The notes under the pieces: generated by a model | The model's input: the letters and a program-made list of their open reading frames with translations, nothing else | What the model was told of the DNA's origin: nothing | Databases searched by the model: none | Position numbers and translations under genes: made by a program | NCBI RefSeq assembly: GCF_001194135.2 | Contig: NC_068987.1 | Span: 24,836,360-24,900,359, forward strand | Direction of reading: 5' to 3' | DNA: 64,000 nt | Origin: Octopus bimaculoides | Taxonomy: Eukaryota | Shown: positions 1 through 64,000 of the stretch, one piece after another | Layout of the letters: each line of letters starts with the position of its first letter | How positions within the stretch are numbered: the stretch's first letter is position 1

Positions 1-254
1 CTCTAACAATTGTGCCAGCTCATTGCCTTATATAATTACTCATCATACTTTCTAATTTAGGTAAAAACTCGATAATTTTGCGGGGAAGGTGTTAGTCGAT
101 ATCGTCAATCCCTGTTTTCAGCTACTGCCACCAACCATCCCACTTTGTAAGGCTGGAAAGAGGACCCAAGTGCCCAAATCTCCTCCTAAATAACTACCTC
201 CATACTACCAATGCAAATTGGTAGATTTGATTCCATTATATTATAAGTGTTATA

Positions 255-465
255 AGGCAGCAAACAGGTAAACGTTAGCACGCCGGGAAACAGACTTAGT
301 GGCATTTCGTTCATCTTTGCGTTCTGCATTCACATTCCTCCGAGGTCAACTTTGCTTTTCATCTTTTCGGGGTCGATAAAGTAAGTACCAGTTGAGCACT
401 GGGGTCGATGTAATTGACTAACCCCCTGCCATAAAATTGCTGGCCTTGTGCCAAAATTTGAAACC
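255..465 (+). mobile_element. SINE family B copy; other copies ~8005-8180, 10380-10575, 16985-17195, 19880-20090, 28385-28600, 44130-44340
   Basis: Shared blocks gttagcacgcc..., gaggtcaactttgc-tttcatcctttcggggtcgat..., aattgctggccttgtgccaaaatttga. Confidence 0.8.
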
Positions 466-642
466 AAATATTATGATTACTATATTTTACTTTAGTATAT
501 CAGTAATATCACTAAATTTGATCTCAGTAAGTTACTTGTATTACTATCGTTATTAGACCCCAGTATATCATTGGTATTTATTTAATTGACGTCCCTCTAT
601 GCTATAGTTTATTTTAATAAAGATATTTTCTTTCTTTGGCAG

Positions 643-736
643 AGATGGAAGTTCACACCAACGAACTAGTACCGTTTTTACAACATTCGTGTTATTTATT
701 ACCTTGGTTATCAAAGCACACTTGGTATTTGGATAA
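643..736 (+). CDS. Possible terminal exon of an upstream plus-strand gene: DGSSHQRTSTVFTTFVLFITLVIKAHLVFG*, GPI-signal-like hydrophobic tail
   Basis: Polypyrimidine tract ttttctttctttggcAG at 626-642, phase-2 open frame to TAA 734-736, AATAAA about 50 nt later; no upstream exon in the window. Confidence 0.3.
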
Positions 737-3141
737 ACATGGTATATTGGTTAAATTTTGTATACAGATAAACATGTTATTTTTAATAAACACAGTTTAT
801 TAGTAAATATGATGTATTGTTAGAAGGGAGGCAACAATACAGCAGCTATTTTGAACCGATAAAGAGAGAAAAGAAACATCGAAAACAAGAAAAACATGCT
901 TTAAGGCTTTCAGTATTATCACACTATATTTATACATTATTGCTTTCATATATCAACACAAAGTTCAAGTGTTATTGGGAATATGAGAATTGACTCTTGT
1001 TCTTTTTTCTGAAGAAGAGAACATTACAACTAATAATTATTTTTATTTTGAGAATATATCTGAGAGAGGGCACTTGCTTCATCATTATAGAATATCTGTG
1101 ATCTGTGGGCTCCCTGTTTGATACCAGGTGGATATCCTTTTATTGGGATGTTTCATTTCTTCATATAGTCGTTCTCATACTTGACTCTATCTAAACCATC
1201 ACCGTTTTTTTTTTCTTTTGCAGTTCGTCCTTGTAATGTTCTCCCCCACCTCATCTTTCACCCCTGTGGCAAATAAAAAAAATTACTATCGTTATTATTG
1301 CTGTTGTTACTACCATTACTGCAACTGCTGCTGTGTTACTGTTGCCGGGGCCATCATCATCATCATCGTTATATTATTATTATTATTCCGGGGTCGACTT
1401 TGCCTTTCATCCTTTCGAGGTCGATAAATTAAGCACCATTTCGTTCGAAGCTCGTGAATTATTGTGGAATTGTATTATTTTAATAATGTTACTTGAACTT
1501 TTGTTGTATCATCTTGTTTACAAGACAACTAACATTTTCTGAACCTAGTTTGCTTTTTGAATTATTCGTTCTGTCGGGTGTGGGGAGGTAACTTTGAATT
1601 TTTCAATCGAAAAATTACATATATAAAATATGGTTTCCAAAATGGAGGCCAATATGAAAATAGTTTCCCACCACTACTTGCTACAATTAACAGAAAATGT
1701 ATATATAGCAACAGCAACGGCAACAACAAAGAAAACACATAAATGAAAATATACATTAGCAATAGAGGCAACATTAATACCGGGAGGTAATATTTATTCT
1801 CACTTAAACGTGGATGTTCCGTTAGAACAAACTATACTGTGGTAGATACCATATTGACTCTCATATTGGCTTTTGGTGTAAAAATGCTCTTTTGTTTAAA
1901 TCACTAGCAGGGAGATAAATCCCTGTCACTTCCAACGCCGAGAGCACCAAATCATGTGATTTCGACCTTCCTTGGGCTTGTCAATGATGGACACTCGATT
2001 ACTAGAGATAGCTCATCTTCCTGCCAACCATATATAGAAAAACAGTGCCAGAACAGGCGCTGGTGTCTCGATTAGCCAGTGAGCTTGTTATAAAATATAT
2101 ATTAGCGACAGAGGCAGTATTAAAATCAAGAGGTGATATTCATCTCGACTTAAACGCGGATGTTCTGTAAGAACAAGCTATACTGCGGTAGATACTATGA
2201 GAGAAACTTTCATATTGACTTTTGGTACAAAAATGCACTTTTGTTTATATTGTTAGCGAGGAAATGAAAAAGAACGTCAAAGCAACAACACCGCTACATC
2301 TCACACCATGACAAAACCCAACAAGAACAGCAGCAGCAATAGTAGTAACAGTAGCAGCTGTAGTAGCAAGCAAGGTAAAAAAAACAATGAAACAAACACG
2401 ACCTTCACCACTGTGCTCACTGCAAAAAAAAAATAGAAGACCTCCGCCACTTCGGCTGTCTTCATTACCACAACAGCATCAGTATCAAAAGCAATATCAG
2501 TATCATCACGTCACTAAAAACAACACCAACAGCAGCAGTGCCAAGAATAGAAGCATCACAAACAACAGTACCAACACCAGGTGGAGCAGCAGGAGAGATC
2601 CACTCAACAACATCAACACCAAATACTACATTAAAAAAAAATCAAAATCATCGCCTACACCATCACAACAGACCAGAAACACAGAAGTGTGTTTCTACGT
2701 AGACATACCTCTCTTAACTGTAACATATTTCTCTGACTCCAAAAACTCATCTACCGAGGAACACGATTTGGAAAAATCACCAGAACGGATTCTTGTGAAA
2801 GGACGGGGGAAAAAAATTAGAAAAAGTGTTGTACCAGACTAAAAACGAAGGGATTAGATAGAAGACATGGAAACCGACAAGCAGTTACGCACCCACAAAC
2901 CCGACACCAATTCAACAATAAACATCTCTAACACTATAAACACCGTCAACATTACAAACATTACAACAAACAAAAATGCATACCAATCCAGACCAGCAAC
3001 AGCACTCCCAAAGCATCATCAACTACATGGGTACTAATAGAAACAAGGACTTAAAACCCCTACTCACATAGAAATTATAAAATCAATATAACAAATCTAC
3101 AACAATCTGAAAACAAAATATGCGAAGAGAATGAAGTTTTT

Positions 3142-5045
3142 GTGGAAACACTTGCCCCGCCGACGAAATTGGGTGATTATTTTCATTCTTCTCTTCTCTT
3201 GCCAAACATAACCATACTTAGAATAGGCAGTGTGAATACCCATGGCCTGTTGTCATATTGGAAACAAGGTCACCTGCTCAATAACCTTATGTCACTAGAT
3301 ATAGCTGTGGTGGCCATCACAGAGATCAAATTTTCCGATCCACAATCTCTCATACTCATTTTCGATGGTTACGAGATTTGCTTTCCTCCATGTCGACCGG
3401 GAATGAGCGGTGGAGCTGCAGTATTGTTTTGGAAAGGTCTGAGTTTCACGATATAGATCATCTTGGGCACGAAAGGTAAGTTAGTGACTCTGGATTTGAA
3501 CTGTAGCGAAAGTGGTGTTTTTCAGCTAGAAAACGTTTATGTTCCTACAAGCGTGGAACAGCCGAGTTTCTTTAGGCATTTGGAGACTTGCCTGGGAACC
3601 TCGTGCTCTTTAGTGCTAGTGGGCGATTGGAAGGTCGTCTTGGATACATGTTTGGATTGTGTGCGACTAGCTGATGGGAGAGGTGGGTACAAACCCTTTG
3701 CAAACCTGCTTAGACATTTCAAATTGTCTGACATGTACCAACAGGATTTCCCGAACGTGCCAATGTGAATAAGAGCAAACCACACAGGTCATATCTGTCG
3801 TATCTAGATAGAGTATTCTGTAGGCCTGTAGATGAGGATAGCATAGGCTGTCCTTTTTAAAATCCTCGGCTACACAAACTTCAAATTTATGATAGGTAGA
3901 GTCGACCTAGATAAGCTTCGTAGGCAGGAACTCAGTTACTGGAAACTTTCAGAAACTTGATTAGCGAATTAGTTAAGTGGTTGTTGAGGGGTCGGTTACC
4001 AACAATAAATGGTGGTTTCCTTGAAAAAGGCGATTAAAGTAGAATCAATTAGGTTTGTAAGGCCTCAGCGATAGAAAGAAATAGAATGAAAGAAAAACTG
4101 AAACTTAGAAGAGACGCCCAAGAAAGGTATCGCAACTAATTCTTCAATGCGAAGCGCAAAGGCTGCAATGTCAGAGTTAAGTTAGCGGAAGTGAAACGTG
4201 GCAACAAGTCCATAATTCTGTTTTTAGTGAACCATAATGGGTGATTGCCACCCGAGGCCCAGTAGGTGTGTACGGCATTTCAGTAGCACTTAGCTCGAAA
4301 GTTTGAGACGAATGACTGACCGGAACGCAGAATGGACTTCATTGCCTACCTCGACTGTGGGCAAGTGAGGTAGTCTGTGGCGAAAAGCCGCTAACAGCTG
4401 CAGAAATGCGGGAAGCTATAATTGACTGCGCGGGTGGGGGTGAAAGTTGTCTGTTTTGGATGATCTGCCCTAAAGCTTTACTTTATATGTCAGACCTGTT
4501 TGGAGGCCTCTTAGCAGATCAGGAGAATTCCAAGTTCTGAGTCGAGGAGCGGTAACACTACAACGAAATGATCCGAACAAAGGGGACTAAATGGATAATT
4601 TTAGGCTCATAACTCTGCTAAACGCTTTAGCGAAAGAGATCGTGTGATGGACCAGATTGAAGGGGCTGAAGACAATCCTTCATCAACTTTTTCAAGTTCC
4701 ACTTGAAAAAGGAAACTGAAGGTGAAGAAGGAAGTGCTGCCTTCTTGCAAATTTGTTGAAAATGGGTCAATATGGCAAACAGGGTCCGAGTGAGCGGGCT
4801 CACTCTAAATATGCACATATAGATTGAGAGAAGAGAGGACATTTGCCCTAGTGTCAGAGTGGCCGTAATTTTGTGGGATGCCCTACGAGCAGCCCTTGAA
4901 AGTCTTCCCTATTGGAGAAATTTGTTCTTTTGTTTTTGTTGCTTTACTCATTACACGCCTTCATGTAACCCTTGTATTATATTGTATCGTCCCGCACTGC
5001 CCTTTGCCTTTGTGTAGATCCTTAGAGGTTAACAAAAAAAAAAAA
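3142..5045 (+). mobile_element. Decayed L1/Tx1-clade LINE (APE endonuclease + partial RT, internal deletion, poly-A tail)
   Basis: ORFs 3142-3456 (RIGSVNTHGL...DIAVVAITE) and 3463-3768 (ENVYVP...LVLVGDW) are APE-like; downstream remnants SYLDRVF, GLDDLP, DNFRLITLLN; A-run at 5034-5045; many stops and frameshifts. Confidence 0.8.
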
Positions 5046-5651
5046 GTCATTATTATTAATAGTACGTCAGAAAGTCCTTTCAGTACTAGATTCAATAACC
5101 ATAAGTCCTCATTCAATATCCAAGAGAGACTGCTATGTCACACCCCTGGCTAGGCATGTATGGTTGTTAAAGGAAAACGCTATGTAGTACAACATCAAGT
5201 AGAAAATCTTAGAGAAGTGCAAGCCTTATTTTAATAGCAGCAGAAAATGCAGATTATGTTTATCTCAGAAGAAAAATCTTATTGAAAAATGTTTAACAGC
5301 CAGACAATAACGTAAACTGCGGGTACGAAACTTTCAGCCCTTGCCTACTTAAGAGTCCTCGCCTACAATCACAAGGTTCTGCAAGCTTCGGTCTTCCCAC
5401 CACCATATCCTGACAACCCAAATGAACACATGCATATGCACCCAGACATGAACTTAAAGGTTTGAGCACTCACTCAATCCCTCATATCTCTTCATATATA
5501 CCAAACCCTTAACCTCTGCATATATTTTCATCTACTCCTGTTACTTTGTAGCCATTTCAAATAGCTTAGATCCAAGGGATATAACTTTTGATAAACCCCT
5601 CGCTGATTTACCTCCCACGATTTCCTTTGGGTTTTTTTTCCCCCCCACAGC

Positions 5652-6084
5652 NNNNNNNNNNNNNNNNNNNNNNNNNNNNNNNNNNNNNNNNNNNNNNNNN
5701 NNNNNNNNNNNNNNNNNNNNNNNNNNNNNNNNNNNNNNNNNNNNNNNNNNNNNNNNNNNNNNNNNNNNNNNNNNNNNNNNNNNNNNNNNNNNNNNNNNNN
5801 NNNNNNNNNNNNNNNNNNNNNNNNNNNNNNNNNNNNNNNNNNNNNNNNNNNNNNNNNNNNNNNNNNNNNNNNNNNNNNNNNNNNNNNNNNNNNNNNNNNN
5901 NNNNNNNNNNNNNNNNNNNNNNNNNNNNNNNNNNNNNNNNNNNNNNNNNNNNNNNNNNNNNNNNNNNNNNNNNNNNNNNNNNNNNNNNNNNNNNNNNNNN
6001 NNNNNNNNNNNNNNNNNNNNNNNNNNNNNNNNNNNNNNNNNNNNNNNNNNNNNNNNNNNNNNNNNNNNNNNNNNNNNNNNNNNN
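5652..6084. other. Assembly gap (N run); others at 25782-26704, 30930-31009, 31794-32030, 51325-51837, 57460-57652, 61508-61852
   Basis: N characters, mostly adjoining (TA)n/(CA)n microsatellites. Confidence 1.
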
Positions 6085-6799
6085 ATATATATATATATAT
6101 ATATATACATATATGTGACGGGCTTCTTTCAGTTTCCGTCTACCAAATCCACTCACAAGGCTTTGGTCGGCCCGAGGCTATAGTAGAAGACACTTGCCCA
6201 AGGTGCCACTGAACCCGGAACCATGTGGTTGGTAAGCAAGCTACTTACCACACAGCCACTCCTGCACCTATATTTTGTATATACTGGATATTTTGATGTG
6301 GCTGTCTATATGTGCATGTATTCCGAGCAGACACCCCCTCCACCACAAGCTTCCATACATACAAACATACACACACATATATATATTGAGAAACATCCTC
6401 TTTTATAAATCCAAGCTGTATACTCAGTACTCCTGTGAATACTGGCTAACAGAATGTCTACAAGTGGACAGGAGCTTATTTTGAAAGTTTGTTTTGAATT
6501 TATGAGTAGAACAGGTTTTAGCTGTTCTGTGCAGTTACTTAATTGGTCACCCCGCTTCTTTAATTTTAACGTATCTATTACATGAAATGCACATATATAA
6601 AAGTGGCTGCTCTGAGGGATCTACATGACCCCATACCACACCACTGGAATGTATGCATATCTGTCCGCTATGTACAAACAGCACATATTTTAGTACGTAT
6701 GTACTTGTGGTAAAAGTCTATAAAAATATGTTTTGTAGATTGAATTATATTTTAGACATGTTAAAAATGGTGGGACATAAGTTAATCAAGAAATAATGT

Positions 6800-7737
6800 T
6801 GCAAGAAACGAAGCCAGTATGCTCCGATGGATGTGAAATGTCAGTGTGCATACTCGACAGAGTGTAAGTACCTTGAGAGAAAAGTTGGACCTAAGAAGCA
6901 TCAGTTGTGGTACGCAAGAGAGACGATTGCGCTGGTATGGTCATGTGGAAAGAATGGATGAGGTTAGCTGTGTGAAGAAGTGCCACACCCTAGCGGTTGA
7001 GGGAACCTGTGGAAGAGGTAGACCCAGCAATACCTGGGATGAGGTGGTGAAGCACGACCTTCGAACTTTAGGCATCACTAAGGCAATGACTAGTAACTGG
7101 GACCTTTGGAAATATGCAGTACGTGAGAAGACCCAGTAAACCAAGTGAGAGCATAATCTGTGGCCTCTGCCACTTATTCGTATCTTTACTTCATTGGATA
7201 CTAAACACTGCTTGCGAAGACCTGTTGTAGCAAGTGAAATTGAAATCATAATTGAACCATATTCGATGACTGGCGCCTGTGCCAGTGGAGCACTAACAGC
7301 ACTGTCCGAGCGTGATCATTGCCAGAGCAGCAGTCTGGCTTCCGTGCTAGTGGCCCATAAATAGCACCATTTGGGCGTGACCGTTACCAGCGTTGCCTTA
7401 CTGGCACTTGTGCCGGTGACATGTTAGAAAATCATTTGAGCAAGGTCGTTGCCAGTGCTGCTGGACTGGCTCCTGTGCAGGTGGTATGTAAAAAACACCA
7501 ATTTGAGTGTGGCCGTTGCCAGTACCGCGTGACTGGCCCTCGTGCCAGTAGCATGTAAAAGCACCCACTCCACTCTCGGAGTGGTTGGCATTAGGAAAGG
7601 CATCCAGCTGTAGAAACTCTGCCAGATCAGATTGGAGCCTGGTGCAGCCATCCGGTTCACCAGTCCTCAGTCAAATCGTCCAACCCATGCTAGCATGGAA
7701 AGCGGACGTTAAACGACGATGATGATGATGATGATGA
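6800..7737 (+). mobile_element. 5'-truncated RTE-type LINE: ORF2 C-terminus + 3'UTR ending in (GAT)n
   Basis: ORF 6846-7139 RRLRWYGHVERM...GRGRP..TWDEVV..DL is the typical RTE C-terminus; tail ...gcatggaaagcggacgttaaacgacgatgatgat. Confidence 0.85.
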
Positions 7738-8569
7738 TATATATGTATATAAAATTGTCCCTCTGTTCCCAATGCATTCTCAAACAGCTCAACCAAATCA
7801 TCAAGTTTTACTTGGTAATAGTATCAGACCCCGTGAATGTCAACATGTAATTCGTTTTGCATTTGGGTTAAAACAACATTGGAACTGGTTCGGTATATAT
7901 ATGTCAAAAGTGAAAGAAGAACATCTATATTGTAATGTTGTAATGTGATATAATATTGTTTGACTTTTAATTCTAATGTCATAAGACTATAATATTCTTT
8001 TCTACTCTAGGCACAAGGCCCAAAATTTTGGGCGAGGGTGCCACTCAATTAGATTGATTCCAAAAGGATGAAAAACAAAGTTGACCTCGGCAGAATTTGA
8101 ACTTATAATATAAAGACAGAAGAAATATTGCTAAGCATTTCGCCTGGCGTGCTAATGTTTCTGCCAGCTCGTCGCATTATAAGACTATAATATTGTCTCA
8201 CTTTTAATTCTAATTACATCCTAATGTGAACAACATTATGCATTGGCAACTTTCCATCTTTACAGCCATGACAGTGAAATGGTGTATCAGTATATGTGTT
8301 GACTGACATAACGAACAGTGGCAGATCCAAGGTACATAAAGTACATTTACCGTTAAATTAGCAGTTCATACATGTGCTTCTATTTGGTTAATTCATACTG
8401 CATACAAAAAATAAAGACACACTACATACATACAACTGCTTACAATAATAGAGATTGCTGTATAATTTCTTCTATGTTTATAATTTTTTGGTTTACAATA
8501 TTGGAAAAAATATGCTACCAAAATAAAAATGTAATCTCTCTAGAAACAAGTATAAAGCAAGGAAGATTG

Positions 8570-9590
8570 TAGAAAACCAAAGGCAAGAGTCTCAAGAGAT
8601 AAAGGAGATGAGACTTCCCCAAGATCAGCAAATGCATGCTGCAGCACATCAAATGAAGTCTCTAGACAGAAATGAGAGGAGACTTTCTCAAGATCAGCAA
8701 AGCAGGCTGCAGCATGTCAGATGGAATCTCAATACAGAAGGGAGATGAGACTTTTCCAAGATCGGCAAAGGCATGCTGCAGCACTTAATGCTGAATTATT
8801 AAAACAACGTTTTCATAATTAGACAGAGGTCTCAGAAACAGACTACATACAAATTCGTTCTTCACAACTCCTGGAGCTGCTTTCAGATATGATCCATCCC
8901 ATTCTTGTTCAAATTGGGGTGTTAAACTCAAATTGTAATTTCTGCAAAGCTTTAAAATTTCCAAATGAAACTAATGGCATGCGCTGCTCAGGTGGTAAGG
9001 TAAGATTGCCAGCACTACCAGTTCCTCCTCAACCTCTTATAGATCTTCTGGAAGGCACTTCCATCCAGTCAAAGGATTTTCTGAACAATATCAGACAACT
9101 CTGCATTTCAAATGACATTGTTTGGTGCATCTAAGGAGATAGTTGAGCATAGATTTATGCCAATGTTCAAAGTTCAAGGGCAAGTCTATCACCTCATTGG
9201 TTCTTTGTTACTCACAAATGAACAACCACAGTTCCTCCAAATTTACTTTATGAGAGATGTAGGACAACAAACCCGAACGAGGTGTCAAGATATCAGACAA
9301 TGGCTCGCGTTAGACGCAGTGCCGACTGCCACAAAAGAGAGTATGTCCACTGACAGCTTTTCGGTGTGTCCAAAAGTCACATACCCCCAATTTTCCATGA
9401 CTCGTTAGGGCCTGGAATACTCCAAATGGATGAATGAAAAGTCACTTAGTCGAATTAGCCCATCATTTACTCCACAAATGTTTTGTCATCAATGCTGCAC
9501 TTTCCTTGTATCACCTATTTCAACGTAACTGTAATATATATATAAAAACTATGCCATTTTAATCCTGAGCAATGCTGTGTATCTCTGCTA

Positions 9591-9591
<1 letters not shown>
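8570..9591 (+). mobile_element. Internally deleted Helitron (Rep N-terminal zinc-finger region + 3' hairpin-CTAG terminus)
   Basis: CNFCKALKFPNETNGM(C)CSGGKV.LP...PPQPL..LL and FKVQGQVYHLIGSLL...QPQFLQIYF are Helitron RepHel N-terminal motifs; ends cctgagcaatgctgtg...tctgCTAG|T at 9591. Confidence 0.85.
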
Positions 9592-9632
<41 letters not shown>

Positions 9633-12139
9633 TGCTAACATATGTATATGCCAGTAAAAATAATCTAACAGAGAAAGAGGAATGTGTATGTTTTGTGTGT
9701 GTTGCATTGATGTTGTCCCTATTTTGAACTTTTGGTTGAGACTGAGCTCATATTCTTAATTGCATGATTCTGTTATCTGTCTATGTAATATTTTATAGAG
9801 CTGTAAATTGATTGGACTATTGTAATTATCTAATGCATATTGATAAAAATATAAGTAGGGTTATTTTTCGATATTACTGTTCCAATGCTCACCGAACTAT
9901 TCCACTAATATAAACTGTCTCTTCCATTTAAGTTTTAGGGAATTTGGTACATGTTACTGCTTGGCACTTTATACAGTATACAATATTTTAAACTTTACAG
10001 TAGATATATGGGTATTTAGCACATGTTTTGCAACCAGTTTTAAAAGTGTTATTGTCATATTAATTACTCTTAAGAGTTCTGTTTTTAGTAAGTCCACTTT
10101 TTACAGTTTCCAATTCAGTCTTCTCTGATTAATGGGTTCAGTATGGGCTTTCTATAATGCAAGTGGACTATCTATGATTTGGGTGTTACATTGATGACTA
10201 CATTTTCAATCTTTAATTCAGTGTCCAATACAGGTAATCTTCTAGTGGTGTATCTAGAGTGGTAGTCAATACTGATTTTTATACTAGAGTGGACGGAATT
10301 TGATACCCTGCATAGTACTCATTGTATATTGTTCATCCATATTGTTCATCAGCATGAGGAATTGTTTTGTTTCTGGTTTAGGCACAAGGCCAGCAATTCT
10401 GAGACAAGGAGATCAGTTGGAACCATCACCTCTAATACTTTAGTGGTACTTCATTTTCTCAACTCTGAAAGCATAAAAGGCAAAGCTGACATCAGCAAGA
10501 TTTGAATTCAGACTGTAAAGAACCACAACAAATGCCACAAAGCATTCTTTCAATGCTCTAACAATTCTGCCAGTTTAGAGCGGTAATTCAAACAGGTACA
10601 CGATGAATACTTCCTTCTGTCTCTCTCTCACACACACACAGAAGATTTTCTATTTACAGCAAATAGTTCAGAAGTAGATTTATAGTGCTAAGCTCCCAGC
10701 AAATCATGGTCTGCTAGATGAATTATGTAGGCTGGTTTGGAATCTGAGCTATACAAACAGAAGGAAGTCCAGACCAAAAACAAACTATTACAATATAAGT
10801 ATGCGTGTGCATGTGAGAGTGTGAATGGAAATATAGACAGAATAACAAACAACCAGGCAAAAGGTTAGTAGTCCATGTCCTATTGCTAGCACTGGGTAAA
10901 GTCTCTGGCTGAGATAATCAACTCTCACGTACTTTAGTTCATCTAGCCCAGAAGAGGTAATAGGAGCACTGTAAAATTAATCATCCTCAACAAAAGTAAA
11001 CTGTTACCATCAGGGGTAGATGTAAGTAGATTAAAGTTGAAATGTCTTAACTGAGAACCAGTGTTGGTGGAACCTAAATTACACCCAATAAATTGGGATA
11101 CATGTATCAGTGTGACATAGAGTCACAATCTAAAAAACACCTTAGAATGAGATGATCATTAATGTAAGAACTAAGCACTTCTGCTGACTCCAGCTATATA
11201 TAATGAAGATAAAGAGAAATGCATCTAGATTGGACTGAACAAAATTTAGCAGCAGCAGCAAAAAAGAAGAAAAGGAGGCAAAGGTGGAGGCAAGGAAATA
11301 AGCACAGAAGCAGTGTTAAGTTCAACTCTTCTTGTGGCTTTGGAGAAAACACTACTACTCCAATAGTTTTGTCTCTGTGACCAATGTTGCCATTGGATTT
11401 GAACTTTGGTTCAAATCCTAATTTACTCAGTTCAGCATCTCATTCCACATTAAAAACAGGTATCCACCATCAAGTGGACAAATTCTTTGACTAGTCATGA
11501 AGTACAGCCACCATCTATATGTTTCACACTTTCATTTAGCAGCCAGAATGAGGTAAATAATTAAAGAAAAAAAAAATGTCTCCCTTCCCTATCTAGACAA
11601 AAATATTCAGACTGAATAAAAAGAATCCCTCAAAAACACCATAAAAATAAATATTTCTCTCTCCTTTCAAACATTCATCCAATGTCTTAGTTATTTATGA
11701 TTGTTTGGAAAAAAGAATTACAAATTATATTAACAAACATATTTTACCTGGAATTATGATTTCTTTATTTTTTGTTATTCAATTTATTTTCTCCAATTTC
11801 TTTCTCTTTTTTTTTTCTCCTTTTGAAATTTTATACGAAAGAAAATAAAAAGCATGATGTACCCACAATGTTGTCTCAATTCTGGCAGTGTTTATCCATT
11901 TCTGTGATCTTTCTACAAAGCAACCTTGATACTTTGCATTTATCACAAATCCTAGCAATCTTTCTTGAAACTAAGTTCTCCGATGTTGCTTGAATCACAG
12001 ATGACCCCTACAAAGAATGTTATCTTACATTGCGTGACTTACAAACCAAACCTAATGACCTTCATAAAGTGACCAGCCACCACCATTACACAATGTTAGT
12101 TATACTATAACTGCACCAATCTTTTGTGATGACAACCCA

Positions 12140-12585
12140 GTAATATTTATTATCACAAATGTAGAGATCCCTGTGTTGTATATCACATAGTACTGCTTTT
12201 TTAACGAGTGTGGAAATTTGTATAGTGTACAGAATATGACCTATATTACAAATGAAGAGATAACCTACATTGTATATCACATAGTACTGCATTTTTTTTT
12301 ACAAGTGTAAAAATCTGTATACTGTATGTTAGAGTGCTGCCTGTATTACAAATGCAGACATTTCTTCACTGTATATTACATAGAATAACCTGTATTACAA
12401 ATGATGAGATCTCTACACTGTATATTACATCGTATTACTTGTATTATAAATGTAGAGATCTCTATACTGCATACAAAATAACATTGTCTGTATTACAAAT
12501 GTAGAGATCGTTACACTACATACAACAAAGCATTGCCTGTATTACAGATGTAGAGATCTCTACATGGCACTGCCTGTATCATAAT
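12140..12585. repeat. 49-bp-period tandem repeat with palindromic core TGTAGAGATCTCTACA
   Basis: Unit anchors 'tattacaaatg' at 12344, 12393, 12442, 12491, 12540 (exact 49-bp spacing) plus older units at ~12150 and 12244. Confidence 0.8.
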
Positions 12586-13039
12586 GTATCTGCTGGCAGA
12601 AAGTATATCACCAGTGTATTGCAAGTACAACGATCAATGTTAAGTAATAGCCCTGCTTACACATCATCATATCACAGGAATTGCTGTAGTAACAATCATA
12701 TATCCTAGCCGTAACAGTCTCCATAGAAAGCAAGTCAAGTGTCACATCACTACTTGTTACCAATAGTTACATTAAAAACAGAATCTGAGGAAACTAGTAT
12801 TAGTGGTGGTCTATGTCAGTAAATATTATACAGTGAAGTTAATGAGTTTTGATAAGCTTGTCTGTCAGAGCAGAAGAGAAAGTTAGTATTTCAGGATTTA
12901 TTCTTCACCTGAGAGGAATGAGATTTTTCAACACCTCTTATACAGATAACGAGTCTAGAAATATAAGATTCCTCTTCTATCACTGGTATATGAACATACC
13001 TAAATTAATTAACTACAAGTGTTATTCTTGCTTTAACAA

Positions 13040-13310
13040 TGTCCATTAGATGCCACCAGAGTCTACATATATTACTGTTGTAGAAGTGTCCACTAGATGT
13101 CAGTGTCATCATATATTAGTGTTGTAGCAGTTATCCACTAGATATTCCCACCGTTCACCAGATGTCACCAGTGCCTACATATATTACAACAGTACTAGAG
13201 TCTATACACTAAGTCATTAGTGATTACATATACTGCAGTAGTGACCACATATGTTATAGCAATACCCAGAGAGAGTATACACATTATGTTTCCAATCTCT
13301 ACAAATATTG
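13040..13310. repeat. Degenerate tandem repeat, about 46-bp unit (ccactagatg...catatatta...gttgtag)
   Basis: 3-5 recognisable copies. Confidence 0.6.
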
Positions 13311-14112
13311 TAGCACCTCTAAAAAAAAAAAAAAAAAGCAGCAGCATCCAAATATCAAATAATAAAAATGAAAATGAATAAATAATTTAAAAATAAACCT
13401 TTGTATTTAACCAACCAAATGAAACAGCAGATCACAGAAATATATATGAGCAGAAAATAAAAATATAAAGCTTGTGGTCAAGGACGTACAATTACAAGAA
13501 TGCATCACAGAAAAATAAATAAACTTTAAAATAAAAACAATCTGAAAATTATAACAAAATAATCTTAAGATATTTCCCAAAATGAAAATAATAAATAAGA
13601 ATGAATCTCTGCAAATAACAATTGTCCCATATGAAACCCCATTAATAAATGATATTCAAAAACTAAAGTTTATTTTTTGAGATGAATTAAAAGTAGTATG
13701 AAGCTTTTTTTTTCTCACATTCTTTTAATCTGTGCTACATTTCATATCACATGACTATCAGCTTATTCAACAGATCAAAATATCTGATCAAAATATTTTT
13801 GGAAATATAAATATAAGAGGTTAATGATGGTGAGGTTAACAGAGAAGTGTTGATCGTTTATCTCACAACACATCAACACAGGCATTTCTGATCCAATTTA
13901 TACAAACGTAGCCAGTCTGTCACTAGCCAATATATTTTAGTGACAGTTGTGATAGAAATATAGTTTAGATAGAAACACAAAAAATGTGAGGTTTATAGTC
14001 ACAGAAGTCCCTAGCTATTAGTGTAGGATGATAGAGATAAGGAAAGAGATACAAAGACAAAAATATAAAGTATTGGTCCCAGCAATAATTTAGAGTCTTT
14101 TCAATCAATCCT

Positions 14113-14269
14113 TTACCCTATAATAGAAGAAGAAAATTTCTCTGTGTCTTCATTTGGTACTAATTGCGTCAGCACATTCTGTAAGCAATTTGTGGCTTCC
14201 AGTAAACCAAATTTTGCAAGGTATCTTCGTTTCCAACTCGTACGAAAGTTCTCAATCAGTTCCAGCAGT
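14113..14269 (-). CDS. Exon 22 (terminal coding): LLELIENFRTSWKRRYLAKFGLLEATNCLQNVLTQLVPNEDTEKFSSSIIG*
   Basis: tttatctttgcAG|A, then open frame to TAA at 14113-14115; 157 nt. Confidence 0.88.
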
Positions 14270-16941
14270 CTGCAAAGATAAAGGAAATTGAGAGGCATAA
14301 CACTGTTCCTTACTGGAAAGATTCCCATGATGAAGATTTTACAGATAAGGTCCCTATATTCAGAAACATTTTTGGCCCTTTTGGTACCAACCTGCCTGAA
14401 ACTGCACTTGGTCCTACAATATAAACTTCCAGTTTTAAAATGATCTAAATTAAAACCTTCCATCAAAATTTCATGTTAATTTATGTTCTAAAAACCTGAT
14501 TCATAATGACAAAATTGTTTTACTAAAATCTTAATTATTTCCAAAATTAATTAAAACAAAGGTAGCACATTTCAATAGGAATTTGGTAACAAAAGGGTTA
14601 GTGTGTACATCAGCAATATCATGCTCTCTGAGACAATGGAGTAATGTTATATTCATGGAAATTTTCTGCCTATTGTTCAAAAAATTTTTTTTGACTTAGT
14701 TAGAGGAAGGAAGGCAGAGGTTATGATACCCACTTAAAGGCTCCAAAAACTTGGGAGGAAAAGAAGAAAACATAAAATTATTTTCAGATCAGAAACATAG
14801 CCCAAATGTTTACACTTAAGGACCAGGTACCTGTATTAAAGCTGGTTACAGGTTAAGTCTACCACTCAGAAATAGAAACCATCCCTCCAATGGGCTTTCA
14901 CACAAGTTTCCTTTAACAAATTAGTAACTTGGGGTTGAACAGCAACAATAATTTCTTACATTTGGACAAAGTCACATATTTGTAGGAGAGATATATTCAG
15001 CTGAGTTGAATCCAGGACTATTACTGGTACTTATTTAATCAACTCTGGGCTATAACTGAATCCACTTCTGTAGGGTTTGAACTCAGAATGTAAAGACATG
15101 TGGCTAACTACTTGCAAAGTAATTAGACCAATCTCCTACAATTCAAGCCACCCAAGAAATAGCAATTTCTTATATTAGCATAAGGCCACAAATTTTGCAG
15201 ACCCCAGAACTTAACTAATAATTTATTTTATTAATCCCAGTAAGATAAAAGCAAAGTTAACATCAGTACAATATGAACCCAGAACCTAAACATCACAAGA
15301 TATATCATCTCATGCTCTAACAATTATGCCAGTTGAGTACAACCCTTAAAATATTAGCAAACTTTCACACGGAATAGGGGCCCCTTATTCTCTACAACAA
15401 AATAGTACATAAAACATGCAAAAACCTGTTAGCAAGATCTGTTTTTCCAGTAGCAGTCAAGTTTGTGATTCCAAGATTTACTATACGCAAGCCAGACAAG
15501 GGATCAGGGTTGCGACCAGCAGTCACCATAGCGCGTCCAATCCTGTCATGTTTTGAGAAACAGAAATTAACAGACAATGACAAGCAGGAAATGTGTTACA
15601 GTACAAGATAATATATTACCACAATATAAAACAACAGATGAAAACATTATGTAACATAGTACAGTACTTGTTTTTGTTGTCATTGTCATCATCATCATCA
15701 TCATTTTAAAATCCACTGTTTCATGTTCACATGGATTGGACAGAATTTGTCAGGGCAGATTTTCAACAATTGGATACCCTTCCTGTTGCCAACTGTCACC
15801 TGCTTCCAAGGTAAAATTTTTCTCATGACCAGACATGTTTAAACAGAAGATCAGAAATGAAGGGCAGCACTTGTATTCCAGTGACACTTATTTACAACTA
15901 TCAAGGCAATGACACTACCACACACCACACATGTTATACACACACACACACACGCATGCACACGCACACACAATGGGCTTCTTTCAGTTTCTGTCTATTA
16001 AATCCACTCACAACACTTTGGTTGGCCTGGACTATAGTAGAAGACACTTAACCAATGTGCTGCACAATGGGACTGAACCTGGAACCTTGTGGCTGGGAAG
16101 AAAACTTCTTAACACACAGCCATGCCAACAGTACTAGGTTCATAACTGCTGAAGCTTAGCTCTAGTTTCAAGGTGGATGAGAGATAAATCTCTCACTAGA
16201 TAGAAAACATGTTCGTTTCGGCTAATACTGACAAGCAATCTACTGTATAATGCTGGGAATAAATTAGGCTAACTGAAGTTCGATGAATTATGTATGCTAC
16301 TTAAAAACAAATGAAAATTTCTACAGTGAATTTGAAAACTAGACCTATGTTTGATATTTCAGTGTCATATTCATGAAGGTACTTTACTTCTACAAACTAT
16401 AGAATGTGTAACTAATTGCTGTTTGGGAAGTAATCACCAGCTTTCAACAATTATAAGCAGTTGAATTAGGAAGAACCATGCTGGGGTGGGGGTGGGGGGT
16501 GGGGGGTACTGATCCCATACACAAACAGCTTCCAAAAGATTTTCCAGTTGATTGTTACTCATTCATTGTACAACCTCTGGTTCAACAGATACGCTGTTTT
16601 GCTCTATCTGTGTCTAATTTATCACTGCCATGCTAAATTCAGCTACCCTGAAAATTAGCTACATGTATACCAGTTGTACAACTCTTTCTCTTGTCACACT
16701 ACCTTAGTGTGCATTTCCCCCTTTCCTATCAGATCCTGGAACTAATCACTTCTCCATACTTCTTACTTTTCAGAACATCAACCTTCTGGAAGTTCTTTCA
16801 CATGATTTTTTTCCTACAGACGTTTACATGCAGATGTTCAAAATGCACATCGACTCTGACAGTGTCACCAGATTCAGAAAGCCACTAACAGACATTGAGC
16901 ATAATTTCTTTTCTTTTGATTAAACATTATGAAACAAAAAC

Positions 16942-16972
<31 letters not shown>

Positions 16973-19900
16973 TGATTTCAAATTTTGGCACAAGGCCAGC
17001 AATTTGGGGGCAGCGGCGGGGGGGGGGAAGTCGATTACATCAACTCCAATACTCAACTGGTACTTATTTTATCAACCCTGAAAGGCTGAAAGGCAAAGTT
17101 GACCTCAGCAGAATCTAAACTCAGAATGTGAAGACAGACGAAATGCTGCTAAACATTTCTCCCTGCATGCTAATGATTCTCCTAGTTTGCCACCTTAAAC
17201 ATAATAATGATAATACAAGGCACAAGAAAGCAATGTAAACTGAGATAAGATCATCAAAGGAAATTGAGGATATTAAAGGTGGTAGAACAACTGCCATAGT
17301 AAACCCTCCTTTATGCTTCAACTTATCAGTTCAAATACTGCCAGAGCTGACTTTGCATTTTCTCCCTAATATTTGCCACCATATTTTCATTTATCAGATA
17401 GTTTGAGAAGAGAAGTGTGAGGGGGCAAGTGCTCACAAATGTTTTAGATAGGTAAATAAAGATAACAAGGTGAAATTAATGCAGATGAACTTAGTTTTTA
17501 AGTTTCAAGAACATTAGTATCATATTTCAGTTTCTATTTTGTAGCTTATTTGGTCAAATGTTTGTATAAAAATTCAAAGAAAATTAAAAAGTAAAATAAG
17601 TAAAAACCTCTCAAATTCAACTTATCTATGTAAAAGGAATGACAACAAGAAAGAAAAGGAGAAAAAATCTGCAACAACTGCTAGGCATTAATAGACACTA
17701 CAATAAGGTGATGGTGGTGGATCTGTGCTACCACCATGTCTTCCACACCCCGTATGTTGAGATTTTGATGGAAAGCACTCCCTCCAAGCTCCCTTGCACA
17801 CTCTGCAGAATGACTGGTAAGGGAGCAGAGGTAATGTACTACCATAAAGATTGAGTGGTCCCTTTAACTCTGTCTCATCAAGAACTTAACAATCTCCCTA
17901 GTACTGGTACCGTTAAAAATGTACCCAGTACACGCTGTAAAATGGGGAAACAAATACATGAAGGAAGTGTAGGATTATAGGCTCATTAAGTCCTGTCTTG
18001 CTGAGAACTTACTAACCTCTTTAGTGCTGGTGTCACAAGAAAATGCACCCAGTGAACTCTCTGTTGGCGACAGGAAAGGTACTTAGCCTTAGAATGTAAG
18101 CTAAAATGACATGTATGGACACTACTTTGAGAGTAGTAGCTTTTGTTATAAAAGGACTCAGATTGTTCGGTCTCCAACCCATGCCAGCATGAAAACTGTT
18201 CATAAAAACAATGATGATGATAATGATTTTGATTTAAGCCATCAAACTATCATGACAAAAATAATCTAATCTGATGTGGCCTCTATATGCAAGTTCTGCT
18301 ATGACTCATAACAAAACTATTGGTAGGATACAATTTAAGGAATATTTGGTTGCTATTTCCAGCATGTCAGATGGTCACATACAGCTCTTACATTGATTTG
18401 TTACTATCATTATTTGTTAAGTGAGGAAATAGTTGTTTTGTTGGTAAGACAATCTGAATTATCCAGCATTTCTCAATGTTCTCATCATTTGGAGCAGAGC
18501 TGTATTTTTACATAGTACCCATCTATAGCAACATGGAATGCATGATACAGAGTTCTCCCTATATTCCTTACTTAATAATGATAATTAAAAATAGGAATAT
18601 TTTTGTCTTTTCAACTTACTTAAAGGTAAAAAGGATCTTTTCCCTTTGAACGGCACATCGAGAAAATTAATTTTTTGTAACTAAAGCACTTTCAAACTTC
18701 GGACACTGATAGAATGTGTCATATAAAACATCTTTTACTCTTAAGTGTTGTTGAGAAAGGTTTATATTTTCAAAGTTATTTCATGTTAAAGTAGTCGTAT
18801 TTCAGTAATTTCAACCAATCAATGACATGTATTCAGCTGAATAAAATTACTGCTGTTGTTTGTCAACAACTATCGGCAGTGTATATTTCGTTTGTCTCTG
18901 TTATTTATGACATTGTTCGTGCGTTTGTACTGGCTTTTAGCTTTAGGGTTTTAGGGTTAGGATTTTAGAGTTGGTGTTAGAGTTAAGGTTTTAGAGTTAG
19001 GGGGTGAGGATTAAGGTTTTGGGGTTAGGGTTGGGATTTTTGGGTTAGAGTTACGGAAAAAAGTGAGAAATGAAGAAATTGGAGGGGGAGGGGTGAGTGG
19101 GGAAAAACAGTCTTTCCGAAAATAGTAGCTGAAAAACAGGAAAAAAAAAACTAAAAGCAGTAGAAATGCATGAACGATTGTGGTGGTGCCAAGTAAACAC
19201 GCTTCAGATACACTTGTTTATTCATACAAATGTAACTGAGATGAAATATGTCATAAATAACAGTGACAAAGAAATATACAATGCCAGAAGTTGTTGACAA
19301 ACAACAGCAGTAATTTTATTCAGCTGAATACACGTCATTGATTGGTTGAAATTACCGAAATAGAACTTTAACATGAAATAACTTTGAAAATATAAACTTT
19401 TCTCAACAACACTTAAGAGTAAAAGATGTTTTATATGACACATTCTACCAGTGTCCGAAGTTTGAAAGTGTTTAGTTACAAAAAATTAATTTCTCGATGA
19501 GCCGTTCAAAGGGTAAAGATCCGGTAAAAAGCATATTTGAGGCAAAAAAATAAAATTTTCTTACACACACACAATGATAAAGCTCTTTTATCAATTTCTA
19601 TGTATGAGCAGCCAGTTATTCAATTGACTGGATGACATTGTTTAATGTCCTCTTCCTGTGCTGCTTTGACAGGAGCTAACCAGGCAGAATCCTGTGCCAT
19701 GCTTTTGTATCTGTTTTGGCAGGGTTTTTACAGCTGGATGCCCTTCCTAACACCAACCAATCTTGATTGCTTGTATGCAATAATGTTTAAGCATAAAATA
19801 AAAAATCTTTAGAGCTTGTCCAAACTTAAAATTTTCCCACTTTCCTGCCATAAGAGCATAACATTTGAAGCTTGAAGAATAATTGTCACTAATTTAGGCT

Positions 19901-22900
19901 CAAAGCCAGAGCAATTTTGAGTGGGGTTAGTTTAGCTAATTATGTTGACCCCAGTACTTGACTGGTACTTTATTTTATCAACTCTGAAAGCAAATCTGAC
20001 TTTGATAGGATTTGAACTCAGAATGTAAAGAGCTGGAGTACATACTACAACACAGTTTTTTCAAACTCTAATGATTCTGCCAACAGACATTAATGGGTTA
20101 CAAAGCAATGCAAATAACGACTCAGACTATAGGTAAGTGGCTATTAGGCCAAGACAAAAATGGATCTCTCAGACACACTTCTTAAATTATGAACTGTTAT
20201 GATACTTGCCGTACTGCCAGGATCATCATATCTGTTGTGAGAAGCACCTCAGAAATGATTTCCTTTGATTGTGGGCAATTCAATTGGATGCTTGTTACAT
20301 CAGATTGGTGCTTCCGTAGAAGGCGGTTGGCTCGCTTCAATGAGATAACAGAAAACAAATTGTATTATAGTACTGAAATAGTTTTGAATTAAGAGACACA
20401 AAAATTATTATTTGTGTGTGTATTTGTCTATATATAACATACATAGAAGTGGATAACTGAATACAATTAATGAACAACGAAATTGAAACATAATCTTGTA
20501 TATGCTGAGGCACACCTATTTATTTAAAAGGGAAAATGTGAACAATTATATAGGTGCAGGCATGACTGTATAGTAAGAAGTTTGCTTCCCAACCACACAA
20601 GGCTTTGGTTGACAATAATATAAGGCTAAAATTCTTCAAGCTGGTGTCCCAGCATGGTCACAGTCTAATGACTGAAACAAGAAAAAAATAAAAAGATATA
20701 TAAAATGAGTTTTTTTTTCAGTCTTGATGTACCAAATCCACTCACAAGGCTTTGGTTGACATTGGAGTTATAGTAGAGTGTGTTTGCTCAATGCACCCTG
20801 CAATGGGACTGAACCCCATATCACATGGCTGGGAAGCAAACTTCTTGTATGTTGTTATTGTCTTTACGTTGTCACCATGTGGGCACAGCGATATTAGATT
20901 ACATCCCTCATTAACAAAATATCCAATTCAGTAGTGTAATGTGAAGAAGGGCACCTGAAGACAGAATATTGCTTCAAGATGACTCGATCAAGTCATGCAC
21001 TGGATCAAACCAGGAACAATATGTTAGAGCAGTGAACTTCTAAACCACAGAACCATGTCTGTGCTTGTATATAAACATCAAAATCTATAAGTATTGTACA
21101 TAGATAACTAAAGCAACATTATTTCTTAGACAGTACAGCCACAGCAAGAACTGTTCATCAAATGTCTTATTTAGCTTATTTTAGATTTTGTTATGCCATA
21201 GGTCAATTAAAATAGATTTGACAAAGACTATATATGATGTCAGCAATACATAAAGACTGAATGTAAAATCTAAAATTACAGGAATCTGATATGGGTCTGT
21301 GTTGGCAACAAGTAATACAAAGGAAATGTGGTAATAACTAAAATTAAATGCTGTTGTAATGAGGAAAGGCACTCTACAGGTGTTTCAAGCAGAGGCTCTT
21401 TACCAAGAAAGAGACAGGAAAAGTTCTGTTGGCTATTATAAAGACTTCATGGTAGTTATGGAGGAAGGAAATGGATATGTATGTAGGTTTGTGATTTCTA
21501 AGTAGAAGATATGTTAGTGTCTGGGTATATGGGTATGTGAGAATATCAAGGAAGGACGAGTACTGTATGTACCTATATACATAAGTCAGAGGGTAAGGAC
21601 TTGAGATAATATAAAGGTTGCTGATGCTACAGGACAGCATAAAAAGACTGAAGTGTTAAACTAATCCCTTACCTGTAGAATATCTGATGTTAAGTCTTCT
21701 AATCTTGTTTCATCAGGTCGTATAAGGAAACTAGTAAGAGTGGAGCCATTTTCACAAGGAAGAGAGGTTTGGTCATCATCTAAAAAAGAAGAGATAAAGA
21801 GGTCATCAAAAGAGCATATAGTAGGCATAAAAAAGGTGCAGTGGAGATGGATATAGTTGAATAACTGTACACAAGGAGAGAGAGCAGTGATATTTCTCTT
21901 TGGGATACATTGGAAAAAATGCAGAAAGTAGGCTAAATAAAATTTTTGAGGACTGCTGAAGTTGTAAAGAAAAAAACAAGTAAGATTTGTTGTTTTCAAT
22001 ATCCTAGTAAAATAATTATTTTTTCAGTATGTAAAGTAAATTCAGATATCCTAGTAAAGTGTGTGGGTGTGTAAGACTACCCTTACATAAAACTACTATC
22101 CACCACAAGTAGTTCTTTATCAAAGCTCTAACAAACCTGTTGCACAAAAAAGAAGAAAAAAGAAAAAAAGGGAATAATTAGAAGTATTGGAATCAGAAAT
22201 AAAATTACTAAACAATTTTCAAGAAGAGCAACAGCAGACAAATAACAAAAGCAAAAGGAGCAAAAAAGAAATGTAATAAACTTAATACAATTGGTGACAC
22301 TGTATTGATGAAAACAGTGAGTTGACAACACATCAAGACTTCATAATGCTGCTTTTCCCTTCCACGGAGGGAATAACAAATTAACACTCATTTGTCACTT
22401 GTGGTCACCATAAAATATTTTTGTTTCAATATAAGAATTTAATAGCATCAACCAAACAGGAACTAAAAATCACACACCATTATCTTTGACAGGAACTAGC
22501 TTCCTACCTGGTTTCTTTTGGGAACATCGATAGATGTAGGTCTCAATTCTTCCCAACTCAATGATAACTTGTCCAAAAACAGAAGAATCATCACGAAATA
22601 TATGTTTGTTCATAAGTTCTGCCAGATGGCTGTGAAGAAACTCCTGAAATAAGAATGAGATCTGAAATAAGAATGAGATCCATATAATCTGTAATAGGCA
22701 CAGGCATGGCTGTGCAGTGAGAAGCTTGCTTCTGAACTACATGGTTTTAGGTTCAGTCTTACTGCACGGCACCTTGGACAAGTGTCTTCTACTATAGTCT
22801 TGGGCTGACCAAACCCTTGTGAGTGGATTTGGTAGACAGAAACTGAAAGAAACTCATTGTATGTGTATGTGTGTGAGTGTGTTCATGTCTGTTTTTGTCC

Positions 22901-24841
22901 CTTCCCATCACCACTGCTTGAGATCCGATGCTGGTGTGTTTATGTCCCTGTAACTGAGTGGTTCAGCAAAAGAGACTGATGAAATAAGTACCAAGCTTAA
23001 CAAAAATAAGCCTAGGGGTTGATTGGTTTGACTAAACCACTTCAAGGTGGAGCCCCAGCATGGCTGCAGTCAAATGACTGAAACAAGTAAAAGATAAGAG
23101 ATAATAAAATGGTGATACTTCTACAATACACAAAATATTCAAACAATTTTTTATACAATTCCTAATAATAATTAGTCACAAGAATGTTACAGGAGTTTTA
23201 GATGTTGAGGGTCTCCCTCCACCGAGTAGAATAGGAATCAAAGGGGTCCATAGGTAAAAAATGGTTGAGAACCACTGATCTAGATCAATTCAATCAAGGT
23301 TGGCAATGTATGTTGTCCAAGGGAATGGTAAGGGCCACTATAACAAAGCACCATTGTCACTGCAGGTGGATTCAGATTGCAAGAAGTCACAATAGATACA
23401 GCATGGTATTTGATACTATGTTTAAAAAGGTCGCTAATGCATTACACTGGATTAATACTTAATTTTAGTGATACTGGACGGATGAAATGAGAAGATGACC
23501 GAGGCAGGGTTTGAACTCAGAACATCAAGAGCCAGGGTAAATACTATGAGACATTTTATCTAAAGCTCTTATGATTCTGCCAACCCACCACCTTAATCTG
23601 GAGGTTATGAACACCTTAAAACATTGATCCATTGAGAGACTTAGAATAATTAAATATTCTAATATTTAACACAAAATACTTTTGTCAGAGTGTAAAGCAA
23701 AAAGCCCCCCAAAAACAAAACAAAATAGTTGTTTTTAAAGAGACAATGCACAAAATGCTTGCAGAGAGATAGAATAAATGAGAAGGTAGAACCTACATTA
23801 ATTTTGTCTACATTAATGAGCCAACAAAAGTGATTTTACATAGCTATTCAAGCTACTACAAAAAGTAGCCAAATTGCCCTTATATCAAACCCTACTAACT
23901 TAAAAATGGAATAATACACTAATATAAACACTGATACACTTTGTCTGAGAAAAAGATAGAATAATCACTGTTGGAATATCTTTGATAACACTGTGTAACG
24001 TGAGTTTTGTCCTTAGGTAGCAACTGTTACTTCCTATTTGCTTAACCCAAGAAAGTATGAGAAATGACTAATAATTCTTCATACTTTGCTTTTGTTACAT
24101 TTATTCAAACCCCAAAGAATCCCTCTCAACACATGGCTGTGATGCTCCCCCACTACTCCTGCTTATGATCAGAGATGCACAAATTGTCAGCCACTAAGGG
24201 ACATGCTCAAGTGGTTATGGTCAAGCGATTGACAATCAGATCTATGGTATAGAGCAGAATATTTGCTGTAACGATATTTCTGCTTTAGCAACTCAGCACT
24301 GAATCTTTCTGAAATATAATGCAAGATAGGTCAGTTTCAAAACATTGATGTCCAGTCACAAAAGCAAAGTTTGAAGGGAATGATAGTCATTTCCTTCCTT
24401 TGATTTCTAAATAGAAGCAAATAGGAAATGACACTTAATAACCAAAGACAAAAAGAAGAAAAAAAAATTACACAGTGTAACAGTTTTGTTCAATCAAGGA
24501 TGATCTTGGGCTAAACAATAACAAATCTACAATAAATCAAATAAAACAGATGTCAAAACAAAGCTAAAAATAAATCAAATAAGATCAAGTGCCACAGTAA
24601 ATGCCTTGGAGAAGCTGTTATGATATTACTCTCTACTCTTTTTCTTGTTCCAGCCATTTGACTGCGGCCATGCTGGAGCATCGCCTTTAGTCGAGCAAAT
24701 CGACCCCGGGACTTATTCTTTGTAAGCCTAGTACTTATTCTATCAGTCTCTTTTGCCGAACTGCTAAGTTACGGGGACATTAAACACACCAGCATCGGCT
24801 GTCAAGCAATGCTAAGGGAACAAACACAGACACACAAACAT

Positions 24842-24885
<44 letters not shown>

Positions 24886-25749
24886 AATATATGAGTATAT
24901 GCATATATATGTACATGTATGTATATACGTTCATCCACATGTACATATAGATACATAACTGGGTACACGATGGGCTTCTTTCAGTTTCCATCTACCAAAT
25001 CCACTCACAAGGCTTTGGCCGGCCCGAGACTATAGTAGAAGACACTTGCCCAAGATGCCACGCAGTGGGACTGAACCCGGAGCCATGTGGTTGGTAAGCA
25101 AGCTACTTACTAAACAGCCACTCCTGCGCCTATATCTCTAAAATTTCTAGGTAGTAAGAATCAGAATATATGGAGAAGATAAAAAAAAGGGTGTTAGATG
25201 TGTCTTATATTACTATTAACTTACCCAGTGTATATCCTTGTTCCAGGCGAGGCCAGCAGTGACGACAAAACCAGGCCAACAAAATGGCGAGTGAGTGAGG
25301 AAGCTGCTACCAGACCAATGGCATACCAATAGACCAAGGCCTGACTGGCTTGAGGCACACTTTGCAGCATTAAATATATTGGCAACAGCTGCCTCTGGGA
25401 AGCCAGCCAGACTGTTCCAGGCTGCAGTGCCTGGACAGATGAAGAAACCAAACCTAAAATCAAAATGGAATTGGAAAATGTATATGCTTGTGACTTTAAG
25501 TCCAATGTGTACACACACACACACTTATGTATATATATATATGTACTTAAATATATATATATATATATATATATATAGTTCAAATTTACAGAAAACAAAT
25601 AAAAACTGGTGAGGAAACAACAAGCAGGTGTAGTTTGCTGCTTGGGAAGAAGGGAAAAGTCTTTGACAATTTGAGCCTATGCCCTTTGACAGAAATGGTT
25701 GAGAGTAGAAAAACAGAAGAAGAAAAAAATGTGTAGGGATTAATGGTTC

Positions 25750-25781
<32 letters not shown>

Positions 25782-26704
25782 NNNNNNNNNNNNNNNNNNN
25801 NNNNNNNNNNNNNNNNNNNNNNNNNNNNNNNNNNNNNNNNNNNNNNNNNNNNNNNNNNNNNNNNNNNNNNNNNNNNNNNNNNNNNNNNNNNNNNNNNNNN
25901 NNNNNNNNNNNNNNNNNNNNNNNNNNNNNNNNNNNNNNNNNNNNNNNNNNNNNNNNNNNNNNNNNNNNNNNNNNNNNNNNNNNNNNNNNNNNNNNNNNNN
26001 NNNNNNNNNNNNNNNNNNNNNNNNNNNNNNNNNNNNNNNNNNNNNNNNNNNNNNNNNNNNNNNNNNNNNNNNNNNNNNNNNNNNNNNNNNNNNNNNNNNN
26101 NNNNNNNNNNNNNNNNNNNNNNNNNNNNNNNNNNNNNNNNNNNNNNNNNNNNNNNNNNNNNNNNNNNNNNNNNNNNNNNNNNNNNNNNNNNNNNNNNNNN
26201 NNNNNNNNNNNNNNNNNNNNNNNNNNNNNNNNNNNNNNNNNNNNNNNNNNNNNNNNNNNNNNNNNNNNNNNNNNNNNNNNNNNNNNNNNNNNNNNNNNNN
26301 NNNNNNNNNNNNNNNNNNNNNNNNNNNNNNNNNNNNNNNNNNNNNNNNNNNNNNNNNNNNNNNNNNNNNNNNNNNNNNNNNNNNNNNNNNNNNNNNNNNN
26401 NNNNNNNNNNNNNNNNNNNNNNNNNNNNNNNNNNNNNNNNNNNNNNNNNNNNNNNNNNNNNNNNNNNNNNNNNNNNNNNNNNNNNNNNNNNNNNNNNNNN
26501 NNNNNNNNNNNNNNNNNNNNNNNNNNNNNNNNNNNNNNNNNNNNNNNNNNNNNNNNNNNNNNNNNNNNNNNNNNNNNNNNNNNNNNNNNNNNNNNNNNNN
26601 NNNNNNNNNNNNNNNNNNNNNNNNNNNNNNNNNNNNNNNNNNNNNNNNNNNNNNNNNNNNNNNNNNNNNNNNNNNNNNNNNNNNNNNNNNNNNNNNNNNN
26701 NNNN

Positions 26705-26737
<33 letters not shown>

Positions 26738-27561
26738 AGGTGCAGTGAATAAACTGTCGTCTAAGTTATGCAAAAATGAAAAAAACACTGACATCTCATT
26801 TTAACAGATATATTTACCAAAATTACATAAAAATATCTTGAAATGCTGAAGAGTAAATTTATTCAATAAAACTGCCAATGGTCTCAACCAGGCCCTCCAG
26901 ACAACTCTTCTGGACAGTCTTCTTGTTTAAGTTGGTGAATGCTACCATAATCCTTGCTTTCAGTTCATCTTTGGTGTTGCAAGGAGTTTTGTTGATGTCT
27001 AATTCAACTGCACCCACACATAATAATCAAGGAGGTTGTAGTCTGGGAAATTAGGTGGCCAGATGTTAGGAGTGATGTGGTGGCAGAAATTGTCTGATAG
27101 CCATAACTGGGTTCTCCTGCTTGTGTGGCACGGTGCAGAGTCCTGTTGTCAGACATAGGGTCTTCCAGCAACCACTCTCTTGACCCATGGCAGCACTACC
27201 TCCTCCAGGCACCCGATGTGGGCCTCCGTGTTGAGTCTGAGGCCATGTGGGAAGATGAATGGCAGCATAATGTCCCATCACTAGCGATCACTCCAAACAC
27301 CATGATGTTGACTGGATGTTTGATTTTTTTCACTCTCAGTACATATCCTGAGACTGACACTCAAACACTCTGAAATGTTTGTATTGGGGGTTCTGGTATG
27401 AATGCCAAACAGTACATTACATTGTTTTCAAATTTCTAGCAGAGTGAATTGCATCATGGTGCCCAACTGACCCTACTATACTGTATAGTCGACAAAATCG
27501 AAAACAAATGATGCGTACGCATGAAATTAAAAATATAAAATGGTGACAATTTACCCATCAC

Positions 27562-27600
<39 letters not shown>

Positions 27601-30600
27601 CTTGTTATTAACAATTTTCAGGAAGGCAAAAAACCATGTCATGCACAGTATATCTACCCAACTCAAAACTGCCTTAGCAAGACTGTGTAACCCATGCCAG
27701 TATGTTAAAGTAGACTTAAAATGGTGATATATATCTACATTCATGTTTATCTGTGTGTGTATGTGCTATTGTGAAGATTGTGGCACAAGTGAGTCAAAAG
27801 ACCCAGTTTTCACTGATATGACAATGCTAATAACGAAATTTGTTATTTAAATAAAAATGAAGAAAAATAATGAAAGTAACCTTAGGTGAATAGAGAAAAA
27901 GAAAAACTGCTGCGTTTGATATTTCTTGTTTAATTATTACTAAATGGAAAACGAAAAACTTTAAGTAGAAGGTTAAAATAGTAGCAAACTGTTATGATGT
28001 GTGTGTCTAGAGAAGAGACAGCAAAGATGTGACATTTGAACCAACCAATGCATTGTTGATAGACCACAAGCTGATCACAATTATTAATTTGTGTTTAATT
28101 TATACAGAAATTTGTGACATCCCAAACCTGTGAGATGCCAGAACAACAAAGGTAAAAATTATATGAATATAGAACTTACCCATATTCAGAAAGGCGCTTG
28201 CAGTGGGGCACAAAATTATGGGTGGCCTATGAAAGAAGAAAACAATTGCTTTTTTTGTTGTTGTTTATTACCCAGAAGAAATTAATTTTCATGTTGTAAA
28301 ACTTAAACAAGAACACAAATATAATTTTGGGGAATTTTATATCAGCTTTATAGATGAAATAATTTCCAATATTTACATGTATACAAGGAGGTGAGCTGGC
28401 AGAATCCTTAGCACGCCAAATAAAATACTTAGTGTCATTTAGTCTGTCTTTATGTTCGAGGTCTACTTTGCCATTCATCCTTTTTTTGGGGGGGGGGGTC
28501 AATGAAATAAGTACTTGGGGTCGATGAAATAAGCACTGGGGTTGATCTAATCAAATTAACCCTTCCCTGAAATTGCTGGCCTTGTGCCAAAATTTGATAG
28601 CAATATTTACATCTATACAACATTTCAATTGGTTTGATCTCTTATCATGTGATGCCTTGTTCAAGAAGAAGATTGAAGATGACATGAGATGTGGTGAAGG
28701 CTCATCTCAGGAGGTTGAATCACATAAAGGCAATGACAGAGAATCTGTATAAGGTATGTGTGTATGTATGTGGGTGTCTTTGTGCCAGTGTTTGTTCCCC
28801 ACCACTGCTTGACGACCAGTGTTAGTGTGTTTATGTCTATGTAACTTAGCAGTTCGGTAAATGCGACCAATATGATAAAGTACCAGGCTTGGAAAAAACC
28901 AAAAAATATTTTATATAAATCTTGGTGTCAATTAGATAGACTAAAATTTTCTCAAGGTGGAGTCCCAGCATGGCCACAGTCTAATGACTGAAACAAGTAA
29001 AAGATAAAGATGATCCTTGTTACACAACATTGCAAATATAATGAATAATGATAGACCAAATGGAAACCTGCCACCAATGACATTATTGTTCACAAAATGC
29101 ATTATTAAATAAAATAAAACCTGACATACAATTGAACTGTACCAGTGTATGACTGGTACACAGTTTATCAACTCTTGTGTGATAGAGAGATGAATCTACC
29201 TTAAAAGGATCTGAACTGCGAATATAAGGGGCCAATACTGAAATATTTACCCTGGCACTCAACTGTCTCTGTCAACTCATAGGGGATGAATGAAACTAAA
29301 TAAAATCCACTTAGCTGTCTTACCTGTGTTCCATACTCACCAAACATTAAGTGTGGTGGTAGTCGTTGTATCAAATGTTGTTTTACATCATGGAGAGTTG
29401 AGCCACTTATCAACAAAGTCTTGTCTTTTATTGGAAGAAATTTGCTAGCATCTGCAATGCTCAAAGTGTCATCATCAGGATATTCCAAGAGAAAACTAGT
29501 AAGACGGGATCCTACATTAATAAAGCTGTAGATGAGATAAAGATTACAAACGTTATGTTAAATCCATTTCATTACGCTCTTTTTCTCTTTCTCTCTCTCT
29601 CCGTATATATACAGGGTGCGATGGGTAAATTGTCACCATTTTATATTTTTAATTTTGCACATGTGCATTATTTTTGATTTTGTCAACTACACAGTATAGT
29701 AGGGTCAGTTGGGCACCATCTATGAGAAAAAGAGTGCCATGATGCAATTCACTCTGCCAGAAATTTGGAAATGACATGCTGTACTGCTTGGCATTCGTGC
29801 CAGAAGCTCCAATATGAACATTTCAGTGTTTGAGTGTCAATATGAGGACAACACAGAGGATTTGGAAAGAGTTGGCGATGATGAAGGTATGGAACGGTAA
29901 TGATGAAGGTATGGCAGCTTGGAAAACTCACTCTGATCCTTCTGATAAGAAAGGAAATCCTGAATTTGTTGGTGAGATTCAGGCCATGATTGACAATGAT
30001 TCCTCCAAGTCAATCAGATCCATCACCAGGGACATGGGAGTGTCTGAGTTTCTTATCAGGCAGACAGTGCTTGAAGACATTTGGTATTCCTCATACAAGA
30101 TGAGAAAGAGTCAATTTTTATTCCAAGTCACTAAAGATAAGAGGAAAGACTGTGCTATGAAGATTTTGAACAAACTCAAGCATCCCTGCCAACCTAACAT
30201 GTTTTGTTTTTCTCAGACGAGAAAAACTTCTGCTAGGATCAAATGGTGAACACATAGAACAATTGTTGGCTTGCTGTGTCCTCAAGACATGTACCAAGAG
30301 TGATAAAAATCAAGTCAACATCATGGTGTTTGGAGTGATCACTAGTAATAGCGATGTTATGCCTCCATTCATTTTCCCACATGGCCTCAGACTCAACACA
30401 GAGGCCTACATCAAGTGCCTGGAGGAGGTAGTGCTGCCCTGGATCAAGAGGGTGGCTGCTGGAAGACCCCATGTCTGGCAACAGGACTCTGCACCATGCT
30501 ACACCAGCAAGAGAGCCCAGTCATGGCTGTCAGACAATTTCTGTGACCACATCACCTCTAACATCTGGCCACCTAACTCTCCAGACTGCAAACCCCTTGA

Positions 30601-31009
30601 TTATTATGTGTGGGGTGCAGTTGAGTGAGAGACCAACAAAACTACTTGTAATACCAAAGAAGGTAAAGGTTATGGCAGCATTCACCAACTTAAACAAGAA
30701 GACTGTCTAGAGGAGTTGCAGGAGATTCCAAAGTCATCTGGAGGCTGTGGTTGAAGCCAATGGCTATTTTATTGAATAGATTTACTCTTTAGTATTTCAA
30801 GATATTTTTATGTAATTTTGGTAAATATAATTGTTAAAATGAGATGTCAGCGTTATTTTGGTTTTTGCGTAATTTAGATGACAGTTTATTCACCATACCC
30901 TGTATGTATGTATGTAGATGTATATATATNNNNNNNNNNNNNNNNNNNNNNNNNNNNNNNNNNNNNNNNNNNNNNNNNNNNNNNNNNNNNNNNNNNNNNN
31001 NNNNNNNNN

Positions 31010-31044
<35 letters not shown>

Positions 31045-34000
31045 TATGTGACAGTGGATTTTCATCGATGAGTTCATGAACCTTGGTTCTTTTCCCTAAA
31101 ACTATATATATATATGTAAATGATTTCACTTAGGCATTGCGTGACTAATAATCTGGTGTAGAACTCAATATATGTATGCTACAGAATGAAGTGTTAGGCA
31201 AGTATAGAATGTTAATAAGAAAATAAGATGACAAAGAAAAAAAAAAACAGTTATGTTATGAAATTCATTAGCTTACAGCTGTTTCTTCTATAAGATGCAG
31301 TGGACTCATAGATGAGTGCCTGAATAACATCCTATAGCTTCATCAACCTTAAATAAGAAGTAAAAATTCTTTGGGAAAAAGAATTACATTTGTGTAATAT
31401 ACTTGTCACTGCTAATGCCTTCCCTACACACACATACATCTATACTATATATAAAACAGAGATGTGTGTGTAATCGCTTTTCACGTGAAATCGACTTCAC
31501 CAAATGCTTCCATACTTGTAATGCATGAATAATTTGACCTCGGATAAATCTTAGGCTCTTCATTTGATTTTTTTAATTAAAAATAAATAATATTGCTTTA
31601 TATTTAAGATTCATTTCTTTAAAAAGGTTCCTCAATGTCAACTTCCGGTATTGACGTAACAACCGCAAAAAGCTTCACTCTCTATTTTGTGTGTTTGTGT
31701 GTATGAGAGAGAGATAGAGTAAATACTACATACACACCGCTCTCTCACTCTGTCTCACACACATACACACGCACACACATACCCCTTGACTCANNNNNNN
31801 NNNNNNNNNNNNNNNNNNNNNNNNNNNNNNNNNNNNNNNNNNNNNNNNNNNNNNNNNNNNNNNNNNNNNNNNNNNNNNNNNNNNNNNNNNNNNNNNNNNN
31901 NNNNNNNNNNNNNNNNNNNNNNNNNNNNNNNNNNNNNNNNNNNNNNNNNNNNNNNNNNNNNNNNNNNNNNNNNNNNNNNNNNNNNNNNNNNNNNNNNNNN
32001 NNNNNNNNNNNNNNNNNNNNNNNNNNNNNAAAGACACACGTGTGTATGCGCGCGTGCGTGGGGGGGTTCCACAATCGCCATTTATTTCAATTACTCTTCT
32101 GAGGATATTCACGTAAATCATTTTTTTCATTTAATCCCCATTTTAATTTTCGTAAAAGTTTCCAAGTACCAATGAGGCTTTTTGGCACATCTTCAATTTT
32201 CCCCATTCATGAGAGGCGCCCAGCCATCATTCATCTGAGAGTCCATCTACAGAATGTCCTCAAATTTCTATGCAGCATATTTTGCTTTTTTTTCTTCAAG
32301 TATATAAGCAACAATTTCATTCCCGAGCAACGCCGGGTGCCTCTGCTAGTATATATATATATATATAAAGAGAAGCATTATATAAATATACACACACACA
32401 CATGTACACATAATGCATACATTGTTAAATATACCTTGCATTTCCTCACTGTTGATGATATTTTCAAGGTCTTTTCATTCATGTTGTTGATGCTTCCCCT
32501 TTTATCTTGAGATCAATAATCAGTTACTAAATCATCAAAGATAGTCCTTGTCTCAGAAGTCATCATTGAACTCTTTCTCTTCTTCTGGCTCTTCAGCTTC
32601 TTTACATAAATGTGACCTGCAGCAATAGCTCCTTTTCCACATGCTTGTCTCCAGTTCTTATAGCCTTCAGCAACCTTTTCCCAGTTGTTAGGTTCGATAT
32701 TAAAATAAAAGACTGATCTTGATGCACTCATTGAGCAGTGACCTTCAATAATTTCAGAGTAAAGGATCATTTGTTTGGGATACTTGTGTATGGCATCCTT
32801 TATACATGCCTGAACCATTGAAGTGAATGTTCTCCAGTGATGGTTAAGTTTCTCATTAATTTTGTTCTAGTCAGTATAGTGTTGTTTGTGACAGTCATCC
32901 CATTTGATGCTTGGGATCAGTCGTAACTTTGCTAGATGAAATCACTTATGTCATAGTGTTGAGTGTTTATACACTGTCCATGTCTCACAACAGAAACATC
33001 TGAAGAGCACAAAAGCCCAATAAATAATAACTTTTGCTTCATATCTCAAGTTATGACTGAGAGATACTTTGTGAGAAATGTCCAAAGGATTTGTAGGCTA
33101 TTTGCTGTTGTTTGGTGATGTCAACTTCAAGGGGGTAGAAGTTGGACAAGATGCTGAGAGGTGAGTGATAAAACTAGTTTGCCAATTATAGTAATTTAAA
33201 GAGGTTTGTTTTTTTGCCTTTTTATAAATTCCACTCCATGGATATGTCATTCCTCTTGAGATATATCTTTCCAGAAGAAAGTATAACTGAGACAAATTTC
33301 TGCTATTTAAACTTTGTTTGCTAGTCTGGTTTCAGCAATTGCAGTGACATCAAGGGTGAACCTTGTCAGCTGTTGGGCAAACAGAGCAGTTCAGTGTTCC
33401 TGTCTGTTGATGATTCTCTTGTCTTGCAGAGTTTGAATGCTCCATGTTAAAGTGAGTAAAGGAACAGATCAATCTTTTGAATGGTTGTGATAACAAAATG
33501 GATAACCTACCAAATATGTTTATCCAGTTATAGGAGGTAGGCACAAGATGATTTTAGACCATCCTTTCTAGATCCATCTTTAGTGTGGAGTGGGAGCACC
33601 TTCTTTAAATATGTTTACTCCATCATGAAAGCAGCCGCCAAATTCAGGTGTTCTCCCCAATTCATCTTAAAGACAACCTTCACACCTTCCAATGCCAAAG
33701 TATCTAGTTGTAACTGAACATGATCACCATTAGACTTTGGCAGATGAATTGAAACCCAATGGTCATTTGCTAGCAAGTTTGATCAGAGCAGAGAAAGAGT
33801 TGTGAGTTTGATTTCCACAATGCCTGGACTTTAAGGCCTCTCTATCCACAGTACAACTGCACTGAGATGATAGAAGTCCTGTCCAATAACAGAGAGATGC
33901 CAGTGCTGCAGACTATCATGGTGGATTTGCCTTCATGCTTTCTTTTAGTGTCTGAATGGCAACGACAACTTGTGCTTCCATTTTAACAGTTCTTACTTTT

Positions 34001-37000
34001 AGAACTGTTGGGATTCCTCAAACATTCCTCAGGAGTGAACTCGAGACTGATGGCTTAGTCACCACTGACACTGTCCTGAAATGGACAGTGCAACATGTTA
34101 TACCAGACACCCACAAATGTGTGTATATACACACACACACACACACACACACATGTATATCATACTGTTGTTATAATATGAATATATGTATACATAGAAA
34201 ACATTCAAAATATATTTAATAAACCTATATTCAGTCTCATTAAGAATATATAGTATATGGAGAAATCACAAAATCTTTGACAGCTGAGAATAAGAATAAT
34301 TTGATTAATTTCATCAGAGCTATGAACATAAAACAATTAAACAAATGTGTAAACATTAATGAAATGTGGTTACTTACTCTGAATTAGTAAAATGTGAGAT
34401 GTAGTCATAAAATACACATTGCAAGAATGGCAAATCTTCAAATTGGACAGACGGATGAACATCAACTGCTGGAATCAATTGCATGCCTCGATCCATGCAG
34501 AACTTATCAATCTCCAACAGCTCACTGCAATAGGTAACAATTCATGTTATAAACATTGATATTATGTACAACATCTTACTGAAGGAAAGACTCAAAAGTA
34601 TAAGCAAAACAGAAATTTACTACTACTACTACTACTATTGCTATCCCCACTGAGCTGGTAGAATCATTAGAGTGTCAAGAAAAATACCTTGCAGTATTTC
34701 TTTTGACTCTAATTTCTAAGTTCAAATCCTACCGAATCCAATGTTATCTTTTATCCTTCTGAATTGAGAAAATAAAGCACTAAGGTTAATGTTATCAACT
34801 AACCCCATTCCAAATTACTGATCTTGTACCTAATTTACAATTATGACCTTCACAGTGTTTGTATCTAGTCCATTCCCATAACTGTAGGAGTGGTCTGTAC
34901 ATTGAATTGGTTGCAGTCATATATTTAACCCATTAGCATTTAAACTGGCCACATCTAGTCCAAATATTCTGTTTTATGTTTAAATTGCCTTCTCGGACCT
35001 ACACTACAATGTCATTCTAAAAATAAACAATAACATCATCAAACTGTTGATGCCATGGAATAATGCATAATTAATTCAAAATGAGCTGAATAAATTAGCA
35101 TTATACTTGACAGAGTAATCAGAATACTAATAGGTTAAACCAGCTTTTTGTAAGTTTTAAATGTTCTCAGCTTTTACAATTTGTTTTTTTTCCTCTCAAA
35201 TTGCAAAGCAAGAGTTATAAGCAATTACAGCATGAAAGAGCCATTTTAGCTGTCTAGAAGCACACTAAAAACTGCTGAATTCATTTTTAATTTATTTATT
35301 GTGAAGAGTCAAAATTACATTGCACATCTGCAGTAAAACTGTCAGTAACCAGGTCACAGTGCTGCAAACAAAAATTCTGGCACCCAACAAAATAAACAAA
35401 AATAGTGAATATGGTAGTTTTTGTATGTCCTTGTATGGTTGCAATGTAATTAGTGGAGGTGCAATGGCCCAGTGGTTAGGGCAGCGGACGCATGGTCATA
35501 GGATCGCGGTTTCGATTCCCAGACCAGGCGTTGTGAGTGTTTATTGAGCGAAAACACCTAAAGAAGCTCCACGAGGGTCTGGCAGGGGATGGTGGCGAAC
35601 CTTGCTGTACTCTTTCACCACAACTTTCTCTCACTCTTACTTCCTATTTCTGTTGTACCTGTATTTCAAAGAGCCAGCCTTGTCACACTGTGTCACGCTG
35701 AATATCCCCGAGAACTACGTTAAGGGTACACGTGTCTGTGGAGTGCTCAGCCACTTGCACGTTAATTTCACGAGCAGGCTGTTCCGTTGATCAGATCAAC
35801 TGGAACCCTCGACATCGTAAGCGACGGAGTGCCAACAACAACAATGTAATTAATTCATTTTCAACGCAGGGTCTCAAATCAAAGTCACAAGCCAAACGTG
35901 AACAACAAAGAGCAAGTTAATGGTGGTTTGTAGCATTCTTATGTTTCACTTTTCATACTGTATTTTCTGGCATACATGTTGACATAGTATAAGGTATAAG
36001 CATGTAGTGTAAACTTTCAAACATCATCACTATCTTTCTCATCCTGCTGCATTTCATATAGAAATTTTGGTCTTCCAATGCTGTGTTGACCAACCTTCTT
36101 TTTTGGCTGTAAATTTTGGTCTGCAAAATTTGACCTGTGTGCCAGAAAATATAGTAGTTGCAGAGAGTAAATCAGAAATCGAAGGCAGAGTTATTCTAAA
36201 TCTGCTTCAGTAGATATATTTAACAAAGTATATACTCTTTTTACTCTTTTACTTGTTTCAGTCTTTTTGACTGTGGCCATGCTGGAGCACCACCTTTAGT
36301 CGAGCAAATCGACCCCAGGACTTATTCTTTGGAAGCCTAGTACTTATTCTATCAGGCTCTTTTGCCGAACTGCTAAGTTACGGGGACGTAAACACACCAG
36401 CATCAGTTGTCAAGCGACATTGGGGGGACAAACAGAGACACACAAACACATACATATATATACATATACATATATATGAGGGGCTTCTTTCAGTTTCCGT
36501 CTACCAAATCCACTTACAAGGCTTTGGTCGGCCCGAGGCTATAGTAGAAGACACTTGCCCAAGATGACATGCAGTGGGATTGAACCCGGAACCATGTGGT
36601 TGGTAAGCAAGCTACTTACCACACAGCTGTGGCTTTGTGGTTAGAGTATTCATGAGCTTAATTCCCTGCAGTACATTGTGTCCTTGAGCAAGACACTTTA
36701 TTTCATGTTGCTCAAGCCTACTAAATTGGCAAAAATGAGTTGTACCTGCAATTCAAAGGGTCAGCTTGGCCACATTCTGTGCTATGCAGAATCATCCTGA
36801 GAACTACATTAAGGGTATGTGTGTCTGTGACATGCTCAGCTATTTGAATGTTAATTTTATGAGCAGGATGGTTTCTTGATTGGATCAACTGGAACACTCA
36901 CCATTGTAACTGACAGATTGCCAGTTATCAAAAGAGAAAGCAGTACCCATAACGCTGTACAGGGTTTCTGAAGCTGCTAGGAGGGAAGGAAGAAGGTATC

Positions 37001-40000
37001 CATGAACAGGAGACCAGTCCTGAGTGCTTGCAGCAAAGTTGACTCTACTAAAAGCACCCAAGGTTATAAACTGGTTGTGCTAAACCAAGTGATTGATTAA
37101 ATCTACCATGCAAGAGCACCATGGCAGGATTTGAACACTGACTGCAAAAGAAGCTTAACAAATAGAACAAGACATCTAGTCTGATATTCTTACATTTCTG
37201 CCACACAGCACTCAACTTGTACTTCTTTCTTATCAACTCTGAAGGAATGAAAGGCAAAGTTGATCTAGGTGGGATTTGAAACCACAATGCGAAAAGTCAG
37301 AATAAATATTGCGAAGTACTAAGAACTTGTTATCTTAAAAGGGATTCAAGATCGAACCTGTTCGTTCTAGTTGTTACATTCCAGGTCAGTCCTAATTAAG
37401 CAGACATGTGATCAAAGACATTTAAACTGGGGCCATTACTGTCTTTTGTTCAGTCAGTGGGCATTCAAATTTGCATTATTCGATGTTCCTCTCTTAAGAT
37501 TACTATGGTGTAGTCATAACGAGGTTTGGCTGCTATTTCTAGCAAGTTTGGCAACCAAAAAGAGGCTCTCTCATTGGTTCATATTGTGTTTGGTAGAAGC
37601 ATGTAAGATGGTGGGGGGATGTTGTAAAGGTTATTATATTATACTAGCTGGCCCCATGCCGTCAAAAATGATAGCTAATTGTATTATATATATCAGATGC
37701 AAAATTATCACAGATACAAACATTCACATACTTCCCTTGTACATGCACACACAAATACTCACACAGAGTTGAAATGCTGTTTGATGTTTCTGTTCAGTTT
37801 TGAATGTCCACCATCCTACTTCCATTGCATGCACATACACACACACAACTTCCTTTTACATACACACACACACATACTCACACAAAGTTGAAACGCTGTT
37901 TGATTTTTGTTTCACCGTAGAACTTCCATCATCCCACTACCAAATTTGCCATCACCCCTTCCTTTCTCATTCATATGTTGTGACGGAGAAATACACAAGA
38001 GTATTATTATAGTGGATACACACCTACAGCTGTAGCACAACTGCCATGTTGAACTGGTCTGATACCGGAATCGAGTGTACAAATGTATCTGAAGAGAAAA
38101 TGAAATATGGAAGAGAAAGCAACAACAGTAGCACTACTACTACTACTACTACTACTTGTAGCTCACTTATTCTTTTAAGGGTAGAGAGGCCCCTTTGAGT
38201 CTTTTCAGGTAAATGGTATTTTGATAAAAATACTGATGGCCATGACACCTTACCACTTTCCTCAGTATGAGATTAATGAATAAAAGAATTATACAAACAA
38301 CAGCCTAAATAACAATAAAACTTCAGGTGATGGACTCTCAACTGGCAAGTGTCCCGTGGGTGAACAGCACAGGCCCAGTTATCACTATAATCACTATACA
38401 GCTGCCAGAACAAGATTGTCTAAAGCAATAAATATAGCTGCCATCTATATACTCTTAAAAGTGAAGTTCAATCTTGCTTGCTTGCTTGCAATGTTACACA
38501 GCCAAACTGGTGCATAATGGGAAAATATTTTGAAAGTAAAATGCTCCTGAAATGTGAATATGAATGGAATAAAACAAGTTTCGCGTAAATCGGACCAGTA
38601 TTTATTGAGATATTCGGGGTTTTGGGGTATAAATAATAATGGGAAAATATTCCGAAAATAACTTCATTCATTAGACATTATGATAGGCAAAATATTTTTA
38701 AGTGAAAATGACTTTAAAAATATGGTAAATATTTTGAAAAAGACCTGTTCATAACCTTAATGTGAAATAGTCTTTTTCCATTGGTTTCTTTCGAGTGCAT
38801 TCAACATATCTCCCCCTCCAAAAATTTGGCTGCTATTTCTAGCACGCCCTGCTACTATGTAACAGCTATTTGTGATAAACGACCTGAAATACCTGCTACG
38901 TTGTAGCAGGGTGTGCAAGAAATAGCAGCCAAATCTTTCCTTTTCTGGGGAAAGGAGCTGGTTATGCGTGGTTTTTGATGTCATATTTGTTGAAAGCATG
39001 TGAAATAACATGGGGGAAAAAAAGAAACTCACAAAACAAAACTCTGTTGCTGGGAAACTCAGACTTTCCTGGTGACCCAACGGGTCACGAGTAGTCTAGT
39101 GGAATGTTATTTTGTGAGCAGACCCATTGATGGTGAAGGGAAGCTGATAGGAAAATATAGAAACTGAATGCATGGTGTCTGGATGGAGATGCAGGACTCA
39201 GATGTTATGGAACTGAGATGCCGCCAATGCCAACAACAACAAAATATAAACCTGTTCCTATAATCTTTAAGAAATATCAATCAATCAATTAAATGTGCAA
39301 ATAGATGAAAAATTGAAGCAATGTCAGGAAATTTTGGCATGCAAGATAAACAGAAACAAGAAAAAGTTTATGAAAATGAATAATTCATGGTACCTGATTA
39401 AACTTCATGAAAGCAATATTGTCAAGCATGTTTTTCAGAGTTTCCTGTAACAGACAAAAGAACATATTGTACAAAGCTGTCTAATTTTTTTTTGGGGGGG
39501 GGGAGAGGGACTAAATAATTCAGCAGAATAAACAAATCATTTCTTTAAAACAAACCAAAATAATAAAAAAAAAAAAAAGAAAAAAGAAAAAAAGAACTAT
39601 TTGCTTCTTTGGTATTTGACATTGACAGAATGGTGAACTTAATGCCATGCCATGATGCCCAAGATCTCTTGGTATTCTTGGTTCAAAACTTCCCAAGTCA
39701 ACTTTACCTTTAATCATTTCAGAGTAGATAAATTAAAGTACCAGTCACGTATAGGAGTCAATTCAACTGTCTGTACTCGGGTGCTGTACTCTAGTTAGAA
39801 ATGGTTGTGATAATATATTTTATTGTTATTTAACCCCAGGTCAACCCTAGGCAGTGTGTGTCTTTTTTAAAGACATTTGGCTGTCTTATTTTTACCATCT
39901 TAAGTGACTATGCAGAAGCTTCAATACCTGCCTGTGCTATTATTGTTGGTTTCTTTGTCTCTGCTGAGATGCACTAGCAGGATGATGCTCAGTGACATGT

Positions 40001-42826
40001 AATGACATCTGATAGTCTGGTTGGTCATGTAATATATTCAGTTACATAATTAAAGAGGGAGAGAGAGAGATGAATTGAAACTTACTATATTAGGTACACG
40101 TCCTTTAGATACATCAAGTAGAACTCCTCTGTAAGGCAGCGATGGTGAATCTGTAATCTAAGCAAAGAAAATGACAATATTCAGGGCAATAACATATACT
40201 GATTAGTTTGTTTTAGCCATAGAGGCTATGACCATGTTGGAATACTTCCCTTCATAATATGTGATATTGCTGTTTTTTTTTTTACGAGGAATAAATTAAC
40301 TGCATCTGTGAATTAAGATTTTCTATATAAAATGAAAATAAACATTAATGGTAGCAAATCTGGGACTGGGTTTGTTTCACCATTCTGTCCTGGGTATGAA
40401 TTTAAACTGCATTTGGTAGTCGGGCTTTAGTTTGGGAGTTGTAAGGTTTTGAGGAGTGTGACCACTTCTCAGCCACTATTGTTTCTAAGTCTGCTCTGAC
40501 TTGGAGTAGTAGCATCTGTCTAGGTCTCAACTATAACTTAAATAGCATGTAACCACTTAAGCCAGGGTATGTTGAAATCATGGGATGCAGCATGGTGGAA
40601 GTGAATTATTTTGGCAGATGAACATACTAAATCAATGGCGAATATCACTGATGCTGAGTGGATGAACAGACAACAAACTGTTAACCATCAGGTTCAACTA
40701 GTTCAGTTGTTAGCAAACTGCTGCTATCGTCTGTAGTCATGGCATGAGCAGAAGTGTTATTTTAACTAGTGAAAGACCAATGTGACTAAAACACACACCA
40801 GACATTCATGCTTCATCTCTCAACTGGGATTTCTGGGATGGAAGTTGCTTGACTTGATTAACTGACTGTAATCAAAAACAAATGCCCTGTGTTTCAAATA
40901 ATTATGACCTCTTCAGTGCAGAAGTTATAAGAAAATCTCTAAGTAAATGCATGAAAACACACTTGTTGGCAGGGGAACAGAGAAAAAAATGAATTACTTT
41001 TAGATGCTATCTGTATGAAATAACAATAGTTAAGTTAATGTTAATCTACTTAGTACATGGAGAATTATATCTATCTATGTACTGAAATTCGACACAGGAT
41101 ATTGCTGCTGTTGCTCTGGTTGTTGTTGTTTACCCCGCATCATCTATGATAAATCAGGCCAATGATCAAAGCCATTCTGACCCAAATCGTTTTGACTTTC
41201 TATAATTTTGAAACATATGATATGCCCTTCTTTCTTTTAAGTAGGATATAGCTTCAAGGAGCTGTGGGTAGTAGTTTCTAGCAGGCTGAGTAACTGCATA
41301 AATACCACCTTGCTTGTTAGAATACAAGAAATCAATAGTTAATAAACTACACATTTCAGAAGGGATAATTAAGTAACTGACCATCACTCTCTAGTTTCTA
41401 TTTACCTGTATGTCATAATCATAACTATCATCATCATTAAATGTCCAGCTTCCATGCTGACATGGGTCGGACAATTAAATAGGATCTGATGAACCAGGGG
41501 GCTGTGTTAGTCTTCAATGCTTGCTTTTACATAGTTCCTATTACTGGATGCCCATCCTAATGCCAAACACTTTACAGTGTATACTGGGTCCCTTTTTCAT
41601 GGAATTGGCATTATTGGGGTCACCAAGTAACTCACAAGACAAGCCCACTTGACTGAGTGGGGTGGGGGCAGTAAGTATATACCAGAGACAATAGAAATCA
41701 GCAAATGGGGCACATGCAAGTAGGGGACTCACACAGATACGAGCAATTAACTAAAACGATAAAGAAACAATTAATTCATAGTAAACAACTATGTTCATTG
41801 GCAAATTGGTGACATAAACTTGGTTCCTTGAAAACAAAACAACAATATTTTAGCACTCACAGATCGTGCCAAAATTTTACTGTGAAAAGAACAAAAAGCA
41901 AAAACTTACTTCTAATAATGGGATACTGATGCCTGATTCTGTTTTGTATAAATTGAACAACTGGCTTAATGTAATAATTGCATAAGAAAGACTTTGGATA
42001 TCATGAGCCAGGATTTTGACCTACAAAAGAAAAGAGAAAGCTGAATATGTCATCATCATTTAACATCCGTTGTCCATGCTAGCATGGGTTGGGTGGTTTG
42101 AGTGGGCTGGCATGGTGGAAGGCATGTAAAAGTAAGCACCAAGCTCCAGTCTGATTCGGCATGGTTTTCTACAGTTGGATGCCCTTCCTAATGCCAACCA
42201 CTCTGAGAGTGTAATGGGTGCTTTTATGTGCCACCGGCACAGGTGCCATTTGCGTGACACTGGTATCTGTCATGACTGTGATTTTGCTTGGCTTGATGGG
42301 TCTTCTTCTCAAGCACAACATAATGCCAAACGCCTTGGTCGTTACCACTTTGATAATTATTAAAATTGAAATAATAATAATGGTTTCAAATTTTGACACA
42401 AGGCCAGCAATTTCTGGGGGCAGGGGTTAGTTGATTAGATCAACTCCATGTCTCAACTGGTAATTATTTAATTCCTAGAGAAAGGATAAAGGCAAAGTTG
42501 ACCTTGGAGGAATTTGAACTCAGAACATAAAGATGGACGAAATACCACTAAGCATTTTGCCTGCTGTGTTAACAAGTCTGCCAGTTTGCTGCCTCAATAA
42601 TAATAATAATCCTTTCTACTATAGGCCCCAAACTTGAAATTTTGGGGGAGGGGGATAAGACAATTATATCAACCCTAGTGCGTAACTGGTACTTATTTCA
42701 TTGACCCCGAAAGGATGAAAGGCAAAGGTGACCTTGGCAGAATTTGAACTCAGAATGTAGCATGAGATGAAATACCGCTAAGCATTTCTCCCAGCGTGCT
42801 CACGATTCTGTCAGCTTGCTGCCTTT

Positions 42827-42857
<31 letters not shown>

Positions 42858-45800
42858 CAACCAACAATAATAATAATAATCCTTTCTACTTGAGGCACAA
42901 GGCCTCAAATTTGTGGGGTGGGGACTAGTTGATTATATCGACCCCAGTGTTTCACTGGTATTTAATTTATTGACTCTGAAAGGATGAAAGGCAAAGTTAA
43001 CCTTGGCGGAATTTGAACTTAGAAATACCACTAGGCATTTCTCCCAGTGTGCTAATGATTCTGCCAGCTCGCTGCTTTTAATATAATAATAATAATAATA
43101 ATGATAATAATAATAAACATGGATGTACACTAAGAAGCTCTCTCTCTCTCTCTACAAAACAAACTCAATCCAAAAACATCAGTGCGATGGAAGGAAAACT
43201 TCACAAAACAACTGTGGGAAAAGTTCTGTTAAAGCAGAGAAACTAAAAAACTGGGAAGATTTTTGTCATTTAAAGGGTAGTTTCTTTCTTAATTGCAAGA
43301 TATCTCTGTGACACATTTGACGAAACAATAGACCATCTCATCTCGGGATGTCCTATCCTGACACCAAATAAATATAAAAATCACCATGATAGGGTAAAAC
43401 AGTATTTGCATTGGAAAATACGTAAACACTACAAAATCAGTACTTCTGCTTACTGGTACAAACACCATCCTCAGCCAGCCATTGAAGGTAAAAATTTCAC
43501 TATCCTAAGCTACAGAAGCTTAAAGAACCATTGAACAGTCAGAAATTTGACAAGAAAGTGGAGGTGGAAGCTTATAAAAGACATCAGCAGGTTCCCATGT
43601 CACAGCTTTCTGCAAACCAGAGAGCAGATGTGTAGCTGGGGCAAGTTTTCAACCAGAAATAAGTTGATATGATAATAGAATAGTATTGTAGATAGGGTTA
43701 TTAAAACTAACAGATAGATCTGGAAAGACTGGAAGCAGACAACTATACAAAGTAGCTAAAAGAAGCTACACCTGATGTGTAGCTTCTCGAGAATAAAAGC
43801 AGAAAAAAGAGGTTTGCGCATGTTACATGACATGAGAATTGGAGATGTAAAATGTTCTGGATTGTAAGGCAGTGAACTAGAGAAAATTGAGATGTCATGG
43901 GGAGTAGTGTGTATGGAATGATAAGGGCATACTAGCTCTCAATGATATTGAAAAGAAAGAAGTATGAGAGGTTGCTGTATGAGGAGAATGCATGAGAGAA
44001 AGCAGATCTTCTTAACAGAGATCCATCTGAGGGACCAACCACTGAAGCTGACAAGTCAAAAGCACAATCAAGAAAATCAAGGCTAGAAAGACAGCCTTGT
44101 TACTGTCTGTCATACTGATTCTTATTTCTTTATTACCCACAAGAGGCTAAACATAGAGGGGACAAACAAGGATAGACAAAGGGATTAAGTCGATGACAAC
44201 AACCCCAGTGCATAAGTGGAATTTAATTTATCAACCCCGAAAGGATGAAAGGCGGAATTTGAACTCAGAACGTAGCGGCAGACGAAATATCGCAAAGCAT
44301 TTCGCCCAGCGTGCTAACGTTTCTGCCAGCTCACCGCCTTGTCTGTCATACTGATTCTGCCCAAGAATTACATTAAGGATTCATGTGTTAGTGGAATGTT
44401 CAGGCACCTACATGCTAATTCAACAAACAGGTAATTTTGTTGATCAAACCATCGAATACTCATTGTTGAAACTGATGAAAATTACTGCTTCAACTCAGAA
44501 ATAAAAGTAAAAGAACCCTACAAACTATGGAATCAATTTAGCAAGAAGCTGTTTACCTGAAAAGTCTGGATGATGATTTTGTAGCTGGCTTTCTCCACAC
44601 ACAGTCGGCTGCTAACATGACATAGGATACAGGTGGTGTTGTACTCATATGCTGGTGACTGTAAATTAATGATTGTTTCGATGCCCATGGATGTGAACAT
44701 GAACTTTCGACAGTTCCACACTTGAGCCACAGAATGTATGCCTGTTTTTAAAAAAAAAAAAATTAGTGAATAACAAAAGACAAAAAAAGGTGGGGTGGGG
44801 TGAGACAATTCATTTTGAGTATTCCTCCATCACCATGGTTTATTTGGAGAGGGAAAGAGAGACGGAAGCTATGTTCCTCACAGGTCATGTGACACTGGTG
44901 ACACTGATATAATTGCTGTTTAGTTTGAACATCGTTTTAAGTCACTATCTTCTGGGAGAAAGTTCCAGAGGATTAAAGCTGAATTGAGAGAGGGGACATT
45001 GGGTTAGTGTAGAGCTTGGAGAAGGAGAGTGAAACAGTAAGGGTGATGTGAGGCAGAGAGGTAGGTATGTCAGGTGACCCTGGGTGGAGTATGAGCTGTA
45101 GTGAATAGAAAAAGTAGAGTATTTGATCGGTAATTTGTTTTATTGACTCTGGAAAGGTAAAAATTGAATTTCATGGAACTTGAACTTAGAAACTAATTTA
45201 AATAATGCAAGTAAGGACATGTACATGTTTGAAAAGTTGATGAAAATGATAACAGTGGCAACAATCAAGATGATAACAACAACAACAAGGATGACGATGA
45301 TGACTACATCAAGTGATATATACAATGACAATACTAAAACAACAATGATAATAATAATATTAATGATGATGATGATGATAATGCTAAGAGTGGTAAATGT
45401 GAGGGAAGAGCAAACAACTTACTAATATCTGACATAGTTGACAGATATATGTGGAGGACATCATCTGGGATAAAATGGTTCCCTTCTTTCTGGACAATAG
45501 ACTGTGGTCGAGGCCACAATAGGGACAGTTGTTCCTCTGTCACCACAGTCTTTGGAAACATCGGTAGACATTCTAATTCTTTCTGTAGGAAGTAAAGCAT
45601 AGGAAGATATAATCAAAGTTTATTGAGAATTTTCCTTCTACAAAAAATTTCTTTCAAAACCTGTTTTCAGCAATGGAAAATTGTGATTTTTCCCATCCAA
45701 AACAGCTTTTCAAAATTTGAATCCCTCTTTCACTCACCACTAATTCTTTTTTTTTTTTTTTTCAATTTTTCTCAAAACATTTATTTTGAATTCCAATGTT

Positions 45801-48800
45801 TAAAAAATACAAAGATCATAATTCTGAAAAAAATTTTTCCCCCCAAAATTCATATTTTAAAAAAGCACTCTTCCCCACATTTCTGGAACCTTAACCTTAT
45901 CTGCTAACCCTAACCAACAACAACCTTCCCCAGAAGTTTTCCAACTCATCTATTCATATGTGTTCTTTGTGGATAGCTGTTGAACCAGCAAGTGACATGA
46001 ACAAGATCTTAGAACTATTTACCAAATAGATAGCATTATCTGTACTTCATGTTCCATACCTACATTCTCTCCAAGTTTTAACAGGAAATTCAGAATTATT
46101 TCAAACTGTGAAGTTTGCCCTTTTGAAGGTTCTTTTGGTGATGTTTGATGTTGATGACACAGCTTTCTTTGACTAAATTTTCCACTTTTGTGCTTTGGAA
46201 CAGGATTAGTAGTTTGTCTAAATGGTATTAATCCTTTAGTATTCAAATGACTCTATGATCAGTAATGCTTATTTATTCACACTGTTTCGAATTAATTATG
46301 TATTATGTTGTACCTCAAAAATTTCGATGACATGATTGTTTATTTTTAGAATGACTTTGTAAGGTAGGTATGAGAGGCCGAATCTGGTCAGTTTTTACAT
46401 AAAACAGGTAGAATATATGGTATAGATATGGCCAGTTTAAATGTTAAATGGTTAAACCTATTTTGCACTTCAGAATCATGAGTGTGGACAAACAGAATAG
46501 TATCTTTCTTGACTATTTTTCGTCTTGGTGTCCTGAGTTGAGATATGTTCAATTCCTTTGCCCTTTTAATATGTTGGTATTGGAACTTTCTCAGGATACT
46601 TTAATAAATGAGTCAACAAAACTAAGTGAGGCTGGTCTAAAGTGTTAATGGATAAAATATAGGGATATGCAAGATCAACTTTTGAGAGCATAGTTTATTA
46701 TGAAGTGAAAATACAGACTAACAAAGATATTGAGCTAGTAGCACAATTGGATAGTGTACTGTACTTATAGACAGTACCTTCACTGTAAAAGTCATGGATG
46801 AGAAAGGCAGAGGTTGTGAGTTTGTACCTCACTTAGAGCACTGATATTTAGTCCAACTTATGCCAGCATGGAAAATGGATGTTAAAGGATGATAGGATGA
46901 TGATATCACATGGATTTATGAGTTCAAATCAACAGCTCTGGTTTTGCTTTCAATCCAGCCAGGACACTTCACACTGTACATGTCAGTCTGTGTAGGAAGC
47001 CATGTAGAACAGACAAGAGCTTGTTAAAAAAAAGTCATCTGAAGTAATTGTAGCTCATCTACTTAATACTATAATAGCTGAAGTTAAGCAAAGAAACTGA
47101 ATCTTTGAGGAAACTTCTCTGAATAATGTATTAGAACAAGAGTCAAAAAAAAAAAAAAGGTGCAGATGTAATATAAATGGATTGTAGGTCTATGTTTAAT
47201 GTAGATGATCTGTAATGTTTTTAGGTGATACACTTAATTCTCTATTGTCATCAGTTTTAACCCTTTTATAATCATAATTCTAACAAAATACACAGTGTAT
47301 ATGTTTTAATAAATTCTACATTATTTTGTTTTATTTTTAGAAAAATTGAAAAGAAAATGTTTGGCGTTTGACCAGAATATCAAAGAGAACTTACAATTTG
47401 GTTGGATAGTTCTTGTATTTTACTTCCTGAAGATGTAGGAGGTATACTGACAACAGGATATTCTAATAAGGGAGATTCAGTTACTGTATCAATTATTTCT
47501 GTTGCATTTGTCACACTATTTTGAATGACTGATTCTGATAAGGCAAAGTCTTCAGCTGAACAAGAAAAAAATCAGAAAAAGAAAAAAAAAAAGAGATATA
47601 TAAAAAGCAGTTATAGTGAATTTAACTTAAACATCATGGCAAGACAATTACATTGCAGCTAGAAAACCCTCAGAGTAAAGCTATGTCACTATGTTTTTAA
47701 GAAAAACAAAACATCTTATGATCTGAACAAGTGAAGTCATTAGGGACTCACTATTCAGGTTAAATTCTAAAGTTTATTTTTCATTATTCTACATCAACAA
47801 AGCTGAAAAATAAATATCATTCTTAAAGTGGTGAAAGAAGACTGGACTGCCAACTTTAAAATTTTATTGACATTTTTCTGTCATCAATATATTACCTGAT
47901 ACTCTCTTAAGATGATTACACACACACACACACACATTCAAATATAGGCATGTGGTTTAGTAGCTAAAGTATTCGGCTCATGATCATAAGGTTGTGAGTT
48001 CAATACTTGGTGGCATGTTGTTTCCTTGAGCAAGACATCTTATTTCACTTTGCTCCAATTCACTCAGCTGGCAAAAGTGGGTTGTGTCTGTAATTCAAAG
48101 GGCCAGCCTTGACACATTCTGTGTAATGCTGAATCTCCCCGGGAACTACGTTAAGAGTATGCATGTCTGTGGAGTGCTCAGCCACTTGCACATTAATTTC
48201 ACGAGCAGGCTGTTCCGTTGATTGGCACAACTGAAACTTCTAAAGTCAAATTCACTGCAGTTACTGAGGAGAAAACATTCTCTGTTATGGTAAAAGGTGT
48301 AATAACACCATATCTGTCAGTGTTGGTTCCAGCTGGATTCTCAGACACAACATTTCTAGCCCTTTAGTTGTTATCAATGGGAAATATGAAAGAGAGCTAA
48401 GTGTGGGCAGATTTAAAGCCATACAATTAACATATTTTAACAAACCTAAAGTTTGTTTATGCCCAAACACTGCGATACTGCTGAATTTCTCCTGATCTGA
48501 CAGTCTAACAGTACAACTCAGTCAATGTTATTGACAGTGATTTTGTTAAAGCTATGGCTTTAAGTCTGTCCAGAGTTGCCTCTCTTAGTTATTTCCCTTT
48601 GATAATAGTTAAAGAGAAGCCAGCACTGGACAGACATGGTGTTTTCACACCCTTTACTATAAGAGAAAATATTTTCACCATGGTAACTGCGATGAATTTG
48701 CCTTTAAAAATTTGGATTATGTTACAAACATATTTTAACTAACCGAAAGTTTGTTTATGCCTAAACACTGCTTGGCACTGATACTCTTGAATATATATAA

Positions 48801-51800
48801 TCATCATCATCGTTTACTCATAAGGTATCAAGGCTAGAATAAAAAGTACTTGCTCAAGGTGCTGCACAGTGCAACTGAACCTGAAACCATGTGGTTAAAA
48901 TGCATACTTTTTAACCACACAGACATGCCTGAATCCATGAAGATTTTTATCAGAAAAGTATATTATGTTTGGTTTAGGAAATTTAACTTTATGAAAGGGA
49001 AAGATGCTACAATAATAATTTTAATATTTCAATTCTTTGAGATATGCAGTTTATCTCAAAGGCTTCTCAAGAGTAAAAATGTTTTGAACCACTGGGCTAA
49101 GCCATTTCTCTGCCAAAAACATACCTACCCCACCATACCAATGCTGTTACCTATCTGCATGTATAAATCAAAAACGTAAAATTAAAACAGAACACCAAGG
49201 ATTCCGCGGGCGGTACACATGTTTCAAGCTTTATACACAAACAGTCGTTGCATCATTATATGATTGTGATATAATCTTGGGAAAGAATATATTTGCGGCT
49301 GAAGATAGCTTTATACCATCCTGTCTATCAATTATATACTCATATAATGATGTAACGACTGTTTGTGTATAAAGCTTGAAACACGTGTACTGCGGAATCC
49401 TTTGTGTTCTGTTTTAATTTTACATTTATTCTTTCACCTCGACCACTATCTGGCATATACAGGTGCTTACAATTATCAAGTATTACCTCTAAAATTTGCT
49501 TTATCTACATGTATATGTATCTGCCAGTGAAGAGTCTGCATGAAGGTCCTCTCCATCTTAACCTTGAGTAGATAGGCAGGCAAATAGGCAGACATGCAAG
49601 TGAAAGTGAGCAGGATAGTCAATGAAATAGAATGACAGAAAAAAAAAGATAGGTAAACAGATAACTATTAGATAGATATTAGACAGATAAGTATCAGATA
49701 GAAACTGTTAGTTACACAGACAAATAAATAGACTTAAATAGGCAGACATGTGGAGGAAGAGAGAGAAAGAGAAATAGAGAGAAAAGGGAGAGAGACAGAC
49801 AAATAGCCAGAGAGAGGGGGGGAGAGAGAGACAGATAAATAACCTGACACAGAGATAGAAAGAGAGAAAAAAAATCACCAAATCTGGACTTACTAAGAAT
49901 GTCTTGGAATAGCTTTTTACTAAGTTTAGTTGGAGGGTTCTGCAAGAGGCTGAGTAGAATTGCATTACGATCTGCAAGATCAAGAGCGGATTTGCCTATA
50001 TTGTCTCTGTAAGGAATAAAAAGGGCAGGAAAGTACATAGATAAATAAAAACTGTTGTAATTAATAGATTATGTGGTTGTGTGGGTGTACATATGGCTGG
50101 GTGCAAGTGTAGGTATGTGAATGGCTAGATGTATATATCTGTATGGTTGGATGTAAGTGCATGGCTGGGTGCAAATGTGCAGTAGAATGCATGTGTATGA
50201 GTGGTTGGATGCATGTGTGCGTGCATGTGTGGTTGGATGTATGTGTATGGTTGAGTGAATGAATATGTATGTGTAGCTAGGAGTAAGTGTGTGGTTACGT
50301 GCATATGGGTTTTGTGTGGCTCAATTTATGTAGAAATATGTAGTTGTTGTTGAACAGCAAGTCAGCTCTGATGGAGTGGACCTATGATCGAAAACACTCC
50401 AGTCATGGCCATCCCACTCTTTCAGACATTAGTGTATCTAAGACTATATTATTCAATGTATCCTTTTAAGATACAGAAATGTTATTTGAGAAAGATTTTT
50501 GGCAACTATTTTCAATGATGTGAGTGAGCGTGTTGAATCTCCCTCCCTATATATATGTGGTTATTGTTGTTTAGCACCAGGACAGCCTTGTTTAAGTAAG
50601 CTTTGGACATATCATCTAAGATGCACACAAACACATATATATCTATCAAAACCACTCACAAGATTTTGGTCAGCCTGCATCTATAGTGGAACACATTTGC
50701 CCAAGGTGCTATGCAGTGGGACTGAACTTGGAATAATGTGGCTGGGAAACAAACTTCTCAAAACACAGCCATGCTTGCACCTCTGTTTCATAAAATTTAA
50801 GAAGACTGCAAACTTTTATGAACTTGTCCAAAACCACACAGAAGAAAGAGACCACTATACCGAAGGTAACTGGGCAGAAAAAATTTACAATCAATAAATG
50901 TCTTAGAACAACCAGTCACTCATCTGGGAAGGCCTTGAAATCAATGTTACCAACTAGGGAGTATGTGTGACCCAGTAATAATAAAAAAAACTCAAAGGAG
51001 GTCTGCAACGAAATAATTTTACTCAACACTTTGCAAGTGAATCAGTGGAGGCCAAGATGCGTCTTATTTACTTGACAATTTATGCACCACATTGCAGAAA
51101 TCACAATGTAAGTATATCTGAAAGGATAGTCTTACACTGTTGTACCGTTGAATTACAAATAATGCTCATCTGTTATGTTTGGGTGACCCTATAACTTCCA
51201 ATAGTACAACTGTATTCGTCTTTGCTTAGGAAAAATGACTAAATTGTGGGTGTGAAGTCCCCATGAAGGGGTCTTTGTAACTTCTAAGAAGAAATTTTAG
51301 AAATATTACTTTATTTGTGTGTAANNNNNNNNNNNNNNNNNNNNNNNNNNNNNNNNNNNNNNNNNNNNNNNNNNNNNNNNNNNNNNNNNNNNNNNNNNNN
51401 NNNNNNNNNNNNNNNNNNNNNNNNNNNNNNNNNNNNNNNNNNNNNNNNNNNNNNNNNNNNNNNNNNNNNNNNNNNNNNNNNNNNNNNNNNNNNNNNNNNN
51501 NNNNNNNNNNNNNNNNNNNNNNNNNNNNNNNNNNNNNNNNNNNNNNNNNNNNNNNNNNNNNNNNNNNNNNNNNNNNNNNNNNNNNNNNNNNNNNNNNNNN
51601 NNNNNNNNNNNNNNNNNNNNNNNNNNNNNNNNNNNNNNNNNNNNNNNNNNNNNNNNNNNNNNNNNNNNNNNNNNNNNNNNNNNNNNNNNNNNNNNNNNNN
51701 NNNNNNNNNNNNNNNNNNNNNNNNNNNNNNNNNNNNNNNNNNNNNNNNNNNNNNNNNNNNNNNNNNNNNNNNNNNNNNNNNNNNNNNNNNNNNNNNNNNN

Positions 51801-53736
51801 NNNNNNNNNNNNNNNNNNNNNNNNNNNNNNNNNNNNNTATTATAAGGTTTTTAAACTTTTAAATTTTCATATTCAAAAGAGACAGAGACTTCAAATTCGA
51901 TATATCGATTTATTCACCACTCTATGTTAACATTTCTGTGCCAAACTTATCCAGTGACTGGTCCGTTGGATTTAGACATTTAGATATATCGAATTTGAAG
52001 TCTCTGTCTCTTTTGAATATGAAAATTTAAAAGTTTAAAAACCTTATAATATATATATATATATATACACACACACATCTATATATATATACATGTATAT
52101 GGATACATTTGTGCAGATATATATATATGCATGTATGTATATATGTGAGAGTATAGTTTCACTGTACTATTATCTACTTATTCCATAATGTTTTAACCTT
52201 GTTTACTCAGGGAGCAATCAGTCTTAATGGTTGACAAAAGATGTCAACATCAGCATTGCTTTGCTCAAGCAACGACAAGGGAAATATCAATATTTGTGTA
52301 AAAACACAAACACAAATTTACAAATATGGCCTAATACAGTGCCCAAGGTTCTGTGCAGTGGGCCTGAACTTCAAACCACATGGTTGTGATGTGAACTTCA
52401 TAATTACACAATTAAATAAGTGGCACAACAGAATGTGTAGAAACTAGTGCTAGCCTCTGCCTGCAAATAACACTGTAACAAAATAAATTTTTTTTTGTCT
52501 TTGGCTACTAAGTTTTATTTCCTATTTACTTCTATCTAGAAATCAAAGAAAACTACTACTATCCTCTTTAAACTTTACTTTTGCGACCAGGACATCAATG
52601 TTTTGAAACTAATCTATTTTCTATTGCATTTCAAACAGATTCAGCACTGAGTTGCCGAAGCAGAGATATTGCTATACTCTCTTTAAAAATTTTTTTTTTT
52701 TACTTGTTTCAGTCATTTGACTGCGGCCATGCTGGAGCACCACCTTTAGTCGAGCAAATCGACCCCAGGACTTATTCTTTGGAAGCCTAGTACTTATTCT
52801 ATCGGTCTCTTTTGCCGAACCGCTAAGTTACGGGGACGTAAACACACCAGCATCGGTTGTCAAGCGATGTTGGGGGGGACAGGGGGACAAACACAGACAC
52901 ACAAACATATACATATATATACATACATATATACGACGGGCTTCTTTTAGTTTCCGTCTACTAAATCCACTCACAAGCTTTGGTCAGCCCGAGGCTATAG
53001 TAGAAGACACTTGCCCAAGGTGCCACACAGTGGGACTGAACCCAGAACCATGTGGTTGGTAAGCAAGCTACTTACCACACAGCCACCCCCGCGCCTATAG
53101 CTAATATTCTGCTCAATACCACAGATTTGCTTGTCAGTTACTTGACCTTAACCACTTGAGCATGTGGTCAGCCTTAGTGGCTGACAATATGTGCATCTCT
53201 GATCATGAGCAGGAGTAGTGGGGGAGCATCATAGCCATGTATTAAGAGGGATTCTTTGGGGTTTGAATAAATGTAACAAAAGCAAAATTTGAAGGAAATA
53301 TTAGCCATTTTCATACTTTCTAGGGGTAAGCAAATAGGAAATAACACTTGCTACCCGAGGACAAAAATTGTGTTACACAGTGTAATTAATTAATTAATTC
53401 AGATAGTTCACAAAATAGGAATAAGTTATTTTTCTGGAAAACTAATTTATTTACACATTAGAAAGTTTTTGCTTGAATAAGTTATGTTCTTACCCTCTTT
53501 TAATCTTTAGTGTTGGATCAGCTTTATGGATTAGCAGTTCTTCCACAATCTCAATGTTCCCTCTTGAGACAGCCTCATGAAGTGGAGTGCAACCGTCCAT
53601 GTTGACTGCATTAACATCAGCACCACGCACTAGAAATTACATAACAGAAATAAGTCGAGAGTAGCATACTGAAGAGAAATTATATATAGCAAAGAGTTAG
53701 TGCTTTGAGTCATTCATACATGTGTGTATGTGTGTA

Positions 53737-53769
<33 letters not shown>

Positions 53770-54001
53770 TAGAGAGATAGAGAGAGAGCAAGCATAGAGT
53801 GGTCAGTGGGTTAGATATGTAGTCTAATAATAGAGATTTACTTAAGAGAGATACAAGCATACAAATACAGTGAGAGAGTGAAAAAGAAAAAGCATATGAA
53901 GTCATCACTGTGATAGATACAGAGACACATAGTAGAGGGATTCACTAGATACATAAAAACAGAATGAGGGAGAGAGAGATGGGGAAGGAAGAGAGAGATA
54001 T

Positions 54002-54037
<36 letters not shown>

Positions 54038-56676
54038 AAATAAAAATAAATATGTTATCATCAGTAAAATCTTACAGCAGAGACATTGTATCATGTCACG
54101 TGAGGCATAACAAGAAGCCCAATGTAAAGGTGTGTTTTGGCTTTCACTGCTGTCCTTCAGGTTTACATCAAGTCCAGAAGCCAAGAGCTGGCAGACACGC
54201 CCCATACTGAAGAAAAATCAAACAGTGTAATTAGGATTACAATGCTAATAGGTATTTTCTTTAAAATATCTCAGTGGAATAAAATATTAATATTCATTTT
54301 AACATTGCTTTTGGTGAGATCAAAGATATATTCGTCATATACACAGCTGTAAAGAAGTGTGAGCAAAAAGAATCTCAAGGGCATATAGAGACCCTATTCT
54401 TACATATAGTTGTGTCACCTGGAATATCAACAGACAAGTGGAAAAGCTATCAATGTTGTAGAGATTTAGTTCTTTAAATGCAGGCATGTTGAAGGTGTCT
54501 TATGTGGATAGAGTGACAAATATTGAGGGCCTTAGATGAACAAAATTCCACAGGAAGCTTCTCAATGACATAAGGCGACAACAGGCTCAATTCATTGGAA
54601 AGCAAATAAGAAGAGACAACCTTAAGCACTTGAAGACAACAGAAAAGCTACAAGGAAGAAATTGGGGAAGACAGAGAGAGAAGATACTCAATGGTGTTAC
54701 TAGCTAGCATCAGAATAACTGATGCAGCAACATGCCAAGTTGTATACAGGACAGGAGAGCACAAAAGGTTCCTGGTTGGCTTGTCAAATAAAGAACACTA
54801 CCTTTCTTAAGCATTTAAAAACTGATATTTTTCTCAGAGCCGATTATAAAACTCAGATGATTTGGATATTTTTGACATTTGTAAAATTGCTGGAATAAAT
54901 AGCTTATTTCCTTTTTATCAATACATATAACAATGAAGAATAACTTTATCAAACAAACGCTTGGTTCTCAAAGAGAAATCCTATGGAGTAATATTTATCC
55001 ACAGTGCACTATAGTTCAGGCTGCCTGAAGTAGACATGCATTAATCAGTAGAATCCCCAAAAAAGTAGTTATGTTCTGCTTTAGTAGAAAGTAATATTAA
55101 TAGTTCAAACAGTGGAATGTGTTTTATGCTGTGAGAAAGAAGAAAAGTTTCATGCAGAATCCTCTGTAAAAGATAGATGTGCTTGAAAGATTATTATTAT
55201 TATTATTATTATTATTAGTAGTAGTAGTAGAATAAAGATGTCTAGCTATAAAATCACCAGTATAACAGTTTTAATTCCCTTTTACATATGGCTATATCAG
55301 TGTTTCAGGTCTTTTAAAAATCGGGTATTCTCACTTGGGCTGCCCAGTTAGGGTTGATCAAACTCTGTATTGTGTCCAGTTAGCACTACTCCATTCATGG
55401 TTCACACACCCCTGATTCACAGTTTCTTTGATGCAACTGCTATTGTCTTGGTATTCAGGCTGTTTTTGTTTTTTGGTATTTGAGCAGTACGTGTAATTCT
55501 ACATACCACAGTTCAACCAACCATTGGAAAGAAATACTATATCATACAAGAACACTGTTTGAGATAAACTAGCATCTTATCCAGGTGATAGTTGACTCAT
55601 ACTAAGAAACATAAGCACTATTCTATATAAACTTACGAAATTTACATAAAAATACTGGCTCCTACAATATGGCAAATATTCATATGTAGCAAAACAAACC
55701 CTTCTCATTTATGCTATGGTTAAACAGCTTAAGAAACATTAAAACAAAATAAAATGGGATGAAACAAGTGTGTGTTGACCAGTGATTTCCAAAGTGGGTA
55801 GTGTCACACCCTGAGGACAAAAAAATTGGCTGACAGCAGAATGAAAGGTAGAAAGTGGAGGTCAAAGAAGCTAAGATACTAGGAACTGGTAAAGGGTTAC
55901 TTGATCATATGGAGGTTCAGCAGAATTTGTTAATTTTTATAGTGCATGTCTGTGACTGATGAGAGCAAAGTGCATACAATACCAGCCTCTATGACAAACA
56001 ATATGGAATATATAAGGGTGATTGATGGATGTATGGAGTTAAAGATGACAGATACATTTATGGGACCTTAGCAATTTGGAACACCTTGAGAATCACTGGC
56101 ACAGCTTACACTTGGTTACTGTTAGACAAGAGAAAATGAAATCAAAAATGTGAGAATATTGTAACTAACTTGGAATGTGCAGTGGCTTGCAGAAGTTCTT
56201 CATTGAAGACAATTTTCACTTTATCTGACTCAGCAAGGTCCAGAGGGATTCGTTGATTTTTGTTGTGTATGCCAGGATCTGCACCAGCAGAGAGCAAAGT
56301 GCGTACAATGTCAGCCTCTCCCAGCTATAATCAAACAGAAGAAGCCTGTTATAAGAAGCTAATTATTTTTAAGAGTGAGTTATGGCTGTGAATTTGACAG
56401 AAACAGAAATGTTTTTATTTCCTTAAATATTTTGGAGTTTTTACACCCTTCCAGGGCTGCTAAAATAAGTATCAGTAATATATATTCTTTTCTATATTTA
56501 AGAGATGAGGAATTATGTACATTATTTACATTTGATGGATATTTCTCCTCATCTTGTTGTTAACACGTTTCAGTTGATATACCCTCCAGCCTTCATCAGG
56601 TGTCTTGGGGAAATTTTGAACCTGGGTTTTCATTCCTAAGGTATTTTTCGATGTTGTTGTTGTTGTTATTATTATC

Positions 56677-56707
<31 letters not shown>

Positions 56708-58585
56708 TCACTGCTTGGAATCGAACTAGGAATCTTGGGGTTAGTAGCCTGCTCTCTTAACCACTACACCATATGCCTGTGGGCAATTATGGAATGAATT
56801 TTAGGGCTTTTAAATCTAATATTTTCCTATCCTTCCTTAATACTGGTTCCCATATGCTATTCATATCTGTACTCGGTCTGGTTAGGAGGATGTGTCCTAG
56901 CATATGTGCTGCTTCTTTTAGTTTTCATATTTTCCAGTGGTGTTCTCTGTCTATTATTTTAACTTCATCCCACAGAGGGAGGTAGTCTCCATTTTTCCAT
57001 ACAAGATCAGCTGTACCCGATTTATCAATATCTCCTCATGTCACAGCTTTGTGATGTTCCTCTACCCTTATTTTGAGGAGTGACATGTTTTGCCTTTGTA
57101 TTACCTACCACAGCTGCATGGGATGGAATACATGCAGTTTTTGGTCATATTCTCTGGAGTAACAGGAAATAAGGTGCTTTGTGTAAGAACACAACACACA
57201 GCCTGGATTGGGAATTGAACTCACACCCTCATGATTGTAAGCCCAATGCTCTAACCACTGAGCCATATGCCTTCACTATTTTATATATATACTGGGTCAT
57301 CCTATAAATAATGCAGTTTTTTATACTTCTTTTATTTTTCAAAATTAAGATAAAGTTTTTTTTTTGTTATCTAAAATGTACTCTTCTTCATTTTCTACAA
57401 TGCTCTTCCATCTACCTGGTAGACTTGTAAGGCCCCTCTTTTAAAATTCACTTGTCCGTNNNNNNNNNNNNNNNNNNNNNNNNNNNNNNNNNNNNNNNNN
57501 NNNNNNNNNNNNNNNNNNNNNNNNNNNNNNNNNNNNNNNNNNNNNNNNNNNNNNNNNNNNNNNNNNNNNNNNNNNNNNNNNNNNNNNNNNNNNNNNNNNN
57601 NNNNNNNNNNNNNNNNNNNNNNNNNNNNNNNNNNNNNNNNNNNNNNNNNNNNCTGCACTGTATGTGGCTGAGCATTATCCTGTTGGAAGAACACTTCTTG
57701 TCTTGAAACCAAAGATGGTCATTTTTCTTCTAGTGCTGACTTAAGCTGCTCGCAGTAAATCTCTTTTGTTATTGTTTGGTTTGAGTTTAAAAGTTCAAAG
57801 TGGACTAAACCTTTCATATCCCACCAAACAGACAACAACACCTTATGTGGGTGAAGACCTTCTTTAGCCTGGGGTGCCAGTGTTTCTCTTTTCCCTACTC
57901 ACTGTCTTCGGTACTTGACATTTTTATAGAGAACCCATTTCTCGTCACCAGTCACTATTCAATTCAAAAAAGGTTAATTCGTGAGATGTGACAGCAAAGA
58001 AGAGCAGACATTCACTCTCTGCACGTGATTAGACTTGGAACGTTTGTGAGGAACCCATTGACGCAATTTGCTGACTTTTCTGATGGCATGCAGGTGTCGA
58101 TGAATAATTGAATGACTGAATCCAAGCTTCTCTGCTAGTTCCTCAACAGTTACAATGGGATTTTGTTCCACCAGGGTTTGCAGGACATCCTCGTTGAGCT
58201 CTACAAATCTTCCAGGATGAGGCTCATCTTCTAGGCTCTAGTTTCCAGCTTGGAATTTCTGGAACCACCATTGACACTGACTTACACTTATTGTCTGATC
58301 CCCATAAAGTGCATTAATGTTCCTCGCACTTTCCGACGTTTTGTTGTCTGTATTGAACTCATAGAGCAAAATATGCCAAATATTCTCCTTTGTCACTTCC
58401 GTTATAACTTTGAAAGAATAACTGTTTCAATCAAACTGCACGCTCCAAAACTTGCACTAAGAAGAAAGTAAAATTACTACCTGCTTTTATAGCAAGTTGA
58501 TGCAGGTAGTATATCTCGTTCTCCTCTGACTTTTAGTTCATGCAATTGAAAAAACCGCATTATTTATGGGATAACCCAATATATG

Positions 58586-58653
<68 letters not shown>

Positions 58654-60585
58654 CATTCATTATCATTTTAATGTCTACTTTTTCATGCTTGCATGGGTCA
58701 GATAAAATTTTGCTGGTAAAAAGCACCTGGTCCACTCTGAAGTATTTGGCATTAGGAAGGGAATCCAGTTGTGAAAAAGCCATGCCAAAGTAGACAGTAG
58801 AGGTTGGTGCAGTCCTCTGGCTCACCAACTCCTGTCAAACTGTCCATCCCATGGTAGCATAGAAGATGATGATGATGTTGATGATATACAAGCACACACT
58901 CATGTACTTCAGCTAGTCCCAAAAACAGACCCTTCTCCTCAGGGTCAGAAAATACAGCACACAACAGCTGCTGATACAGTACACAACACAAGTGAGACCC
59001 ACAAGGAAGTACTACTGCTACTGTGCACACAAGCATCATGAACAGCATCCAGTGAAGAGCTATTTGACTGACTAATCTTCAATCACTAACAGTCTATAAC
59101 CCCTGGTCCACAGGCATGCTATCTCCATTTTCTTTTCTTTTTGGAATCTCAACTATAATGGTCTCTGGATAGTGTCATACTTCCATTATTCAGGTATCCC
59201 CAGCTTGCATGTCTTTCCACCTCCTGTAATCCTTGTTGCATCCAACCCACCTACTCTAGTCCTGCACTATCCACTATGCTCAGTTATTTTCCCCCAAAGC
59301 ATTGTCTCTCTGGAATCTTCTTGTTCAGCAGGTGTTCACCTGCAACAGTTTAAGTGGAACATAAACAACATCAAGCTCACTAGTCTTGGAGAGCCTGTGA
59401 AGATCATGGGCACTCTTCCAAACTCAGTAAGTTAAAGATAAGTTATAATATTAATTCTATGATATTTGTTCTGAACCATTTTACAGACACTCTCTTGTCA
59501 ACTCACACTGTCAAAAATACAGTGAGTAGCCCACTGAAAATCTGTCCACTAATTGTGATATTTATCATCATCACTGTTCAATGTTCACTTTTCTAAGTTT
59601 GCATGAGTCAGACAGAGTTAACTGAGTCAGACTTTCTCTAGCTGGATGCTCTTTCTGTCATCAACCCTCAATTGTTTCTAAGCAAGGCAAAATTTCTCCA
59701 GGACATGTTTATGCAGAATATTAGAAATGACAGAAACTGCTTGTATGATACTGCTGCTCATTGTCATGTAGTGTCAAAACAAGACACAAACATACACATA
59801 TTCACACATACAAACACATACATACATTGATACATAAATCATGGCCTTTTTTCAGTTTCTGTCTAGCAAATCCACTCACACATGGCCTAGAGATATAGTA
59901 GAAGACACTTGCCCAAGGTGTCAGAGTGGGACTGAACCTAAAACTGTGTGGTCGGAAAGCCAACTTTTTAACCACCACATTCACTTTTGGAATACATTTC
60001 CAGGAGGCTGAAATAAATATTAAAAAAAAAAAAAAAAAAAAATCAAGGATCTAAGCTTTGAAACTATTCTGTCGGGTCAGCATGTTTCAAATACTCTTAT
60101 CTATAAAGTATGCAGAACACTGGCTCACAAGAAGTCGTAGACTCCCAATAAGTTCTTTGGCATGGGATTGCTCCACAACAAAAACAAAATCATGGTGGAA
60201 GGAAGGGTCATTGAGAACATTTCAGCTGATAACTTTTCGGGTCAATAATACATAATCAAAATCAATACATACTTAAACACGCACACGCAGCTGCCTTAGC
60301 AGCATTGTAGGCCCCTGGGCACTATAGTATATATTCACTGACAGCAAACCACAGTATAAACAGATCAGAATTGGTCTCCTTAGATCCATGAGATCCCTGC
60401 GCCTATGCATTAAGATGACACTGCACACACACTATACATGCATATGTACATACATATATGTGTGTGTGTGTATGTGTGTATGTATATATATATATGAAAA
60501 CCTACCATTGTAGCAAGGTGAAGAAGTGTTCCATCATCAGAACATGATTCATTTAAAACTGTTTGCAAATCTTTCACTTCTGAAC
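14113..60585 (-). CDS. Spliced 22-exon gene (5'-partial): ankyrin repeats + GH20 domain-2-like region + GH20-like catalytic barrel lacking catalytic residues; about 957 aa visible
   Basis: Manual exon reconstruction. Every exon is bounded by AG and GT (one GC), all intron phases match, total 2876 nt = 2 + 958 codons ending TAA at 14113. Ankyrin motifs [30 protein letters not shown]. GH20-like motifs LLWPRPQ, YRGVLLDVSKGRVP, MKFNQIHLY, LIPAVDV, CPGTAAWNS. Confidence 0.9.
15426..15542 (-). CDS. Exon 21: IGRAMVTAGRNPDPLSGLRIVNLGITNLTATGKTDLAN(R)
   Basis: catgacAG|G ... AAC AG|GTtttt (weak donor); phase 2 to 2; 117 nt; overlaps track ORF 15392-15583. Confidence 0.82.
18633..19522. mobile_element. 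Non-autonomous DNA transposon (MITE): about 280-bp TIRs starting GG, exact 8-bp TSD GGTAAAAA, telomere-like core; Merlin-like
   Basis: Left end GGATCTTTTCCCTTTGAACGGCACATCGAG matches the reverse complement of the right end; GGTAAAAA at 18625-18632 and 19523-19530. Confidence 0.85.
20210..20334 (-). CDS. Exon 20: RANRLLRKHQSDVTSIQLNCPQSKEIISEVLLTTDMMILAV(R); GC donor
   Basis: tgttatctcattgaAG|CGA ... GTA CG|GCaagt; phase 0 to 2; 125 nt; only the GC donor keeps frame with exon 21. Confidence 0.8.
21673..21779 (-). CDS. Exon 19: DDQTSLPCENGSTLTSFLIRPDETRLEDLTSDILQ
   Basis: tcttcttttttAG|AT ... CAG|GTaagg; phase 1 to 0; 107 nt. Confidence 0.87.
22508..22643 (-). CDS. Exon 18: EFLHSHLAELMNKHIFRDDSSVFGQVIIELGRIETYIYRCSQKKP(D)
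   Basis: ctcattcttatttcAG|GAG ... CCA G|GTagga; phase 0 to 1; 136 nt; acceptor is tandemly duplicated (see findings). Confidence 0.88.
22694..23100 (+). mobile_element. SINE family A copy (plus orientation)
   Basis: Reverse-complement match to 24628-25133. Confidence 0.8.
24628..25133 (-). mobile_element. tRNA-derived SINE family A, full-length copy
   Basis: Head (minus) ataggcgcaggagtGGCTGTttaGtaagtagc...GGTTCAGTCCC with A/B-box-like motifs; central (CA)/(TA) repeat; near-identical copies elsewhere. Confidence 0.85.
25225..25453 (-). CDS. Exon 17: FGFFICPGTAAWNSLAGFPEAAVANIFNAAKCASSQSGLGLLVCHWSGSSFLTHSPFCWPGFVVTAGLAWNKDIHW
   Basis: ttttgattttAG|G ... TGG|GTaagt; phase 2 to 0; 229 nt; CPGT..WNS and G.L...W motifs of HEXDC/bacterial-type GH20 barrels. 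Confidence 0.92.
26736..27567 (-). mobile_element. Deleted maT (DD37D) Tc1/mariner copy, same family as 29612-30902, opposite orientation
   Basis: Ends match both ends of the 29612-30902 element; reverse strand encodes PPNFPDYNLLDYYVWVQL and GRPYV remnants; TA-flanked. Confidence 0.85.
28180..28226 (-). CDS. Exon 16: ATHNFVPHCKRLSEY(G)
   Basis: ttttcttctttcatAG|GCC ... TAT GG|GTaagt; phase 0 to 2; 47 nt. Confidence 0.85.
29324..29525 (-). CDS. Exon 15: FINVGSRLTSFLLEYPDDDTLSIADASKFLPIKDKTLLISGSTLHDVKQHLIQRLPPHLMFGEYGTQ
   Basis: tctcatctacAG|C ... CAG|GTaaga; phase 2 to 0; 202 nt; overlaps track ORF 29201-29488. Confidence 0.88.
29612..30902 (+). mobile_element. maT-family (DD37D) Tc1/mariner transposon, full length but frameshifted
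   Basis: TA-flanked CAGGGT...ACCCTG termini; ORF 30263-30628 has WQQD-SAP...WPPNSPDCKPL-DY with exactly 37 residues between the 2nd and 3rd Asp. Confidence 0.9.
32030..32349 (+). mobile_element. Helitron-type 3' terminus (non-autonomous; 5' extent hidden by gap)
   Basis: CCCG-agcaacgc-CGGG hairpin at 32322-32337, then tgcctctgCTAG|T, same as the 9591 terminus. Confidence 0.6.
32480..34060 (-). mobile_element. Decayed RTE-BovB-like LINE fragments (RT core, endonuclease N-terminus, C-terminus)
   Basis: Minus-strand remnants GISLL and FHDG (RT, ~33960-33600); TWSIQTLQD...DVTAIAETRL...YTFFWKG (EN, ~33430-33260); PKQMILYSEI...NWEKVAE...WRQAC (C-terminus, ORF 32513-32818). Confidence 0.8.
34378..34524 (-). 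CDS. Exon 14: ELLEIDKFCMDRGMQLIPAVDVHPSVQFEDLPFLQCVFYDYISHFTNS(D)
   Basis: acctattgcAG|T ... TCA GA|GTaagt; phase 2 to 2; 147 nt; matches GH20 'E...i..yc..rgi.liP.id'. Confidence 0.9.
35452..35845 (+). mobile_element. tRNA-derived SINE family C ending in (AAC)n; related 3' halves at ~36630-36925 and 47945-48240
   Basis: A box TGGCCCAGTGG and B box GGTTTCGATTCCC in the head; shared body gaatatccccgagaactacgttaaggg...gagcaggctgttccgttgat. Confidence 0.75.
36238..36628 (-). mobile_element. SINE family A copy
   Basis: High identity to 24628-25133 and 52695-53098. Confidence 0.85.
38024..38088 (-). CDS. Exon 13: IHLYTRFRYQTSSTWQLCYSC(S)
   Basis: attttctcttcAG|ATA ... TGT AG|GTgtgt; phase 0 to 2; 65 nt. 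Confidence 0.85.
38824..38934. mobile_element. Small MITE-like hairpin, about 32-bp TIRs atttggctgctatttctagca...
   Basis: Inverted arms visible; the same terminal motif occurs singly at ~18345 and ~37525. Confidence 0.5.
39394..39444 (-). CDS. Exon 12: ETLKNMLDNIAFMKFNQ
   Basis: tttgtctgttacAG|GAA ... CAG|GTacca; 51 nt; matches GH20 'L..xiD.MA..K.N'. Confidence 0.9.
40086..40157 (-). CDS. Exon 11: ITDSPSLPYRGVLLDVSKGRVPNI, GH20 barrel first strand
   Basis: ttttctttgcttAG|ATT ... ATA|GTaagt; 72 nt; matches GH20 signature 'I.D.P...YRG.xLD.SR'. Confidence 0.92.
41910..42020 (-). CDS. Exon 10: VKILAHDIQSLSYAIITLSQLFNLYKTESGISIPLLE
   Basis: ctcttttcttttgtAG|GTC ... GAA|GTaagt; 111 nt; resembles GH20 domain-2 'I.A....G.FYA..TL.QL'. 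Confidence 0.9.
42384..43078 (-). mobile_element. Three consecutive SINE family B copies separated by (AAT)n
   Basis: Copies at ~42384-42595, 42610-42830, 42880-43078. Confidence 0.8.
43313..43505 (+). mobile_element. Fragment of R4/Dong-like (restriction-like endonuclease) LINE
   Basis: Open frame DETIDHLISGCPILTPNKYKNHHDRVKQYLHWKI matches the CCHC-to-RHD/RLE region of RLE-clade non-LTR elements. Confidence 0.7.
43690..44050 (+). mobile_element. RTE-type LINE internal fragment (EN-RT linker)
   Basis: Remnants AEKRGLRM / NDKGILALNDIEKKEV / RLLYEENA*EK with stops. Confidence 0.5.
44557..44741 (-). CDS. Exon 9: IHSVAQVWNCRKFMFTSMGIETIINLQSPAYEYNTTCILCHVSSRLCVEKASYKIIIQTFQ
   Basis: tttaaaaacAG|GC ... 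CAG|GTaaac; phase 1 to 0; 185 nt. Confidence 0.85.
45423..45582 (-). CDS. Exon 8: KELECLPMFPKTVVTEEQLSLLWPRPQSIVQKEGNHFIPDDVLHIYLSTMSDI(S), start of GH20 domain-2-like region
   Basis: ttacttcctacAG|AAA ... ATT A|GTaagt; 160 nt; LWPxPQ is the typical start of GH20 domain 2. Confidence 0.88.
46064..46252 (-). CDS. Exon 7: SHLNTKGLIPFRQTTNPVPKHKSGKFSQRKLCHQHQTSPKEPSKGQTSQFEIILNFLLKLGEN, linker
   Basis: gatcatAG|AGT ... AAT|GTaggt; phase 0 to 0; 189 nt. The donor is ambiguous: G|GTatgg 4 nt further on could pair with an alternative AG at 45572. Confidence 0.65.
47395..47555 (-). CDS. Exon 6: EDFALSESVIQNSVTNATEIIDTVTESPLLEYPVVSIPPTSSGSKIQELSNQI, S/T/P-rich linker
   Basis: ttttttcttgttcAG|CT ... 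ATT|GTaagt; phase 1 to 0; 161 nt; open frame that bridges exons 5 and 7. Confidence 0.8.
49172..49427. repeat. Inverted repeat, about 90-bp arms
   Basis: cacatgtttcaagctttatacacaaacagtcgttgcatcattata vs tataatgatgtaacgactgtttgtgtataaagcttgaaacacgtg. Confidence 0.8.
49894..50006 (-). CDS. Exon 5: [37 protein letters not shown](T), ankyrin C-cap
   Basis: tttttattccttacAG|A ... CTT A|GTaagt; phase 2 to 1; 113 nt. Confidence 0.85.
51838..52050. repeat. Perfect inverted repeat, about 70-bp arms
   Basis: 51838-51907 is the exact reverse complement of 51982-52050; it abuts an N-gap. Confidence 0.85.
52695..53098 (-). mobile_element. SINE family A copy; partial copies also at ~6085-6270, 15870-16135, 28740-29010, 50560-50780, 59820-59980, 61329-61478, 63517-63670
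   Basis: Shared blocks gactgcggccatgctggagcacc..., ccaaatccactcacaaggctttggtc..., gacacttgcccaaggtgcc. Confidence 0.85.
53494..53629 (-). CDS. Exon 4: [44 protein letters not shown](G), ankyrin
   Basis: atttctAG|TG ... AGA GG|GTaag; phase 1 to 2; 136 nt; near-consensus ankyrin repeat. Confidence 0.93.
54076..54206 (-). CDS. Exon 3: MGRVCQLLASGLDVNLKDSSESQNTPLHWASCYASRDMIQCLC(L), ankyrin
   Basis: tttttcttcAG|T ... TGC T|GTaag; phase 2 to 1; 131 nt; overlaps track ORF 53945-54205. Confidence 0.92.
54385..54770 (+). mobile_element. RTE-type LINE 3' fragment
   Basis: PILTYSCVTW...MLKVSYVDRVTN...RKLLNDIRRQQ..FIG...RRD.LKHL...K.QGR..GRQREKIL with in-frame stops. Confidence 0.75.
56170..56324 (-). 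CDS. Exon 2: LGEADIVRTLLSAGADPGIHNKNQRIPLDLAESDKVKIVFNEELLQATAHS(N), ankyrin
   Basis: gattatAG|CTG ... TCC AA|GTtagt; phase 0 to 2; 155 nt; ankyrin motif LLSAGADP. Confidence 0.9.
56500..57090 (-). mobile_element. Penelope-like element 3' end: GIY-YIG endonuclease C-terminus + pLTR with degenerate hammerhead-ribozyme core
   Basis: Minus-strand RVEEHHKAV..GDIDKSGTADLVW...WDEVKIIDREHHWKI*KLKEAAHM; then CTGATGA (56599-56593) and GAAAC (56571-56567). Confidence 0.7.
57292..58579 (-). mobile_element. mariner (DD34D-type) transposon, about 1.29 kb, TA TSD, decayed, with internal gap
   Basis: Matching TIRs (c/t)tgggt(c/t)atc-c-ataaataatgc-gtttttt; minus-strand remnants TVEELAEKLGFSHSII.RHL...WVPH and FQQDNAQPH. 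Confidence 0.88.
60506..60585 (-). CDS. Exon 1 (first visible): (G)SEVKDLQTVLNESCSDDGTLLHLATM, start of ankyrin repeat
   Basis: Acceptor ttttttacaacAG, donor ATG|GTaggt; phase 1 in, phase 0 out; 80 nt. Confidence 0.85.
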
Positions 60586-61473
60586 CTGTTGTAAAAAAAA
60601 AAAAAAAGAAAACAAAACTAAAATAAAACATTTAAAAACATCCTCATCATCATCAAATGTCTGTTTTCCATGCTGGCATGGGTTGGACAGTTTCACAGGA
60701 GTTGGGAAAGCCAGGAGCCACACCAGGGTCTATGGTCTGTTTTGGCATGGTTTCTACAACTGGATGCCATTCCTAATGTCAACCACTTTACTGAATGCAC
60801 TGGATGTTGATGAACAAATTCAGTGCATCAAACATAAGGCTGTTTGTTCTGTTTAGTTCTACCAAAGTTAAAATCCTTTACATCTACAAAAGCAGTGCCA
60901 ATGAATCACAAACCCCAAACACATTAAATGTCAAACATCATTACTAAACAATACAATTTGGAAATAAAGAATGTAATGAACTTACACAAAGGAAATTAAA
61001 CGACAGCCAGCCTGTTAATCAGGCAAACATTAGTGATATTACATTAGGAACAATCAGTCTGCCTTAGACTGACTCATTATACATATGGACATCACTATTT
61101 TCTGCTACAAATTAAACATACAAGTAAACGGTGCTATGCCGTGAGTTCACCTGATTATGGATAAGCCTTATAATCCATTTAAAATTAATCCACAAACCTA
61201 GCTAATACAGGTTATATAATCATCTTCCAATCTGCAACAGTTACAACAAATTTAAACTGTTCAATATATTGATTGCATAAAGTATTCAGAAAAGAAAAAA
61301 GAAATAAAAAAAACAAAAAGTTATATATAGGCACACGCATGACTGTGTGGTAAGAAGCTTGCTCCCCAACCACATACTTCCAGGTTCAGTCCCATTGCAT
61401 GGCACCTTCTACTATAACCTAGGGCTGACTAAAGCCTTCTGAGTGGATTTGGTAGACAGAAACTGAAAGAAGC

Positions 61474-61507
<34 letters not shown>

Positions 61508-62090
61508 NNNNNNNNNNNNNNNNNNNNNNNNNNNNNNNNNNNNNNNNNNNNNNNNNNNNNNNNNNNNNNNNNNNNNNNNNNNNNNNNNNNNNNNNNNNNN
61601 NNNNNNNNNNNNNNNNNNNNNNNNNNNNNNNNNNNNNNNNNNNNNNNNNNNNNNNNNNNNNNNNNNNNNNNNNNNNNNNNNNNNNNNNNNNNNNNNNNNN
61701 NNNNNNNNNNNNNNNNNNNNNNNNNNNNNNNNNNNNNNNNNNNNNNNNNNNNNNNNNNNNNNNNNNNNNNNNNNNNNNNNNNNNNNNNNNNNNNNNNNNN
61801 NNNNNNNNNNNNNNNNNNNNNNNNNNNNNNNNNNNNNNNNNNNNNNNNNNNNTATATATATGTGTGTGTGTGTGTGCGTGTGTGTCAAATGACTGAAACA
61901 GGAAAAGAATAAGAGAATATACAATCACACCCACTACCACTACTCGGTGATGATGATGATGATGATAGTTAAGCGGTTTTAAGAGAATGACCAAGTCAGT
62001 TGACACATTGTGGTAGATTTCCTGATGAGACTTCAGTAATTTGACCAATAGAAATTTTACTGGGTGAAAGGGAATATATATATATATATA

Positions 62091-62237
62091 TGGCGTTAGG
62101 AAGGGCATCCAGCTGTAGAAACTCTGCCAAATTAGATTGGAGCCTGGTGTTGCCATCCGGTTTCACCAGTCCTCAGTCAAATCGTCCAACCCATGCTAGC
62201 ATGGAAAGCGGATGTTAAACGATGATGATGATGATGA
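62091..62237 (+). mobile_element. RTE-3'-tail repeat ending (GAT)n; inverted near-identical copy at 63711-64000; older copies ~42055-42290, 58680-58880, 60650-60810
   Basis: Matches 7590-7737 of the RTE LINE 3'UTR. Confidence 0.8.
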
Positions 62238-62256
62238 TATATATATATATATATAG

Positions 62257-62489
62257 CTTGACTCATTTTATAATTTCTTTTCAGATTCCCTCTGTCTCAC
62301 CCTCTCACACTTTCTTATACTTTTTCTTTCTCTCGTCTTTGCTTTACTGTGTTATTTTCTCTTTCTTCATACCTGTCTCATTAACACAATAAAGCAAAAA
62401 CGGGAGAAAGAAACAGTATAAGAAAGTATAAGAAAGTGTGAGAGGGTGAGACAGAGGGAACCTGAAAAGAAATTATAAAATGAGTCAAG
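62257..62489. repeat. Fold-back inverted duplication, about 100-bp arms and 25-nt loop
   Basis: cttgactcattttataatttcttttcagattccctctgtctcaccctctcacac vs gtgtgagagggtgagacagagggaacctgaaaagaaattataaaatgagtcaag. Confidence 0.85.
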
Positions 62490-62954
62490 AAGAAAAAGAG
62501 ATAGTGGGAGGGAGTGGCTTGGGTAGGAGACAGGAGTAGGAGAGGAAAGAGAAAGTGTACAGAGGTAAGAAGAATGAAATGGGAGGGAGCAAGAGAAAGG
62601 GAGTAATGAGAGAGAGAATGATTTGAAGGATAAAGGATAAAGGGGTGAAACTTAGTGGGAGAGAATGAGAGATAGAGGGAGGGAGAGAGGGGGGAGAGAG
62701 ACACAAATAGCTGTAAAAGAAAGAATGAAATAAAGGATAAAGATGTGAAACTTGAAAGAGGGAGAAAGAGGGAGAGAGAGAGGAAGAGGGAGAGGGAGGA
62801 AGAGGGAGAGAGAGAGAAAGAGGGAGAAAAAGAGAGTCAGTAGGATCAAAAGACAAGGAGGTGGTTAGAAAAGGGAGGGAAGGAGAGAAACAAAGAAGTT
62901 GAGAGCATAGGGAGAGAGAGAGAGAAAGGGAGAAATAGATAGATAAATAGAGAG

Positions 62955-63207
62955 GGTAATCTTCAAGTTTAGGGGGATAAAAAAAATAAATAAAAATATT
63001 CAAGGGAAGTAACTGAACGTCTTACCAGTATTCTCCGTACATCTCTGTTTATAAATAAATCACACACGTGATTTGATTGACGTTAGGGTTAGGATGTGAT
63101 TTATTTATAAACAGTTAGAAGAAAACGGATAATACTGGTAAGTCGTTCAGTTATTTCCCTTGAATATTTAAAAAAATTTTTTTATCCCCCTAAACTTGAA
63201 GATTACC
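62955..63207. mobile_element. MITE-like palindrome with about 110-bp TIRs (GGTAATCTTCAAG...CTTGAAGATTACC) and TTAGGGTTAGG in the loop
   Basis: Direct arm comparison; flanks lie in (GATA)n/(GA)n, so the TSD is imperfect (about 7/9). Confidence 0.7.
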
Positions 63208-64000
63208 GATAGATAGATAGATTGAGAGAACGATGGCTAAAATGCATGTATCTATATGGTTGAAACTGGATGTGATGAAACACAAGACAAATCGATTGAT
63301 TCACTAAGAAATGAATAAAAACCCACTGTTTTAATGAGTTGCAAATGTCAATTTGATCAAACAGCTGTCAGTGATAATCAATATTATTGCTCTTAGTTTG
63401 TATATGACTCATAACCTACAGCCAGCCACTCATTCATATCAACTTTGACAAAAACAATGTATTAGAAATACACACACACACACACACATAAAAAAAATTA
63501 AATAAATTTAAACAAGTATGGCTGTGTGTTAAGAAGCTTGCTTCCCAACCACATGGTTCCTGGTTCAATCCTACAGTGTGGTACCTTGGGCAAATGTCTT
63601 TTATTATAACCTTGGGCTGACTGAAGCCTTGTGAGTGGATCTGGTAGATGGAAACAAAGATGCCCATTGTATATTATATAATATATATGTGTATATATAT
63701 ATATATATATCGTCGTCATTGTTTAACGTCCGCTTTCCATGCTAGCATGGGTTGGACGATTTGACTGAGGACTGGTGAAACCAGATGGCTACACCAGGCT
63801 CCAATCTGATTTGGCAGAGTTTCTACAGCTGGATGCCCTTCCTAACGCCAACCACTCAGAGAGTGTAATGGGTGCTTTTACGTGTCACCCGCACGAAGGC
63901 CAGTCAGGCGGTACTGGCAACGATCTCGCTCATCTCGCTCGAAAAACCTCATGTGTCACCCGCACAAGAGCCAGTCCAGGGGTACCGGCAACGATCTCGC

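Follow-up and report, generated by a model that had tools for sequence, protein, structure and literature searches.

An ankyrin-fused GH20 gene of Octopus bimaculoides whose hexosaminidase module has most likely lost catalysis

Gene structure

The window analysed here, a 64,000-nucleotide stretch of Octopus bimaculoides contig NC_068987.1, holds on its minus strand 21 coding exons of a gene, which run from position 60585 to 14113 in the final model. They join into a coding sequence of 2687 nt, with 894 codons and a TAA stop at 14115-14113 and with no in-frame stops; nineteen of the introns are GT-AG and one is GC-AG (donor gcaagt, after 20210), and the phases are all compatible. The frame is open at its 5' end: the exon at 60585 begins at an in-phase acceptor and has no ATG. 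In Octopus sinensis, exon 1 (aa 1-32) is found 11.2 kb upstream of the one matching 60585; nucleotide alignment with that species puts the expected position of exon 1 here about 7.5 kb past the end of the window, 60586-64000 is intron 1 throughout, and the window carries exons 2-22 of 22. A sequence-only reading of this DNA had counted 22 exons closing into one frame with matching splice phases; the single open frame and the fitting phases hold, while 22 is the exon number of the gene and 21 that of the window. What is said below about intactness covers exons 2-22, exon 1 lying outside the window.

The first-pass gene finder, a dynamic programme on codon usage and splice-site scores, called 14 of the 21 exons exactly, and two more, exons 17 and 20, with one boundary misplaced. 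The best full-length relative, a 923-aa protein of Argonauta hians, was mapped on the window by tblastn, which located the missed exons 44741-44557 and 28226-28180 (47 nt), and homologue mapping identified a seeming phase break after 20210 as the GC-AG intron. Five gene-finder exons (44741-44722, 36973-36902, 30418-30381, 27236-27200 and 18060-18017) were dropped after the Argonauta and O. sinensis proteins had been mapped. Also rejected were an extra exon between 20206 and 15542, where the GC-AG intron lies, as it does in O. sinensis; a candidate for the missing GH20b exon at 43635-43529; and an exon with an ATG at 63952-63889, within intron 1; for these last two, O. sinensis places the real exon elsewhere.

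The window as a whole is AT-rich (GC 0.37), with many microsatellites and interspersed repeats and 7 runs of N, and an Rfam scan of it returned nothing at gathering thresholds. Five assembly gaps fall within the gene span, all of them intronic (57460-57652, 51325-51837, 31794-32029, 30930-31009 and 25782-26704); since the protein aligns with that of O. sinensis collinearly and without gaps, no exon is concealed in them.

Splicing and translating the exons, one of the checks proposed along with the sequence-only reading, thus gives an 894-aa product with no internal stop, which aligns without gaps and with 94.4% identity to residues 33-926 of the RefSeq entry 'uncharacterized protein LOC115214018 isoform X1' of O. 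sinensis; its identity with the Argonauta protein is 67%. All 21 exons are matched in the O. sinensis locus by exons of equal length, flanked by AG and GT (GC for exon 20). Divergence between the two octopuses is about 3.7% in exons and about 6-14% in aligned intron blocks, and dN/dS is 0.37 overall (Nei-Gojobori; from small counts, the substitutions totalling 99). By region, again from small counts, it is 0.40 for the ankyrin repeats, 0.22 for GH20b, 0.29 for the barrel, 0.23 for the C-terminal domain III and about 1.4 for the linker. The window gene is under purifying selection, with no sign of decay. The gene had been described as hidden; it is real and intact in the window, and it has already been predicted in public annotation, as LOC115214018 in O. 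sinensis and through uncharacterised orthologue models in dozens of invertebrate genomes.

Domain organization and fold

The encoded protein consists of a helical cap, 4-5 ankyrin repeats, a linker, a GH20b domain, a (beta/alpha)8 barrel and, at the C-terminus, a helical domain called domain III. Exon 2 (60506-60585; phase 2 acceptor; equivalent to 21311-21390 of the O. sinensis locus L002), the first within the window, begins ankyrin repeat 1; exon 3 (56170-56324) covers repeats 1-2, exons 4 (54076-54206, NTPLHWA) and 5 (53494-53629, GCTPLHEAV) each carry ankyrin repeat sequence, and exon 6 (49894-50006) carries the capping repeat and the start of the linker. The disordered, fast-evolving linker occupies exon 7 (47395-47555), which shows 17 differences from O. 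sinensis in 161 nt, and ends in exon 8 (45423-45582), in which the GH20b domain starts (LLWPRPQ). GH20b continues through exon 9 (44557-44741), one of those recovered via homologue mapping, and ends in exon 10 (41910-42020; VKILAHD...YAIITLSQL). The barrel opens with strand beta1 in exon 11 (40086-40157; YRGVLLDVSKGRVP), which has Lys at the position of the substrate-binding Arg94 of GH20C from Streptococcus pneumoniae. Exon 12 (39394-39444) encodes helix alpha1 as far as MKFNQ and exon 13 (38024-38088) strand beta2 (IHLYTRF), in which Arg-Phe replaces the Glu-His of active relatives (LYxEHT). Exon 14 (34378-34524) encodes alpha2, beta3 and alpha3 and lacks two features of active relatives, the NQNSFGH motif and a loop of about 40 aa. 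Exon 15 (29324-29525) carries beta4 with the apparently dead motif INVGSRL (Arg-Leu in place of Asp-Glu), along with beta5 and beta6, whose pocket Trp and Tyr residues are replaced. Exon 16 (28180-28226; ATHNFVPHCKRLSEY) was found only by homologue mapping. Exon 17 (25225-25453), from which the family search below was made, encodes beta7 (CPGTAAWNS, with its Trp kept), beta8 (CHWSG, with Trp kept and Asp replaced by Gly) and alpha8. Domain III starts in exon 18 (22508-22643) and continues through exons 19 (21673-21779), 20 (20210-20334, followed by the GC-AG intron) and 21 (15426-15542), the last of these bearing TDLAN, a motif without variation among animals and choanoflagellates; exon 22 (14113-14269) is the last coding exon. 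All are on the minus strand. The peptide motifs picked out by the sequence-only reading lie where it had put them, with MKFNQIHLY split by an intron (junction 39394/38088).

Pfam Ank matches the window protein in 3 stretches (E=1.7e-23) and Ank_2 matches it at 6.6e-21; tandem 33-residue repeats are present. The GH20 part scores just below the Pfam cut-offs, at 20.7 bits for GH20 (PF00728; cut-off 22.3) and 20.8 bits for GH20b (PF02838; cut-off 26.1), so that the domain scan proposed with that reading gave the expected result for the ankyrin repeats and fell short for the other two domains. It is because of these scores that public records of the octopus protein show ankyrin domains only, though PF02838 has been precomputed for many orthologues. 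A single-sequence phmmer search against the PDB nevertheless finds several solved GH20 enzymes at about 1e-6. A full-length profile was swamped by ankyrin proteins and the C-terminal part was used alone; the resulting ten-sequence family profile of the non-ankyrin part finds GH20 at E=1e-21. Over its positions 8-140 this profile matches the domain at the N-terminus of 6yhh and 7dup, a GH20b domain preceding the barrel, the arrangement known as 'model A' (PMC4449183). The GH20 homology of the octopus protein is solid despite the sub-threshold Pfam scores, and the proposal of one multi-exon gene joining ankyrin repeats, GH20b and a GH20 barrel is borne out.

An AlphaFold monomer model of the O. 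sinensis protein, made from a 29-sequence alignment, has a mean pLDDT of 83.9 and shows, in order, a helical cap and ankyrin repeats (paired helices at 52-70, 92-119, 136-154, 169-187 and 206-221), a disordered stretch, an alpha/beta domain, 8 barrel strands and a long C-terminal domain made up of helices. The disordered linker, which had been put at about 120 aa, is about 75 aa long (pLDDT below 50 at residues 229-304), and the helices of domain III extend from about 692 to 925. A Foldseek search of the PDB places GcnA of Streptococcus gordonii and GH20C of S. pneumoniae first, with E about 1e-16, a target-normalised TM of 0.63-0.66 and alignments of about 650 columns that include domain III; all of the top 50 matches are GH20 or GH84 enzymes. 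The structure comparison proposed with the sequence-only reading leads to GH20 enzymes. The N-terminus of the O. sinensis orthologue is hydrophilic and helical, unlike a signal peptide, in agreement with the earlier supposition of a cytosolic protein; it is probably cytosolic or nuclear, to judge from this N-terminus.

Distribution of the family

Using one exon (25225-25452) as the query against 1.84 billion representative proteins, 400 relatives were found at E<=0.001, some of them full-length at about 900-950 aa. A 242-aa concatenation of exon fragments used as a protein query gave no matches, a result of the word-index limit and not of a lack of relatives. The ankyrin-GH20 (ANK-GH20) architecture, about 900-950 aa long, is predicted in molluscs, annelids, nemerteans, a priapulid, insects, chelicerates, crustaceans, filarial nematodes, echinoderms, hemichordates, amphioxus, stony corals and 3 choanoflagellates, sea urchin and amphioxus being among the animals in which the gene was found; a search for the architecture across invertebrates had been proposed as a check, and it recurs in many phyla. 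Among the matches listed there is no ANK-GH20 protein from vertebrates, flies (Drosophila included) or C. elegans, which is to be read as an impression only. Identity over the full length is 32-48% across phyla and invariant positions are numerous; among them are the W-P-x-P with which GH20b starts, Arg-Gly in beta1, the CPGT threonine and T-D-x-A-N in domain III. Database names for the orthologues range from 'uncharacterized protein' through 'Beta-hexosaminidase bacterial type N-terminal domain-containing protein' and 'beta-N-acetylhexosaminidase' to 'Tankyrase', which is spurious. A literature search that covered six locus names and the pairing of ankyrin with the terms GH20, hexosaminidase, HEXDC or pseudoenzyme found no relevant paper, in keeping with the earlier statement that no characterised gene of this architecture could be named.

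That the ankyrin and GH20 parts belong to one transcript is indicated by a 3,424-nt Logan contig (SRR8281673), which holds an uninterrupted 923-aa ORF running from the ankyrin repeats through the C-terminus and belonging to an orthologue cluster that includes the cuttlefish Sepia (Acanthosepion) pharaonis. Since the octopus gene is spread as 22 exons over 58 kb, such a contig is most simply an mRNA, and the separate ankyrin and GH20 transcripts that would have undone the fusion are not borne out in this related cephalopod. The gene model might still have been an artefact, with neighbouring ankyrin and GH20-like genes misjoined, or a pseudogene in decay; exon 1 does lie beyond the window, five assembly gaps interrupt the span, and the octopus GH20 and GH20b scores are below the gathering cut-offs. 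Against this stand the same ANK-to-GH20 order from choanoflagellates to amphioxus, which excludes two genes lying side by side by chance, the uninterrupted ORF on the transcript-like contig, and, in the window itself, 2687 nt without stops or frameshifts, splice sites conserved in two octopus species and a dN/dS of 0.37. The artefact explanation is effectively refuted.

The active site

In the profile alignment, octopus NVGSRL (family consensus vGPRLS) falls on the HIGGDE and HLGGDE of 6yhh and 7dup. Thus the His/Asn-x-Gly-x-Asp-Glu motif at the end of beta4 reads N-V-G-S-R-L in the octopus protein, with the acetamido-polarising Asp replaced by Arg and the acid/base Glu by Leu. Besides the window protein, an alignment of 47 sequences took in 28 proteins from animals, 3 from choanoflagellates and 15 relatives of about 600-675 aa that have no ankyrin repeats (mostly unnamed and metagenomic, with one that carries the name Planctomycetota and another that comes from a slime mould). 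In this alignment the Asp-Glu pair is present in all 15 ankyrin-less relatives and in two of the three choanoflagellates, and in none of the 29 animal sequences, that is, the 28 database proteins and the window model. The coral has Asp-Leu; all other animal sequences are without either residue. Arg is common at the former Asp position without being invariant, since V, A, N, Q, T and K also occur, which argues against a new catalytic role without thereby proving pure scaffolding.

The rest of the pocket was mapped to GcnA and GH20C by sequence alignment alone, with residue roles taken from PMC11308363; the active relatives align with GcnA across beta4 to beta8 with the strand-end motifs in order. 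By this mapping, 7 of the 9 sugar-pocket residues of the -1 subsite are replaced in bilaterians. Numbered as in GH20C, the octopus protein has K for R94, R for D222, L for E223, S for W266 of beta5 (Cys in most bilaterians), Y for W306 and T for Y308 of beta6 (Phe or Val elsewhere for the latter), and G for D375 of beta8, keeping only W339 of beta7 and W373 of beta8; as a set, the conserved GH20 -1 subsite is absent. In GH20C, Asp222 and Tyr308 hold the acetamido group and Asp375 holds O4/O6 (PMC11308363). Lys also stands in for Arg94 in the active Trichuris suis HEX-2 (PMC11308363), so that the R94 to K change alone is not diagnostic. The loop that follows beta3 and bears the FGH motif, about 40 residues long, has been deleted in bilaterians. 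The Pfam GH20 score declines in parallel, from 63 bits in a bacterial relative to 59.6 in a choanoflagellate, 42.9 in coral and 20.7 in octopus.

As far as aligned residues can tell, the substrate-assisted GH20 mechanism would be impossible for the octopus protein, and canonical binding of HexNAc has probably been lost as well; the GH20 module of the animal proteins is most likely a conserved pseudo-hexosaminidase. Some barrel motifs (CPGTAAWNS, DWSGxGH, SWPGF, AGLxWN) are nonetheless strongly conserved, which makes a remodelled ligand pocket possible. One use of such a pocket would be in an enzyme with another mechanism or substrate and newly recruited residues. The good conservation of GPRLSS, AGCPEAA and DWSGxGH in bilaterians and the purifying selection on the folded domains would fit this, but no acidic pair takes the place of Asp-Glu, the Arg at the Asp position varies, cephalopods are without two of the cysteines shared here by most other bilaterians (ISG for LCG at beta5 and AGFPEA for AGCPEA), and neither Pfam nor Foldseek matched any other catalytic family. 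We regard a new enzymatic activity as quite improbable.

The sequence-only reading had proposed an intracellular GlcNAc/GalNAc sensor. In a related form, the dead barrel would be a lectin-like reader that still binds GlcNAc or GalNAc, on proteins modified with O-GlcNAc for instance, and the ankyrin repeats would couple it to partners. The barrel keeps its fold, which is modelled with confidence, the W339 and W373 equivalents and the beta7 and beta8 motifs are conserved from bacteria to octopus, and a protein whose N-terminus does not resemble a signal peptide could meet nucleocytoplasmic glycoproteins. The residues that would have to recognise the sugar, however, are those that have changed: Asp222 and Tyr308, for the 2-acetamido group, and Asp375, for O4/O6, have become Arg, Thr/Phe/Val and Gly (roles from PMC11308363), two more pocket Trp are replaced along with the Asp-Glu pair, the post-beta3 loop with its FGH motif is gone, and the substituted positions differ among phyla, unlike those of a maintained binding site. 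The loss of the acetamido and O4/O6 residues weakens the sugar-sensor idea, which is disfavoured, and sugar reading by the dead barrel is a minor possibility.

Relationships to other GH20 proteins

The closest known systems are GcnA (S. gordonii, PDB 2EPN) and GH20C (S. pneumoniae, PDB 5A6J and 5AC4), GH20 enzymes that have a helical third domain (PMC4449183), in which GH20b, barrel and domain III follow one another as in the octopus protein. Enzymes of this type form a homodimer via domain III, with a C-terminal element that reaches the partner's active site (PMC4449183). They have neither the ankyrin repeats nor the linker of the octopus protein, in which, by comparison, Asp-Glu and five more -1 subsite residues are replaced and the post-beta3 loop is deleted, and sequence identity is only about 11-13%.

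Outside the ankyrin-bearing family, the nearest relatives in sequence are uncharacterised ankyrin-less GH20 proteins of about 600-640 aa. They have LDxSRDK, NQNSFGH, NVGxDE, FWGD, EWGYE, CPGTSSWNS and DWGDNGH in the same order and spacing as the family and keep all catalytic and pocket residues, but have no TDLAN in domain III; in the 47-sequence alignment T-D-x-A-N is common only to animals and choanoflagellates. One of these relatives, from a Planctomycetota MAG, is named 'glycoside hydrolase', and Pfam GH20 gives 63 bits for one such protein. The choanoflagellates Salpingoeca kvevrii, S. urceolata and Diaphanoeca grandis (EukProt predictions) share with octopus the full architecture, the 'GRTDIV' N-terminal cap and TDLAN. 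Unlike octopus, they keep the FGH loop and the pocket Trp, Tyr and Asp, with HVGLDE in two of the three, and from these residues their ANK-GH20 proteins look like active enzymes.

Hexosaminidase D (HEXD/HEXDC; GH20 subfamily 1) is nucleocytoplasmic (PMC11308363). The members of subfamily 1 (HEXD together with HEX-2 to HEX-5 of C. elegans) have no GH20b or ankyrin repeats, are about 500-620 aa long and have an intact Asp-Glu and proven activity (PMC11308363). T. suis HEX-2 (PDB 8QK1), with its beta1 Arg changed to Lys, has a helical bundle after the barrel, and its closest solved structure is GH20C (PMC11308363). With GH20b and ankyrin repeats before its barrel and no Asp-Glu, the octopus protein differs from hexosaminidase D, which is set apart here by description. 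There may be some motif similarity between HEXD and the octopus family. HEXA/HEXB and insect FDL/OfHex1 (GH20 subfamily 2) consist of GH20b and barrel and give significant matches over the end of GH20b and from beta1 to beta3. These proteins, secreted or lysosomal, carry signal peptides; they have an intact active site and neither ankyrin repeats nor domain III.

Possible role and significance

Taken as a whole, the explanation that we favour, and consider probable though by no means certain, is that the window gene is the orthologue of LOC115214018, encoding a protein of about 926 aa, and that this protein is a pseudo-GH20 which most likely serves as a non-catalytic scaffold or adaptor. A scaffold role for the animal ANK-GH20 proteins is plausible. 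The folded GH20 body of a dead enzyme, which might form a dimer via domain III in the manner of GcnA (a suggestion that comes from the resemblance in fold), would carry one or more ankyrin arms on flexible linkers and present them to partner proteins.

A more far-reaching possibility is that the choanoflagellate-animal ancestor had an active cytosolic hexosaminidase of this architecture, which was converted stepwise (Asp-Leu in coral, Arg-Leu in bilaterians) into a ligand- or glycoprotein-sensing adaptor, its pocket reading a new ligand, or HexNAc in a non-canonical way, and signalling via the ankyrin arm. We think this rather unlikely; if true, it would make the protein a previously unrecognised component of intracellular signalling, one that is not among the matches from vertebrates, flies or C. 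elegans.

While the gene itself was already in the databases, what seems to be new is the reading of its family as an ancient ankyrin-fused GH20 in which catalysis was lost in animals. The family has probably been overlooked because it is not among the matches from vertebrates, Drosophila and C. elegans, because the bilaterian barrel falls below the Pfam threshold, and because at least one GH20 phylogeny, that of PMC11308363, left out sequences longer than 750 aa, a step that would have removed the ANK-GH20 family. The names 'beta-N-acetylhexosaminidase' and 'tankyrase', used in some records, are unsuitable for these genes. Dead glycosidases redeployed for binding or scaffolding are rare and informative; here is a family of proteins of about 920 aa, conserved from choanoflagellates through most invertebrate phyla, in which catalysis appears to have been lost by steps, intact in choanoflagellates, half lost in coral and fully lost in bilaterians.

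Introns and assembly gaps

The intron following exon 20 is of the GC-AG type, with a GCAAGT donor at window position 20208-20209 that is shared with Octopus sinensis, where it lies at 63148-63149 of L002, the genomic locus that holds the orthologous gene. A gene finder that permits GT donors only will break the reading frame at 20208-20209.

Runs of N interrupt the window at 5652-6084, 25782-26704, 30930-31009, 31794-32029, 51325-51837, 57460-57652 and 61508-61852. Where their flanks can be seen, they consist of microsatellites, translating as YIYIYI, CVCVCV or HTHTHT; it was probably simple repeats, rather than anything related to the gene, that broke the assembly at these points.

Several introns carry traces, or putative traces, of transposases. 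Between exons 2 and 3, the intron holds a stop-broken remnant of a mariner/Mos1-type transposase on the minus strand at 57722-58426, adjoining the gap at 57460-57652; when its open stretches were joined, Pfam matches were obtained to HTH_48 (1.3e-17) and Transposase_1 (2.5e-16). Also on the minus strand, and adjoining the gap at 25782-26704, the open stretches '...QQDSAPCHTSRRTQLWL...WPPNFPDYNLLDYYVW...' at 26862-27427 may derive from a DDE transposase of the Tc1/mariner type, whose C-terminal region they seem to resemble; they gave no Pfam match at E <= 0.01. On the plus strand, opposite to the gene, a 139-aa ORF ('...IRSITRDMGVSEFLIRQTVLEDI...') lies at 29830-30249, within the intron that immediately precedes exon 15, and its sequence seems similar to the helix-turn-helix beginning of a transposase.

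A dispersed, SINE-like repeat of about 385 bp is found at 52698-53089 and 36242-36626, each copy matching two separate sites in the O. sinensis locus (47320-47705 and 61121-61487) at 89-90%; further copies, similar in look, lie near 24556-25137 and 15950-16133. An Rfam scan of the window detected neither a tRNA nor any further RNA family within this repeat. Its translated pattern, 'GRRKLKEA...', recurs in many of the introns.

C-terminal domain and former active site

Within the C-terminal helical domain, a T-D-x-A-N motif, encoded in exon 21 (15426-15542) and corresponding to T870, D871, A873 and N874 of family member P0151, is invariant in all animal and choanoflagellate members of the family alignment and is absent there from the ankyrin-less relatives. 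Domain III of GcnA extends, at its end, into the active site of the partner subunit (PMC4449183).

Around the old active site itself, the cephalopod proteins depart from most other bilaterians at two aligned positions: in exon 17 (window about 25400) they have AGFPEA, with Phe in place of the conserved Cys of AGCPEA, and in exon 15 they have TLLISG, with Ser in place of the conserved Cys of the LC at beta5. As judged from the alignment, this replacement of Cys by Phe and by Ser is a change specific to the cephalopod lineage.

The coral orthologue (P0117/P0316, from Pocillopora and Stylophora) reads HVGLDL on alignment, with the Glu lost and the Asp kept; the beta5 Trp (LQFWAN) is still present, and the protein scores 42.9 bits for GH20, above the Pfam threshold. 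This intermediate state suggests that the active site was lost stepwise during animal evolution.

What the first reader, a model, noticed from the sequence alone, without database searches (positions are those of the whole stretch)
25225..34524. GH20 active site looks dismantled: probable pseudoenzyme with intact ORF
Established: GH20 enzymes use an adjacent Asp-Glu pair in H-x-G-G/C-D-E and an upstream P-G-H / F-G-H motif. Seen: the positionally equivalent strands read LIPAVDVHP (no GH) and FINVGSRL (Ser-Arg instead of Asp-Glu). The segment between them is only about 30 aa. The strand equivalent to bacterial/HEXDC 'T.WGD' reads CHWSG. The ORF has no stops or frameshifts, which suggests a retained function. 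Inference: a catalytically dead lectin-like reader or scaffold rather than a pseudogene.
Basis: partly seen in the sequence, partly recalled or inferred. Interest (0 to 1): 0.72.

Follow-up and report, generated by a model that had tools for sequence, protein, structure and literature searches.

The report
Conserved catalytically dead GH20-like gene
The region holds four exons of an intact octopus gene for an ankyrin-repeat protein whose hexosaminidase-like (GH20) domain has lost its catalytic residues in all 39 bilaterian orthologues examined, while two of three choanoflagellate orthologues keep them: an old, unstudied pseudoenzyme family, not a decaying gene.

Summary
Its reading as a "pseudoenzyme, not pseudogene" holds, with corrections.

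- **Gene structure.** The span 25225-34524 is not one ORF. It holds exons 14-17 of a minus-strand gene of at least 22 exons (window 60585-14113); exon 1 lies outside the window.
- **Gaps.** All three N gaps are intronic. Every exon maps without indels to a gap-free Octopus sinensis locus.
- **Protein.** It has ankyrin repeats, a GH20b domain, a GH20-like barrel and a helical domain III. A structure model of the 94%-identical O. sinensis orthologue best matches the GH20 enzymes GcnA and GH20C.
- **Lost residues.** Against intact bacterial and choanoflagellate relatives (hhalign E 4.7e-80), the catalytic Asp-Glu is Arg-Leu, not Ser-Arg. The G-H histidine, the β5 Trp and the β8 Asp are also gone.
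- **Kept residues.** The β1 Arg and the β7 and β8 Trp remain.
- **Distribution.** All 39 bilaterian orthologues lack the pair. Six cnidarians keep Asp but not Glu. Two of three choanoflagellates keep everything.
- **Selection.** dN/dS against O. sinensis is 0.22 in the barrel.

Most likely it is a non-catalytic binding or scaffold module. Glycan binding is untested. No paper on this family was found.

The parts
60506..60585 (-). Exon 2. It begins the ankyrin region (..SEVKDLQTVLNESCSDDGTLLHLATM). Exon 1, about 32 aa, lies upstream outside the window.
   Evidence: tblastn with the Argonauta orthologue; AG/GT splice sites; 96% identical to O. sinensis L001 13311-13390; exon 1 gives no hit in the window.
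49894..56324 (-). Exons 3-6 (56324-56170, 54206-54076, 53629-53494, 50006-49894), encoding the ankyrin repeats.
   Evidence: Pfam Ank_2 E 3.8e-32; orthology; splice sites and phases; O. sinensis mapping.
47395..47555 (-). Exon 7, a poorly conserved linker.
   Evidence: The orthologue's linker (residues 228-304) is modelled as disordered, pLDDT below 50; this exon has the lowest nucleotide identity to O. sinensis, 89%.
41910..45582 (-). Exons 8-10 (45582-45423, 44741-44557, 42020-41910), encoding the GH20b-like N-terminal domain (LWPRPQ ... PLLE).
   Evidence: Pfam PF02838 scores 21.1 bits, below its 26.1 cut-off; the family profile aligns to the GH20b domains of solved GH20 enzymes, E 1.9e-19.
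40086..40157 (-). Exon 11: barrel strand β1, ITDSPSLPYRGVLLDVSKGRVPNI. The substrate-binding Arg (codon 40130-40128) is retained.
   Evidence: the Arg is present in 39 of 39 bilaterian and all intact sequences.
38024..39444 (-). Exons 12 and 13 (39444-39394, 38088-38024): α1 and strand β2. The motif reads LYTRF where intact enzymes read LY-x-E-H, so Glu became Arg (codon 38073-38071).
   Evidence: Found by alignment to orthologues; the β2 acid is Arg or Lys in 32 of 39 bilaterians.
34378..34524 (-). Exon 14: strand β3, LIPAVDVHP (34452-34478). The N-S-[FL]-G-H motif and the following loop are deleted.
   Evidence: the His position is a gap in 39 of 39 bilaterians.
29324..29525 (-). Exon 15: strands β4-β6. 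G-S-R-L replaces G-x-D-E (Arg-Leu codons 29506-29501); LISGS replaces MFWGD; GEYG replaces EWGY.
28180..28226 (-). Exon 16, ATHNFVPHCKRLSEYG.
   Evidence: Phase mismatch noted; exon found; splice sites; 96% identical to O. sinensis.
25225..25453 (-). Exon 17: strands β7-β8. CPGTAAWNS is retained. CHWSG (25309-25323) replaces TDWGD, so the Trp is kept and the Asp is lost.
14113..22643 (-). Exons 18-22 (22643-22508, 21779-21673, 20334-20210, 15542-15426, 14269-14113 including the stop): helical domain III, with the eukaryote-specific motif ..NLGITNLTATGKTDLANRLL. Exon 20 has a GC donor.
   Evidence: the GC donor is conserved in O. sinensis; domain III aligns to bacterial relatives and to GcnA/GH20C; motif conservation.
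25782..26704 (.). Assembly gap (923 N) inside intron 16, flanked by TA/CA microsatellites and next to a mariner-like insertion.
   Evidence: O. sinensis has only about 230 bp between the flanking matches and no exon there.
30930..32029 (.). Two assembly gaps (30930-31009 and 31794-32029) inside intron 14.
   Evidence: The flanks are colinear with gap-free O. sinensis L001 41582-43295. Exon 14 to exon 15 splicing is phase-compatible (GA + C = Asp).

Best explanation
**What it is.** The finding covers exons 14-17 of the octopus orthologue of LOC115214018. This is an intact protein-coding gene of about 926 aa and at least 22 exons.

**Domain order.**
- N-terminal ankyrin repeats.
- A disordered linker.
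- A GH20b domain.
- A GH20-type (β/α)8 barrel.
- An α-helical domain III.

The last three domains match the architecture of the bacterial GH20 enzymes GcnA and GH20C.

**History (shown by comparison).**
- The fusion of ankyrin repeats with this GH20 type predates animals.
- Two of three choanoflagellate orthologues keep every catalytic motif.
- The six cnidarians examined have lost the acid/base Glu, the G-H His and the β8 Asp.
- The 39 bilaterians examined have additionally replaced the Asp with Arg (in most), deleted the β3-β4 loop and lost the β5 Trp.

**Function (inferred).**
- The barrel can no longer carry out substrate-assisted hexosaminide hydrolysis.
- The protein survives as a pseudoenzyme under purifying selection.
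- It most likely acts as a cytosolic (no signal peptide), non-catalytic binding or scaffolding module.
- The ankyrin repeats would recruit protein partners.
- The still strongly conserved β7-β8 face (CPGTAAWNSLAGCPEAA, DWSG-x-GH) and the domain III motif (TDLANRLL) would provide a binding or dimerisation surface.
- What it binds is unknown.
For: **Gene model.**
- 21 exons, all AG/GT except one GC donor, give an uninterrupted 894-codon frame ending in a stop.
- Every exon aligns full-length and without indels to a gap-free O. sinensis locus.
- The model is 94.4% identical to the annotated O. sinensis protein P0157.

**Homology to GH20.**
- The profile of 12 sequences (window model plus 11 bilaterian orthologues) against the bacterial enzyme profile gives probability 100%, E 4.7e-80, over 556 columns spanning all three domains.
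- The profile against PDB hits GH20 structures at E 1.9e-19.
- The AlphaFold model of P0157 has mean pLDDT 83.8.
- Its best Foldseek matches are GcnA 2epn and GH20C 5a6j, E about 5e-18, target-normalised TM-score 0.63-0.66, about 650 aligned columns.

**Dead site, counts over 39 bilaterian sequences.**
- Catalytic Asp is present in 0 of 39; Arg takes its place in 25.
- Catalytic Glu is present in 0 of 39; 38 have Leu and 1 has Ile.
- The β3 His position is deleted in all 39.
- β5 Trp is present in 0 of 39 and β8 Asp in 0 of 39.
- All these positions are conserved in 15 to 17 of the 17 bacterial relatives.
- No conserved replacement acid follows β4.
- Pfam PF00728 matches only 36 of 348 positions and scores 21.8, below its 22.3 cut-off. 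It passes in the choanoflagellate and coral orthologues.

**Stepwise loss.**

**Selection and expression.**
- dN/dS against O. sinensis is 0.37 overall and 0.22 in the barrel.
- Identity is 38-48% to chiton and amphioxus orthologues.
- Orthologues occur as intron-free contigs of about 3 kb in sequencing-run assemblies, which are probably transcripts.
Against: - No activity or binding data exist for any member.
- The model's coordinates could not be inspected. It is therefore not shown that no other acidic side chain reaches the pocket; for example Glu in the conserved CPEAA, or the semi-conserved Asp/Glu six residues after the Arg.
- The dN/dS estimate rests on few substitutions (12 synonymous, 10 non-synonymous in the barrel).
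- The high conservation of the β7-β8 remnant of the pocket could mean retained ligand binding rather than pure scaffolding.
- Some databases auto-name coral and cuttlefish members "beta-N-acetylhexosaminidase".
Confidence: 0.78

Rival explanations
1. It is a neofunctionalised pocket. The barrel still binds a small ligand or glycan, but a different one. Two acids of the old site became basic residues (β2 Glu to Arg/Lys, β4 Asp to Arg) beside the retained β1 Arg. The pocket could therefore now bind an anionic group such as a sulfated or phosphorylated sugar, a nucleotide sugar or an acidic peptide, or support a different chemistry.
For: - The β2 position is Arg or Lys in 32 of 39 bilaterians and the β4 position is Arg in 25 of 39.
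- The β1 Arg, β7 Trp and β8 Trp are kept.
- Exon 17, which encodes the β7-β8 loops, was conserved enough (45-75% identity to full-length orthologues in other phyla) for this single exon to retrieve the family.
- Bilaterians have newly fixed residues around the site: Pro and Glu in CPEAA, and Gly in WSG.
Against: - The two Arg positions are not invariant. Asn, Val, Cys, Ala, Gln and Thr occur at β4; Gln, Ile, Met and His occur at β2. That is unusual for essential ligand contacts.
- No structure coordinates or ligand data are available.
Confidence: 0.15
2. It is still a hexosaminidase, or another glycosidase, using non-canonical catalytic residues.
For: - The GH20 fold and the substrate-binding β1 Arg are retained.
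- Some acidic residues are conserved nearby in sequence: Glu in CPEAA in 86% of bilaterians, and Asp, Asn or His before the β8 Trp.
- Database auto-annotations call some members hexosaminidase.
Against: - All parts of the canonical machinery are missing together: the Asp-Glu pair, the β2 acid and β3 His that support the Asp, the β5 Trp and the β8 Asp.
- Leu at the acid/base position is nearly invariant.
- No conserved substitute acid follows β4.
- Pfam's catalytic-domain model no longer recognises the barrel.
Confidence: 0.05
3. It is a pseudogene or an assembly artefact. Either the catalytic motif sits on an exon hidden in the N gaps, or the locus is decaying.
Against: - All gaps are intronic and colinear with a gap-free O. 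sinensis locus.
- The O. sinensis, Argonauta and cuttlefish proteins have the same residues and no extra segment.
- The frame and the splice sites are intact.
- dN/dS is below 1.
Confidence: 0.02

Closest known systems
GcnA (Streptococcus gordonii, PDB 2epk/2epn) and GH20C (S. pneumoniae, PDB 5a69/5a6j): GH20 β-N-acetylhexosaminidases with GH20b, barrel and helical domain III
   Same: - Same three-domain architecture and fold: best Foldseek hits, about 650 aligned columns.
- Uncharacterised bacterial proteins of about 620 aa align with the animal family over the whole length, E 4.7e-80. One of them (P0044) has these two enzymes as its closest solved relatives.
- The β1 Arg, the CPGT-x-x-WNS motif and the β8 Trp are shared.
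   Different: - The animal protein has N-terminal ankyrin repeats and no Asp-Glu pair, no G-H His, no β5 Trp and no β8 Asp. The β8 Asp corresponds to GcnA Asp376, one of the two conserved subsite -1 residues named in PMC4449183.
- It also has a deleted β3-β4 loop and an extra conserved loop in domain III.
Choanoflagellate ankyrin-GH20 proteins (Salpingoeca kvevrii EP00050_P001010; S. urceolata EP00051_P002509)
   Same: Same full architecture including the ankyrin repeats and the TDLANRL motif of domain III. They are orthologous by full-length alignment.
   Different: They keep every catalytic motif (NS/CFGH, GLDET, FWAD, EWGYE, TDWGD) and pass Pfam PF00728, so they are presumably active enzymes. 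They are uncharacterised too.
Catalytically inactive glycosidase homologues, for example GH18 chitinase-like lectins (own knowledge, not tested here)
   Same: A glycoside-hydrolase fold is kept under selection after loss of the catalytic acid, which is also replaced by Leu in some chi-lectins.
   Different: - It is a different family (GH20), intracellular by sequence, and fused to ankyrin repeats.
- Erosion goes well beyond the acid and removes several sugar-contacting residues, so retained lectin activity cannot be assumed.
- No GH20 pseudoenzyme was found in the literature searched.
   Same: From my own knowledge: a nucleocytoplasmic GH20 without a signal peptide, with a W-x-x-D-type β8 motif.
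   Different: From my own knowledge: HEXDC has no GH20b domain and no ankyrin repeats, and it retains G-H and D-E. It was not compared directly here because no HEXDC sequence was retrieved with the tools.

Membership tests
GH20 (CAZy glycoside hydrolase family 20) | Catalytic (β/α)8 barrel homologous to GH20 | tested here: met
   - hhalign against intact bacterial GH20 relatives: probability 100%, E 4.7e-80.
- Foldseek to GcnA/GH20C: E 5e-18, target-normalised TM-score 0.63-0.66.
- Profile against PDB GH20 chains: E 1.9e-19, but only through β3.
GH20 (CAZy glycoside hydrolase family 20) | Adjacent Asp-Glu at the end of β4 (H/N-x-G-x-D-E): Asp orients the 2-acetamido nucleophile and Glu is the acid/base | tested here: not met
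   The window reads N-V-G-S-R-L. Asp is present in 0 of 39 and Glu in 0 of 39 bilaterian orthologues, against 17 of 17 bacterial relatives.
GH20 (CAZy glycoside hydrolase family 20) | His of the x-G-H motif after β3 and the acidic residue of β2 that support the catalytic Asp | tested here: not met
   The His position is deleted in 39 of 39. The β2 Glu is Arg in the window, and Arg or Lys in 32 of 39.
GH20 (CAZy glycoside hydrolase family 20) | Subsite -1 binding residues: β1 Arg, aromatic residues of β5, β6, β7 and β8, and the β8 Asp/Glu | tested here: inconclusive
   - Kept: β1 Arg in 39 of 39, β7 Trp in 34 of 39, β8 Trp in 36 of 39.
- Lost: β5 Trp (Ser in octopus, Cys in most others), β6 Trp changed to Tyr, β8 Asp changed to Gly.
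GH20 (CAZy glycoside hydrolase family 20) | Pfam PF00728 (catalytic domain) and PF02838 (GH20b) above their gathering scores | tested here: not met
   - PF00728 scores 21.8 against a cut-off of 22.3 and covers 36 of 348 positions.
- PF02838 scores 21.1 against a cut-off of 26.1.
- The choanoflagellate and coral orthologues both pass PF00728; PF02838 is passed by the coral (41.9) and narrowly missed by the choanoflagellate (25.9).
GH20 (CAZy glycoside hydrolase family 20) | β-N-acetylhexosaminidase activity | not testable with these tools
   This needs an enzyme assay.
GcnA/GH20C-type architecture (GH20b, GH20, helical domain III) | All three domains present in this order | tested here: met
   The Foldseek alignment covers about 650 columns of targets of about 620 residues. 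hhalign covers columns 6-605. The architecture is as described in PMC4449183.
Pseudoenzyme (conserved inactive homologue of an enzyme) | Clear homology to an enzyme family, key catalytic residues missing across orthologues, and evidence of purifying selection | tested here: met
   - Homology.
- Loss in 39 of 39 bilaterians.
- dN/dS 0.22-0.37.
- Conservation from cnidarians to amphioxus.
Pseudoenzyme (conserved inactive homologue of an enzyme) | Demonstrated lack of the ancestral activity | not testable with these tools
   No biochemical data were found in the literature searches.
Pseudogene | Disabling stops, frameshifts or broken splice sites, with neutral evolution | tested here: not met
   The frame is intact over 894 codons. 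Splice sites are canonical, with one conserved GC donor. dN/dS is below 1.

The most novel reading that the evidence does not exclude
A cytosolic ankyrin-GH20 hexosaminidase was present in the common ancestor of choanoflagellates and animals. It was converted before the cnidarian-bilaterian split into a non-catalytic module. Its remodelled pocket is now basic (β2 Glu to Arg/Lys, β4 Asp to Arg, next to the retained β1 Arg and two Trp) and reads a new, possibly anionic, glycan or metabolite. The ankyrin repeats couple that reading to protein partners. This would be a previously unrecognised class of intracellular "reader", widespread in invertebrates. No vertebrate orthologue appeared in the hit lists examined.
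Probability: 0.2. Interest if true: 0.8.

Novelty: new variant of a known kind. Interest (0 to 1): 0.6.

Why it matters
- Pseudoenzymes derived from glycosidases are known in other families. I found none described for GH20, and none fused to ankyrin repeats.
- This family is widespread among animals: cnidarians, molluscs, annelids, nemerteans, priapulids, arthropods, nematodes, echinoderms and amphioxus.
- Databases label its members only "uncharacterized", "tankyrase" or, probably wrongly, "beta-N-acetylhexosaminidase".
- Presumably active choanoflagellate orthologues, half-eroded cnidarian ones and fully eroded bilaterian ones form a natural series. That series could show how an enzyme becomes a non-catalytic module around the origin of animals.
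- It also supplies ready controls for biochemical tests.
- Practically, the result corrects annotation and warns against counting these genes as hexosaminidases in CAZyme inventories.

Tried and rejected
- **Word-indexed search with hand-joined exons.** It found nothing although orthologues exist. An exhaustive HMMER search with the single exon 17 solved this.
- **Spliced protein as a query.** The structure was therefore predicted for the 94%-identical O. sinensis orthologue.
- **Direct exon 15 to exon 17 splicing.** This was rejected on reading phase. An alternative internal acceptor (tccag|GC) was considered, then dropped when exon 16 was found.
- **β2 exon thought absent.** It was then located as two small exons by alignment to orthologues.
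- **Single-sequence searches.** Pfam and PDB searches of the octopus sequence gave only marginal GH20 hits. Profiles were needed.
- **Alternative acid after β4.** This was rejected because the position is not conserved.
- **Literature searches.** Searches for ankyrin plus GH20, and for GH20 pseudoenzymes, returned nothing relevant.
- **Intronic transposase-like ORFs on the plus strand.** Pfam gave no hit.
- **A stray promoter/terminator scan.** It was uninformative, being a bacterial-type tool applied to a eukaryotic locus.
- **Pocket geometry.** It could not be examined because model coordinates are not exposed.
Full report
**What the window is.** They therefore belong to separate exons, not to one ORF.

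**Gene model**

- Reading the splice sites showed that the finding's borders are a genuine acceptor (34524) and a genuine donor (25225).
- The exon with LIPAVDVHP (34524-34378) joins in phase to the exon with FINVGSRL (29525-29324).
- That exon cannot join in phase to the exon with CHWSG (25453-25225). This predicted a missing exon.
- A word-indexed protein search with hand-joined exons found nothing.
- An exhaustive HMMER search with the single 76-aa exon 17 found 400 relatives. They included proteins of about 900-950 aa from many invertebrate phyla.
- tblastn with the Argonauta hians orthologue located 19 exons in order on the minus strand from 60585 to 14113. One of them is the predicted small exon, 28226-28180 (ATHNFVPHCKRLSEYG).
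- The poorly conserved linker exon 7 had been defined from splice sites. One β2 exon was found by peptide alignment.
- With exact borders, 21 exons give an uninterrupted 894-codon frame ending in a stop. All have AG acceptors; the 20 donors are GT except one GC.
- Exon 1 (about 32 aa) is not in the window. The window's upstream end maps inside intron 1 of the O. sinensis gene.

**Gaps**

- The protein model is 94.4% identical to Octopus sinensis LOC115214018 (P0157, 926 aa). The window therefore comes from a close relative of that species.
- The O. sinensis locus (L001, no N) was fetched.
- All 21 exons align to it full-length, without indels, in the same order, at 89-100% identity. The same splice dinucleotides are present, including the GC donor.
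- The flanks of the three gaps are colinear with L001.
- Gap 30930-31009 corresponds to about 10 bp at a microsatellite.
- Gap 31794-32029 lies in a stretch of about 750 bp of intron 14.
- Gap 25782-26704 lies in intron 16, next to a mariner-like insertion that O. sinensis lacks.
- No coding sequence is hidden in any gap.

**What the protein is**

- The N-terminal exons encode ankyrin repeats (Pfam Ank_2, E 3.8e-32).
- Taken alone, the remainder is barely recognisable. PF00728 scores 21.8 against a cut-off of 22.3 and covers only 36 of 348 positions. PF02838 scores 21.1 against a cut-off of 26.1.
- A profile of 12 sequences (the window model plus 11 bilaterian orthologues) hits solved GH20 enzymes at E 1.9e-19. 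The match covers only the GH20b domain and strands β1-β3.
- The same profile aligns with a profile of uncharacterised bacterial "family 20 glycosylhydrolase" proteins of about 620 aa. Probability is 100%, E 4.7e-80, over 556 columns covering GH20b, the barrel and a C-terminal helical domain.
- One of those bacterial proteins (P0044) has GcnA (2epk) and GH20C (5a69) as its closest solved relatives.
- An AlphaFold2 model of P0157, built with a 29-sequence family alignment, is confident: mean pLDDT 83.8, with only the linker 228-304 disordered.
- Its best Foldseek matches are GcnA and GH20C: E about 5e-18, target-normalised TM-score 0.63-0.66, about 650 aligned columns.
- This is the GH20b-GH20-domain III architecture described in PMC4449183.
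- The N-terminus (MSLNEITEGLRKAVESGRTD...) is hydrophilic. By direct reading there is no signal peptide, so the protein is presumably cytosolic or nuclear.

**State of the active site.** A 60-sequence alignment shows each barrel motif unambiguously, because the flanking residues are conserved. The table compares the intact bacterial relatives and two choanoflagellates with the octopus sequence and with the 39 bilaterian sequences examined.

| Strand | Intact relatives | Octopus | Across 39 bilaterians |
|---|---|---|---|
| β1 | R-G-x-M-L-D | YRGVLLD | Arg kept in 39 |
| β2 | L-Y-x-E-H | LYTRF | Glu is Arg or Lys in 32 |
| β3 | N-S-[FL]-G-H | VDVHP | His position deleted in 39 |
| β4 | G-[LCG]-D-E | G-S-R-L | Asp in 0 (Arg in 25); Glu in 0 (Leu 38, Ile 1) |
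| β5 | F-W-G-D | ISGS | Trp in 0 |
| β6 | E-W-G-Y-E | GEYG | Trp is Tyr in 35 |
| β7 | CPGTSxWNS | CPGTAAWNS | Trp kept in 34 |
| β8 | T-D-W-G-D | CHWSG | Trp kept in 36; Asp in 0 |

The pair is Arg-Leu. hhalign agrees on Asp to Arg and places the Glu in a deletion.
- The 25-aa distance between β3 and β4 is a real deletion shared by all the bilaterians examined.
- A semi-conserved acidic residue six positions after the Arg is not conserved enough to serve as a substitute catalyst.

**Evolution**

- Source names identify the orthologues. They come from cephalopods, chiton, gastropods, bivalves, annelids, a nemertean, a priapulid, chelicerates, insects, a crustacean, filarial nematodes, echinoderms and amphioxus. 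Six cnidarians (five stony corals and Nematostella) and three choanoflagellates also have the gene.
- Salpingoeca kvevrii and S. urceolata have the ankyrin repeats and every catalytic motif. They pass PF00728. Diaphanoeca grandis is partly degenerate.
- All six cnidarians keep the long β3-β4 loop, the β4 Asp and the β5 Trp. They have Glu changed to Leu, Lys, Met or Val, G-H changed to G-F, and β8 G-D changed to S-L.
- The ankyrin-GH20 fusion therefore predates animals. The acid/base was lost no later than the cnidarian-bilaterian ancestor, or in parallel. Erosion continued in Bilateria.
- No vertebrate orthologue appeared among full-length hits. This is an observation from the lists, not a dedicated test.

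**Selection and expression**

- Nei-Gojobori dN/dS between the window and O. sinensis was computed by region.

| Region | dN/dS |
|---|---|
| Whole gene | 0.37 |
| GH20b | 0.23 |
| Barrel | 0.22 |
| Domain III | 0.29 |
| Ankyrin plus linker | 0.75 |

- Counts are small. However, 38-48% identity to chiton and amphioxus orthologues over about 880 residues points the same way.
- Many orthologues are represented by contigs of about 3 kb holding the complete ORF without introns. These are probably assembled transcripts.

**Interpretation**

- Shown: an intact, conserved gene; a GH20 fold of the GcnA/GH20C type; and complete absence of the canonical catalytic machinery across the Bilateria examined.
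- Inferred: no hexosaminidase activity, and a non-catalytic role.
- Several sugar-contacting residues are gone as well. Simple retention of GlcNAc binding, as in a chi-lectin-like "reader", is therefore not the default expectation.
- Yet the β7-β8 face and a eukaryote-specific loop in domain III are the most conserved parts. Some binding surface is evidently maintained.
- The replacement of two acids by basic residues suggests a changed, possibly anionic, ligand. Because those positions vary, I rate this a minority reading.
- No publication on this family or on GH20 pseudoenzymes was found.

**Verdict.** The finding is real. It is corrected in its details: four exons, Arg-Leu, intronic gaps, and GcnA-type rather than HEXDC-type. 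It is a new variant of a known kind (a pseudo-glycosidase), of moderate to good interest.

Noticed in passing
window 29830-30628 (+) and about 27360-26860 (-): There are two mariner/Tc1-like transposase remnants in opposite orientation, in introns 14 and 16. Both carry ...QQDSAPC[HY]TS...NIWPPNSPD... The minus-strand copy adjoins the 923-N gap and is absent from the orthologous O. sinensis intron. Pfam gave no hit for the plus-strand ORFs, so the classification rests on my reading.
   Followed up: partly
window 58426-57722 (-): A run of ORFs in intron 2 looks like the N-terminal helix-turn-helix part and the start of the catalytic part of a mariner-type transposase. It is interrupted by a stop. 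Pfam gives only a weak HTH_11 hit.
   Followed up: partly
window 20209-20208 (-), donor of exon 20: This intron has a GC-AG splice pair (CG|gcaagt). The GC donor is conserved in O. sinensis, and the orthologue protein length fits only this donor.
   Followed up: yes
window about 36640-36500, 25137-24990, 53147-52960, 6305-6156, 20787-20640 (-), among others: A short interspersed repeat occurs many times in the introns. Its translation reads ..SSLLTNHMVPGSVPL.. / ..LAYQPHGSGF.PTA... Parts of it also match elsewhere in the O. sinensis locus.
   Followed up: no
all seven N gaps (5652-6084, 25782-26704, 30930-31009, 31794-32029, 51325-51837, 57460-57652, 61508-61852): Every gap whose flanks I read abuts TA or CA/GT microsatellite sequence (flanks translate as YIYIYI or CVCVCV). 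The gaps therefore look like unresolved simple repeats rather than missing unique sequence.
   Followed up: partly
proteins P0270-P0273, P0289, P0164, P0172, P0007 (database names): Orthologues are auto-named "beta-N-acetylhexosaminidase" (corals, cuttlefish) or "Tankyrase-1/2" (scallop, ant, cricket, sea spider). Both names are probably wrong for a protein with ankyrin repeats and a dead GH20 barrel.
   Followed up: partly
protein P0005 (Nucella lapillus): This protein has a tandem duplication of the dead motif segment (FVSCGPRLSSFLLDA FVSCGPRLSSFLLDT). It is probably a gene-model or assembly artefact.
   Followed up: no
window 1-14000: The region downstream of the gene's stop codon was not analysed. 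Only low-complexity and repeat-like ORFs were seen in the ORF lists.
   Followed up: no
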